A DNA stretch of 64,000 nt, taken from a virus (taxonomy: Duplodnaviria; Heunggongvirae; Uroviricota; Caudoviricetes). This document shows, one piece after another, positions 1-64,000 of the stretch. Under the pieces are notes generated by a model. It had not been told where the DNA came from, ran no database searches, and saw nothing but the letters and a program-made list of their open reading frames with translations. Location of the stretch: the IMG/VR virus record IMGVR_UViG_3300031111_000007, positions 1-64,000 of that record. The stretch is one strand, 5' to 3'. Positions within the stretch are counted from its first letter, which is position 1, and the number at the start of each line of letters is the position of its first letter. Made by a program: the position numbers and the translations under genes.

Positions 1-15061: not shown

Positions 15062-15484
15062 ATGAACAAGTATAAAACTACATACGGTCTTTGGCAAGTG
15101 ACTACTGAAGGTGATGTGGAAGGTAGGAGTACTACTCAGTTGGGTACTCATAAAGGTTATATCGATGAGATCGCCTTGCATCTGGCAGACAAGCAATACT
15201 ATAGCCTGACCTTCAAACTGGTTGAGCCGATCACAACCTTTGAGCCAACACGATCCAAAGTGAATGTCCAACTGGCTATTGATAGTGGTACATGGGATAG
15301 TAGTAGGGAACAACTGGCAGCAGAAATGAGAGAATTTTTTGCTGATCGTCCTGTTCATATTGAGCCATGTAATTACTATGCTTCTTTTACGATCACAACC
15401 GAAAAGGATATCAGAGCAGAAGATATTCGTAGAGCAAAGGCCAAATTAACCGATTACGAAAAAGAGCTTTTGGGGGTGAAATAA
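15062..15484 (+). CDS. hypothetical protein
   Basis: 140 aa ORF, RBS AAGGAGG 6 nt upstream, stop/start coupled with neighbours. Confidence 0.45.
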   Translation: MNKYKTTYGLWQVTTEGDVEGRSTTQLGTHKGYIDEIALHLADKQYYSLTFKLVEPITTFEPTRSKVNVQLAIDSGTWDSSREQLAAEMREFFADRPVHIEPCNYYASFTITTEKDIRAEDIRRAKAKLTDYEKELLGVK

Positions 15485-15669
15485 TGATGATCGTTATTCC
15501 TACATCGACATGGGAAGTCCGTACTTTCATGAGTAAATATGTTCCACCTGAACTGTATGAGAAGTTCGAACAACTGATGATCGAATGGGATGGTTCACCA
15601 TCTGTCCGATATGCATTCTATGATCTGGATGTCTTGAAAATAAAACTTCAAGAAGTAAAGGAAATGTAG
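15484..15669 (+). CDS. hypothetical small protein
   Basis: 61 aa ORF, ATGATGA coupling. Confidence 0.35.
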   Translation: MMIVIPTSTWEVRTFMSKYVPPELYEKFEQLMIEWDGSPSVRYAFYDLDVLKIKLQEVKEM

Positions 15670-15670
15670 G

Positions 15671-16141
15671 ATGAAAACAAAGGATTTCATGGTTGCTCTG
15701 ATAAGAAGGAATACTACAATCATTGATGAAATGGCATGGAAAAATGATGATCATCGTAGGCTTTATAAATTGAAAATGTTAACTGATAGTATTGACTTTA
15801 AATGTAATTTCAACGAAAATGGTCAATGTAGAGAAAATAGGGTTGATTGGGCTAGTGGTCACCCTGCCTGTTGTTGTAAAGATTGTGCTTGTTCAACAGG
15901 ATACCTTGATATCATGTTTGAAAATGAGATTAATGAATATGCTAAATCTTTCAATGCTAAAACTGGTTTTTGGAGAAAAGGTAAAGGTTGTATACTACCA
16001 AGAAAAAAGAGAAGTTCTACTTGTGTAACCTTTACCTGTGAAGATATAGAGGGTATGTGTGAATTGAGAAATGTCATGGATGAGTGTGAAGGAAAACTAA
16101 TCAGAAACTATGAAAAAGATCATGGAAGGAAATTATTTTAA
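15671..16141 (+). CDS. Cys-rich hypothetical protein
   Basis: 156 aa; CRENRVDWASGHPACCCKDCACSTGY...CVTFTCEDIEGMC; RBS AAGGAAATGTAGG. Confidence 0.4.
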   Translation: MKTKDFMVALIRRNTTIIDEMAWKNDDHRRLYKLKMLTDSIDFKCNFNENGQCRENRVDWASGHPACCCKDCACSTGYLDIMFENEINEYAKSFNAKTGFWRKGKGCILPRKKRSSTCVTFTCEDIEGMCELRNVMDECEGKLIRNYEKDHGRKLF

Positions 16142-16274
16142 TGAGATTTAAGGTTGAATACAAGGACAATCCTGAATACAACGAAATAATCGATTGTTAT
16201 TCATGGCATGATCTGATGAACCTTATCGGATGCTCTGCTACTAAAATCGAAGTAATTGAAGAAGGAGAAGAAGA

Positions 16275-16463
16275 ATGAATTTCAACTGCTGGAAAGAAAA
16301 TGTCAAGCTGGTACGGCAACTGTGTAAGGATGAAGGATTGAAATGTGTTTGTAAAAAACTCCATACTGATTGTGATGGTGATACTCTCTATAGTGTCAAA
16401 ATCAATGGTCAGTGGAGTAATAAAACACAAGACTATTATAATAAAAATCGTGTGAGGAAATAA
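16275..16463 (+). CDS. hypothetical small protein
   Basis: 62 aa; RBS GAAGGAGAAGAAGA. Confidence 0.35.
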   Translation: MNFNCWKENVKLVRQLCKDEGLKCVCKKLHTDCDGDTLYSVKINGQWSNKTQDYYNKNRVRK

Positions 16464-17314
16464 TGGCAAGAAGAAAATTAACAGAAAGTGAGAAGTTCAT
16501 GGCTAAACTGAGAAAAACTCAGAAGCATGAACAAGATTCAGTTGATAGAGATTGGATGGATATACAAAAGAAACGTATTCCTGTACCTGCATACTTTCAT
16601 AATGTGGGTGATGAAGTTGATTATGGTGCATGGCAATATACCGAAATTTTAGATATACTTAATGATGGGAAGATATATAAATGCTATTCCTGTACCATGC
16701 ATAATAATTACGGTAGACCTGTATTTGGTGATAAAGTTCATTTTGAGCCATGGTATCGTCTTGGATTTATTCAAGAGAATTGGCCTGAAAGAATAGAAGA
16801 AGATGATGATATCTTTTTTAACTACTCACAAAGGGATTTATCAGGAATTCTCTCTCTTATGACAAGTAGCTATGGAATTGATCTTGATCCTGATTATCAA
16901 AGAGGTAATGTATGGAATGAAAATCAAAAGGTTGCCCTGATTGATTCTATATTTAAAAATATCGATATCGGTAAATTTACGATCATCAAAAGAAAATGGG
17001 GTAGTAATCCTAATAAACCTAAAACACCATTTATGTATGAAATGCTTGATGGTAAACAAAGAATAACTACTCTGTTTGAATTTTACATGAGTAGATTTAA
17101 ATATAAGGGTATGTTTTTTTACCAGATGAATCCAAGAGATAGGAACCATTTCAAACATTATCCTATTAGTTATGCCGAAACTGAACCATTGACTGATGAA
17201 CAGAAATACAGGTATTTCTTGAAGCTGAATACATGTGGAACACCAGTTGACAAAAATCACTTGCGTAAGGTACGGGAATTATGGTTAAAAGAGCAATTAA
17301 AAAAATCAAAATAA
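16463..17314 (+). CDS. DUF262/ParB-like nuclease-NTPase domain protein (DGQQR-like motif)
   Basis: 283 aa; ...ENQKVALIDSIFKNIDIGKFTI...YEMLDGKQRITTLFEFY resembles DUF262 (GmrS N-domain) DGQQR block. Confidence 0.35.
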   Translation: MARRKLTESEKFMAKLRKTQKHEQDSVDRDWMDIQKKRIPVPAYFHNVGDEVDYGAWQYTEILDILNDGKIYKCYSCTMHNNYGRPVFGDKVHFEPWYRLGFIQENWPERIEEDDDIFFNYSQRDLSGILSLMTSSYGIDLDPDYQRGNVWNENQKVALIDSIFKNIDIGKFTIIKRKWGSNPNKPKTPFMYEMLDGKQRITTLFEFYMSRFKYKGMFFYQMNPRDRNHFKHYPISYAETEPLTDEQKYRYFLKLNTCGTPVDKNHLRKVRELWLKEQLKKSK

Positions 17315-17319
17315 AGTAC

Positions 17320-17348
17320 TTGACAAACCTTGAATATTTCTGTATAGA
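17320..17348 (+). promoter_or_regulatory. sigma70-like promoter TTGACA-N17-TATAGA
   Basis: TTGACA 17320-17325, TATAGA 17343-17348; second TTGACA at 17362. Confidence 0.3.
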
Positions 17349-17410
17349 TATAGGTGCAACATTGACAAGGTTAGGTAATTGGGCTAAACGTAAACGATGG
17401 GATATAGAAG

Positions 17411-17617
17411 ATGATGATTGATATCAATAAAATTGAATGTGGTGATGTGTTAACTCATGCATTGGGATTTAAGGTATCTGTTATCCAAGTTACTGAATCC
17501 CATGCTGGTAAGAAAAAAACACAAATGGTAAAATGCAGATTTCTTGATGGAGATAATATGTTGCGTGTGTTTGAATTTTTTCCAAAAGAATTAAGAAAGG
17601 TGCGAAATGGAATTTGA
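17411..17617 (+). CDS. hypothetical small protein
   Basis: 68 aa ORF. Confidence 0.35.
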   Translation: MMIDINKIECGDVLTHALGFKVSVIQVTESHAGKKKTQMVKCRFLDGDNMLRVFEFFPKELRKVRNGI

Positions 17618-17894
17618 ATTTAAACCATATGAAAAAATGATCCGTAGTATTGTTGTTGCTGAATTAACTCAAAATGGATGGGTTGACTTGATTCGTATGC
17701 CTCTTGATAATCCAGAAAAAGGTACACCTGAGTTAGTTCAAATGACTATAGAAAAAGTTAGAGATTTCATATTTGATAATGAAAAAATGCATCTGGATAT
17801 TCAAGGTGAATCTTTATGTGTTAGTGGAATAGATAAAGGCAAAACTCTCAAAGTTTATGCATCATCTACAGAATATAGTACAATAAGGAGATAA
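17607..17894 (+). CDS. hypothetical protein
   Basis: 95 aa ORF overlapping neighbours by a few nt. Confidence 0.4.
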   Translation: MEFEFKPYEKMIRSIVVAELTQNGWVDLIRMPLDNPEKGTPELVQMTIEKVRDFIFDNEKMHLDIQGESLCVSGIDKGKTLKVYASSTEYSTIRR

Positions 17895-17897
17895 AAA

Positions 17898-18896
17898 ATG
17901 GCTAGAGTTGTAGCATACATAGGAAAGATTATTACCATTGACCCAATTAAAGGTGCTGATTTTATCGAATCTGCTACTGTGGTTTGTGGTGCTGGTGGAA
18001 AATGGATGGGAACCATACCCAAAGGTCAGTTTGAGGTAGGTGAACTGGTAGAAGTATATCTCCAAGATGCCATTGTACCTAAGACTGAGGAATTCGCATT
18101 CATGGAGAAGTACAAGTATCGGGTATCTATGAAACGGTTTAAGAAAGTACCGTCTGAATGCCTGATATGGAAATTGAAATGGAAACCTACTGATGAACGT
18201 GAAGCAGGAAAACCTTGTCCGGGTGATCCTATGCCTTGGATTGAGAAGTATGAAAAACCTGTACCTGCTCAACTTGCTGGTCAAGTATATGGTGGATTTC
18301 CTACTCATATCGTACCTAAGACTGATGAGCCGAACTTTCAAGCTGTGCCTGATATGATTGCTTACATGGCAGGAAGAAAGTTCTACTCTACTGAAAAGGC
18401 AGATGGTTCTTCTGGTACTGCCTACATGAAAGCAAATGAGCATTTTGGTGTCTGTTCTCGTAATCTTGAACTGAAAGATGATGGTAGAAATGCTTTCTGG
18501 AATATGGTCAAGAAGTATGAAATCGATATCAAATTGCCGAATGACTATGCTGTTCAATTCGAACTGGTAGGTCCGGGTATTCAAGGCAATCCGCTTAAAT
18601 TACCTGAATTGGATATCAGGGTATTCAATGTATGGTCTATCAGGGATCGTGTTTACCTTAATATAGAAGAAGCAATGGAACTGGCTTGTGGTGATATGGA
18701 TTTGCCGTGGGCTGATATAATTGATTACGATAAAGACTTTCTCTTTGGTTCTGATGAAGAACTGAGAAAGTACGCTGAAGGAAAATACCCTAATGGTGGT
18801 CAACGTGAGGGTGTAGTATTTAGACCAATGAAAGAAGTAATTCTCAATGGTGAGAGGGTTTCTTTCAAAGTTATCAATCTTAAATATAAGGATTAG
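17898..18896 (+). CDS. ATP-dependent RNA ligase (Rnl family) with N-terminal extension
   Basis: 332 aa; nucleotidyltransferase motif I TEKADGSSG (KxDG), motif IV-like REGVVFRP, motif V-like SFKVINLKYK; RBS AAGGAGATAAAAA. Confidence 0.6.
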   Translation: MARVVAYIGKIITIDPIKGADFIESATVVCGAGGKWMGTIPKGQFEVGELVEVYLQDAIVPKTEEFAFMEKYKYRVSMKRFKKVPSECLIWKLKWKPTDEREAGKPCPGDPMPWIEKYEKPVPAQLAGQVYGGFPTHIVPKTDEPNFQAVPDMIAYMAGRKFYSTEKADGSSGTAYMKANEHFGVCSRNLELKDDGRNAFWNMVKKYEIDIKLPNDYAVQFELVGPGIQGNPLKLPELDIRVFNVWSIRDRVYLNIEEAMELACGDMDLPWADIIDYDKDFLFGSDEELRKYAEGKYPNGGQREGVVFRPMKEVILNGERVSFKVINLKYKD

Positions 18897-18900
18897 AAAA

Positions 18901-19071
18901 ATGAGTAAACGTGGATATGTATTAATTGTATTGGATGAAGATAATAATCAGATTTTTGATCATAGTTTTGATTATGAAAATGGTAAGATTAAATTTTTAC
19001 CATCATCTAACAAAATAGCAAAGATTATTAAGGAACATGCAACTAGGGAAAGTGAGTTTGATCCGAAATGA
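18901..19071 (+). CDS. hypothetical small protein
   Basis: ATG at 18901 just after ligase stop (track start 18847 lies inside ligase gene). Confidence 0.3.
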   Translation: MSKRGYVLIVLDEDNNQIFDHSFDYENGKIKFLPSSNKIAKIIKEHATRESEFDPK

Positions 19072-19265
19072 TACTTACACTTGATAAAATCATTGAAAAA
19101 TTAAAAATCATTGAAAAGAAATTCAATACTACCAATAATCCTACTGAGAAATATGCATTGATACAGGCATTGAATCATATTGCTGAAAATGAATTACCTG
19201 TTCATGGATATTGGGAAGATACTTGGAGAGAAGTAATGCTAAAAGAGCATGGAGCAAACACATGA
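19068..19265 (+). CDS. hypothetical small protein
   Basis: 65 aa ORF, ATGA-coupled on both sides. Confidence 0.35.
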   Translation: MILTLDKIIEKLKIIEKKFNTTNNPTEKYALIQALNHIAENELPVHGYWEDTWREVMLKEHGANT

Positions 19266-20245
19266 TTTGTAAACGTGGTAGACATAATATCCCTTTAGAT
19301 GATCTTGGTATCAAAGAAGATCAAATCATAATTTTATCTATTGCTGGATCAAATATGTATGGTCTTGCAACATCTGATTCTGATATTGATTATCTTGGTA
19401 TATACCTGCCTACCAAAGAAGATGTTTTGATGAGTAGAGTTAATCACCATGTAAAGCTACCTAAAGAAAGTGGTATTGATTTACAGATGTGGTCTATCTA
19501 TAAATTCCTGAAACTGGCATTACAGGGTGAGACTATGGCTATCGATCTGCTTCATGCTCCTTATCCTTGTTGGGTATATTACAATCCTGATCTATGGTAT
19601 TTATTCAGAAGAAGTAAAAATATGTTTTATACCAAACAAATGAAATCGTTTGTTTCCTATGCCCGTAAACAAGCAGCAAAATATGGTGTTAAAGGAAACA
19701 GAATTGAATCTCTAACCGAAGTTGTAAATTTTCTGCGTGGATGTGATAGATCAAGACGATTATCTGAAGTATGGAAATCACTACCTTCACCTGATCATGT
19801 ACATTTCTTACCGGCTGAAACACCATGGAACGTAAGGATGTATCAGGTATGTGGTAAGAAATATCAGGAAACCGTTACTGTAAAATATGCACTTGATGGA
19901 TTGGAAAAAGAGTTGACTTCTTATGGTGATCGTGCTATGAAGGCAGCTAACAATGAGGGTATCGATTGGAAAGCATTCTCTCATGCTATTAGAGCAGCAA
20001 ATCAAGTGTATGATATTTTGACTGAAGGTGAGTACAAATATCCTTTAAGAAATGCCAAGTTCATTCGTATGGTAAAACTTGGTCAGATTGATTATGAAAT
20101 GGCTGAAGCTGTTCTTACTGATTTCATGGATGAAATTGAGAAGTTAATGGAAACATCGACATTACCTGAAACAAGTTCATTGGCTGCTTCTTATTGGGAA
20201 ACAACAATCTATGATTACATGGAAGGGATGGTCTGTGATGGCTAA
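19262..20245 (+). CDS. Pol-beta-superfamily nucleotidyltransferase
   Basis: 327 aa from ATG 19262 (ATGA coupling); minimal NTase motif LSIAGSNMYGLATSDSDIDYLGIY (hG[GS]...D.D). Confidence 0.5.
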   Translation: MICKRGRHNIPLDDLGIKEDQIIILSIAGSNMYGLATSDSDIDYLGIYLPTKEDVLMSRVNHHVKLPKESGIDLQMWSIYKFLKLALQGETMAIDLLHAPYPCWVYYNPDLWYLFRRSKNMFYTKQMKSFVSYARKQAAKYGVKGNRIESLTEVVNFLRGCDRSRRLSEVWKSLPSPDHVHFLPAETPWNVRMYQVCGKKYQETVTVKYALDGLEKELTSYGDRAMKAANNEGIDWKAFSHAIRAANQVYDILTEGEYKYPLRNAKFIRMVKLGQIDYEMAEAVLTDFMDEIEKLMETSTLPETSSLAASYWETTIYDYMEGMVCDG

Positions 20246-20945
20246 AGATAATATAGCACCACCTAAGAAACCTGTAACTCAACCTATGTCAAGTGGATTT
20301 AAGAGTTTTCTTATTGTTATGATTACCATATATGCTATTCTTGGTATTGGTGGTATTTATGTTCATTATAAATGGGATATCATAAAAGAAAAATATCTCA
20401 CTGAAACTGTTGAAGTAGAAAAACCTGTTGAAGTTGTCAAATGGGTAGAGCATATCAAAATGCCTACTCATTTGATGATCGAAAATCTCAAACCAAGTCT
20501 TGATCCTGCTGTTGCTGAGAAGATTGGTTTGGCTGTTGAGAAGTACAGTAAGGAATATCAGCTACCAAAGAAATTGATCCTGAGTATTATATTCCATGAA
20601 TCATCATTCGATATATTTGCCAAATCGAAAGCTGGTGCTGTTGGTTTGATGCAAGTGCTTCCTAAATTCCATCAAGACAAAATTGATGCTATTGGGGTAA
20701 AAGATAATCGTAAGCTGTATCATATTGACAATAACATTAACCTTGGATGTAAAATATGGAAAGTATATTATGATGCATCCAAAAAAGATATTGATGAGAC
20801 TTTTCATAGCTATCTATCTAAGAATGCTACTCAAGAGCAAAAGAACAAATATAAGAATAAGATTTTAGAAACATGGGCAAGGTTGGAGTTCTTGGAATTT
20901 CAGTATACAAATGGATATGGTAAACAACATAAAGAAAGGCATTAA
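20238..20945 (+). CDS. membrane-anchored lytic transglycosylase (SLT domain)
   Basis: TM FLIVMITIYAILGIGGIYV then SLT motif IFHESSFDIFAKSKAGAVGLMQV; start may be 20211 or 20238. Confidence 0.7.
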   Translation: MAKDNIAPPKKPVTQPMSSGFKSFLIVMITIYAILGIGGIYVHYKWDIIKEKYLTETVEVEKPVEVVKWVEHIKMPTHLMIENLKPSLDPAVAEKIGLAVEKYSKEYQLPKKLILSIIFHESSFDIFAKSKAGAVGLMQVLPKFHQDKIDAIGVKDNRKLYHIDNNINLGCKIWKVYYDASKKDIDETFHSYLSKNATQEQKNKYKNKILETWARLEFLEFQYTNGYGKQHKERH

Positions 20946-20946
20946 A

Positions 20947-21132
20947 ATGAACCGAAAAGGATTTACATTGATTGAATTGGTGATATGTATTATGATTCTC
21001 ATTATTTTGGGATTTATGGGAATTACAGCATTTTTTGGAATGTCTGCTTTGAAGAATGCCAGTGATAATAGTAATACTGTCATTATTCAACAACAAGATG
21101 AAAGTAAATTCGATCAGGAAAATAGGTATTAA
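20947..21132 (+). CDS. type IV prepilin-like peptide
   Basis: MNRKG|FTLIELVICIMILIILGF: class III signal-peptide/N-methylation motif (G-F-T-L-I-E); 61 aa. Confidence 0.5.
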   Translation: MNRKGFTLIELVICIMILIILGFMGITAFFGMSALKNASDNSNTVIIQQQDESKFDQENRY

Positions 21133-21133
21133 A

Positions 21134-21340
21134 ATGATGGATTACTCACTACAACAAGCAATCAAACAAAGGAATGATTTCTTAGAACAACATCCTCATT
21201 TAAAAGAAAAACAGGAAGAAATCGATTCTGTACTTGACAAATGCCGTGAGTGTGATAGATTGGCTGTTGTAAATATGCTGATGATGAAAAGTATGATTGA
21301 ATTACAAAAATACACCATAAAATTGAAGGAGATGGTATGA
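21134..21340 (+). CDS. hypothetical small protein
   Basis: ATG 21134 (MMDYSLQQAIKQ...); helical. Confidence 0.35.
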   Translation: MMDYSLQQAIKQRNDFLEQHPHLKEKQEEIDSVLDKCRECDRLAVVNMLMMKSMIELQKYTIKLKEMV

Positions 21341-21519
21341 ACCGATTTGTCAGATGTAAAAGCGTATCATATGATCAAGACACTGATTGTTGGTGGGCAT
21401 GGTTCAGCTATGAGGATGATGAAGAACCAGAAATCGAATTTCGGATGCCTGTTAATCCCGGTGATTTTGAAGTGGATGAACTGTATAAGATTAAATTTAT
21501 TCAAGTGGATGAGATATGA
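21337..21519 (+). CDS. hypothetical small acidic protein
   Basis: 60 aa, ATGA coupling. Confidence 0.35.
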   Translation: MNRFVRCKSVSYDQDTDCWWAWFSYEDDEEPEIEFRMPVNPGDFEVDELYKIKFIQVDEI

Positions 21520-21770
21520 GCATAATAATACCGTTATTTAAAAAATCAGTATTGAAAGAAATACTTGAGAAATACACAAAGTTAATTAAAAATGAAGCAT
21601 TTGTAGAATTTAAAAATCTTGAAACTGAAATAATTAAATTGTTTGATAGAGAATGCCAGAAATGCCGATACTTTGAAGAAAAAATAGAACATCCACATGA
21701 AAGGTTTTGTTTACATAAAAAATCGGAACATCATATATGTGAAATTTGGTTGTGTCCATTGCGAAAATGA
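21516..21770 (+). CDS. zinc-finger-like small protein
   Basis: 84 aa; CQKCRYF...H.H.RFCLH...HHICEIWLC. Confidence 0.35.
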   Translation: MSIIIPLFKKSVLKEILEKYTKLIKNEAFVEFKNLETEIIKLFDRECQKCRYFEEKIEHPHERFCLHKKSEHHICEIWLCPLRK

Positions 21771-22021
21771 TTATCCAGCATAGACAAAAGGTAAAAGTCG
21801 CTCTATCAGTGTTCTATCTGTTGAGGGTAAGAAACAAACTTTTTAGGATGATGCATCGATTAAATCATGCTATAAAGGATAGAGAAGGCAGGGTACATCG
21901 GCCAATGTCCAAGTAATCTATTGAATTCACAGCACATTAAGATTAAAAAATCTGTTGTCTTTTCAGGAATAGATTACAACTGCCAATTCAAGGTTCGAAT
22001 CCTTGGTGCTGGACCTAATTA

Positions 22022-22057
22022 TGACAAAAATTGTCCAATGTTGTCAAAAATTGTCAC
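22022..22057. promoter_or_regulatory. two palindromic operator-like sites TGACAAAAATTGTC(C/A)
   Basis: TGACAAAAATTGTCCA 22022-22037 and TTGTCAAAAATTGTCACA 22040-22057; reverse-complement-identical to sites at 13810-13846. Confidence 0.45.
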
Positions 22058-22127
22058 ATATTTTGTCTATTCAGAAACAGACATTTTAATAACTCCCTAT
22101 AATCATTCATAAAAAAATTCTTTACTT

Positions 22128-22155
22128 TTGGCATACGGTATGCAATATATATAGG
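22128..22155 (+). promoter_or_regulatory. sigma70-like promoter TTGGCA-N16-TATATA
   Basis: TTTGGCATACGGTATGCAATATATATAGG upstream of ATG 22188; same layout as 13930-13957. Confidence 0.4.
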
Positions 22156-22187
22156 CAACCGTCAACGATATAGGGAAAGGAAACAAA

Positions 22188-23468
22188 ATGACTCAAGCAA
22201 TCGAAATCATCCCGGCCTACAACGTAGCTTCCCTTAAAAAAAGCATTGACCGTCTGAACCGCAAAGCTGCCAAATTGGGTACTTCTGGTTTGGTTCTGAC
22301 CGTTGAAGATACTGAACCTTACCGCACTATGCGTCACCCGATTACCGGCAATCCTTTAATGCAGGAACTGGTGATCGAACAGAAAAAGGTCACTTTGGAT
22401 TACGAAATTCCTACCTTGGATGGTTGGGAACTGGTTGCTCAACTGGATGTGTACGAAAATACCGTTCTGGTTTCTGCTGTTCCCGGCATGGAAGTTCCCG
22501 AAGAATATAAAAATCTGACCGAAATTTCTTGTGACCATTGTGGTCATAATCGGTATCGCACTCACTCCATCATCATTCACCATGAATCCGGTGAGTACAA
22601 ACAGGTTGGAAGTACTTGTGTCAAGGATTTCTTTGCTGGCAACGATCCCAAAGCCTTCATGTTCAAAGCATCGATCATGTTTGACCGTCTGATTCAGAAC
22701 CTGAGAGATGAGTTTCCGACCAGCTATGGAACCTCTTTTGTTGGTTTCTCTCTCAAAACCATCTTGACTTGGACTTCTGCTGCTGTTCGTAAGTTTGGTT
22801 GGTTGAGCCGTGGAAAAGCCTATCAGATGGGTGGTGGCAAAGCTACTGCTGACCGTGTTCTTGACAATCTTTACGATTCTCCTTTCATGGATGCTGATGA
22901 TAGACTTAAAGTAGATGAGGATGATGAGAAACGTGCTGATGCCGCTATCGAATGGTGGAATACTACCGAAAATACCAATAATGACTACATGATGAATTGT
23001 ATTAAGATTCTTTCCATGGGTTGGGTGCCTGACAAATATATCGGTTTCGCTTGTTCCATGCTGACTACTGCTGAACGTGAAATTAACAAGGCAGAAGAAA
23101 AGGTGCGTAGGCAGTCTGAGCAGGGTGAATCCAATTGGGTTGGTGAAATCAACCAGCGTCTGAAGGGTATCAAAGTGAAGGTGCTGTTCACCAAGGAAAT
23201 CGATTCTGATTGGGGTTGCTCCACTCTGTACACTTTCATTGATGAAGATGGAAACGTCTTTAAAACCTTCTACTCTGGTTCTTCTTGGGGTGCTGAGAAG
23301 GGTAATATCATCTACATTGATGGAACTGTGAAACGTCATTGCGAATACAAGGGTGAGAAGCAGACCATGTTGAACCGTGTCAATGCTAAGACTCCTGATG
23401 TCAATGATATGGACTTCAACTTCAAAACCAATGAACTGATTGAAGCTGATGAATTCAAGGTAGCATAA
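22188..23468 (+). CDS. hypothetical protein with Cys/His cluster, GC-rich codon usage
   Basis: 426 aa; CDHCGHNRYRTH...GSTCVKDFF; composition markedly GC-richer than flanks; followed by GC hairpin terminator. Confidence 0.5.
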   Translation: MTQAIEIIPAYNVASLKKSIDRLNRKAAKLGTSGLVLTVEDTEPYRTMRHPITGNPLMQELVIEQKKVTLDYEIPTLDGWELVAQLDVYENTVLVSAVPGMEVPEEYKNLTEISCDHCGHNRYRTHSIIIHHESGEYKQVGSTCVKDFFAGNDPKAFMFKASIMFDRLIQNLRDEFPTSYGTSFVGFSLKTILTWTSAAVRKFGWLSRGKAYQMGGGKATADRVLDNLYDSPFMDADDRLKVDEDDEKRADAAIEWWNTTENTNNDYMMNCIKILSMGWVPDKYIGFACSMLTTAEREINKAEEKVRRQSEQGESNWVGEINQRLKGIKVKVLFTKEIDSDWGCSTLYTFIDEDGNVFKTFYSGSSWGAEKGNIIYIDGTVKRHCEYKGEKQTMLNRVNAKTPDVNDMDFNFKTNELIEADEFKVA

Positions 23469-23481
23469 ATAAAAAAATCAA

Positions 23482-23498
23482 GGGGGTGAAATTCCCCC
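23482..23498 (+). terminator. rho-independent-like hairpin GGGGGTGAAATTCCCCC
   Basis: Perfect 6-bp GC stem directly after stop of 22188..23468. Confidence 0.5.
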
Positions 23499-23527
23499 TT
23501 GACAATGGCGAAATAAAATAGTATAAA
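23499..23527 (+). promoter_or_regulatory. sigma70-like promoter TTGACA-N17-TATAAA
   Basis: TTGACA 23499-23504, 17-nt spacer, TATAAA 23522-23527. Confidence 0.5.
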
Positions 23528-23567
23528 GGAAAATATATTTAACTTTAACAGCATAGGAGAGCTACAA

Positions 23568-23702
23568 TGGAAACTAACTTTGACTTTAACCTGTTTCATC
23601 TGATGGTTCTTGGATTGGCAGCTTTCTTTTACGCTACTTTCCCGGTTGAGCGATACACCAAATGGGTAGAAAGGACTTTTGGAAAATGGCTAAATTCATA
23701 AC
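23568..23702 (+). CDS. possible small membrane protein (44 aa; conflicts with overlapping 23662..23982 frame)
   Basis: RBS CATAGGAGAGCTACA-ATG like gene 24628; METNFDFNLFHLMVLGLAAFFYATFPV... Confidence 0.25.
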
Positions 23703-23982
23703 AGGAACCGGACAAAAGCTGGTCAATGTCCATAAAAAATCCAAATGTAAAGGACATCATTGCTGTATCCATAATCCTTCAGACCATCATATGAAAGATT
23801 GGCCTTTGCATTGGAGAGAAGATAGGGGTTTCTTTGAACGTATATGCCCTCACGGTGTAGGACATCCTGATCCTGATGAGATTAAGTACCATAAAAGTCA
23901 AGGCAGGGATATCTCAATACATGGTTGTGATGGTTGTTGTAATCCTAACTTTAAAGGATGGGATAACGATGAAGAAATATAA
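23662..23982 (+). CDS. His/Cys-rich hypothetical protein
   Basis: 106 aa; CKGHHCCIHNPSDHH...CPHGVGHPDPDE...HGCDGCCNPNF. Confidence 0.35.
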   Translation: MGRKDFWKMAKFITGTGQKLVNVHKKSKCKGHHCCIHNPSDHHMKDWPLHWREDRGFFERICPHGVGHPDPDEIKYHKSQGRDISIHGCDGCCNPNFKGWDNDEEI

Positions 23983-24145
23983 ATATAAGAAAAAGGTTAA
24001 GGTGAATTGCAGTAAATGCCATAAATGGGTTGATGAGGATTTAACAACCTTTGTAGATATAGAAGAAGACATTCAAGGTGCTGATGTGCTTACATTCATT
24101 TGCCCTTACTGTCGAACAGAACAGAAATCAAGAAGATTTGGATGA
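23969..24145 (+). CDS. zinc-ribbon small protein
   Basis: ATG 23969; CSKCHKW...CPYCRTEQ. Confidence 0.35.
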   Translation: MKKYKYKKKVKVNCSKCHKWVDEDLTTFVDIEEDIQGADVLTFICPYCRTEQKSRRFG

Positions 24146-24149
24146 AAAA

Positions 24150-24260
24150 ATGGAAACAATAAAAGAAATTTTAATGTTTTTTGGATTTATGGGAATTTTT
24201 GGATTATGTACATACCTACTTTATTTATGGGGTACATTTTTAGAATGGTTATTTAATTAG
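24150..24260 (+). CDS. small membrane peptide (36 aa)
   Basis: METIKEILMFFGFMGIFGLCTYLLYLWGTFLEWLFN; ends 1 nt before tRNA-Tyr. Confidence 0.25.
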   Translation: METIKEILMFFGFMGIFGLCTYLLYLWGTFLEWLFN

Positions 24261-24348
24261 GGGGAAGTATACCGTAACTGGTAGCGGGGCAGACTGTAAA
24301 TCTGTTGCCGAAAGGCTCTGGTGGTTCAAGTCCATCCTTCCCCACCAA
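24261..24348 (+). tRNA. trnY: tRNA-Tyr (anticodon GTA), long variable arm, CCA encoded
   Basis: GGGGAAG-TA-TACCGTAACTGGTAGCGG-G-GCAGA-CTGTAAA-TCTGT-TGCCGAAAGGCTCT-GGTGGTTCAAGTCCATC-CTTCCCC-A-CCA. Confidence 0.85.
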
Positions 24349-24363
24349 ACAAAGGAAATGAAC

Positions 24364-24486
24364 AATGGAAATCATAGGAGTAGTAATTTTCATCGTAGCT
24401 GGTTTTATTGTTTTGAATAGAGATTGGATTAAGTACATGTGGATAGAGTATGTTATCAATAAAAATAAACATGAGAATGAATATTA
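24364..24486 (+). CDS. small membrane peptide (40 aa)
   Basis: RBS AAAGGAAATGAACA-ATG; MEIIGVVIFIVAGFIVLNRDW... Confidence 0.25.
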
Positions 24487-24490
24487 GAGC

Positions 24491-24519
24491 TTGACAATTA
24501 AAAATGTTTCTGTTATAAC
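24491..24519 (+). promoter_or_regulatory. sigma70-like promoter TTGACA-N17-TATAAC
   Basis: TTGACA 24491-24496, TATAAC 24514-24519. Confidence 0.45.
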
Positions 24520-24627
24520 GGTTTAAATGATTATGGAACAGAAGGTTGATTTCAGCAAATTAAAAACTATCAATTGGTGATAAGAAAAGTCAACCTGAAT
24601 TATTAACCTCAACATAGGAGAAATCTT

Positions 24628-24855
24628 ATGGAAAAAACGAACGTGCGGTATGGTGTGGTCAATGAGCAGGATCGCATTGACTATGAGAAACAATGGCAGG
24701 TTCAGAAGGGATATCAGTTTATCTCTTATGACCCGGAAAAGGCAACCGATTATTGCCGTAAACAGGGAAAGGGTTGGATCGTAGAGGAAATTTCCAACAT
24801 TCCCAATAGCATTACCAATTATAAACGAACCATTTTCAAAGGGGGGAATGGTTAA
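24628..24855 (+). CDS. hypothetical protein, GC-richer composition
   Basis: 75 aa; RBS CATAGGAGAAATCTT-ATG. Confidence 0.4.
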   Translation: MEKTNVRYGVVNEQDRIDYEKQWQVQKGYQFISYDPEKATDYCRKQGKGWIVEEISNIPNSITNYKRTIFKGGNG

Positions 24856-24870
24856 GGAGAAGAAAGGAGT

Positions 24871-25119
24871 ATGAATAAAAGTAGTTTCAGTAAAGCTGAT
24901 CAAACAAAAATAGAAGAAATACAAAAAGCAAAAGGTATCAAGACTTTCACTGAAACTGTGAGAACCATTGTCAGAGAGTATGACGATGGTTTTCATGGTT
25001 CAGAGAAGCTATCAGATGAGAACTTTGCATTACTGGCAGATGCTATCGTTGAGATGGATAAGAAAATGGATATCCTGTTAATGCACATAGCACCGAAGTC
25101 TGCTGGTGAAGTAAAATAA
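24871..25119 (+). CDS. hypothetical protein
   Basis: 82 aa; RBS AAGGAGAAGAAAGGAGT. Confidence 0.4.
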   Translation: MNKSSFSKADQTKIEEIQKAKGIKTFTETVRTIVREYDDGFHGSEKLSDENFALLADAIVEMDKKMDILLMHIAPKSAGEVK

Positions 25120-25130
25120 CGAAAGGACAT

Positions 25131-25514
25131 ATGCGAAAGAAAAATATCAATCTGTGGGAAGCAAGAGAACTTTCCGAAAAATTTTGTGAAGATTTTAATA
25201 TAGATTACTGTGAAGTATATTATGTAGATAGAGTTAAAGATTGTGTAGGTGTTTACATTTGGCTTGATCAACCACATATACTCATACAGGAAAGCTATCA
25301 AAATAAAATATGTCTTGTTATGCATGAACTTATACATCATTTAGATTCACAAAAATATAGCACGATGATATTAAATCACAGCACAAGAGGATATCTAAAT
25401 GCTAAAAAGCGTGTCGTAACATGGTGTAAGAAAAACATTTCCAGTAAACCCGATTGGAATAAGGGTTTAAAGGCGAATCATATTGAAAAGGAAATGAAAG
25501 AATTTCAACTTTAA
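25131..25514 (+). CDS. putative HExxH zinc metallopeptidase-like protein
   Basis: 127 aa; LVMHELIHHLDS (HExxH). Confidence 0.35.
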   Translation: MRKKNINLWEARELSEKFCEDFNIDYCEVYYVDRVKDCVGVYIWLDQPHILIQESYQNKICLVMHELIHHLDSQKYSTMILNHSTRGYLNAKKRVVTWCKKNISSKPDWNKGLKANHIEKEMKEFQL

Positions 25515-25667
25515 AATATAAATAATAGTGAAGCTCAAGTCAGGATGCTCAAGATATCTTTTGGATGGTGAATGTGTTCCATCGGCAAGTAATTACTGGC
25601 AGCAATCAGACTTGAGCTTTCTTTTATACCTACCATTAACCTACCATAAAAAAAATAAAGTTTTCTG

Positions 25668-25696
25668 TTGACATGTCAATCTAGATAGTGTATAAG
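25668..25696 (+). promoter_or_regulatory. sigma70-like promoter TTGACA-N17-TATAAG
   Basis: TTGACA 25668-25673 (within palindrome TTGACATGTCAA), TATAAG 25691-25696; 38 nt upstream of helicase ATG. Confidence 0.45.
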
Positions 25697-25734
25697 GAAA
25701 GAGTAAGATAAACTTTTAGCTGAAAGGACTAAAA

Positions 25735-27576
25735 ATGCTTGAGATAGTCAATGATTGGTATGGGGCTGATGGTATCGAAAAAATCACCCAACCAAAGAGC
25801 CGTATTGTCAAAACAGCAAGGGATTACCAAAATGCCGGTGTATATGAAACCTTGAATCTCAATTCAAAGGTTACCTGTATTACTGGTGGTGGTAAGTCTT
25901 TTATCATCTTAGGTAGGGCTTATGTTGAAGCTATGGCAGGACGTAAACAGATTATTTGCGTACCTACCAAAGCTATTGGTACTGGTTTTATCCGACCTGA
26001 AACCGTACAATTCGATCATCATAAGATTAAATTTCAACTGAAAAACTACGATCTATGTACAACCAATACTTCAGATGTGGAATCAAAATCTGATGCCTTG
26101 GTTCAGTTTATCAAGGAACCTGTAAACAGTCCGATGGAACATGACTACATTAGACTGACCACTCACAAGTCTTTGGTAAGAGCATTCCAAAAGCTACGGG
26201 AAGCAAATGAACTACGTTACCTGAAAGACCTTACCCTGCATATCGATGAAGCACATAAGGTGCGATTCGATGAGGATGAAGAAGCAGAAGCTGAAATCGC
26301 AAACCAGCTTGGTAAGGTGATCAAACATTTCATCAAATATTCAGACCGCAAAAACCTGAAGTTCAATTTGGTTACTGCTACCTTCTACCGCAACAATTTT
26401 GAAGGGATCGTACCTTCTACTTTCAAATGGGATAGAGAAGTGCGAGTCAGTTCTCTTGACTATCTGAAATATTGTGATCATATCAAAGGATTCAATTACA
26501 GTCTGAAAATCGAAGAAGGTGAATATCTGAATGGTCTGAAAAAGATATTCGATGAGAAACCCAAAAAACCGACCATCATCTTCATGCCTACTGATGGAAG
26601 CAACGAAGCATTGTTAGGTGCTGGTAGAGACAAGTACGGTGCTGTTGAGGAAATCAAACAGGTACTTGCCCCTCATAACCTGAATGTAGTTGAACTGGTA
26701 ACCGAAAGTACCCGGATGGATAATCTCAGGTATATTGAAGACCATAAAGATGAAATCGATGTGGTTATCAATATCAAGGTTGCCTGTGAAGGATTCGATT
26801 GGCCGAATTGTGCAAGAGTAATCATCTGTGGTAAGAGAGGATCGCTACTGGAAATACCTCAGAACATTGGTCGAGCTATGCGGGATCATAAAGACAAAAA
26901 AGCCAAGAAGAATCAACCGGAAGTCATTCAAATCATCTCTAAGGTGAATGTAGAAGATGCTGATAAGGAAGACCTGAAGGATGTATTCAATGCCATCCTG
27001 AAACTGGTTGGTGGTCAACTGCTTCTGCTTTCCGATCTGTACAGCAGGGATGCAATCAAGATCAGAAACATTGCTGGTCGAAACACAAGCATTGGTGATT
27101 ACCTGAATGAGAACCTTTCTGAAAATGACCGTCTGAAACTGGATAATGATATCACTCAGGAGTTTCATCGATTCGCTACCATGAATGAAGATGAATATAA
27201 CGATGATGATTTGAGAGAGATTATCGGAACATCATTGATTATGCATGGGTTGGATGCCAGTGATGAATTGATCCGGTATTTTCTCAGGGAGCATAAACGT
27301 AGGACATTAGCTACCGTTACTGATGAACAAAAGACCACGATCAAAAGACTCAAGAATCACCTGAGAAGACTGTATGATGGTATGAACGTGGATGAAGTAG
27401 CTATTGACCTGATGCTGGAAGAAGTTGATACACTTGGATGGATCAAGAACCTGAGTAGTAAATTTTTCAACATTGGAACCTTTAGTGAACTGGAAGAAAA
27501 GATACTGAACCAATTTCCAAGAATCGAAAGAATCAAGGAGTTGAAAAAATGGGTAATCAAACACAACAATCTATAA
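25735..27576 (+). CDS. SF2 helicase (DEAH box)
   Basis: 613 aa; Walker A-like CITGGGKS, Walker B HIDEAH, motif III-like LVTATF. Confidence 0.55.
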   Translation: MLEIVNDWYGADGIEKITQPKSRIVKTARDYQNAGVYETLNLNSKVTCITGGGKSFIILGRAYVEAMAGRKQIICVPTKAIGTGFIRPETVQFDHHKIKFQLKNYDLCTTNTSDVESKSDALVQFIKEPVNSPMEHDYIRLTTHKSLVRAFQKLREANELRYLKDLTLHIDEAHKVRFDEDEEAEAEIANQLGKVIKHFIKYSDRKNLKFNLVTATFYRNNFEGIVPSTFKWDREVRVSSLDYLKYCDHIKGFNYSLKIEEGEYLNGLKKIFDEKPKKPTIIFMPTDGSNEALLGAGRDKYGAVEEIKQVLAPHNLNVVELVTESTRMDNLRYIEDHKDEIDVVINIKVACEGFDWPNCARVIICGKRGSLLEIPQNIGRAMRDHKDKKAKKNQPEVIQIISKVNVEDADKEDLKDVFNAILKLVGGQLLLLSDLYSRDAIKIRNIAGRNTSIGDYLNENLSENDRLKLDNDITQEFHRFATMNEDEYNDDDLREIIGTSLIMHGLDASDELIRYFLREHKRRTLATVTDEQKTTIKRLKNHLRRLYDGMNVDEVAIDLMLEEVDTLGWIKNLSSKFFNIGTFSELEEKILNQFPRIERIKELKKWVIKHNNL

Positions 27577-28226
27577 GATTTCCTTCAAGTAGAAGTAAAA
27601 ATAGCCATGAAAGAAAACTAGCAGGGATAGCTGGTAACTTAAAACATGATTATAAAAATGGTAATCTTTCACAAGAGTATATAGATTTATGTGAATCTAT
27701 ACCCGGATGGACATGGACTGCCCATGAATTTTGCACCAAAGAAGAATTTGTTCAATGGTGTAAAGATAATGATATAAAAACTGAACCACAATTCAGAAAA
27801 TGGAAAAAGAAAAACAAACGTCCTAAAAACATCACCGCTATTCCAGAAAGAATTTATGATGATTTTCATTGGGGTGAATTATCAGGAAAAAAATGGAAAA
27901 ATGATTGGTGTACCAAAGAAGAATTTGTTCAATGGTGCAAAAATAATGGAATAAAAGATAGTACTGATTTTCTAAACTGGAAAAAGAAAAATACAAAACC
28001 TGATAATATACCTGATAAGCCTTATATTTATGATAATTGGTCATGGGGAATTATAACAGGAAGATTCAAAGATGGTAACTGGATGTCAATGGAAAAATTC
28101 ATTCAATGGTGTAAAGATAATGGTATAAAACGTAAAAAAGATTTTACTTCACTTAGGAAAAGACCAAGGGGTGTACCAGCAGCACCATATAGCATATACA
28201 AGGACTTCTCATGGAAAATGATATAA
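27549..28226 (+). CDS. helicase-associated (HA)-like domain repeat protein
   Basis: 225 aa; three ~48-aa repeats W(C/M)TKEEFVQWCK(D/N)NGIK...WKKKN.KP.NIP; N-terminal YKNGNLSQEYIDLCESIPGWTW resembles HA domain consensus. Confidence 0.4.
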   Translation: MGNQTQQSIRFPSSRSKNSHERKLAGIAGNLKHDYKNGNLSQEYIDLCESIPGWTWTAHEFCTKEEFVQWCKDNDIKTEPQFRKWKKKNKRPKNITAIPERIYDDFHWGELSGKKWKNDWCTKEEFVQWCKNNGIKDSTDFLNWKKKNTKPDNIPDKPYIYDNWSWGIITGRFKDGNWMSMEKFIQWCKDNGIKRKKDFTSLRKRPRGVPAAPYSIYKDFSWKMI

Positions 28227-28297
28227 AATATCCATTATAAAAATTGGTCATGGTCATTAGTTAGTGGATTTAAAAAAGGGAAGGGAAAGGATGTATA

Positions 28298-28954
28298 ATG
28301 TCACTACCTAAATTCTATAAATGCCATCGTAAAGAACAGTCAAGGCAGGATACCATTATCGATGCCTACCGTGACATATTTGATGCTCATTCTATCCCCT
28401 CAGACCGTCAGTATTGGACGCTATGTAATTATCAAGCTGATGATATGGGTAACATACCAGAAGCATCAGAAATAGGCCAACTGATCGATTCAGGGCTATT
28501 GACAGTCGAACAGGTATATGGGGTTGACTTCTGGACTGACATTATAGAGCATAACAGACTGCATATACCTGATGCCAACTGGTTCAATGGTGATCTGTAT
28601 AAGACCATCATCCAGAACATTGACCGCTTCAATCCTGCTATCATTAACATCGATCTGAACTGCATGGTAAGACGATCTATTATGATCTGTACCAAAGTGC
28701 TTGCTCTACTGAATAAGATGGAATTTAAGGATGTCCTGATTGTCCTGAACGTAATGGTAACCAATCCAAGGGAAAAAAATACGTTGACTTTGGATGTCCT
28801 AAATGATATGTTTGTTGATAAATTTATTGGTGATGAGACTTTCCGGTTGAATGCTGAAGGATGGAAGGTGTATAACGATAAACTCTATTCTTATCATGGT
28901 ACTGGTAAGAAGGGTAAAACTATTATGAGTAGTTTATTATTATGGAAAAAATAA
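28298..28954 (+). CDS. hypothetical protein, GC-richer composition
   Basis: 218 aa ORF; RBS GGGAAAGGATG. Confidence 0.4.
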   Translation: MSLPKFYKCHRKEQSRQDTIIDAYRDIFDAHSIPSDRQYWTLCNYQADDMGNIPEASEIGQLIDSGLLTVEQVYGVDFWTDIIEHNRLHIPDANWFNGDLYKTIIQNIDRFNPAIINIDLNCMVRRSIMICTKVLALLNKMEFKDVLIVLNVMVTNPREKNTLTLDVLNDMFVDKFIGDETFRLNAEGWKVYNDKLYSYHGTGKKGKTIMSSLLLWKK

Positions 28955-29766
28955 GATATCCATCAAAACTGTCAAAAGACCCATATGAAAAATATCTTGG
29001 TGGTCTTGTTCAGACTTTAAGACGTAGATATAAACAGGGTAGACTTTCTAAAGAAGAAATTACTCTATGTGAATCTATTCCCGGTTGGAGATGGTCAGTA
29101 GTAGACCCCAATAGAGAAAATTCATATATAACTAGAATGAAATGTGAAGATAGACATTTTATTAGATTAAAAAGATGGGTATTTATTCATAATAAATTAC
29201 CTGTTGCTTCTGCTAAAACAAAAAAGGAAATGAATGTATATAAATCTTATAGATATTTTTTATCAAAGTACTATAACGGTAAAATGTCAAAAGAAGAAAA
29301 AGAAAAGATAGACTCTATTCATCCTGATTTAAAATGGAGTAAACCAAAAAAACGATGGTTTAAAACTGACTATTCAATAAATGAAGCAAGAGAAATAATT
29401 AAATTTCGTAAGAAGAAAGGATATTGGCCTAAAGGTACAAGTAAAAATGAAAGAGAAAAAGAATTGGGATTGATTTGTTATAAATTTAGAGCATATTATT
29501 TAGGAACCTATCAAAAAACTAAAGCGATTGATATTAAGGCAATTACATTATTAAATGCTCATCCTGATTGGTATTGGACAAAAGAAGAATACAGAACTTT
29601 ACGAATTAAAGAACTATTAGAACATTATGAAAAAACTAAAACTTGGATAAAAAAAGGATTGATTTTAAAATGTAGAATAAAAGAAAATTATAGAGATGGT
29701 TTGTTAACACAAGAACAAATAGATTTACTTGAATCGAATCCAGCTTGGACATGGGAAAGGGGGTGA
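28942..29766 (+). CDS. HA-like domain repeat protein (Lys-rich)
   Basis: 274 aa; YKQGRLSKEEITLCESIPGWRW and YRDGLLTQEQIDLLESNPAWTW motifs as in 27549..28226. Confidence 0.4.
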   Translation: MEKIRYPSKLSKDPYEKYLGGLVQTLRRRYKQGRLSKEEITLCESIPGWRWSVVDPNRENSYITRMKCEDRHFIRLKRWVFIHNKLPVASAKTKKEMNVYKSYRYFLSKYYNGKMSKEEKEKIDSIHPDLKWSKPKKRWFKTDYSINEAREIIKFRKKKGYWPKGTSKNEREKELGLICYKFRAYYLGTYQKTKAIDIKAITLLNAHPDWYWTKEEYRTLRIKELLEHYEKTKTWIKKGLILKCRIKENYRDGLLTQEQIDLLESNPAWTWERG

Positions 29767-29771
29767 GCTAA

Positions 29772-29921
29772 ATGAGTGAAGAAGTCAAAAGTCTGTTCAT
29801 CAAATGTCTGATGGCTTGTACAGAAGAAGGGGAAGCTGAAATCCTTGCTGAGAAATTCGGTGTTTCCAAAACTTCCCTTGCTGCCTTCAAAGCCAACAAA
29901 ACCATGGGTAGGTACAGTTAA
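29772..29921 (+). CDS. possible small protein (49 aa), GC-richer
   Basis: RBS GGAAAGGGGGTGAGCTAA-ATG; MSEEVKSLFIKCLMACTEEGEAEILAEKFG... Confidence 0.25.
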   Translation: MSEEVKSLFIKCLMACTEEGEAEILAEKFGVSKTSLAAFKANKTMGRYS

Positions 29922-29926
29922 CCTGA

Positions 29927-30469
29927 TCAAGCAGGGAAGAACGTGCTTATTTCTTCCCTGCTTAACCCATCATCCCGTTTTTCCAAAGTAATGATCGTAT
30001 CGTGAATCGCACCACCATGAGACATAAGAAGTATATGCTCCTGTTTAAATCCTCTCCTTTTTCCCATGCTGTTACTATGATATCCTGCTGTTAAGATCAC
30101 CGCATTTGGTTCTATGATATCCAATAGCTTATTCTTTATCATATTAAATGGTGAAGATATAAAACCATTATACTTAGTCATGGATTTTCTCAAGGCATAT
30201 GGTGGATCAAGAATAACAGTATTAAACTTTGGACCATCCCATTGTTCTACAAACTCCAATGCATCCATATTATAATCTAAATTCTCCATTTTAGGATTAA
30301 GATCATTTCTTATTTCTCTACATCCTTCAGGTAGATTTAGGCTATACTTTCCAGCAAATAGATTTAAAACCATGGGTGGTTGAATATGATTCTCTACCCA
30401 TTCTCTAACTCTTTTATTCCTGAACGTGAAGCGATACAGGGGAGTTCGCATGTAAGTAAACTTTAACAT
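29927..30469 (-). CDS. amino-methyltransferase-like (N6-adenine/N4-cytosine DNA MTase motifs)
   Basis: 180 aa; motif I-like VLNLFAGKYS and motif IV DPPY (ILDPPYALR); 7-nt overlap with upstream TS-like gene. Confidence 0.5.
   Translation of the reverse strand: MLKFTYMRTPLYRFTFRNKRVREWVENHIQPPMVLNLFAGKYSLNLPEGCREIRNDLNPKMENLDYNMDALEFVEQWDGPKFNTVILDPPYALRKSMTKYNGFISSPFNMIKNKLLDIIEPNAVILTAGYHSNSMGKRRGFKQEHILLMSHGGAIHDTIITLEKRDDGLSREEISTFFPA
29929..29963. terminator. bidirectional terminator hairpin (13-bp stem AAGCAGGGAAGAA/TTCTTCCCTGCTT)
   Basis: Sits between convergent plus block (ends 29921) and minus block; embedded in last 12 codons of ORF 29927..30469. Confidence 0.55.
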
Positions 30470-31266
30470 TTATCCTCTACCATACATCTCATCTCAGCGA
30501 AGCTAACAGCATAATCGTAGAGATGCAGTCCTTTAGATACACAAATCATCTCACCTTGTTCTACTCCAATCTCATTTGCCATATGCTCTTGAAGCATAGA
30601 AATCCCGGCCAAATTCGCACTAAATCCCCCCCATGCATCCCAACTACGAAAATGAATACCATTAAAATGTAGTTTGCCATCTTGTATTCTTGTATCGATA
30701 GTTCTCAAACATGGTGGATCAAGTAGAAGCATATCTTTTGGTTGAGCAATCTGCAAACACATCTGATTTGTTCTTGGTGATTTTTTATATTCCTCAATCG
30801 CAAATTCTACCTGAGAAAACCATTTATCACGATCATAAATACAGCTTTCCATTGACCTATAATTACAATGGTTTCTATAAATAACATTTTTCAATCTCAA
30901 TATCTTATCTGACATCTCATCTGAAATACTCACCCTGTTCAAGCGACTCCCGTAGGTATATGACTCATTCTCAGCCATTTCCGAAGATAGTATATAACCA
31001 GCATAGTTAATCAAATAGTCTCTATCTACTGGTGCTACCATATTACTACCTTCTGGCATTACTGGTACAAGTGGGAACCCTTCTGAATCACGTTCCCATG
31101 GCCTTGTAATATGAATCACACAAAAGTCAAGTTCCTTTCTTGTACTACCAGCATAGCTTCCAGAATCGATCTTGAAATCTCTGCCATGTTCAAGTATATT
31201 ATAGATCAACTGGAACCAAACGTCTGGAAGTGTAACACCTTCTATCATCACAATTTTCTGTTTCAT
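30463..31266 (-). CDS. thymidylate synthase-fold enzyme (ThyA / dNMP hydroxymethylase family)
   Basis: 267 aa; catalytic Cys in LLDPPCLRT (compare ThyA ALPPCH); DGKLHFNGIHFRSWDAWGGFSANLAGISML aligns with ThyA [29 protein letters not shown]. Confidence 0.7.
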   Translation of the reverse strand: MKQKIVMIEGVTLPDVWFQLIYNILEHGRDFKIDSGSYAGSTRKELDFCVIHITRPWERDSEGFPLVPVMPEGSNMVAPVDRDYLINYAGYILSSEMAENESYTYGSRLNRVSISDEMSDKILRLKNVIYRNHCNYRSMESCIYDRDKWFSQVEFAIEEYKKSPRTNQMCLQIAQPKDMLLLDPPCLRTIDTRIQDGKLHFNGIHFRSWDAWGGFSANLAGISMLQEHMANEIGVEQGEMICVSKGLHLYDYAVSFAEMRCMVEDKC

Positions 31267-31275
31267 ATCTTCTCC

Positions 31276-31479
31276 TTAAAATCCATCAAATTCTGGTAAA
31301 TTATTAAATTCTTCTTCTGTCATAAAGCATGGTTCGAATACAGGATAATCACCATATTCCTCACCAAATTCATTATTGATATACTCTACTTCTCTTATCA
31401 TATCTTCTTGAGTTATTACTACTGATCTAAACTCAACACTATCCTTGTCTTGATACATTCTCCAATACAATTTCTTCAT
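31276..31479 (-). CDS. hypothetical small acidic protein
   Basis: 67 aa ORF. Confidence 0.35.
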   Translation of the reverse strand: MKKLYWRMYQDKDSVEFRSVVITQEDMIREVEYINNEFGEEYGDYPVFEPCFMTEEEFNNLPEFDGF

Positions 31480-31664
31480 GAATCACCTTTATGATCATTC
31501 TTATCTCTGCATTTACCAACAATAGCTACACCACTTGTCCATGTAGTTATTTCTGGATCATACACATAAATACATCGATCTATTATAGTTTTCAAATATG
31601 ATCTTTCATCTTTATTCTCTGCTTGAATATCAACAGAATCATTTCCTCTAAGAAACAGTTTCAT
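31476..31664 (-). CDS. hypothetical small protein
   Basis: 62 aa ORF, ATGA coupled. Confidence 0.35.
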   Translation of the reverse strand: MKLFLRGNDSVDIQAENKDERSYLKTIIDRCIYVYDPEITTWTSGVAIVGKCRDKNDHKGDS

Positions 31665-31667
31665 AAA

Positions 31668-31862
31668 TTACCTCTTTTTTGGTGGTGGGGGTGGTGGGGG
31701 TTGTGGTCTTTTATATTCCACTTGATACTGGCATTTCTCACCATTCAAACCGGGATACAAAGAACAACACCTAGCACCAAATCCCCACAAACTCTTTTTT
31801 ACATTTTTATTTATACACCAAGCTCCACGATCATTATATTTACAATTTATATTAATACCCAT
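31668..31862 (-). CDS. Cys-rich small protein with poly-Pro tail
   Basis: 64 aa; CKYNDRGAWCINKN...CCSLYPGLNGEKCQYQ...PQPPPPPPPKKR. Confidence 0.35.
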   Translation of the reverse strand: MGININCKYNDRGAWCINKNVKKSLWGFGARCCSLYPGLNGEKCQYQVEYKRPQPPPPPPPKKR

Positions 31863-31863
31863 T

Positions 31864-32253
31864 TTACATATTCAGTTTAGAAAAATCAACTGCTTTACCA
31901 TCTTTCATAACTTCTGCTGGCGCACGTTGTGGCATACCTTGAGCAGTTACAATACCTGATTCTGCTGCTTTGATTTGTGTAACCCACTGTTCATATGTCT
32001 GAAGCATATGAGCATTTGGTTCACTTTCAACTGCAATACATTCAGGATTTAAAAGAATTTCTTTATCGTAATCTGAGAAAGGTGCTGCCTTACCGAACCC
32101 AACCTGACCCTGCATACCTTGTGCTTGCTGTGGTGGAATTTGAACCACTGCTGCCGGGAAATCAAGCTGATAAAATCCATCCTCAGTTATATCTGTTATT
32201 GCTGTTAATATATTTTCTCCATTCAATAATTTTAATAATTTAATACTTCTCAT
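31864..32253 (-). CDS. hypothetical protein
   Basis: 129 aa ORF directly downstream of epimerase gene. Confidence 0.4.
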   Translation of the reverse strand: MRSIKLLKLLNGENILTAITDITEDGFYQLDFPAAVVQIPPQQAQGMQGQVGFGKAAPFSDYDKEILLNPECIAVESEPNAHMLQTYEQWVTQIKAAESGIVTAQGMPQRAPAEVMKDGKAVDFSKLNM

Positions 32254-33080
32254 TATATCATCTCCTTTATATAATCTTCTAATTTTCTTTCAGGCTTAAA
32301 ACCTGTTAATTGTTCAAGTACAGACGTATCTGCTACTGAACTTTTTGCTCCTGCATTTCTACTATCGGTTAATATATAATGCTGATTTCTGGTTCTTGGA
32401 AACATATTAGCTAAATCAGCAATAGATGTTCCAATACCCGTACCAACATCAATAGGTTCAAAGTAATCAGGCATGGTTGATATTATTTTATAGATTGCTT
32501 CACATACATCATATACATGAATAAAATCTCTCTTTTGTCTACCATCACCATGAACTTCAAATGGTTGGTTTATCTGATACTTGGTAATGAACTGCTTTAC
32601 ACAAGTCTGTTTCTTCTTCAGATATTTGTAAGCACCATAGACATTACCAAGACGTACTACATAAATTTTACCACCATTATCATTGAAGTAATTAGCCAAA
32701 GTTTCACATGTCCATTTCATATTTGCATAGAAACTTGTATGTGGAGTCTTAGCTGCCTGAGAAGAAGTAAACACCACTGGAATACCTAACTCTGTTGCTA
32801 TCTCAAACACATTACCTGCTGCCATTATATTATCCTTTACTGCTCTCCATGGGTCTTCTTCACAAGCAAAGATACCACTGAGTGCTGCAAGATGAATTAC
32901 TCCATCAAAATTCCTTACAATATCCTTGGTAAGTTTATGTGCTGCGGGTAGGTCAGTATTATAATCACAATCATAAAAATGTACATCTTCTAACTTATCA
33001 TCAGACCAATCCTTGAAGGATATATTCTCACCGATATACCCCTTACTACCTGTTATTAAATACCTCTTTATTCCTGCCAT
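32253..33080 (-). CDS. NAD-dependent sugar epimerase/dehydratase (SDR) family protein
   Basis: 275 aa; Rossmann motif YLITGSKGYIGENI, catalytic-like YGAYK. Confidence 0.55.
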   Translation of the reverse strand: MAGIKRYLITGSKGYIGENISFKDWSDDKLEDVHFYDCDYNTDLPAAHKLTKDIVRNFDGVIHLAALSGIFACEEDPWRAVKDNIMAAGNVFEIATELGIPVVFTSSQAAKTPHTSFYANMKWTCETLANYFNDNGGKIYVVRLGNVYGAYKYLKKKQTCVKQFITKYQINQPFEVHGDGRQKRDFIHVYDVCEAIYKIISTMPDYFEPIDVGTGIGTSIADLANMFPRTRNQHYILTDSRNAGAKSSVADTSVLEQLTGFKPERKLEDYIKEMI

Positions 33081-33379
33081 AAGTGTATATGCTCCCTGTT
33101 TGTTTTTTTATCTCCATCTTCTCCGATATCTACTACCTCATCCCAATTTACATCTTCTATATCATCATTAGTAGCATCAGGATTATGAATAAAGATATAA
33201 GCCTTATCATGTCTAATCTTCTCATAATCCTCATCAGAAACATAAATACCGAAACCACCCAATAGATTTCCTGATGCTCCAATATATACAGGAAGTAATT
33301 CGTTTTCTTTACTGACGATATGTGTAGGATGCCATCTTGAAGTATGATCCAATTCATCATTCATTAAAAGTTTCGCCAT
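33068..33379 (-). CDS. hypothetical protein
   Basis: 103 aa acidic ORF. Confidence 0.35.
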   Translation of the reverse strand: MAKLLMNDELDHTSRWHPTHIVSKENELLPVYIGASGNLLGGFGIYVSDEDYEKIRHDKAYIFIHNPDATNDDIEDVNWDEVVDIGEDGDKKTNREHIHLWQE

Positions 33380-34105
33380 TTAACATCTCCCACATCCACC
33401 GAAATCATACCCCTTTAGCCATTCATATTGGTTTATGATATTATGGACTGTTCCTTTTTGTTTTTGTGTCCAAGGTATTGTTCTTCTCGTTAGCCTTGGT
33501 TTTTTCCATACTGTATTTCTCACATTATCTCTCCATATAGGATCAAATGAGATTTCCAAGAAATTCGCCATTTCCTCTAATGTGTTATGCATTCGGGTAA
33601 TAACATACTCATGTCTTACTGTCAACACATCTTCTGATTTTTTTAACCTTACTATCGTTTCATTCAACTCAATGTACTTCTCAATCACGTTATCCAAATG
33701 CGCTTTAACAGAAATTTTACTATTATTTTTGTGATTTAACTTAGCCCATGTAGCCAAGTTATCAAATGGATTTCTCACAACATGAATCCATTTGATAGGA
33801 ACACTAACCTGAGATTTAATAAAACCAAGTCTCTGTGGATTATCTTTTAATGTTACTACTGTTCTGTGACCAGTTTTATCACCTATAACTGTAATCTCTT
33901 GTTTTGGAACATGAGGAATCTGAGTACTTGATTTCCATGTACCTGTAATCAAACTATATGACCTGATATAATTCATATCAACTTTATCACTATTGAATAT
34001 ATTAAGCTGATTTGATACCATACAATTAGGATTGGCATTGAGTATTGCTGCTACTAATGTATGTCCACTACGGGGATATCCCATAAATGATAAGAAGTAT
34101 TTCAT
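33380..34105 (-). CDS. PAPS-dependent sulfotransferase family protein
   Basis: 241 aa; 5'-PSB-like P-loop YPRSGHTLVAAIL and 3'-PB-like HVVRNPFDNLAT. Confidence 0.6.
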   Translation of the reverse strand: MKYFLSFMGYPRSGHTLVAAILNANPNCMVSNQLNIFNSDKVDMNYIRSYSLITGTWKSSTQIPHVPKQEITVIGDKTGHRTVVTLKDNPQRLGFIKSQVSVPIKWIHVVRNPFDNLATWAKLNHKNNSKISVKAHLDNVIEKYIELNETIVRLKKSEDVLTVRHEYVITRMHNTLEEMANFLEISFDPIWRDNVRNTVWKKPRLTRRTIPWTQKQKGTVHNIINQYEWLKGYDFGGCGRC

Positions 34106-34530
34106 AGTTCTCCTAATTTAGTTCTTTTTCTTGTCTGTTCTATATTCAACACCGTATAATGATTAAGTGTGCTAAATGGTAGAAAAAGTTTAATACCTTT
34201 GTTAATGTAAATCAAGTAACAATCCTTACCATTCTTAACTCCTTCTACAAGTTCTTCTGCTACACCAGCACCAATTATACCATCCATAAATGTAGCTCCA
34301 ACAATGATATCATGTGCTCTTGCTATCTCTCTGAAGATTTCAAATGCATTTTCATCTCCTGCTTCCTTTCTTGCCATATAAACATCACCTAACCATTTTT
34401 GATTAGGATTGAAAATATCAATTTCTTCTCCTAACATAGAAACAATTGAAATAATACATTCTATCTCAATATCTTCATCATAATGTACTTTAGGATGTGC
34501 AAAATATACTGTTTTTATTTTATCATCCAT
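34102..34530 (-). CDS. nucleoside 2-deoxyribosyltransferase-like (SLOG/Rossmann) protein
   Basis: 142 aa; KTVYFAHP ... IVGATFMDGIIGAGVAEELVEGVKNGKDCYLI resembles Nuc_deoxyrib_tr signature. Confidence 0.3.
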   Translation of the reverse strand: MDDKIKTVYFAHPKVHYDEDIEIECIISIVSMLGEEIDIFNPNQKWLGDVYMARKEAGDENAFEIFREIARAHDIIVGATFMDGIIGAGVAEELVEGVKNGKDCYLIYINKGIKLFLPFSTLNHYTVLNIEQTRKRTKLGEL

Positions 34531-35219
34531 TCAAATTGACTCCCTTTAAATCTCTTTTTTATTACTTCATAGTTTGGAAGATATACAGAAATATCTTCTT
34601 TGTTTTTCTTCTTAGTAATAGAATACATCTGCTGTTGTTCTACTTCAAAGAAATTACATATTGCTATATTTGCATTGGGTGATAAATATGTTTTATCACC
34701 AATTGTCTCACCTATAATATCCTCATAATATAATACAAGTTTAATCTGTCTTTTGAACTTTCTACCCCAATTCTTATTCTCTTGATTTACCTGAGTAACC
34801 ATGTTGAAAAACTGATCCGGTGATATGGATATTGGATTATGTGCTGTTCTTGCTGCTGTTAAACCTGATATAACTTGTTTAACTAAATTCTTTCGCATCA
34901 AATGAATCATAGGTTTCTTTCCATCTGCTACATAACCATATAACCCATTATGATATTCTATCTGATTATACATCAACTTGAATGCTGTATTCTTATCAGG
35001 ATATTGTTTATAGATATAATTATTGAGATAGTTCTTTGGTTGTTTAAACTTATTCTCTGGTCTTACAAAAGGAATAAAACCAGACTTACGATATTTCGCC
35101 TTTCTACATACATTCACAAACACTTCATCAATCCCAACAATATCAGTATGAGTATTTAAGGCATTTTGTAAGAATGTACTTCCTACTCTCTTATTCTGAA
35201 ATTGTATTGCTCTAATCAT
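34515..35219 (-). CDS. sulfotransferase-like protein (Stf0-like P-loop)
   Basis: 234 aa; N-terminal QFQNKRVGSTFLQNAL (RxGST PAPS-binding loop). Confidence 0.4.
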   Translation of the reverse strand: MIRAIQFQNKRVGSTFLQNALNTHTDIVGIDEVFVNVCRKAKYRKSGFIPFVRPENKFKQPKNYLNNYIYKQYPDKNTAFKLMYNQIEYHNGLYGYVADGKKPMIHLMRKNLVKQVISGLTAARTAHNPISISPDQFFNMVTQVNQENKNWGRKFKRQIKLVLYYEDIIGETIGDKTYLSPNANIAICNFFEVEQQQMYSITKKKNKEDISVYLPNYEVIKKRFKGSQFEWMIK

Positions 35220-35734
35220 ACTATCCCTCTTATCCCTTTAAATCCAACTAAATCTTTTTGTGGAACCATCCAACATGGTTTGCCTCTATTTGGATTATCT
35301 TTGTATTCATCAACCATAGCATCTTTCCCTTTTATCCATCCTATCATTTTAAAGTTAGGCATTTTACCAATTACTAAAATATAAGTATGATTTGGATTAT
35401 CATTAGGTCTTACAATCAATCTTCCATTTTCTCTTTCAGTATGTCTCACTTGTAATATTTTTCCAATATCAGCATTTTTAAAAGTATTGATACCAAATGG
35501 ACAATAAAGTTTTCTGTTTTTACATACTGCTAATTCAGCACCAGCACCTTCGATTTCATAATCCCATGATTTCCCTTTATAGTTAGAATCATTACCAACT
35601 ACATCTCTATGGTATCCACCAAAAATTGATTCTAGTCTTCTTTCTAACCCTGTTATAGCAGCAAGTCTACATTCATGTGTATTCAATTTTACTTTTATGT
35701 TTTTTATTCTTTCATCCATTTTTCTTCTCCACAA
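35216..35734 (-). CDS. hypothetical protein
   Basis: 172 aa ORF in glycan island. Confidence 0.4.
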   Translation of the reverse strand: MWRRKMDERIKNIKVKLNTHECRLAAITGLERRLESIFGGYHRDVVGNDSNYKGKSWDYEIEGAGAELAVCKNRKLYCPFGINTFKNADIGKILQVRHTERENGRLIVRPNDNPNHTYILVIGKMPNFKMIGWIKGKDAMVDEYKDNPNRGKPCWMVPQKDLVGFKGIRGIV

Positions 35735-36365
35735 ATATTACCCATTCATTTTGAAATCCTGTATCTAAATAATCATTATAGATTACCTTACATCCTGTAT
35801 CCTCAACAAAATTATGAAAAATTTGTGGTGAATTGATATAGCTGTAATGCTTTCTTGGATTACCCGGAACCTGATTCAATACCAACATATATCTATTGGT
35901 AACTCTGTACATCTCATCCAATGCCTTCCTGTAATTCGATACAAGACCAAGTACATGATGTGAGAAGACAAAATCATAGCTACCATCTTCGAATTCAAGA
36001 TCACATGCATCTCCAAATTTTACATTTCTACCTTTCTCCTGTGCATATTTTACATATGGTTTTGAATACTCAATACCCAAAGCATCAATACTGTTGTTTA
36101 TAAGATAATCAACAAACTGACCATCTTTAGTTCCAACATCCAAAACAGTATTTTCTGTGAATGCCCAATTTTTATCAATTTGTTCCATAGCCCATTCCCA
36201 TAGCCATATACAACGATCAATAGACTCCCAATCTCTCAAAGGATCACTATCAAGGAATTCCTTTGTATATACTGTTTCATAATCCAGTTTCTTATTGATC
36301 TGTTCACCATTTACTTCTGTTGGTGCATTATACAAACTCTCATCTGTCTTCCATTTCTGTGTCAT
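35712..36365 (-). CDS. class I SAM-dependent methyltransferase
   Basis: 217 aa; motif I VLDVGTKDGQF, post-I acidic, motif II-like YDFVFSHHVL. Confidence 0.6.
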   Translation of the reverse strand: MTQKWKTDESLYNAPTEVNGEQINKKLDYETVYTKEFLDSDPLRDWESIDRCIWLWEWAMEQIDKNWAFTENTVLDVGTKDGQFVDYLINNSIDALGIEYSKPYVKYAQEKGRNVKFGDACDLEFEDGSYDFVFSHHVLGLVSNYRKALDEMYRVTNRYMLVLNQVPGNPRKHYSYINSPQIFHNFVEDTGCKVIYNDYLDTGFQNEWVIFVEKKNG

Positions 36366-36682
36366 ACCAAACCTCTCAAATTATCCATTGCTTGTTTAAC
36401 ATCTTCTAAGATATTGATCTCATCCAATTCAGACAAGAAACTACCAAACCCCATGTTCTTCAGTGTTCCCATAGTTCTCCCATCCATTTTCATTTGTATA
36501 TGGAAAAGACCATCAACGATAGTCTCTAATAAGGTATGTGCCTCAATAACATTATCAGCTTCTACATCCTTCATTGTTAGTGAGACATTTGGTTGGATAG
36601 AGGAATAATCCCCTGTGTTTATTGTAAATTTTTTACTCACAGTTACATCTATTTTCATTTGACCCTCCACATTTTTGACCAC
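36362..36682 (-). CDS. hypothetical protein
   Basis: 106 aa ORF. Confidence 0.35.
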   Translation of the reverse strand: MVKNVEGQMKIDVTVSKKFTINTGDYSSIQPNVSLTMKDVEADNVIEAHTLLETIVDGLFHIQMKMDGRTMGTLKNMGFGSFLSELDEINILEDVKQAMDNLRGLV

Positions 36683-36718
36683 TATACCACAAACCGCAAA
36701 AAAAGATAACCTACTTTT

Positions 36719-37321
36719 TTAAATTTTTTCTACTATAAGTTGTGTTTTAGGTCTATCATCCCATATCAATTTCCATTTATCTTTTGGGAAAAAACTTAGA
36801 AGTTCTTCAAATGATTCGAAATGATACCAATGTCCAAATTTATCAGGAACCTTTTTTGGTTTCTTTTGACAAGGAACCAATACAATCAATCGTCCTTTTG
36901 GTTTCAATGCTTTATGTATATTCTCAAGTGCTTTTTTTGGATCATGACAGTGTTCTAAACTATGAGAAGATATAATTGATCCATATTTTTCTGTTATTGT
37001 TGATTCATGTATATCTAATACCTCACCATTATATCCTCTTGATTTTAATTTCTTAATTGCTTCAGGAAAAATATCAATTCCATATATATCCTTAAAACCA
37101 GCATCTTTCAAATGATCAAATAAATATCCTTCACATGAACCTACTTCAAGTAATGGTTCATTTTTATCCATATATTTAGATACTCGTTTAGTAATAAGAG
37201 TATGTCTTCTGAGAATACCCGGACCCCCATGATATTTAGGATGGTGTTTTTTGTTTACTCTACTACCAGATACTATAAGTCTTTTACCAAGTTCTAATTG
37301 TGATTTTTTGTATTTATTCAT
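36719..37321 (-). CDS. class I SAM-dependent methyltransferase (Methyltransf_11-like)
   Basis: 200 aa; LEVGSCEGYLF (motif I), GIDIFPEAI, YGSIISSHSLEH. Confidence 0.6.
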   Translation of the reverse strand: MNKYKKSQLELGKRLIVSGSRVNKKHHPKYHGGPGILRRHTLITKRVSKYMDKNEPLLEVGSCEGYLFDHLKDAGFKDIYGIDIFPEAIKKLKSRGYNGEVLDIHESTITEKYGSIISSHSLEHCHDPKKALENIHKALKPKGRLIVLVPCQKKPKKVPDKFGHWYHFESFEELLSFFPKDKWKLIWDDRPKTQLIVEKI

Positions 37322-38070
37322 TAAAAATTATATCCTTCCATAAATTCAAATCTTTTCATTTGATCTTTTACTTTATTAATTCTTTTCTCATTCCACCATG
37401 AAACTGAATTTCTTGTTTTTCTTGGTTTATTCCAAACAACCTTTCTACAATGCTTTAAATATGCTGGTGTGGTTTCAATTTCCAAATGATCACACATACG
37501 TTGAACTTCTTTTTTAGTATTCTTTACTATATCTTCTAATCTTACTGTAATACAATCTCTATTCTCATCAAATACTTTTTGTACTGATTCTGCTTGTTTA
37601 AAATAAATATCAATAGCTCCATCTGGTTTCCAATTATGTTTAGTAAAAGTGGTTATATTATCATATGGATTTCTCTGTACATGAATCCATTTAACAGGTA
37701 ATTTTATAACATCATCAAATACTCTATAGAATTCATCTGGTTGTTTCATTAAAGAATTAGATGTCCCACCACCCTTTTTACCACCTATTACCAATGGAAT
37801 ACCACTTGTCATTCCTTTAAACTTTCCATGATCAAATCCACCCCACGATTGATTTCTGCCTTTTGTTTTTTGATCTATTTTAAAAAGTATCCATTTTAAT
37901 ATTTGATCTTGATCTGTAAATCTTTTTTGAATCGGTGTAAATTCATTTTTAATATATATGTTAGGATGAAAATCCAATAAAGCAGCAGTAAGACTATTAC
38001 CACTTCTCCCCCATCCAATAAAAGCCAAATAATATTTTATTTTATCAATTGGTTTATCTTTTATTCCCAT
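37321..38070 (-). CDS. PAPS-dependent sulfotransferase family protein
   Basis: P-loop FIGWGRSGNSLTAALL and 3'-PB-like HVQRNPYDNITT, paralogous to 33380..34105; start taken at internal Met to limit overlap with SQD1 gene. Confidence 0.6.
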   Translation of the reverse strand: MGIKDKPIDKIKYYLAFIGWGRSGNSLTAALLDFHPNIYIKNEFTPIQKRFTDQDQILKWILFKIDQKTKGRNQSWGGFDHGKFKGMTSGIPLVIGGKKGGGTSNSLMKQPDEFYRVFDDVIKLPVKWIHVQRNPYDNITTFTKHNWKPDGAIDIYFKQAESVQKVFDENRDCITVRLEDIVKNTKKEVQRMCDHLEIETTPAYLKHCRKVVWNKPRKTRNSVSWWNEKRINKVKDQMKRFEFMEGYNF

Positions 38071-39244
38071 TATAATCCACCCTTTTATCTTTATTCCATA
38101 CAGAAGTACATATGATCTTAGGCATGATAACATTTGCTCTATACTTGTGAGCTATATCAATTACTTCTTCCAGTAATCCATCATCCAAGTAAATCGGTGT
38201 AAGACCTAAGTTGAGTAAACCATCGTTGTGAAATTTTAGATCGTTCTTAGGGTCTTCATTTCTTGGATTATCATAATATCTAACTTCTGCTTTGGTCATT
38301 TGGCTAACTTTCTTAGCAAGATCATCAATATTTAAACATTCTGTAGTTTGATTGAAAATTCTCACCCTATCACCCCTCTCAGGTGGATTGTCTACTGCCA
38401 AATTAATACACTCCACGCTATTCTGGATATGAATAAATGCTCTTGTCTGACCACCAGTACCATAAACAGTTAATGGATGTCCTACTTGACTCTGCATGAG
38501 AAACCTATTCAATACCGTACCATAATCACCATCATAGTCAAATCTATTGATAAGGTTAGCATTGAGTTTGGTTTCATCTGTTTGTGTACCCCATACTATA
38601 CCTTGATGTAGATCAGTAATTCTCACCTTGTCATTCTTATTGAAGTATAAGAAACTAATAGCATCAGTACACTTAGTCATATGATAAATCGAACCCGGAT
38701 TAGGTGGATACATGATTTCAATCTCTTTGGCTTGTCCATCTACATCCACTGTAACAGGCAGATAACCTTCTGGTATGGTCATTCCTACGTCTGAATACCC
38801 ATAGTAGCCTGTAGTGCCTAAATGCACCAAATGAATGTCTAAGCCCGATTCTACGATGGCACATAAAATATTATTAGTTGCCATTGTATTATTCTGGATT
38901 GTATATCGCTTATGATACGATGATTTCATTGAATAAGGTGCTGCTCTTTGTTCAGCTAAATGAATAATCGTATGTGGTTCGTACTCTTTAATCAATGTGA
39001 GTAATCTATGATAGTTATCCGATATATCAAAATTCTCGTATAATATCTGTTTACTACTAACATCTTTCCATGTTTCAATTCTTGTACCAATAGGTTGAAT
39101 AGGTGTAAGTGAATCACACTCAAGTTCAACGTCAGTAATTCTTCTCGCTAGATTATCTACTATACATACATCATATCCTGCTCTTGAAAGTCTCAATGCA
39201 GTAGGCCAACCAACAAACCCATCACCACCTAGTATTAATATCAT
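38054..39244 (-). CDS. sqdB: UDP-sulfoquinovose synthase (SQD1/SqdB/Agl3 homolog)
   Basis: 396 aa; blocks ILGGDGFVGWPTALRLS, YDVCIVDNLARR, SLTPIQPIG, LAEQRAAPYSM, HLGTTGYYGY, TDLHQGIVWGTQTDET, LNRFLMQSQVGHPLTVYGTGGQTRAFIHIQ match SQD1 blocks as I recall them. Confidence 0.75.
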   Translation of the reverse strand: MILILGGDGFVGWPTALRLSRAGYDVCIVDNLARRITDVELECDSLTPIQPIGTRIETWKDVSSKQILYENFDISDNYHRLLTLIKEYEPHTIIHLAEQRAAPYSMKSSYHKRYTIQNNTMATNNILCAIVESGLDIHLVHLGTTGYYGYSDVGMTIPEGYLPVTVDVDGQAKEIEIMYPPNPGSIYHMTKCTDAISFLYFNKNDKVRITDLHQGIVWGTQTDETKLNANLINRFDYDGDYGTVLNRFLMQSQVGHPLTVYGTGGQTRAFIHIQNSVECINLAVDNPPERGDRVRIFNQTTECLNIDDLAKKVSQMTKAEVRYYDNPRNEDPKNDLKFHNDGLLNLGLTPIYLDDGLLEEVIDIAHKYRANVIMPKIICTSVWNKDKRVDYNGNKR

Positions 39245-40059
39245 ATTCCCATCCCTGTTCTCTGTTTAAATTCTTGTTTGAATTTTCTTAGGTTATCATT
39301 CTTTGGTCCTTTATTAGCACCCCATAAAATATGCTGATTACCTTGACCTGTGAGACTAAATTGATTCTTAGGAAGATCGCCCCATTTCAAATCATTTTCT
39401 ATTCTTTTATATACATCATATAGTGATATTTGACCGAATCCCTTTGTTCGCTTAGTTGGTGGTACAGAATCAATTTCTTTTACCCATAGATCAAGTAATT
39501 TTCTTGACTTCTCACCCACATTATATCCTTGAACACAACAGCATATTGCATGTTGTCTTCTATTATGAGGAACTTTACCAAATTTTTTTATCTGTTTTTC
39601 AATCCTAAATATAGAAGTAAAATCATTATTCTTTATAATCTCAATCCAAGGATCAATTGGTTTTCTAATATAAGAATCAACATCAAAATTCAACATCAAT
39701 TCTCCATCTTCTAATGAATCATGTACTTCTTTAATTTCCTTAATTCTATCTTCAGCAGAAATCAAAAGTTTCCATATCTTATTATTCATATTGATCTTGA
39801 TTTTCTCAGTTTCATTTTTGAATTTCATTAATTGAGCTTTCGGAATCTTTGCTCTTTTTGCTAAATTATCGTAATCCAAATCCTTATTGATAATTGTTAC
39901 ATCATCATACATACCCTTCAGAACATCTATTCTCTTTTGATCTAAATTTCTTGTTGAGAGGATCATTTTATATCCATCTCCATTGGATTGTTTAAATGAC
40001 TTCACGAATAATTTTGCCCAAGGAAAATACCCTTCTGTAAAATAACTATGTATTAACAT
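39241..40059 (-). CDS. hypothetical protein, possible GT-A-like nucleotide-sugar transferase
   Basis: 272 aa; DVD acidic motif (LNFDVDSY); weak. Confidence 0.3.
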   Translation of the reverse strand: MLIHSYFTEGYFPWAKLFVKSFKQSNGDGYKMILSTRNLDQKRIDVLKGMYDDVTIINKDLDYDNLAKRAKIPKAQLMKFKNETEKIKINMNNKIWKLLISAEDRIKEIKEVHDSLEDGELMLNFDVDSYIRKPIDPWIEIIKNNDFTSIFRIEKQIKKFGKVPHNRRQHAICCCVQGYNVGEKSRKLLDLWVKEIDSVPPTKRTKGFGQISLYDVYKRIENDLKWGDLPKNQFSLTGQGNQHILWGANKGPKNDNLRKFKQEFKQRTGMGI

Positions 40060-40068
40060 TATATCTCC

Positions 40069-40635
40069 TTATACCCATTTCCACCATGTATAATCATCAC
40101 CGATCATATAGTTTTTATCAAAACAATCTTTTACAGCTTTTTTTACTCTCCATCCTTTATGACCATAATCAGGCCAACTTTCATAATCATGTCCACATAA
40201 TAATCCACCCTTCTTCATCTTTGGTAGATAAAGTTTGATGTCTTCTTTGACATATTCATAATCATGGTTTCCATCGATGAAACATAAATCAAGACTTTCA
40301 TCTGGAATATGAACATGAGCTTCACTACTCAGCATTCTTAATATTTCTATTTTATCTTCCCATTCAGCACACTTATTTTTAAATACTTCAAGATATCCAC
40401 TACATCGCTTGTCGGTGTAGATATGTGCTTTTGGTGTTCTATAAGATATCTTACTATAATCAGTCCAAGGATCAATAGCATAATATTTTTCTATTGAAGG
40501 TAATAATGATAAAAGACCAAATGATGTATGACCTCTTTGTACTCCTATTTCAGCAACCACCTTTGGATTTTTATCTTTTAAAAGATTAGCCATCACTTCC
40601 CATCTTGCTTTTTTTCCTTTTCTTCCCATAATCAC
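40069..40635 (-). CDS. class I SAM-dependent O-methyltransferase (CmcI/TylF-like)
   Basis: 188 aa; VAEIGVQRGHTS, LCFIDGNHDYEYVKEDIKLYLPKMKKGGLLCGHDY. Confidence 0.6.
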   Translation of the reverse strand: MIMGRKGKKARWEVMANLLKDKNPKVVAEIGVQRGHTSFGLLSLLPSIEKYYAIDPWTDYSKISYRTPKAHIYTDKRCSGYLEVFKNKCAEWEDKIEILRMLSSEAHVHIPDESLDLCFIDGNHDYEYVKEDIKLYLPKMKKGGLLCGHDYESWPDYGHKGWRVKKAVKDCFDKNYMIGDDYTWWKWV

Positions 40636-41585
40636 TCCTTAATTTTAACCAAATCAAACATTCTTCTCAACTTTGTCTTTGCGTTATCATCAAATTCAAA
40701 TATCTTCTTGGTTACAAATAATACTCTTTTTTCTCTACCTTTTCTAAATTTTGTTAATCTTTTTATCATATATTGTTTAGTTCTTGTAGCATCATTTGCG
40801 TTTTTCATCTTTGGATATTTTTTCTCATAATCATCTAATGTTTTTTCTAATAAAAATCCAAGAAAATAACCATGCTCACATCTCTCTATAACATCATCTA
40901 TTATCATTATATTTTCTTTTGGCAGATCAGGTTTCAATGTATTTAATGCAGATAATAATTGAGCATAACAACCTTTTATATCTCTCCGATTTTTTTCTTC
41001 TCCACCAGTTATTTTATTCCAATATTTAATTCTATCTAAATTTTTAAACTCAAATTTCTTATTAGACCATTCTTCTATTTCATTCTCTATTTGTCCTGAA
41101 TATTTTGCTATTTCTTCCTGTGGAAAATTCTTGAAAAAATGAGGAAAAACTCTACCTTCAAATTTACCTTCTTTCTCTAAAAAGAACTTTAGTTTTTTAC
41201 TTGCAATCTGATTGGTCACTAAAATTCTATCTAATATCAATCGAATATGATTAAATGCATTATATTGTTCTTCAGTATAATCATCTATCAACTCAAAAAA
41301 ATAAATCGTAAATCCAATGCTTTTCAATACAACACATATATGTTTATGTTCTTTTCCCCAATTAGATACCTTGACATTTTCTTTTTCATTTTCTTCATCT
41401 AAAGCAACAATCCATTTACCAAAATCTTTCCATATATGAGAATGTAAAGAGTATTCATTACTTCCCGGTATATATCCATCAATATCAGGAACCTTTACAT
41501 TTTCACTTGTTCTTCTTGTCTTATAAAACTTATAATTTAACTTACACTCCATTAAAAAATTCCTCCCAATAAGGAGCAACAGCAT
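40632..41585 (-). CDS. hypothetical protein
   Basis: 317 aa ORF in glycan island. Confidence 0.4.
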   Translation of the reverse strand: MLLLLIGRNFLMECKLNYKFYKTRRTSENVKVPDIDGYIPGSNEYSLHSHIWKDFGKWIVALDEENEKENVKVSNWGKEHKHICVVLKSIGFTIYFFELIDDYTEEQYNAFNHIRLILDRILVTNQIASKKLKFFLEKEGKFEGRVFPHFFKNFPQEEIAKYSGQIENEIEEWSNKKFEFKNLDRIKYWNKITGGEEKNRRDIKGCYAQLLSALNTLKPDLPKENIMIIDDVIERCEHGYFLGFLLEKTLDDYEKKYPKMKNANDATRTKQYMIKRLTKFRKGREKRVLFVTKKIFEFDDNAKTKLRRMFDLVKIKE

Positions 41586-42681
41586 CCCATGTCCGATACT
41601 CTCTTATATATTCTCGCAAATTCTCACCCATTTTCTTTCTCTTGATTGGACTTTTTTTCATCCATTCAATTGCTTCATAAAATTGTCCATAATTATTTAT
41701 AACTTTTCCATGTATATTATTCTCTATAATATCACCACATAATCCAGCATTTGTACATATTACTGGTATTCCCATAGCACCAGCTTCTAATACAGGTAAA
41801 GGACCACCAGCGAATTTATCAGGAACCAAATAACAACTAATCCCTTTATAAAAATTCGGCATTTCATCCTTGTTATATAATGATATTTCTATTTTCTTAT
41901 ACTGATTAACAAATGGTTTAAATCTTTTTATTTGATTTCTAGCTCCACCAAAATCTTTAGAGCCAGCGGCAATACTCAATTTAAAATCACCCTTATTCCA
42001 AGCATTCATAATCCAATGCCCCCTTCTGTGATCTTTTTGAGCACCTTCCAAATACTGTAACCATCCTGCATATCCAGCAACAAAATCATCTCTAACTTCC
42101 TTCTGGTAGAATTTATCAATATCAATACCTTGTGGAGTAAAACATAAATTAGTCAAACCAAATCCAATTTTAGTAAAAGATATACTCACTCTATTACCAC
42201 CAATTGAACTAATTGAACATTTATCTTCTTTTCTAATACCAAACTTCTTTTTTACGGCAGCTATATTTGGTTTTCCATTATTTTTTATTTTTATAGTTGT
42301 TTTTTTAGTCTTAGAAAATGGATATATAGTAACACGATGTTTTGTCTGCTCACTAATATAAGACATTCTCATATTCTCAAATTCATGATTCTGTAATATA
42401 TTAGCTTGAGATTCAGTTGCTGGTCCACCATGAAATGTTGTGCATATCTTTGAGTAATCTGGTAAATTCTTAGGTAGATATCCTGACATCATAAGATATA
42501 TGATATCATACTTCTCATAATCTTCTTTCCAGTTAATAACAGGCTTACCCATCTTAGTAGACATCTTATCGGAATACTTTACCGTAAAATCAAACCTATC
42601 TTTCAATGCACTGATAATACCATCACACATAGAATCGACAGCCCATCCGGGTATATCTGGAACAATTAAAATTTTCTTCAT
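41542..42681 (-). CDS. GT4 (GT-B) glycosyltransferase
   Basis: 379 aa; C-terminal YLVPDKFAGGPLPVLEAGAMGIPVICTNAGLCGDIIENNIHGKVIN (E..G...EA.A.G.PVI motif). Confidence 0.7.
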   Translation of the reverse strand: MKKILIVPDIPGWAVDSMCDGIISALKDRFDFTVKYSDKMSTKMGKPVINWKEDYEKYDIIYLMMSGYLPKNLPDYSKICTTFHGGPATESQANILQNHEFENMRMSYISEQTKHRVTIYPFSKTKKTTIKIKNNGKPNIAAVKKKFGIRKEDKCSISSIGGNRVSISFTKIGFGLTNLCFTPQGIDIDKFYQKEVRDDFVAGYAGWLQYLEGAQKDHRRGHWIMNAWNKGDFKLSIAAGSKDFGGARNQIKRFKPFVNQYKKIEISLYNKDEMPNFYKGISCYLVPDKFAGGPLPVLEAGAMGIPVICTNAGLCGDIIENNIHGKVINNYGQFYEAIEWMKKSPIKRKKMGENLREYIREYRTWDAVAPYWEEFFNGV

Positions 42682-43625
42682 AGTTCTTTTATAATATTTA
42701 AAACTGCTTTTATTCTCACCATACTTGAATGATGTTGCTGAATATAATTGAATGCGTTTTCTCTTATCTCTGTTGTATCTTTATCTTTATATCTTTCCCA
42801 TAACTTCTTTACATACTGTGGTTCATCGTAGTTATAGAATGGTACATATAGATCATCAGGAATGAACTCATCCATTCCATTGAATTTACGCATGATCATA
42901 AAAGCACCAGTACCTAAATACTGAAACGGTCTAACATCCATATATCCCGGTATCTCATAACCTACACATAGTCCTAAAATACACTTAGCGGATACACTCA
43001 ACTCAGGTGTTCTACTTCTCAAATCTTGTCCTGATTGAGTCTTGAATATTTTTATAGGCATTACTTTCTGAAGTGCTTCTATAAATCCTGCTCTATTATC
43101 AGCCCATCCAGTTCTATGAGCACCCGGACTACCAGTAAAAACAGGATTTTTAAAAGCCAAATCAGGTGCAAAATCAGCCATCTTATCATAGGTAAGGGAT
43201 GAGTATGGACAAAAGAAAACAGGCACGTTAAATACCTTCTCACAGTTCATAAGCAACGGATATGAACCAACCAAAGCTATGTCAAACGCACCACTGATAT
43301 CTCCCATATAACGGTCTTTAGTTCTCGCATCATTACAAGTATGAATTACTTTCACATCTATATGTTTCTTTATATCCTTAAAGAAATTCAAAACTCTATC
43401 TGTAGGATGAATATGATTATGAAAACTTAAATGAGTAAATATCATATCAGGTTTGAAATCAATCAATTTATTCTTTATCTGTTGTAATGGTGTTGATTTA
43501 TAATCTATATGTCTTACATCAACACCATTTAACATTAATCCCTGAGTAAATGTAAGAACAAACCAACTATAACCTAAATTCGTATTTCCTAATATAACAG
43601 CTTTCATAACGTAAATTTTCTCCAC
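42678..43625 (-). CDS. CgeB-like/GT-B glycosyltransferase-like protein
   Basis: 315 aa; RPFQYLGTGAFMI resembles CgeB family R.FE.la.G. Confidence 0.4.
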   Translation of the reverse strand: MEKIYVMKAVILGNTNLGYSWFVLTFTQGLMLNGVDVRHIDYKSTPLQQIKNKLIDFKPDMIFTHLSFHNHIHPTDRVLNFFKDIKKHIDVKVIHTCNDARTKDRYMGDISGAFDIALVGSYPLLMNCEKVFNVPVFFCPYSSLTYDKMADFAPDLAFKNPVFTGSPGAHRTGWADNRAGFIEALQKVMPIKIFKTQSGQDLRSRTPELSVSAKCILGLCVGYEIPGYMDVRPFQYLGTGAFMIMRKFNGMDEFIPDDLYVPFYNYDEPQYVKKLWERYKDKDTTEIRENAFNYIQQHHSSMVRIKAVLNIIKEL

Positions 43626-43858
43626 AAAATATCATGTCTTATTCTTTCTTCCATTTTCTCTTTTAGTATTTCTGGTACAGGAAGTGGTTTCTTATATACA
43701 CATGATTGGCATATTTCATCCTGAAACAATAAATGAGCAATTAAACAATCACCATCATAACTACACCAATCAGTTTTATCAAAACCAACATTAATATACT
43801 TTTTTTCAGTAGCACTCATACAATTTTCATTACCCAAACCTGTTGGATCAGTACTCAT
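43604..43858 (-). CDS. Cys-rich small protein
   Basis: 84 aa; multiple Cys. Confidence 0.3.
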   Translation of the reverse strand: MSTDPTGLGNENCMSATEKKYINVGFDKTDWCSYDGDCLIAHLLFQDEICQSCVYKKPLPVPEILKEKMEERIRHDILWRKFTL

Positions 43859-43859
43859 A

Positions 43860-44042
43860 TTAATCTCCTTTCAAAAAATCCCATCCATTCTTTTCTAAAT
43901 GATCGGCTAACTTTTCAAGTGGTATCTTTTCCTCTAATATATATGTAGGAGCACCACACCAATCACATAAAATATTCTTTTCATGATCATATGGTATTCT
44001 ATCAAACTCATGGTGACAAGAACAACATTTATAATGTGGCAT
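43860..44042 (-). CDS. zinc-ribbon small protein
   Basis: 60 aa; MPHYKCCSCHHEF...CDWCGAP. Confidence 0.3.
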   Translation of the reverse strand: MPHYKCCSCHHEFDRIPYDHEKNILCDWCGAPTYILEEKIPLEKLADHLEKNGWDFLKGD

Positions 44043-44043
44043 A

Positions 44044-45231
44044 TTAACTCCTTTTAAATATATCTCTAAACATTTTTCTATAATTTTCAGCTTGAATCTT
44101 CCAAGTCCAATTTTCCTCTATTGTTTTTCTCGCATTATTTCCCATTCTAATTAGTTCATCTCTATTATTTTTGAAATAAAGAATTTTCTCAATATAAGCA
44201 CCAATTTTTCTTGGAACTATAAATCCATTATATCCATCTTTAATAAATTCAGGCATATTACCAATTTTATTTGATATGATTGGTCTACCACATGCGGCAG
44301 CTTCCAATGCAGGATTAGGTGTACCATCTTCTGTGGATGCTACCATAAATACATCCATTTCATTATATATTTTTGGCATTTCACTATGTGGTAGTTTATC
44401 CATATAAGTTCTCAAATTAGTAGCACTCTTACAACCAGTAGCTTGAATAGCAGGTAAAATAAATTCTCTCTGTCCTTTAGCTGGACATTCTTTACCAACA
44501 TGACCTACGATTAACTCACCTTCTTTTCTTATAGGTTTAATAGGCTTAAAAAGTTCTTCATCGACTCCATTTGGTACATAATATGCTCTTTTAAATCCCA
44601 TATCTTGAAGTTCTTTTAGAAGCATTATACTATTGGCATGATGATTCCCGGCCATTTTCATTTTTGGTAATATAACATTTCTTTTTCTATGTGCTGTTAT
44701 ACCACATATCTTTTTCTTCTTAGGAACCTTATTGAGAAAATCAATATAGGAAAATCCATATATAAAATAAAGATCATAACTATTCTGATCTATCAAATAG
44801 AATCTACGATCACCATTATCTCCTATCACATAATCAATATCAATCTGAAATTCATCAGACAAATATTTTTTTATATACTCAGATTTAATCCACCATGCCC
44901 ATCCTTTTACATCTGATATAAAAAGAATTCTTGGCTTTCTTCCATTTTCCAAAACAATAGTCTCCGGTTCGTATTCTATTGAATCCTCATATCTATTAAC
45001 GATAAGTTCTAATATCTTTCCCTGTCCTTTTTCTTTTTTATTTCTATAATTCTCATCTGATTTGCTATAATTCTCTTTTACTTTTTTTAACTTATCGATT
45101 TCATTTTTTAATGATTCAAGCCTCCAATCCTTCATTTCACTGAGAATATTTGTCTGATCTTTTGTAAATCCCAACTCTTTCATTAAAAAAGTTTTTATTT
45201 TTAATAATTCTATGCTATTCATTCTAAACAA
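44044..45231 (-). CDS. GT4 (GT-B) glycosyltransferase
   Basis: 395 aa; VASTEDGTPNPALEAAACGRPIISNKIGNMPEFIKDGYNGFIV. Confidence 0.75.
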   Translation of the reverse strand: MFRMNSIELLKIKTFLMKELGFTKDQTNILSEMKDWRLESLKNEIDKLKKVKENYSKSDENYRNKKEKGQGKILELIVNRYEDSIEYEPETIVLENGRKPRILFISDVKGWAWWIKSEYIKKYLSDEFQIDIDYVIGDNGDRRFYLIDQNSYDLYFIYGFSYIDFLNKVPKKKKICGITAHRKRNVILPKMKMAGNHHANSIMLLKELQDMGFKRAYYVPNGVDEELFKPIKPIRKEGELIVGHVGKECPAKGQREFILPAIQATGCKSATNLRTYMDKLPHSEMPKIYNEMDVFMVASTEDGTPNPALEAAACGRPIISNKIGNMPEFIKDGYNGFIVPRKIGAYIEKILYFKNNRDELIRMGNNARKTIEENWTWKIQAENYRKMFRDIFKRS

Positions 45232-46073
45232 TTCCTTATCACATCAATTGCATGTTCTATCGTAAATTCATTCCAATCACTTTTTATTCTCTCAAAGATT
45301 TCTTCTATAATAGTATCTTTAAGTTTAGAAAACATTGAAACATGTAAATCAAGTTCTTTTATATCTTCAATTATAAGTCCATTAAATAAACCATGAAAAT
45401 ACTTGTGTTGGATTGGAAGAAAAGGTAAACATCCATTTCTCATTGCATCAAAATATCTGCTATCAAAATAGCCTCTTTGATATGACTTCTTACTGTCTAT
45501 AGCTAAAGTAGTCTTTCCTACCGTATAACCAAGATCAATCTCGTTTAAGTTTTTTGTTTTATATTCTTCTCTCTTGAATTCAGATAATAGACTATTCATT
45601 GAATAGGCAACTTTCTTATCAGTAAATAACATAGCGTACTCAGCAATCCACTTCTCAAATTCAGATATATTATAGTCTATACCAGAATATATCAAATCAT
45701 ATTCTCTCTCATCATTATATTCTGTTTTTATCTCAAGAGAATCTATCCATTCAGGTAGATATCTAAACCCCTGCCTACCAGAATTTAGTGCTGGTTCAAA
45801 TAAACTGACATTGAATTTCTTAATCCAATTTACTTCTTTCTCATTAAGGTAAAAATACCTATCAAATATAACAATAGGAATATCTTTCTTGATATAGTAT
45901 TGAAGTAAGGATGCCTGTTTTAACCAAGCATCCTCACTATTAGGCAACTTAGGCACCCAATCAATGAATAAACCACTTATATCAGGAAATGAATCTTCCT
46001 TTATAATATCCACCGGCATATCTAATTTTTTCACAAATTCATGATTTACTTCTTTTGACAGGATTCCTATCAT
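45219..46073 (-). CDS. hypothetical protein, possible GT-B C-terminal-like domain
   Basis: 284 aa; RYFDAMRNGCLPF loosely resembles GT1 EAMA.G.P motif. Confidence 0.3.
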   Translation of the reverse strand: MIGILSKEVNHEFVKKLDMPVDIIKEDSFPDISGLFIDWVPKLPNSEDAWLKQASLLQYYIKKDIPIVIFDRYFYLNEKEVNWIKKFNVSLFEPALNSGRQGFRYLPEWIDSLEIKTEYNDEREYDLIYSGIDYNISEFEKWIAEYAMLFTDKKVAYSMNSLLSEFKREEYKTKNLNEIDLGYTVGKTTLAIDSKKSYQRGYFDSRYFDAMRNGCLPFLPIQHKYFHGLFNGLIIEDIKELDLHVSMFSKLKDTIIEEIFERIKSDWNEFTIEHAIDVIRNCLE

Positions 46074-46076
46074 CTT

Positions 46077-46484
46077 TTACTCCTTACTTTTTTTAACAAT
46101 ACTTTTTTTAGTGCTTGATGTTTTTTTAACAGTTTCCTCAAGTTGTCTCAATACTTCTTTATGAATTTGAGCAGAAACCACTTTACCTTCATTTATAGCA
46201 CCACCAACAATGGCTTTTTTTACTTTATTGCTAATAGAATGGCATAATCCTTCAAAAGCCATCTCTTGAATTTTCAGTCCTTTAAATCCTTTTACATTGC
46301 TATTACAAAAATCAGTCAATGTTTTCAGTGCTTCTTCATTTGAATAAGCAACAATACCAGCAGTATATTGTGGATGGTCACTTGATCCTTTTACATCCAT
46401 TTCATAGCTAATTTTATAAAGCCCAATACCCCCTACTGGTTTAAATCTATGTTGATTTGACTCACTATCCATATTCATTATCAT
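46077..46484 (-). CDS. hypothetical protein
   Basis: 135 aa ORF. Confidence 0.4.
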   Translation of the reverse strand: MIMNMDSESNQHRFKPVGGIGLYKISYEMDVKGSSDHPQYTAGIVAYSNEEALKTLTDFCNSNVKGFKGLKIQEMAFEGLCHSISNKVKKAIVGGAINEGKVVSAQIHKEVLRQLEETVKKTSSTKKSIVKKSKE

Positions 46485-46705
46485 TTTTCTTCTCCTTTTT
46501 CTAATATATCATATATAGGAGTATACTCTATTCCCATATTTGATTTTCCAATTACTTCATAAAAACAAATTTCTTCACCATCTTTTTTATTTTGTTTTTG
46601 TGCTCTGACACTTAACCCGTATAAAAACCGATCACCTATTTGTAATTTTCCTGTATCATCTAAGTCTTCAAATTCGGGAAGTTTTATAAAATCATATCTT
46701 TTCAT
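46481..46705 (-). CDS. hypothetical small protein
   Basis: 74 aa ORF. Confidence 0.35.
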   Translation of the reverse strand: MKRYDFIKLPEFEDLDDTGKLQIGDRFLYGLSVRAQKQNKKDGEEICFYEVIGKSNMGIEYTPIYDILEKGEEK

Positions 46706-47130
46706 CTTCCAGTATGTCCGAATCCCCCTGAACCACGTTCAGTTTCATCAAGTTCCTCTACTTCGATTAATTTAGGCGTTTCTACTTTATTGATAACGCA
46801 TTGTGCTATTCTATCACCATATTTGATTATCCATTTATGTCCTTTATGACTAATCAATGGTATTTTCAATTCTCCCCTATAATCTGAATCTATAGTACCA
46901 ATACAATTAGCCAAATAATTAGCATATTCTAAAGACAAACCACTTCTTTGTCTTACCTGCATCTCATAACCATTTGGAATAGAAAATGACAAACCTGTTC
47001 TAACCAATCTAACACCTGTTCCATTTACTATCGTATCCTCAAGCGCACATACATCAAAGGCAACAGACCCTTTAGTAGCATACTCTGGAATGATAGCTCT
47101 TTCATCTAACTTCTTAACTTTCAGTATCAC
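46702..47130 (-). CDS. dut: dUTP diphosphatase (dUTPase)
   Basis: 142 aa; motif 3 GTIDSDYRGE, motif 5 RGSGGFGHTG. Confidence 0.9.
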   Translation of the reverse strand: MILKVKKLDERAIIPEYATKGSVAFDVCALEDTIVNGTGVRLVRTGLSFSIPNGYEMQVRQRSGLSLEYANYLANCIGTIDSDYRGELKIPLISHKGHKWIIKYGDRIAQCVINKVETPKLIEVEELDETERGSGGFGHTGR

Positions 47131-48241
47131 TCTTTTTCTTTCTCCCTCTTACCTTTTTAGGTTCTTCTATTGTCACTTGTTCCTCAATGATTTTCTCAGC
47201 TTCTTCTACTTCCTCATTGTATGTTGAGTAACCACTATCTTCCAACCACTTATCTATTTTATCAAGAAAATCATTTCCAAGACCTTTTATAGCTTCCATA
47301 GCAGTCTTAGCACCTTGACCTAATCTCTCATCACCTATTGAGTACCACGATCCACTCTTTTGAACAAGGTCTGCTTTGATTGCCAAGTCCAATAGACCAG
47401 CATAAGAATTTACACCTGTTTCAAAATCTATCTGAACCGTAGCATCTTGAAAAGGTGGATATCCTCTATTTTTAACTGTGGTAGCCTTAATTTCATTACC
47501 GATCTGTCTACCCTTTGCTACACCCTTCGCACTTGGATTCTCATAGATCGCATATTTCTTTAAAGTGACCAAAATACTTGGCAATAGCTTCATAGCCTTA
47601 CCACCACCAATCTGATCTGGATTATATTGATCATTTGGATTACCGTAGTAATGACCTGTACAAATACCAATGCTGTTCTGATTGATACATACATTGAGAA
47701 ATAACTTCAGCATTGCTTTGATATCTTTCTGTAGTAATCCTTGATCTGCTTTGATATCTCCATCTAACGCATCCTTATATGCTTTCAGTCTTTGAAGTCC
47801 ACCTACTGAGTCCAGACCAATCACCAATCCTTCTTCTCCTGTTTCCTTGATCTGAGCTAGGATAGGACCAACTTCATCAACCCATGGAGTATAGACATAA
47901 TAAACATTATCGATATCCAGACCCCATCTCTTGCAGAAGTCAGAATCACAACCACCTTCAGTGTCTATAATTACCGGCTTGTAACCTTGCTTTTGTGCGT
48001 TAACCATACATAGAACCATGAAAGAGGATTTCATGGTATGTTCAGGACCAATAATACCCATTAGATTTCTCGACTTGATACCACTTCTCAATGATCCTGA
48101 TAAAATTCGGTTTAGATCATAACAAGGTGTCATTACACTAAACCGATCTGTGGCAATATTAGATTCACTCATGATAGAGGAATGTGCGCCTTTTACATTT
48201 TTGTTTATATTATCTTGCAACTTCTTAAAAAAATCACTCAT
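47114..48241 (-). CDS. uvsX: RecA-family recombinase (UvsX-like)
   Basis: 375 aa; Walker A GIIGPEHTMKSSF (UvsX GPSKSFKS-like); preceded by TATAAATA late-type motif. Confidence 0.75.
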   Translation of the reverse strand: MSDFFKKLQDNINKNVKGAHSSIMSESNIATDRFSVMTPCYDLNRILSGSLRSGIKSRNLMGIIGPEHTMKSSFMVLCMVNAQKQGYKPVIIDTEGGCDSDFCKRWGLDIDNVYYVYTPWVDEVGPILAQIKETGEEGLVIGLDSVGGLQRLKAYKDALDGDIKADQGLLQKDIKAMLKLFLNVCINQNSIGICTGHYYGNPNDQYNPDQIGGGKAMKLLPSILVTLKKYAIYENPSAKGVAKGRQIGNEIKATTVKNRGYPPFQDATVQIDFETGVNSYAGLLDLAIKADLVQKSGSWYSIGDERLGQGAKTAMEAIKGLGNDFLDKIDKWLEDSGYSTYNEEVEEAEKIIEEQVTIEEPKKVRGRKKKSDTES

Positions 48242-48280
48242 ACAGTTTAACTCCTTATAACTATTTATAAAATTTAATTT

Positions 48281-48637
48281 TTATATTCCATATTCAGTCC
48301 ATCTACTTTTTTCATCTTTTACTTCTACTTTTAGATTTTCTGGTTTCATATATTCTTCTACTTTTTCTTCTATTGTTTTTTCTTCCATCACTTCCCATGC
48401 TTTACGATTTAACCATGTTTTGAATTTAGGTGAAGTTGTTAGACTACTTAATGCTTCTCTCAAATTAGCCCTACGTTCTCTGTGAGATTGTCCTGTAGCC
48501 ATTGCTCCTGATTCTATATGCTTTAGCCGTACACAATTCTGATGTTTATTTCTATACTGACCACCAGCACCTTTACCTGAGAAGTAATCTATAGTAAAAT
48601 CCTTTTTTGTAACCGAAAATAATAGTTCTTTTTTCAT
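48281..48637 (-). CDS. ArfB/YaeJ-like peptidyl-tRNA hydrolase (class I release factor GGQ domain)
   Basis: 118 aa; SGKGAGGQYRNKHQNCVRLKH (GGQ motif) and basic C-part. Confidence 0.65.
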   Translation of the reverse strand: MKKELLFSVTKKDFTIDYFSGKGAGGQYRNKHQNCVRLKHIESGAMATGQSHRERRANLREALSSLTTSPKFKTWLNRKAWEVMEEKTIEEKVEEYMKPENLKVEVKDEKSRWTEYGI

Positions 48638-51600
48638 ATACTCACCGTTGAATATCCATGTTCTTTTGTTACCTTATACTGATTATCCACAAATTCGTTA
48701 TCAATTTCATCTCTATGACTGATAATAAAAAACTTACCACCAAATTCTCTTTGTTTGAACTTAACAATCTCCATAAGAGAATTAATACCCCTGCTATCGA
48801 TAGATGAATCTAGTAACTCATCAAATACCAATATATCAGGGAAGATACCTGCCTGTGTTCTCGCAATATCAAGAAGTGATAATTGAAGTGCTATATCAAT
48901 TCCTCTACGTTCACCACCTGAAAGAGAATCATAACTTGCATTTCTTATTCCCGGTCCTTTTACCACAACATCAAGCCACTTGTCAATAGAAACATAAAAT
49001 CCATAATTCACTTCAGACAAATAATAATTAGTCTGCTTATTCAGGAAAGGCATGATCTGTTTAATAGTGTACTGTTTAATGTTCTCATCCTTGAGAATAA
49101 ACTTTATGGCATTAAGATAGTCTGTGATATCATTCATCTTAGAAATACCCTGTATAGCCTTCTCAACGTCATTATTAGCCTTTTCTATGACTTCATCCTG
49201 TTCTTTACTCATCACATGCAAAGATTCAATGGATTTCTTAATTTCTTCTGCTTTGGATACTGCCATATCATATTTTCTTTGGACATCATTTATGTTGCTT
49301 TTTGCAGTATATAAATCTTTAAGTTTATTATTTGCAGCATTATAAACATCTATAAATTGATCACTCTGTTTAGTGAATATCTCTTTTTTATCCAGTATCC
49401 TTTTACTAATTAACTCCTTCTCTTTTACTAATTCATCTTTTTCTTCTTCTGTACCTACATCCTTGATACCCGCTTCAAGTTCAATCAGTTTATTAGCTGA
49501 TTGTCTGAGGATACCAATGCGTTTTTTCAGTACATCAGTATCCTCAGTGATATTTTTAACTGAACCTTCATTTTCCGAAATCTTCTTTTTTTGAGTAGTA
49601 ATCTTTCTCTTGAAAACAATACTCTCTTTTTTATAATGGTCTTTTGGATTAGTAACATCCTGACCACATACAGGACATTTGCCCTCCGCTAACAAGTCAA
49701 GATTCTTTTGTATGTTTTTAAGATTTGTTTCCAGTTCAGTTAAATCTTTTTGCAACTCCAATGCTTCCTTTCTAAGTTCAGATAGATCATTATCATTAGC
49801 TTCTATATGATCTTCACTCTTTTTAATATTCTCTTGAATAGCATTGAAATCACCAACTTTATCTACTATCTTTTTAATTTCAGTATTTAATTTTTCATTC
49901 TTCTTACGTTGTTCAGCAAATAGATTTATATCATTTATCTTGTCATTTATACCAGCACGTTTATTCTCAAGAACAATCAATTCCTTTTCATGTTCTCTGC
50001 GAATATCAGCTATTTTGTTTTTCTCATCCTCTATAATAGTTTCTGATTGCTGAATTTCCATATCTATATCTGGATTGTCTTCTTTTAGTCTATCCAATTT
50101 TTCTTTAATCTCTTTTACATCTTCAATACCAGCTTTCTTACTTCTAATCTCATTGGCGAATTTCTGCTGCATGTTCTTAGCAGTTTCTACCTTGTCTTTT
50201 AATGATTTAATATCAGAATCGATTGTATATTTTTTATTCTCAATACTTCTCAACTTATCATTTGCCATTGATGTCATATCAGAATAAATTTCAAGACCAA
50301 ACATTCTCTCAAGAAATTTTCGTTTCTCAGCTTTCTTCATACTTAGAACACTAGCTGAATTATTAACATTGGAATGAATAAGACTCATAAACATTTTAAC
50401 ATCCATACCAAAGATTTCCTCAAACATTCCTTGGTAGTCTTTCTTATGAGCATCCTGTTTCATCAACTCACCATCCTTGTATATCTCAAGGTTATTCGGT
50501 TTTAATGTTCTTTTAATCTCATATAATCCATCATTAATTTTGAACCTGAATACTACTTCACAGTTCTTCTTGTTCTTCCAATTGATAATTTGATGTTGAG
50601 TTATATCTCTTGCTGTCTTACCAAATAAAGCAAATGGAATAGTCTCAAGAAATGAACTTTTACCAGCACCATTTGACTTACCTTTATCTTTGTCCATACC
50701 AGTAACAAAATTAACTCCATTTAATAAAGGTATATCCTGCCATCTACTACCGAAAGATAAAAAGTTTTTAAATCCAACCTCTATACATTCAATCTTAGTG
50801 CCTGTAGTTGCTCTAATAGTCTTAGAATCACCAGCTTGTCTGAGAATTTTCTTAAACATAGCCTTTAATGTCATTATGTTTATATTGGTGGCAAATGTTT
50901 GTTCATTTATGAATTGATCGACAATCTGTTCTTTACTATCCATTTCAACAGACTCATCAACTATTTCTCCTTCATCTGATTCTATATTGGCAAAGTTGAC
51001 TGAATATAATAAAGGTTCATGTTTTAAAACATTATCTATGATATTTTGATTTTGAGTAGTTCCGAAATCTTGAGTAAATATAATTCTCACTATATTACCC
51101 TTTATTTCATCTGGATCAAGTGGTTCAGGTGTGGTATATATCTTTTTAAAAATAGGTGCTTCTGTATATAGTTCAAAGGTAAGTTCTCCATCCTCAAATA
51201 TATGAAATCCTCTAACACCATCTACATCATGAAATGTTTGACCGTAAGGCGCACCCACATAAACAACATTGCTCTGCTTAGAAGGAGTATGAAAATGACC
51301 TGATAAAACAAGATCAAAATCCTTAAATGTTGTTATATCCAGACCCCCTCTATATTTCATAGAATCGTTCATATGGAATCCATTGATACCAAAATGACCA
51401 AAACAATATTTTGCTCCATGGGTATTCTCAGGAACTACACCCCAAGGAACAAGCAAACAATCATCCAGTAGTAATTCAGCATCAACTACTGTAATATGAC
51501 TATACTCTTTAAATAATTCTAATGTACTTGGATGGATTTGGTTCTTGTAGTAGCAATCATGGTTACCAATTATAATCCTTGTCTGAAGGTCTTTCTTGGC

Positions 51601-51816
51601 ACCCAATATCTTTGCTATTCGATGTGCTATATGTTGAGTTTTTGTATTTAACGATCTTCTATTATCAAAGAAATCGCCTAAATGATATATCTCTTTTATA
51701 TCATTTTGGATACAATATTTTACTATGTATCTAAAAAAATCAAGGACTATACCCAACCATAAATCAGAATCGGAATACAATCCCAAGTGTGTATCTGTAA
51801 CAATTAGTTTTCTCAC
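48634..51816 (-). CDS. fused Mre11/SbcD-like nuclease + Rad50/SbcC-like ATPase (gp47-gp46 fusion)
   Basis: 1060 aa; N-terminal phosphoesterase motifs DTHLG, GDFFD, GNHD, GHFH; then Walker A GKSNGAGKSS, long coiled coils, zinc hook CPVCGQ, signature LSGGE and Walker B/D-loop LVFDELLDSSID. Confidence 0.75.
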   Translation of the reverse strand: MRKLIVTDTHLGLYSDSDLWLGIVLDFFRYIVKYCIQNDIKEIYHLGDFFDNRRSLNTKTQHIAHRIAKILGAKKDLQTRIIIGNHDCYYKNQIHPSTLELFKEYSHITVVDAELLLDDCLLVPWGVVPENTHGAKYCFGHFGINGFHMNDSMKYRGGLDITTFKDFDLVLSGHFHTPSKQSNVVYVGAPYGQTFHDVDGVRGFHIFEDGELTFELYTEAPIFKKIYTTPEPLDPDEIKGNIVRIIFTQDFGTTQNQNIIDNVLKHEPLLYSVNFANIESDEGEIVDESVEMDSKEQIVDQFINEQTFATNINIMTLKAMFKKILRQAGDSKTIRATTGTKIECIEVGFKNFLSFGSRWQDIPLLNGVNFVTGMDKDKGKSNGAGKSSFLETIPFALFGKTARDITQHQIINWKNKKNCEVVFRFKINDGLYEIKRTLKPNNLEIYKDGELMKQDAHKKDYQGMFEEIFGMDVKMFMSLIHSNVNNSASVLSMKKAEKRKFLERMFGLEIYSDMTSMANDKLRSIENKKYTIDSDIKSLKDKVETAKNMQQKFANEIRSKKAGIEDVKEIKEKLDRLKEDNPDIDMEIQQSETIIEDEKNKIADIRREHEKELIVLENKRAGINDKINDINLFAEQRKKNEKLNTEIKKIVDKVGDFNAIQENIKKSEDHIEANDNDLSELRKEALELQKDLTELETNLKNIQKNLDLLAEGKCPVCGQDVTNPKDHYKKESIVFKRKITTQKKKISENEGSVKNITEDTDVLKKRIGILRQSANKLIELEAGIKDVGTEEEKDELVKEKELISKRILDKKEIFTKQSDQFIDVYNAANNKLKDLYTAKSNINDVQRKYDMAVSKAEEIKKSIESLHVMSKEQDEVIEKANNDVEKAIQGISKMNDITDYLNAIKFILKDENIKQYTIKQIMPFLNKQTNYYLSEVNYGFYVSIDKWLDVVVKGPGIRNASYDSLSGGERRGIDIALQLSLLDIARTQAGIFPDILVFDELLDSSIDSRGINSLMEIVKFKQREFGGKFFIISHRDEIDNEFVDNQYKVTKEHGYSTVSI

Positions 51817-51828
51817 AAATTCCCCTTG

Positions 51829-52302
51829 CTATTTTTTAGCTTTTTTACGTTTCTTCTTTTTATTCCCCCTAATCTGTTGATAGTTTATACTATATATATC
51901 AAAATGTTTTCTATCATCATCTTCAATACTATCAGGAGTAATTAAATCTAAATTCTTATAGCAAATATCTTTTATTTTTGAATGTATTTTTTGTTTTTTT
52001 ATGTAATTGAGAAAAGAGTTATGAATAATTCTACTAAAATAACCAAATGGATTTGGATTGTCAATATCTACATCAAAATTATGCATGTACTTGATACATG
52101 TGAGAACTGCCTCACATATCATATCATCTTTCCAAGAGTATCCAGCAAAGCTACCCCTGTCAGAGTACCGTTGTGCCAATAGCAAAATCATTCTACCCAA
52201 TTCCTCTGTTCTCTCACCAGTTTCTTTGTAAATCCTTAATTCTTCTAACAAATTTTTATTTTTTATATAGTCCATAGTTCCTTTTGATTTTTTTCTTGCC
52301 AT
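51829..52302 (-). CDS. 55: late-transcription sigma factor, T4 gp55 homolog
   Basis: 157 aa; NKNLLEELRIYK and LGRMILLLAQRYSDRGSFAGYSWKDDMICEAVLTCIKYMHNFD...FGYFSRIIHNSFLNYIKKQK align with my recollection of gp55. Confidence 0.8.
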   Translation of the reverse strand: MARKKSKGTMDYIKNKNLLEELRIYKETGERTEELGRMILLLAQRYSDRGSFAGYSWKDDMICEAVLTCIKYMHNFDVDIDNPNPFGYFSRIIHNSFLNYIKKQKIHSKIKDICYKNLDLITPDSIEDDDRKHFDIYSINYQQIRGNKKKKRKKAKK

Positions 52303-52348
52303 TATACACTATTCCCTGAAAAAAGGTAACCCTCTTTTTTTATTTTTT

Positions 52349-52648
52349 TTATGAATACCTTACTTGACCGTAAAAATCACCAGCATAGATTCTTCTCCAT
52401 TTCTTAGAACTGTTACCTAAATCCCATTGAATGTCTTGATCTGGTGCATCATCTGAATTAGCCACAAGTGGTCTTAACCATGTGCTACCATTATTAAAGA
52501 ATAGCTTATTCTGTGCTCTCGTATCGGCAATACCATTAGCTGTGGTAGATGTATTAACAACTATTCTACCAACAGTATCAGCACCAGTAGGACTTGTAAC
52601 CTGCTCTGCATAGTATTTACCCTTCATTGTAATTCCATGAAAATCCAT
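52349..52648 (-). CDS. hypothetical virion-associated small protein
   Basis: 99 aa ORF at start of late cluster. Confidence 0.35.
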   Translation of the reverse strand: MDFHGITMKGKYYAEQVTSPTGADTVGRIVVNTSTTANGIADTRAQNKLFFNNGSTWLRPLVANSDDAPDQDIQWDLGNSSKKWRRIYAGDFYGQVRYS

Positions 52649-52983
52649 TATTTATCTTCCTCCGATAATTTTCTCTCTAACTCTTTCTTCATCTCTGTGA
52701 GGAACGAATTCGACTCAAAGAGTTTTATTTTTATAGCCTCTAATTTTTTATTATTCAACTTCTTTATTTTTTTCTCAATTCTATCGGTTTCAAGAGTGAA
52801 ACCGACCTTAGACTTTCTTCCCAATAATATATTAATATCATCCATAATTCCAACTACTTCATTCTTGATACCATACTTTTCTTGAATTTTGCGTACCAAT
52901 TCATCCTTCGAATCCTCAACAATAGAAATGTTGAGCTTCCTAAAGTCTTCAATATCTGAATCTATGAATGACTTAAATTTCAT
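52648..52983 (-). CDS. coiled-coil protein (possible fibre assembly/chaperone)
   Basis: 111 aa, K/E-rich heptads. Confidence 0.35.
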   Translation of the reverse strand: MKFKSFIDSDIEDFRKLNISIVEDSKDELVRKIQEKYGIKNEVVGIMDDINILLGRKSKVGFTLETDRIEKKIKKLNNKKLEAIKIKLFESNSFLTEMKKELERKLSEEDK

Positions 52984-53381
52984 TATACTATACTCGTAAT
53001 TAATCCATTAACTACTGTAACCAATTCTCCACCAGTTGCATAAAAACTTCCTGTTGCACCACTAATTGCTGCAACTTTTGTATCAGCATAGTTCTCTGCT
53101 GCCGCACTGACTGATGCTATTTTTGTATCAACATATAGTTCATTTGTGAATGTTTGATCTGCTGCCGCACTGACTGATTGAATTTGTGTATCAGTATAGT
53201 TTTTAGCATAGTTCTCTGCTGCCGCACTGACTGATTGAATTTGTGTATCAGTATATATTGCATTATATGTTCTTATCGCATCTATAGAAGTAGAAAATGT
53301 TTGACTGTTTTGAACCATTTCAATTAGTTCAGAACCACTCAATGGACCCCCTACTGTCATATTTGATATTTTTCCTGTCAT
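52983..53381 (-). CDS. fibre-like protein with tandem repeats
   Basis: 132 aa; YTDTQIQSVSAAAENYA repeated; underlying ~40-bp tandem DNA repeats at 53150-53270; late promoter TATAAATA x2 upstream. Confidence 0.45.
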   Translation of the reverse strand: MTGKISNMTVGGPLSGSELIEMVQNSQTFSTSIDAIRTYNAIYTDTQIQSVSAAAENYAKNYTDTQIQSVSAAADQTFTNELYVDTKIASVSAAAENYADTKVAAISGATGSFYATGGELVTVVNGLITSIV

Positions 53382-53434
53382 ATTTCTATCCTCTAATATT
53401 ATTTATATTATTTATATTTTTTTTATTTCACATA

Positions 53435-54826
53435 TTATGAAGATGATACTGAACTTGATGATGATGAATTAATACCAAACAATTCAATCTCACCAATTCT
53501 TATTTCATCACCACTTGGAGTCAATAATGCAGCACCACTTGTTATAGTATTTCTCAACTTGATCCATGATGCAGATACAGGTACACCAGCACTATTTGTC
53601 AAGGTAATTGAATAACCCCATTGTCCACCAAATTCATTAGATGTTTTCTGATGTAAGAATGGTGCTATATATGTTTGTTGTTCAGTCCAATTAACACCGT
53701 CTAATGATGTCCATAGTACAAATTTATCATTATCAATAACCCATCCTGTAGGTGTAACAAATGCAGCAGAAGTATTACCATAAACTTTTGCCTTAGTTAA
53801 TTCTTGTGCTGATCCTAATTCAACACCATATGAGTAAGTATTCAACCAAGATGCACTAACATTTGTATATCTAATAGAATCTACCAATAATGGTTCTTCT
53901 GTTGTCATTGCCCCGGTTGATGGTGAGCTATCCGGTTCAGATTTCCATCCCTTCAATTCTGTTATTCCAACACCAGCGGTAGAACTTGACGATACGCTAC
54001 TGCTACTTGAAGAACTACTTACCGATGATGATGAAGAAGAAGATGATGATGAGAAAGATAGACTACTACTGCTTGAACTTGAAGATACACTACTTGATGA
54101 TGAACTTGAAGATGAACTTAAGCTGATTGACATACTTACACTGGAAGAACTACTGCTGCTTGAGCTTGAAGATACGCTACTTGATGATATCGATTGAGAA
54201 GAACTTGACGATGATACAGAAGAACTTGAAGATGAAGATGATGAGGAATTCATACAAGTATACTCACCAGAATTCATTATAAAAGTGTTTATAAATGCTT
54301 CTGCCTTTGGTTTGTTTGTCCAATTCTGTAAATAAATTCTCAGTTCAACTTCATCTTTACCTATAGGACTGCCACTTGCAGCACCCATACCAGACCATGT
54401 ACCACCAGTATTTCTATAATAACTTTGCCATTGTTTTCCTACTCTCGTAATTCTGAATGCACCTGATGGTGAGTTATTACCAATAGCTGTTTGTAGTAAA
54501 GGATCACCTTCAATGTATACTCTTTCGATATATGTTGTGTCAGCACCAGATTGATAAATTTGAAGTTTATTATTATCATCACCAACATATCTTGCTTCAA
54601 AGAATATACCCCAACCACCAATTCCATTATTAGCAGAAGGAGAAATATCCCATGACATCTGGACATCAAAATCTCCACCCGAAATGATGGTTGCTCTATG
54701 TTGGACTAGAGAGACATTTTCACTATCATTAACCCTGAATATTAGCCTATCACTACCGCTAATAGCAGGGGTACTTGCTGCTCCCTCTATTCTATCCCAT
54801 CTATGTACATTTGGTAACTGACTCAT
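53435..54826 (-). CDS. receptor-binding/fibre protein with ~100-aa poly-Ser linker
   Basis: 463 aa; domain FRITRVGKQWQSYYRNTGGTWSGMG...IYLQNWTNKPKAE paralogous to 54836..57685; continuous SSSSSSSSSSVSSSSS... tract. Confidence 0.5.
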   Translation of the reverse strand: MSQLPNVHRWDRIEGAASTPAISGSDRLIFRVNDSENVSLVQHRATIISGGDFDVQMSWDISPSANNGIGGWGIFFEARYVGDDNNKLQIYQSGADTTYIERVYIEGDPLLQTAIGNNSPSGAFRITRVGKQWQSYYRNTGGTWSGMGAASGSPIGKDEVELRIYLQNWTNKPKAEAFINTFIMNSGEYTCMNSSSSSSSSSSVSSSSSSQSISSSSVSSSSSSSSSSSVSMSISLSSSSSSSSSSVSSSSSSSSLSFSSSSSSSSSSVSSSSSSSSVSSSSTAGVGITELKGWKSEPDSSPSTGAMTTEEPLLVDSIRYTNVSASWLNTYSYGVELGSAQELTKAKVYGNTSAAFVTPTGWVIDNDKFVLWTSLDGVNWTEQQTYIAPFLHQKTSNEFGGQWGYSITLTNSAGVPVSASWIKLRNTITSGAALLTPSGDEIRIGEIELFGINSSSSSSVSSS

Positions 54827-54835
54827 ATTAACTAT

Positions 54836-57685
54836 TTATCCCACTATTAGATTTCTAACACTACCACTTACTGGATTATCTGTACTCGTACCATATGAAT
54901 TTAAAGCATATAAATACCTGAATGATTGACTACTCATATCAGATGGAGCATCTACAAACATAGTATGAGCAGATGGACCCACATGAGAAATGGTTCTGAA
55001 TACAGCATTTAACCTACCATTTCCACCCCCACCACTTGGATTCCATGTTAAAGTAGTATAATATTTTGTAGAAGGTTGATACCCACTCCAATTCGATTGT
55101 GCTGTTGATCCACCATTATTTTTAATTTGTATTCTATAATTATCTCCAAATTTTAAAGATGCCAAATATTCATCAGTAATTTGCCAAAATTCATCTACTG
55201 CATTAGAAACTTGTAAATGAACTACAATTGATTGAGCATCATTATTACTCACTTCCCATACAAATTGATAAGACAATGAACCGGAAATACTACCAGAACC
55301 AAAATCTTTATAAACTCTTGGAGCATCAGGACCAAGAGGAACATTATATACGATTTTATTTGCTGTTACATCAAGTTCGCTATTTGGATCATATTCTGTC
55401 CATCCTGTTGTAAAATCTTCTAAAGTAACACTAAATGAACTACTTGACGATGAAGATTCACTACTCGACGATATCGACGATGAAGAAGAAGATTTACTAC
55501 TGGAACTACTACTGCTACTGCTCACCGATGAGGATGAAGATGAAATAAAATAATCGTCTATCTCAACAAAACACGATATCGATTGACTGCTTGAAGAACT
55601 GCTACTTGATGATAGACTGCTACTTGATGATAGACTGCTACTGCTACTCGACGACGAAGATTTACTACTCGACGATAAACTACTGCTAGATTTACTACTC
55701 GACGATATACTGATGCTGGACGATAGACTACTACTGCTCGACGATTCGCTACTTGATGATTCGCTACTTGATGATTCACTTTCGCTACTTGACGATTCGC
55801 TACTTGACGATAGACTGCTACTGCTTGATGATGATAGTGATGATGAGGAAGAAGAACTGCTCACACTACTACTACTTCCTACACATACCCAATCACCAGA
55901 ATTCAATGTAAAGTTCTCAAACTCACCGTATGCTTCTGGTTTGTTAGTATAATTCTGTACATACAATCTAAACTCGGTATCGATATTAGAACCGATATTG
56001 GTTCCACTTGCCATCTGTGACCATGTACCACCAGTATTTCTATAATAACCTTGCCATAAATTACCAGTTCTTGTAATTCTAAATGCACCACTTGTTGCTG
56101 TGGTTTCAACCTGTGTTTGTGTTCTTACACCATTCTTATATGCTTGTTCAACGTATCTTGTATTATGACCTTGAATATACATTCTCAGTCTATTATCATC
56201 ATTATCAATTTCTCTCGCTTCAAGAGCAAGCATCCATCCAGAAGCACTTACAGAAGGATTCTCAACATTCGGATTTCTTTCTGATGGTAATTCCCAACCT
56301 ACTTCTACATCAAAATCACTACCTGCATTAACATACCATCTTGTATTGACAAGACTTGAATTTATATTCTCATCAACTCTTGCTCTTAATCTTCCATCAG
56401 TAGTTACGATTGGTGTAGAATTCATATCATAGTACCATTTATGTGGGTCTGGATATTCAGAATCAAGTATTCTCGCACCAGATGTTTCTGTAATTCTCAA
56501 TGAACCATCTTCTTGTAATCTGTCTATTGTTGTTCCCAAATTAATGTTAGGAGTAAACCTATCATTTGGTGAAACGTAACAAGAGCTAGAAGAACTCAAA
56601 GAACTGCTGCTCACCGATGAGGATGATCTACTTGATGATGATGAGCTTACAGAAGAAGAACTTAGGCTTGAACTTGAAGATGATAGACTACTACTGCTTG
56701 AACTTGAAGAAGAACTCTTGCTTGAACTTGAAGAACTAAAACTTGTACTAGAAGAACTCTTGCTTGAACTACTCACTGAGCTTGAACTTGAAAAAGAACT
56801 TGAAGATTTACTGCTACTACTAAATGATAGAGAACTAGAAGAAGATGATCTTGAAGAAGAACTCTTACTGCTTGATGATAGACTGCTACTGCTTGATGAA
56901 GAACTAGATGAAGAAGATTGACTAAATGAATCTGAACTTGAGCTAGAACTTGAAGATTCGCTACTACTTGATGAACTGCTACTTAATGAGAACGATAGAC
57001 TACTACTGCTTGAGGAAGAACTCACCGAACTTGAGGAAGAACTCACCGAACTTGAGGAAGAACTCACCGAACTTGAGGAAGAAATTGAAAGAGAACTTGA
57101 AGAAGATGAACTTGAGCTTGAAACAATAAATCTTCCTTCTAATTCACTTTGTAATTCTGTTATACAATCATCATCAAATCTTCTTTTTGCTCTTGCCAGT
57201 GGACCCGGATCAGTTTGAATTACTACTTTACAATCTATAGGATCACCAACAAACACTACTACCTGTCTTGTATTTAAATAAAAAATCTTACCAAACTTAA
57301 ATTGTTTTTTATTTTGTTTATAATAACCTGTTACTTGAGCATATTTATTATCAAAATAATGTTCTAAAATATGATAATATGAACCACCTGATGGAGTCCA
57401 ATCAGAAGTAGTAATATCAAAATGTTTAAAGTAAACACCATTATCTGTGTTGGTAACTAATCTAGGAAAAGCTGCATTTGCTAAATTTGTTAATAGTTCT
57501 AATAATTGAGAATTAGATATTGTCTTATTATATCTATTATTTTGAGCATTAGGATCACCTGTACCTAATAAAGAACCACCACCGGAAGCATCAGGATTAT
57601 GAACAGCTATACCATGTGTACATCCATAAGGATTACTTGAACTTGTTGATGAATAACTACTTGAACTTGAACTTGAACCCGCCAT
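54836..57685 (-). CDS. large fibre/receptor-binding protein with multiple poly-Ser tracts
   Basis: 949 aa; three Ser-tracts of 60-150 aa separated by folded domains; late promoter motif upstream. Confidence 0.5.
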   Translation of the reverse strand: MAGSSSSSSSYSSTSSSNPYGCTHGIAVHNPDASGGGSLLGTGDPNAQNNRYNKTISNSQLLELLTNLANAAFPRLVTNTDNGVYFKHFDITTSDWTPSGGSYYHILEHYFDNKYAQVTGYYKQNKKQFKFGKIFYLNTRQVVVFVGDPIDCKVVIQTDPGPLARAKRRFDDDCITELQSELEGRFIVSSSSSSSSSSLSISSSSSVSSSSSSVSSSSSSVSSSSSSSSLSFSLSSSSSSSSESSSSSSSSDSFSQSSSSSSSSSSSSLSSSSKSSSSRSSSSSSLSFSSSSKSSSSFSSSSSVSSSSKSSSSTSFSSSSSSKSSSSSSSSSSLSSSSSSLSSSSVSSSSSSRSSSSVSSSSLSSSSSCYVSPNDRFTPNINLGTTIDRLQEDGSLRITETSGARILDSEYPDPHKWYYDMNSTPIVTTDGRLRARVDENINSSLVNTRWYVNAGSDFDVEVGWELPSERNPNVENPSVSASGWMLALEAREIDNDDNRLRMYIQGHNTRYVEQAYKNGVRTQTQVETTATSGAFRITRTGNLWQGYYRNTGGTWSQMASGTNIGSNIDTEFRLYVQNYTNKPEAYGEFENFTLNSGDWVCVGSSSSVSSSSSSSSLSSSSSSSLSSSSESSSSESESSSSESSSSESSSSSSLSSSISISSSSKSSSSLSSSSKSSSSSSSSSLSSSSSLSSSSSSSSSQSISCFVEIDDYFISSSSSSVSSSSSSSSSKSSSSSSISSSSESSSSSSSFSVTLEDFTTGWTEYDPNSELDVTANKIVYNVPLGPDAPRVYKDFGSGSISGSLSYQFVWEVSNNDAQSIVVHLQVSNAVDEFWQITDEYLASLKFGDNYRIQIKNNGGSTAQSNWSGYQPSTKYYTTLTWNPSGGGGNGRLNAVFRTISHVGPSAHTMFVDAPSDMSSQSFRYLYALNSYGTSTDNPVSGSVRNLIVG

Positions 57686-57708
57686 ATTTTTATTTATATT
57701 ATCCTATG

Positions 57709-58806
57709 TTAATAACACTCATACATTTCTATTTCTGTAATAATAAGAAAAGAACCACCATTATTAGCTGTCACATTAATTCTGTAATATCTATATGCAT
57801 TTGTATTTGTAAATGTAAATTCTTGCCATGTATCCTCTGTAAATGAAGCACCAGTTACTGTATCAAGTATTACTTCTTCTCCTGACCATGCTCCTGTGTT
57901 AGATGCTTCAAAAGTCCAATCTTTAGGATCATTTACTCTTGTTGGTAAAGTAGTATATAATCTATATCTATTTATTGTTTTCTCATTTCCAGCACCAAAA
58001 TCTTGTCCTGTCCATCCAGTAGTTATATATCCACCATCCCATGCATACCATGAACCACCAGCATCACCAACAATTAAAACATTATCAAATGCGCTACCAT
58101 AATATGTTGGATTTTCTTGACCTATAGCAAAACCCTCTGTACATTGATCAGCACAACTAGAATAGCTTGAACTTGAAGAACTTAAAGATTCTGAACTTGA
58201 AGATTTAGAAGAACTCAGGCTTGAACTTGAAAGAGAACTACTACTACTTGAACTTGAGATTGAAAAAGAACTACTACTACTTGAACTTGAGCTTGAAAGA
58301 GAACTTGAACTTGAACTTGAACTAACACTTGAAGAACTATCACTTGAAGATGAAGATGAGGATGATCCACATCTATCTGTTGTTCCAAACATAAAATCGA
58401 TATGATCTTGAATTGTCCATCCAATAAAATTACTAATCGCCTTGTTTACTCTTGTACTACTGCTATCTGTTTCATCGACTTGAGCATATCTTCCAAATAA
58501 AGCATCACCTTCTATAATACCACTCTGACTAAGACCATCATTCCAGCTTATAATATATTCTGTATCCCAAGGATAATGACCAACAGCACCACTTGGAACA
58601 CCAATATCATCTTGAACATAAAACTCAAATACACCACCTGAAGTAGTTACTATAGGTTGAGTAATTTCAGTCAAACCATCAGCTTCATATATAGTTAAAA
58701 GATTTAGATTAAGAGTGTAGATATATACTTCTGCATTAGAAATTGGTCTTCCTTCTTCATCTAATAACTTATACCATATGTGATTTAAAAATCCTCTGTC
58801 TGCCAT
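57709..58806 (-). CDS. fibre protein with CarbopepD_reg-like N-domain and poly-Ser tract
   Basis: 365 aa; N-domain W.KLLDEEGRPISNAEVYIY shared with next two genes; Ser-tract in middle. Confidence 0.45.
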   Translation of the reverse strand: MADRGFLNHIWYKLLDEEGRPISNAEVYIYTLNLNLLTIYEADGLTEITQPIVTTSGGVFEFYVQDDIGVPSGAVGHYPWDTEYIISWNDGLSQSGIIEGDALFGRYAQVDETDSSSTRVNKAISNFIGWTIQDHIDFMFGTTDRCGSSSSSSSSDSSSSVSSSSSSSSLSSSSSSSSSSFSISSSSSSSSLSSSSLSSSKSSSSESLSSSSSSYSSCADQCTEGFAIGQENPTYYGSAFDNVLIVGDAGGSWYAWDGGYITTGWTGQDFGAGNEKTINRYRLYTTLPTRVNDPKDWTFEASNTGAWSGEEVILDTVTGASFTEDTWQEFTFTNTNAYRYYRINVTANNGGSFLIITEIEMYECY

Positions 58807-59597
58807 TATCCTAAGACCACAATCCTTGCCCCTATGTTATCATCTACCCATACTCTTATTTCGTTTGGATTTAATGACCTAATCAATACAGGCATAATAT
58901 GTTCATTATTACTACTTCTCACTAACTCAACTACAGGATATGAATTTCCTAAATTATGTGTTATATCATCATAGTAAATATCGCCACTTGTTGACCAACT
59001 CAAACTATTAGTATATATACCAGCACCCGAAACATCCACTGGTGCTGCTGATGCTTGAGCCGATAAATTCCACATTTGATATCCTAATTTATTACTAATA
59101 ACTTTACTCTGTAATAATCCTGTTGTGAATTTCTCAGCAGGAGCAATACCATGTGGACTTCCAGATGGTAAAGTTAAATCAACATGTGTATCCCAATCAT
59201 ACCCTTGTTGATTTGATATGACTTTATCTTTATCTTTATTACTTGGAACACCCTTTATTGAATCAGATATTACAATAGGTCTTACAGGAGTAAAAAGATA
59301 TAGATTATCTATTTCTTCTTCTATACCATCTACCGTATTCTGCCATACAATTTTAAATTGTTGTGTTTCTTGATATCCACCTTCAGCTTCCCATCTATCA
59401 CCAACCCAAAATTGAATAAACCCGTACTTATCAGTCTTTAAATCTTCAACCGATGCTTTAGTAACGGAACCAAACGTAGAATCCAAATAAATATCTGCTT
59501 CTGTAAGTGTACCCGCAAGGTATACTCTCACTTCCGCATATTCTAAAGGGTTTCCTTGGTTATCTAATAAGTATTGCCAGTAATCTATTCTTGCCAT
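58806..59597 (-). CDS. fibre/baseplate-associated protein (same N-domain family, no Ser tract)
   Basis: 263 aa; WQYLLDNQGNPLEYAEVRVYLAGTLTEADIYLDSTFG...FIQFWV. Confidence 0.45.
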   Translation of the reverse strand: MARIDYWQYLLDNQGNPLEYAEVRVYLAGTLTEADIYLDSTFGSVTKASVEDLKTDKYGFIQFWVGDRWEAEGGYQETQQFKIVWQNTVDGIEEEIDNLYLFTPVRPIVISDSIKGVPSNKDKDKVISNQQGYDWDTHVDLTLPSGSPHGIAPAEKFTTGLLQSKVISNKLGYQMWNLSAQASAAPVDVSGAGIYTNSLSWSTSGDIYYDDITHNLGNSYPVVELVRSSNNEHIMPVLIRSLNPNEIRVWVDDNIGARIVVLG

Positions 59598-59618
59598 ATC
59601 ATTTATTATTTATACTTT

Positions 59619-61694
59619 TTAAGCACTTCCCTGAATTGTTACCCATACATCTGTATATCCAGCAGAAATATCTATTGCTACCCTTGTTGAAGTAGAACTC
59701 AATCTCTGCACAACAGCAGGTATAATTTCCTCATAACCATCAATCTTAACCATTTTTACTACTGTATCACCAGTAACACCAACATGATTTATATCTTTAT
59801 AATATAGACTTCCTGATACTATCAAATTACCAGCACTAACCACTTTCTGATGTTCCTGTACACCATCATAAATACTCGTTAAATTAAAAGTCTCACCATC
59901 AGCAGCACCAACCTGTATATCGTATATAAATTTATTACTTACTACTTTATTATAGGTATTATCATCACATCCACTTTGATAATCTACTGGATGAAGATCA
60001 TGTGGAGAAGCAGATGGTACTATTGCATTAGCATGACCAAACCATTTTTCTGCTAAATAATTCGATATAAACTTATTCTCATAATTTACATCAGCACCTA
60101 TATTTTTATCTCTCCATACAAGAGCATTCGGCCATGGATTATAATTATAGATATATCCCGGTGCAGTACCAGCTTTATACCATTCTAAGATGAATTCTGT
60201 TGCATGAGCATATCCACCTTCACCACCTTCACCCTCTAACCAAAATTCAAAATATCCATCGTTATCTGTTTTAATATCTGCTAAACTACAAGTAGTAGAA
60301 GTAACAGCTATAGGAGAAGTATAAATTTCAGCTTCAGTTGTTGGTGAACTTTGTAGATATAATCTAATCTCTGCATTTTGAATTGGTTGTCCACCTTCAT
60401 TCAAAACATAATGCCAAAAGTGAATTCTCTCTGATGTTACCGTAGATGATGATGATTTGGATGATGAAGAAGTAGAACTTGAACTTGAAAGAGAACTTGA
60501 AGATTCAGATGATGAACTACTCACTGAACTTGAAGATTCAGATGATGATGAAAATGATGATGAAGAAGAAGAAGTTACATCATTAGCAGCATTCACCACT
60601 ATCTCTGATATCTTTACACTTACAGTAGAAAATGCTACTGTACTAACAGGTGAATACGCTCTAGCTTTAAAGTATCTTGCTGTTACAGGTGTAGGAAACG
60701 CTATTAAAAATGCTGTTCTACCAGCTTCATGAGAAATTATTGGTGGTGCAGTATAATAACCAATTTCAGTCCATGTAGAATTATCATTTGAATAATAAAC
60801 ATTAAAAAATCTACCATTTACTCCCCAAGTATCTAAATTAAAACCAGTGCTATATACACAATGAAAAACAAGAGATTTAACTGCTTGTGGACTTCCAATA
60901 TCAACACCATAAGAAAATTGTCCGTTCGCAACATTACCCCACCAAAAATCATTAGAAGGATCAGCAACAGTAAATGTATCACCATCAATTAATAAAGTTC
61001 CATTTGTATTTAATGTTGATGATAAGGGAGTTGGATCAGGAGTTAAATATAAACCAGCAACAGGTGTAATTTCATTCAATTCACCAAGTAATGTTGCATA
61101 TCCAGTAGGTCTACTATAAACAAGAGTTTGTGATTGAGCATTTAATTGAACACCATTACCTACCACATATAAACCAGCAGCAGGGTTTAATCTTCCACCA
61201 AAAATATCACTATTGGAAAAATGAGAACCACCAAAAGCAGGATTAACACCAGTTTCAGGATCACCTTGCCCCGGACCAGTACCAGCAGCACCTTGCCATA
61301 CACCATTTTTTGAAAACCACATTTTACTAGCACTTACAGCAATACCAATTACATCACCAACAGTATATGCATCTCCATAATCAGTAAATGTCCCTCTATG
61401 GTATATATCACCACTCTGACCACGAATACCCCAACTATTAGTATCAGAACCGGGATATGCTGTACCACTATCAATAGCCGAATTCTCATTCGCAAGACCA
61501 AGAATAAAATTAGTATCGGCAGCACTTGCAGCTACTATTTCAAAATAGAACTTATCAGGATAACTTGCAGAAGGATAAGCAATAGTAGTATTCCATATTC
61601 CATTATTGCTTTCCTTTACAGCAAGTCTTCCACCACTACCAAAAATTGATATTGATGAATTTGTTCTATTTGGATTCCAACCCCAATTTGCCAT
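59619..61694 (-). CDS. large fibre protein with poly-Ser tract and internal copy of the N-domain
   Basis: 691 aa; Ser-tract then FWHYVLNEGGQPIQNAEIRLYL...YFEFWL. Confidence 0.45.
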   Translation of the reverse strand: MANWGWNPNRTNSSISIFGSGGRLAVKESNNGIWNTTIAYPSASYPDKFYFEIVAASAADTNFILGLANENSAIDSGTAYPGSDTNSWGIRGQSGDIYHRGTFTDYGDAYTVGDVIGIAVSASKMWFSKNGVWQGAAGTGPGQGDPETGVNPAFGGSHFSNSDIFGGRLNPAAGLYVVGNGVQLNAQSQTLVYSRPTGYATLLGELNEITPVAGLYLTPDPTPLSSTLNTNGTLLIDGDTFTVADPSNDFWWGNVANGQFSYGVDIGSPQAVKSLVFHCVYSTGFNLDTWGVNGRFFNVYYSNDNSTWTEIGYYTAPPIISHEAGRTAFLIAFPTPVTARYFKARAYSPVSTVAFSTVSVKISEIVVNAANDVTSSSSSSFSSSSESSSSVSSSSSESSSSLSSSSSTSSSSKSSSSTVTSERIHFWHYVLNEGGQPIQNAEIRLYLQSSPTTEAEIYTSPIAVTSTTCSLADIKTDNDGYFEFWLEGEGGEGGYAHATEFILEWYKAGTAPGYIYNYNPWPNALVWRDKNIGADVNYENKFISNYLAEKWFGHANAIVPSASPHDLHPVDYQSGCDDNTYNKVVSNKFIYDIQVGAADGETFNLTSIYDGVQEHQKVVSAGNLIVSGSLYYKDINHVGVTGDTVVKMVKIDGYEEIIPAVVQRLSSTSTRVAIDISAGYTDVWVTIQGSA

Positions 61695-61730
61695 CTATTT
61701 CTCCATACTTCCTTACTTTATTTATATATT

Positions 61731-64000: not shown

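What the first reader, a model, noticed from the sequence alone, without database searches (positions are those of the whole stretch)
32253..46073. Phage-borne sulfo-glycan biosynthesis island: UDP-sulfoquinovose synthase, sulfotransferases, methyltransferases, epimerases and glycosyltransferases
A contiguous 14 kb minus-strand operon-like block encodes: an SQD1/SqdB/Agl3 homolog (38054..39244, conserved blocks throughout); two clear and one possible PAPS-type sulfotransferases (33380..34105, 37321..38070, 34515..35219); three SAM methyltransferases; two SDR epimerase/dehydratases; two firm GT4 glycosyltransferases plus three weaker GT candidates; and a deoxyribosyltransferase-like protein. 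Sulfoquinovose is otherwise known from sulfolipid (SQDG) and archaeal S-layer N-glycans. A sulfonated and/or sulfated, methylated oligosaccharide pathway inside a virulent phage is highly unusual. The island sits between a thymidylate-synthase-fold/DNA-MTase pair and Ser-tract virion fibre genes. Candidate targets are therefore virion proteins, phage DNA bases, or host surface glycans.
Basis: partly seen in the sequence, partly recalled or inferred. Interest (0 to 1): 0.85.

Follow-up and report, generated by a model that had tools for sequence, protein, structure and literature searches.

The report
Phage-encoded sulfo-sugar glycosylation island
An uncultured large phage carries a 14 kb block of about 20 genes that appears to make the sulfonated sugar donor UDP-sulfoquinovose and build a sulfated, methylated glycan, probably to decorate the serine-rich stalks of its own tail fibres; no sequenced cultured phage has such a pathway.

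Summary
Window 32253-46073 (minus strand) is a run of 20 tightly packed, TM-free ORFs. They encode:
- a full-length SQD1/SqdB homologue (42% identical to Arabidopsis SQD1, catalytic residues kept);
- three PAPS-type sulfotransferases, two firm and one divergent;
- three SAM methyltransferases and one further SDR;
- two GT4 glycosyltransferases;
- a GT-B and a GT8-like GT-A glycosyltransferase, both identified here from structure models;
- one weak GT-B candidate and a weakly supported deoxyribosyltransferase-like protein.

The window is phage DNA: fused SbcCD, UvsX-like recombinase, tail proteins, 16 tRNAs. The island, with conserved ends and a variable middle, recurs in at least six related large phage contigs.

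No SQD1 homologue was found in 50,697 deposited phage genomes. At least 80 IMG/VR contigs carry one, usually beside GT8-like genes.

The trio GT8-like + SQD1 + Methyltransf_24 lies beside poly-Thr or poly-Ser giant proteins in other viral lineages. This phage group has fibre proteins with poly-Ser tracts of up to about 180 residues.

Best reading: a cytoplasmic, phage-encoded O-glycosylation system that puts a sulfoquinovose-containing glycan on fibre Ser tracts. The acceptor is inferred, not shown. Host-envelope or DNA targets are not excluded.

The parts
45219..46073 (-). First gene of the island: compact GT-B fold glycosyltransferase, no Pfam family
   Evidence: AF2 model pLDDT 93. Foldseek PDB hits: SenB, O-GlcNAc transferase homologues, SdgB and TarM, best E 4e-7. 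73 homologues, all unannotated. 51-55% identical homologues sit at the same position in L021 and L107.
44044..45231 (-). GT4 glycosyltransferase with an N-terminal extension of about 100 aa
   Evidence: Pfam Glycos_transf_1 E 7e-17, 62 bits, cut-off 26.4. 60-61% identical in L021 and L107.
43860..44042 (-). 60-aa zinc-ribbon-like protein
   Evidence: Weak Pfam Zn_ribbon_8 hit, E 0.003. 47% identical ORF in L107.
43604..43858 (-). 84-aa ORF of unknown function
   Evidence: No family hit.
42678..43625 (-). Conserved GT-B-like candidate (weak)
   Evidence: Pfam Glyco_trans_1_2 E 2e-5, 24.8 bits against a cut-off of 25. 66-86% identical in L021, L028, L029, L107 and L108. No PDB sequence hit.
41542..42681 (-). 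Second GT4 glycosyltransferase, in the variable middle of the island
   Evidence: Pfam Glycos_transf_1 E 1e-14, 54.9 bits.
40632..41585 (-). Conserved protein of unknown function, always just upstream of the GT8-like and SQD1 genes in this phage group
   Evidence: 49-52% identical in L107 and L108. Alignment A11. No Pfam, PHROG or PDB match.
40069..40635 (-). SAM methyltransferase (Methyltransf_24), part of the conserved trio
   Evidence: Pfam E 3e-18. Homologues lie next to SQD1 in L001, L030, L036, L037, L041, L042 and L100.
39241..40059 (-). GT8-like retaining GT-A glycosyltransferase with a DxD motif; candidate sulfoquinovosyltransferase
   Evidence: AF2 pLDDT 95. Foldseek hits to LgtC, glycogenin, XXYLT1 and the UGGT catalytic domain, E 3e-8 to 1e-7, TM about 0.55. 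D126 and D128 are invariant in 34 homologues. The gene overlaps the SQD1 start. It co-occurs with SQD1 in L001, L003, L004, L027, L030, L036, L037, L041, L042, L100 and L107.
38054..39244 (-). SQD1/SqdB/Agl3-type UDP-sulfoquinovose synthase homologue
   Evidence: 42% identical to SQD1 over the full length. T144, Y187, H188, K191, H95 and R100 are conserved. The loop reads GTTGYYG.
37321..38070 (-). PAPS-type sulfotransferase
   Evidence: Pfam Sulfotransfer_3 E 1e-7, 32.7 bits, cut-off 27. Motifs GRSGNS and VQRNPYDNITT. Start at 38070 agrees with the gene call in L018.
36719..37321 (-). SAM methyltransferase (Methyltransf_23)
   Evidence: Pfam E 3e-21.
36362..36682 (-). 106-aa conserved ORF of unknown function
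   Evidence: 44% identical in L001 and L012. No family hit.
35712..36365 (-). SAM methyltransferase (Methyltransf_11)
   Evidence: Pfam E 1e-15.
35216..35734 (-). phrog_18407 protein of unknown function, absent from the sister phage; possibly an insertion
   Evidence: PHROG E 1e-21. No homologue in any locus.
34515..35219 (-). Divergent sulfotransferase
   Evidence: hhalign to the phage sulfotransferases: 95% probability, E 3e-8. Motifs RVGSTF and HLMRKNLVKQVIS are invariant. Pfam only E 0.02.
34102..34530 (-). Nucleoside 2-deoxyribosyltransferase-like (flavodoxin-like fold) protein; role in the pathway unknown
   Evidence: Profile of 52 homologues hits PDB 7m5h at E 0.005 over profile positions 1-118, with an invariant Glu in GVAxE. 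2 of 52 homologues hit PF05014.
33380..34105 (-). PAPS-type sulfotransferase
   Evidence: Pfam Sulfotransfer_1 E 3e-9, 37.2 bits, cut-off 22. Motifs PRSGHT and VVRNPFDNLAT.
33068..33379 (-). 103-aa conserved ORF of unknown function
   Evidence: 58% identical in L001.
32253..33080 (-). Extended SDR nucleotide-sugar epimerase/reductase; last gene of the island
   Evidence: Pfam Epimerase E 2e-27. TGSKGYIG and YANMK motifs.
53435..63959 (-). Five putative fibre or adhesin proteins with poly-Ser tracts; proposed acceptors. They lie outside the finding's coordinates.
   Evidence: Tracts of 45-299 residues, S+T 21-40% of each protein. PHROG tail and tail-fibre hits. SPRY and F5/8-type-C domains. All six Ser codons are used. 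Poly-Ser homologues occur in L021, L024, L028 and L029.

Best explanation
The block is a phage-encoded glycosylation module whose proteins all lack predicted transmembrane segments and so presumably act in the cytoplasm.

Proposed steps:
1. The SQD1 homologue converts host UDP-glucose and host sulfite into UDP-sulfoquinovose. This is inferred from homology.
2. The adjacent GT8-like retaining GT-A enzyme transfers sulfoquinovose. This is inferred from gene linkage, and from memory of Rhodobacter SqdB and the glycogenin-like SqdD.
3. Three or four GT-B enzymes add the other sugars.
4. Three PAPS-dependent sulfotransferases and three SAM methyltransferases decorate the glycan.
5. The extra SDR tailors another nucleotide sugar.

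The most likely acceptor is the long poly-Ser tracts of the phage's own fibre proteins. That would give them a polyanionic, mucin-like O-glycan coat. The acceptor is inferred from co-occurrence only.

My estimates: about 0.8 that the island makes a sulfo-sugar glycan, and about 0.5 that virion proteins are the acceptor.
For: Enzyme identities.

No Wzx, Wzy, ABC transporter or polyprenyl-phosphate priming transferase is present. None of the 20 proteins has more than one weak hydrophobic segment.

The island is conserved, with a variable middle, in the sister contig L001/L019/L021 and in L028, L029, L107, L108 and L012. Variable glycan gene content is expected for a surface-exposed structure.

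The fibre proteins carry poly-Ser tracts of up to about 180 residues. The tracts use all six Ser codons, which points to selection at the protein level. Such tracts are also present in the sister contig and in L028 and L029.

In unrelated viral contigs L036, L037 and L100, the trio GT8-like + SQD1 + Methyltransf_24, plus a GT4-like gene, sits directly beside 500-1170 aa proteins with poly-Thr tracts. In L062 and L106, SQD1 lies 3-4 kb from 1371-1415 aa poly-Ser proteins. Poly-S/T proteins within 10 kb were found in 3 of 8 loci with the GT8-like family against 2 of 72 without (Fisher p 0.006; the loci are not independent).

The closest cellular SQD1 homologues (60-67% identical) sit in glycan clusters with sulfotransferase, APS kinase, RmlD and GT genes. 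They do not sit in sulfolipid operons.

In L003 an intein is inserted inside the YxxxK motif of the SQD1 homologue. From general knowledge, inteins tend to sit in conserved sites of functionally important proteins.
Against: There is no biochemical evidence of any kind.
- The SQD1 homologue is below the NCBIfam equivalog cut-off (319 against 575 bits).
- Its active-site loop differs from SQD1 and Agl3 at two positions: Met146 to Thr and Glu148 to Tyr. In Agl3, M145A is inactive and E147A keeps 12% activity.
- No gene for sulfite or PAPS supply was seen in the window ORFs scanned or in related loci.
- In this window the island lies among DNA-metabolism genes, 7-18 kb from the fibre genes, not next to them.
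- About 60 T4-like viral contigs carry SQD1 plus GT8-like genes but no S/T-tract protein within 10 kb.
- The poly-Ser proteins have no homologue in cultured phages. Their virion location rests on weak PHROG tail hits.
- Poly-Ser tracts could be plain flexible linkers.
Confidence: 0.5

Rival explanations
1. Host-envelope remodelling. The island modifies a host lipid-linked or lipid acceptor during infection. Possible products are LPS or capsule sugars, or a sulfoquinovosyl lipid like SQDG. The purpose could be superinfection exclusion or membrane adaptation, and host flippases would do the export.
For: - GT4 and GT8 enzymes that act on lipids are peripheral proteins without TM helices, so one search does not exclude them.
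- Cellular homologues sit in polysaccharide clusters.
- About 48 T4-like viral contigs pair SQD1 with GT8-like and GT25 (LPS-type) genes, with no S/T-tract protein nearby.
- From memory, the only characterised bacterial use of SqdB together with a GT8-like enzyme (SqdD) is sulfolipid synthesis.
Against: - No priming phosphoglycosyltransferase, flippase, polymerase or transporter is found in the island or in related islands.
- The module is adjacent to poly-Ser or poly-Thr structural proteins in several lineages.
- Three sulfotransferases, three methyltransferases and four or five GTs are far more than sulfolipid synthesis needs.
Confidence: 0.25
2. DNA hypermodification. The thymidylate-synthase-fold enzyme makes a 5-hydroxymethylpyrimidine, and the glycosyltransferases attach a sulfo-glycan to phage DNA as protection against restriction.
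For: - The island is flanked by a divergent TS-fold gene, a DPPY methyltransferase-like gene and a dUTPase. It sits in the DNA-metabolism region.
- The TS-like gene stays adjacent to the island in the sister phage.
- A deoxyribosyltransferase-like protein lies inside the island.
- Phage GTs are known to hypermodify DNA (cited in PMC12619734).
Against: - No island ORF hits the T4 alpha- or beta-glucosyltransferase families.
- No 5-hmdU kinase or similar hypermodification gene was seen.
- The TS-like enzyme keeps the Asn that specifies uracil, and it could simply be a thymidylate synthase.
- From memory, known DNA glycans have one to three sugars and no sulfate.
- The module also occurs beside structural S/T-tract genes with no TS-like neighbour.
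Confidence: 0.08
3. The SQD1-like enzyme of this clade does not make UDP-sulfoquinovose. It might use another substrate such as UDP-GlcNAc, use another nucleophile, or stop at a 4-keto-5,6-ene or 6-deoxy product. The glycan's sulfur would then come only from the sulfotransferases. This rival concerns the chemistry, not the acceptor.
For: - The loop is GT[TM]G[VY]YG in all 120 closest homologues and in 79 of 80 viral loci, not GTMGEYG.
- The NCBIfam equivalog score is well below its cut-off.
- No member of this clade has been characterised, as far as my literature searches went.
Against: - It is 42% identical to SQD1 over the full length, with T, Y, H and K plus H96, E99, Q100 and R101 all conserved.
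- The next-best families (GalE, RmlB) score only 38-40 bits against 319.
- It is constantly linked to sulfur-handling genes: sulfotransferases in phage islands, and a sulfotransferase or APS kinase in cellular clusters.
Confidence: 0.15

Closest known systems
SQD1 (Arabidopsis), SqdB (bacteria) and Agl3 (Sulfolobus) UDP-sulfoquinovose synthases
   Same: Extended SDR fold. Full-length alignment at 42% identity to SQD1. GxxGxxG, T145, Y182, H183, K186, H96 and R101 are conserved.
   Different: The active-site loop is GTTGYYG rather than GTMGEYG. The score is below the NCBIfam equivalog cut-off. The gene sits in a phage glycan island, not in a sulfolipid operon or an archaeal N-glycosylation context.
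Rhodobacter sphaeroides sqdB/sqdD pairing; SqdD is a glycogenin-like GT8 (recalled from memory: Rossak et al. 1995)
   Same: A UDP-sulfoquinovose synthase gene paired with a GT8-type retaining GT-A transferase. The pairing recurs in many viral contigs.
   Different: The phage GT8-like family has no detectable sequence similarity to Pfam GT8. The acceptor is probably not diacylglycerol. No SqdC or SqdA equivalent was recognised.
Mycobacteriophage virion O-glycosylation (Freeman et al. 2023, cited in PMC12619734)
   Same: Phage-encoded GTs proposed to glycosylate the phage's own structural proteins in the cytoplasm.
   Different: Here the proposed acceptors are internal poly-Ser tracts of fibre proteins, not the C-termini of capsid and tail-tube subunits. 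The pathway also includes a sulfo-sugar synthase and sulfotransferases. The modification itself is unproven.
Serine-rich-repeat and SD-repeat adhesin glycosylation in Gram-positive bacteria (GtfA/GtfB, SdgA/SdgB); recalled from memory
   Same: Cytoplasmic GT-B (GT4) enzymes O-glycosylate long Ser-rich tracts of fibrillar adhesins. SdgB is among the fold matches of the 45219-46073 model.
   Different: No sequence-level homology to GtfA or SdgB was shown. The system is phage-encoded. Sulfonation, sulfation and methylation are added.
Virus-encoded glycosylation machineries of giant viruses (chloroviruses, mimiviruses; PMC9614988)
   Same: The virus carries its own nucleotide-sugar synthesis enzymes, GTs and methyltransferases for its surface fibrils. 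The closest viral fold match of the GT8-like model is a Klosneuvirus GT.
   Different: This is a bacteriophage. I found no report of sulfoquinovose or sulfation in those systems, but I did not search for one specifically.
Viral 'UDP-sulfoquinovose synthase AMG' on a Mu-like contig from the Cariaco Basin (PMC7785012)
   Same: [quoted passage not shown]
   Different: That report covers a single gene, read as boosting host N-glycosylation. It describes no island, no sulfotransferases and no link to viral structural proteins.

Membership tests
UDP-sulfoquinovose synthase (SQD1/SqdB/Agl3) | Extended SDR with GxxGxxG and the catalytic Thr/Tyr/Lys triad | tested here: met
   GGDGFVG, T144, Y187 and K191 align with SQD1 T145, Y182 and K186.
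UDP-sulfoquinovose synthase (SQD1/SqdB/Agl3) | Family-specific residues His183 and the H..EQR.APYS block (Agl3 H95 and R101 are essential) | tested here: met
   H188, H95, E98, Q99 and R100 are conserved. The Agl3 mutagenesis is in PMC4388408.
UDP-sulfoquinovose synthase (SQD1/SqdB/Agl3) | Active-site loop GTMGEYG (in Agl3, M145A is inactive and E147A keeps 12% activity) | tested here: not met
   The loop is GTTGYYG here, and GT[TM]G[VY]YG throughout the clade.
UDP-sulfoquinovose synthase (SQD1/SqdB/Agl3) | Score above the NCBIfam NF041015 equivalog cut-off | tested here: not met
   318.8 bits against a cut-off of 575. The match does cover positions 3-367 of the 384-position model at E 5e-95.
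UDP-sulfoquinovose synthase (SQD1/SqdB/Agl3) | Sulfite-dependent conversion of UDP-glucose to UDP-sulfoquinovose | not testable with these tools
   Needs an enzyme assay.
PAPS-dependent sulfotransferases (Pfam Sulfotransfer_1 and Sulfotransfer_3) | Pfam score above the gathering threshold, plus the 5'-PSB and 3'-PB motifs | tested here: met
   33380-34105 scores 37.2 bits (cut-off 22). 37321-38070 scores 32.7 bits (cut-off 27). Motifs P/GRSGxT/S and RNPxDNxxT are present.
PAPS-dependent sulfotransferases (third candidate, 34515-35219) | Homology to sulfotransferases and PAPS-binding motifs | tested here: inconclusive
   Pfam gives 15.6 bits, below the cut-off. hhalign to the phage sulfotransferases gives 95% probability, E 3e-8. 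The NodH match in the PDB is only E 1.2. Motifs RVGSTF and R109...S118 are invariant.
GT4 (Glycos_transf_1) glycosyltransferases | Pfam score above threshold on the C-terminal GT-B domain | tested here: met
   41542-42681 scores 54.9 bits and 44044-45231 scores 62 bits; the cut-off is 26.4.
GT8 retaining GT-A glycosyltransferases | GT-A fold closest to GT8 structures, with a DxD motif | tested here: met
   Foldseek top hits are XXYLT1, LgtC, UGGT and glycogenin, E 3e-8 to 1e-7. D126xD128 is invariant.
GT8 retaining GT-A glycosyltransferases | Sequence match to Pfam PF01501 | tested here: not met
   No hit even at E 10. The PDB profile search also found nothing.
Wzx/Wzy- or ABC-dependent surface polysaccharide loci | Priming phosphoglycosyltransferase, flippase, polymerase or transporter (polytopic membrane proteins) | tested here: not met
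   No island ORF has two or more hydrophobic segments. No such Pfam families appear in the window or in related islands.
Phage DNA glycosylation systems (T4-type) | A hydroxymethylpyrimidine synthase together with DNA alpha- or beta-glucosyltransferase family enzymes | tested here: inconclusive
   A divergent TS-fold enzyme is present, with the catalytic Cys and a uracil-type Asn. Whether it is a methylase or a hydroxymethylase is undecided. No T4 glucosyltransferase family hit was found.
Phage virion protein glycosylation | Glycan detected on virion proteins, dependent on phage GTs | not testable with these tools
   Only genomic co-occurrence with S/T-tract proteins is available.

The most novel reading that the evidence does not exclude
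A widespread group of uncultured large phages coats its tail fibres with mucin-like poly-Ser or poly-Thr stalks. These would be densely O-glycosylated by a phage-encoded pathway with a sulfoquinovose-containing, sulfated and methylated glycan. As far as I could find, this would be the first O-linked protein glycan containing sulfoquinovose, the first sulfated glycan made by a bacteriophage, and a viral analogue of a proteoglycan. It would rest on a previously unrecognised GT8-like sulfoquinovosyltransferase family.
Probability: 0.35. Interest if true: 0.85.

Novelty: new variant of a known kind. Interest (0 to 1): 0.7.

Why it matters
Sulfoquinovose is known from thylakoid-type sulfolipids and from archaeal N-glycans. 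If this reading is right:
- Viruses would become producers of sulfo-sugars and sulfated glycans.
- A new use for SQD1-type enzymes would be defined, in O-glycans on viral fibres.
- A function could be assigned to an unannotated GT8-like family.
- A reason would emerge for the extreme poly-Ser and poly-Thr tracts in phage fibre proteins.

A polyanionic glycan coat could affect host recognition, adhesion to particles or mucus, and resistance to proteases. These genes occur in at least 80 IMG/VR contigs, so they may also matter for environmental organosulfur cycling. The enzymes can be tested by heterologous expression even though no host is known.

Tried and rejected
Searches that found nothing useful:
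- Megablast of the island against 50,697 phage records: no match.
- tblastn of SQD1 against the same set: only generic epimerases at 24-25% identity.
- tblastn of the poly-Ser and poly-Thr proteins: no match.
- PDB sequence-profile searches for the GT8-like family, 42678-43625 and 40632-41585.
- Literature searches for the sample accessions, for sqdB as a viral AMG, for polyserine in phage fibres, and for phage sulfotransferases.

Comparisons that failed or were uninformative:
- hhalign of the GT8-like family against the GT8-like cluster of the T4-like contigs, and against a Rhizobiaceae neighbour gene: no relation.
- hhalign of 42678-43625 against the 45219-46073 family: not significant.
- The promoter and terminator scan gave counts equal to shuffled sequence.

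Tools or look-ups that were unavailable:
- The AFDB fold library was not available.
- Look-up of the window's own 132 kb source contig failed.

Ideas rejected or left open:
- The island is not an SQDG sulfolipid operon. Cellular relatives are in glycan clusters, and there are far more tailoring enzymes than lipid synthesis needs.
- The island is not host contamination. It is embedded in conserved phage synteny.
- The TS-like enzyme could not be classed as methylase or hydroxymethylase.
- A weak sulfate-binding-protein hit for 39241-40059 was superseded by the GT-A structure model.

Full report
**1. The observation**

Window 32253-46073 holds 20 minus-strand ORFs with overlapping or nearly abutting ends. 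GC content is 29-34%, and GC skew is strongly negative, as in the rest of the minus-strand block.

Firm family assignments:
- an SDR epimerase/reductase (32253-33080);
- two sulfotransferases (33380-34105 and 37321-38070);
- three SAM methyltransferases (35712-36365, 36719-37321, 40069-40635);
- two GT4 glycosyltransferases (41542-42681 and 44044-45231);
- an SDR at 38054-39244.

The SDR at 38054-39244 matches NCBIfam 'UDP-sulfoquinovose synthase' at E 5e-95. It matches Arabidopsis SQD1 structures at E 3e-91 over the whole length.

The window is phage DNA:
- a fused SbcC/SbcD nuclease, a UvsX-like recombinase and tail or tail-fibre PHROG hits;
- a dUTPase;
- 16 tRNA genes;
- RNA-repair genes.

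**2. The SQD1 homologue**

It is 42% identical to SQD1 over 376 aligned positions. It keeps T145, Y182, H183 and K186, and also H96, E99, Q100 and R101. The Agl3 equivalents of H96 and R101, and of Y182 and K186, are essential (PMC4388408).

Two differences stand out.
- The active-site loop is GTTGYYG, not GTMGEYG. In Agl3, M145A is inactive and E147A keeps 12% of activity.
- The NCBIfam score (319 bits) is below the equivalog cut-off (575 bits).

The variant loop, GT[TM]G[VY]YG, is shared by all 120 closest database homologues and by 79 of 80 viral loci. It is therefore a clade feature, not decay. UDP-sulfoquinovose synthesis is the best inference but is not proven.

**3. ORFs without a family**

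- **39241-40059**, which overlaps the SQD1 start, has only 39 homologues, all unannotated. An AlphaFold model (pLDDT 95) is a GT-A fold. Its closest solved relatives are GT8 retaining transferases: XXYLT1, LgtC, the UGGT catalytic domain and glycogenin (E 3e-8 to 1e-7). It has an invariant DxD motif.
- **45219-46073** models (pLDDT 93) as a compact GT-B enzyme. Its fold matches include SenB, O-GlcNAc transferase homologues, SdgB and TarM.
- **34515-35219** is a divergent sulfotransferase. hhalign to the two firm ones gives 95% probability and E 3e-8, and PAPS-type motifs are invariant.
- **34102-34530** is weakly deoxyribosyltransferase-like. A profile of 52 homologues hits PDB 7m5h at E 0.005, with an invariant Glu in a GVAxE motif.
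- **42678-43625** stays a borderline GT-B candidate.
- **40632-41585** is conserved but has no recognisable family.

None of the 20 proteins has more than one weak hydrophobic segment. The island therefore has no flippase, polymerase, transporter or polyprenyl-phosphate priming enzyme.

**4. Conservation**

A sister contig, IMGVR_UViG_3300028883_000036 (107 kb), is syntenic at 45-86% protein identity. Synteny runs from the fibre genes through SbcCD, UvsX and the island to the TS-like and DPPY methyltransferase-like genes. The two ends of the island are conserved. The middle differs: the sister has hexapeptide acyltransferases, WbqC and extra sulfotransferases.

Contigs of 236 kb (L028), 191 kb (L029), 45 kb (L107) and 28 kb (L108) have the same layout. 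So do small contigs binned as 'Woesearchaeota' or 'Thermoplasmata' (L012, L004).

More distant large phage contigs also carry SQD1 with sulfotransferases, methyltransferases and GTs:
- L026 (181 kb);
- L027 (110 kb), which reads TGA as Trp.

**5. How common this is**

No cultured phage record has an SQD1 homologue. A profile scan of IMG/VR returned the maximum of 80 viral contigs with homologues 39-86% identical.

About 48 of them are T4-like: they carry PhoH, SegE and T4 RNase H. In these, SQD1 is flanked on the same strand, mostly within 3 kb, by about three weakly GT8-like ORFs and a GT25 gene.

One paper has listed a viral UDP-sulfoquinovose synthase as an auxiliary metabolic gene (PMC7785012). 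My literature searches found nothing on phage sulfotransferase and sulfo-sugar islands.

**6. Cellular relatives**

The nearest cellular homologues (60-67% identical) are in Desulfobacteraceae and one Rhizobiaceae MAG. They sit in glycan clusters, not in sulfolipid operons:
- a Sulfotransfer_3-GT2-GT4 fusion, WcbI and GT2 genes in Desulfosarcina;
- RmlD and an APS-kinase protein in the Rhizobiaceae MAG;
- GT4, and a GT2-methyltransferase fusion, elsewhere.

This clade is therefore a glycan-associated branch of the family.

**7. The likely acceptor**

Five consecutive putative fibre proteins (53435-63959) carry near-pure poly-Ser tracts of 45-299 residues. The tracts lie between globular SPRY, F5/8-type-C and tail-like domains. 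They use all six Ser codons in a mixture, which argues for selection on the protein rather than repeat slippage. Poly-Ser tracts are also present in the sister contig and in L028 and L029.

Independent support comes from other viral lineages.
- A minimal module recurs in L030, L036, L037, L041, L042 and L100: a GT4-like gene, the GT8-like family, SQD1 and Methyltransf_24.
- In L036, L037 and L100 this module lies directly beside 500-1170 aa proteins with poly-Thr tracts.
- In L062 and L106, SQD1 lies 3-4 kb from 1371-1415 aa poly-Ser proteins.
- Poly-S/T proteins within 10 kb occur in 3 of 8 loci with the GT8-like family against 2 of 72 without (Fisher p 0.006). These loci are not independent.

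This fits cytoplasmic O-glycosylation of Ser- or Thr-rich stalks. From memory, it resembles the glycosylation of serine-rich-repeat and SD-repeat adhesins by GT4 enzymes, and mycobacteriophage virion glycosylation (cited in PMC12619734).

**8. Proposed mechanism**

Shown by computation: the enzyme families, the lack of transmembrane segments in all the proteins, the conservation, and the gene linkage.

Inferred:
- UDP-glucose + sulfite gives UDP-sulfoquinovose (SQD1 homologue).
- The GT8-like enzyme transfers sulfoquinovose.
- The GT-B enzymes prime and extend the glycan on Ser.
- The sulfotransferases use host PAPS, and the methyltransferases use SAM.
- The phage depends on the host for sulfite and PAPS. 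No cys-type genes were seen in the ORFs scanned.

**9. Rivals**

- **Host-envelope or lipid modification** remains plausible, especially for the T4-like contigs.
- **DNA hypermodification** is suggested only by neighbouring genes. The divergent TS-fold enzyme keeps the catalytic Cys and a uracil-type Asn. A DPPY methyltransferase-like gene and the deoxyribosyltransferase-like protein are also nearby. No DNA-glucosyltransferase family member is present.
- **Different chemistry** for this SQD1 clade cannot be excluded.

**10. Verdict**

Three things are new here:
- the structural identification of two more glycosyltransferases, including a candidate sulfoquinovosyltransferase family;
- evidence that the module is widespread in uncultured viruses but not found among cultured phages;
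- a genomic link between the module and poly-Ser or poly-Thr structural proteins.

I rate it a new variant of a known kind (virus-encoded glycosylation), with interest 0.7.

Noticed in passing
window 52983-63959 (minus strand): Six consecutive putative fibre proteins. Five have near-pure poly-Ser tracts, up to about 180 residues in 54836-57685, where S+T is 40% of the protein. 52983-53381 has a 'TDTQIQSVSAAAENYA' repeat. The tracts use all six Ser codons. No homologue was found in 50,697 phage records.
   Followed up: partly
window 30463-31266 and 29927-30469: A very divergent thymidylate-synthase-fold protein. Only its C-terminal half matches ThyA. It has PPCL instead of PPCH, and the Asn that specifies uracil is conserved. 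Next to it is a 180-aa DPPY-motif methyltransferase-like protein. Both are conserved next to the island in the sister phage. Whether the TS-like enzyme is a methylase or a hydroxymethylase is undecided.
   Followed up: partly
L003 8372-10630 and 6501-8375: In this IMG/VR contig the SQD1 homologue is interrupted by an intein-like insertion of about 350 aa. The insertion starts with Cys, ends in ...CGN followed by Ser, and sits exactly inside the catalytic YxxxK motif (SIYHL|...|SKCQDA). The upstream ORF is a tandem fusion of two GT8-like domains.
   Followed up: partly
L027 (GCA_905333785.1 contig CAJOVN010000001.1, 110 kb): A related phage-like contig with an SQD1, sulfotransferase and methyltransferase island has 50 in-frame TGA codons in 15 genes, and none of TAA or TAG. 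In SQD1 the TGA codons align with invariant Trp13 and Trp218, which points to TGA = Trp (code 4-like) recoding.
   Followed up: partly
L043-L099 and others (about 48 IMG/VR loci): T4-like viral contigs (PhoH, SegE GIY-YIG, T4 RNase H) carry an SQD1 homologue with a GTMGVYGYS loop, about 50% identical to the window's. It is flanked by about three weakly GT8-like ORFs and a GT25 gene. My literature searches found no report of sqdB-type genes in T4-like phages.
   Followed up: partly
L036 2525-7710, L037 3900-7911, L100 4546-7786 and 13401-18909: Large proteins with poly-Thr tracts lie directly beside the module of GT4-like, GT8-like, SQD1 and Methyltransf_24 genes. L062 has a 1415-aa poly-Ser protein near SQD1. 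L106 has a 1371-aa protein near SQD1 that is 50% S+T.
   Followed up: partly
window 7126-13753 and 24262-24347: 16 tRNA genes, 15 of them in a 6.6 kb minus-strand cluster interspersed with small ORFs. There is no tRNA-Ser, despite the poly-Ser genes.
   Followed up: no
window 16463-17314: A phage-encoded protein with a GmrSD_N (DUF262) domain (E 5e-18). This is the N-terminal domain of type IV restriction enzymes that target modified DNA.
   Followed up: no
window 48281-48637: A 118-aa protein with a GGQ motif. Its homologues in L028 and L029 are annotated PF00472 (RF-1 / peptidyl-tRNA hydrolase domain). It is conserved between the SbcCD and UvsX genes across the phage group.
   Followed up: no
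window 150-746, 4134-5591, 17898-18896, 19211-20245: A set of RNA-modification and RNA-repair genes: a SpoU methylase, a phrog_850 'RNA-binding protein', an RNA ligase and an RlaP nucleotidyltransferase. They lie around the tRNA cluster.
   Followed up: no
window 35216-35734: A phrog_18407 protein inside the island has no counterpart in the sister phage or in any related locus. It may be a mobile insertion.
   Followed up: no
window 48634-51816: SbcD-like and SbcC-like nuclease subunits are fused into one 1060-aa ORF. The fusion is conserved in the sister contig, L028 and L029.
   Followed up: no
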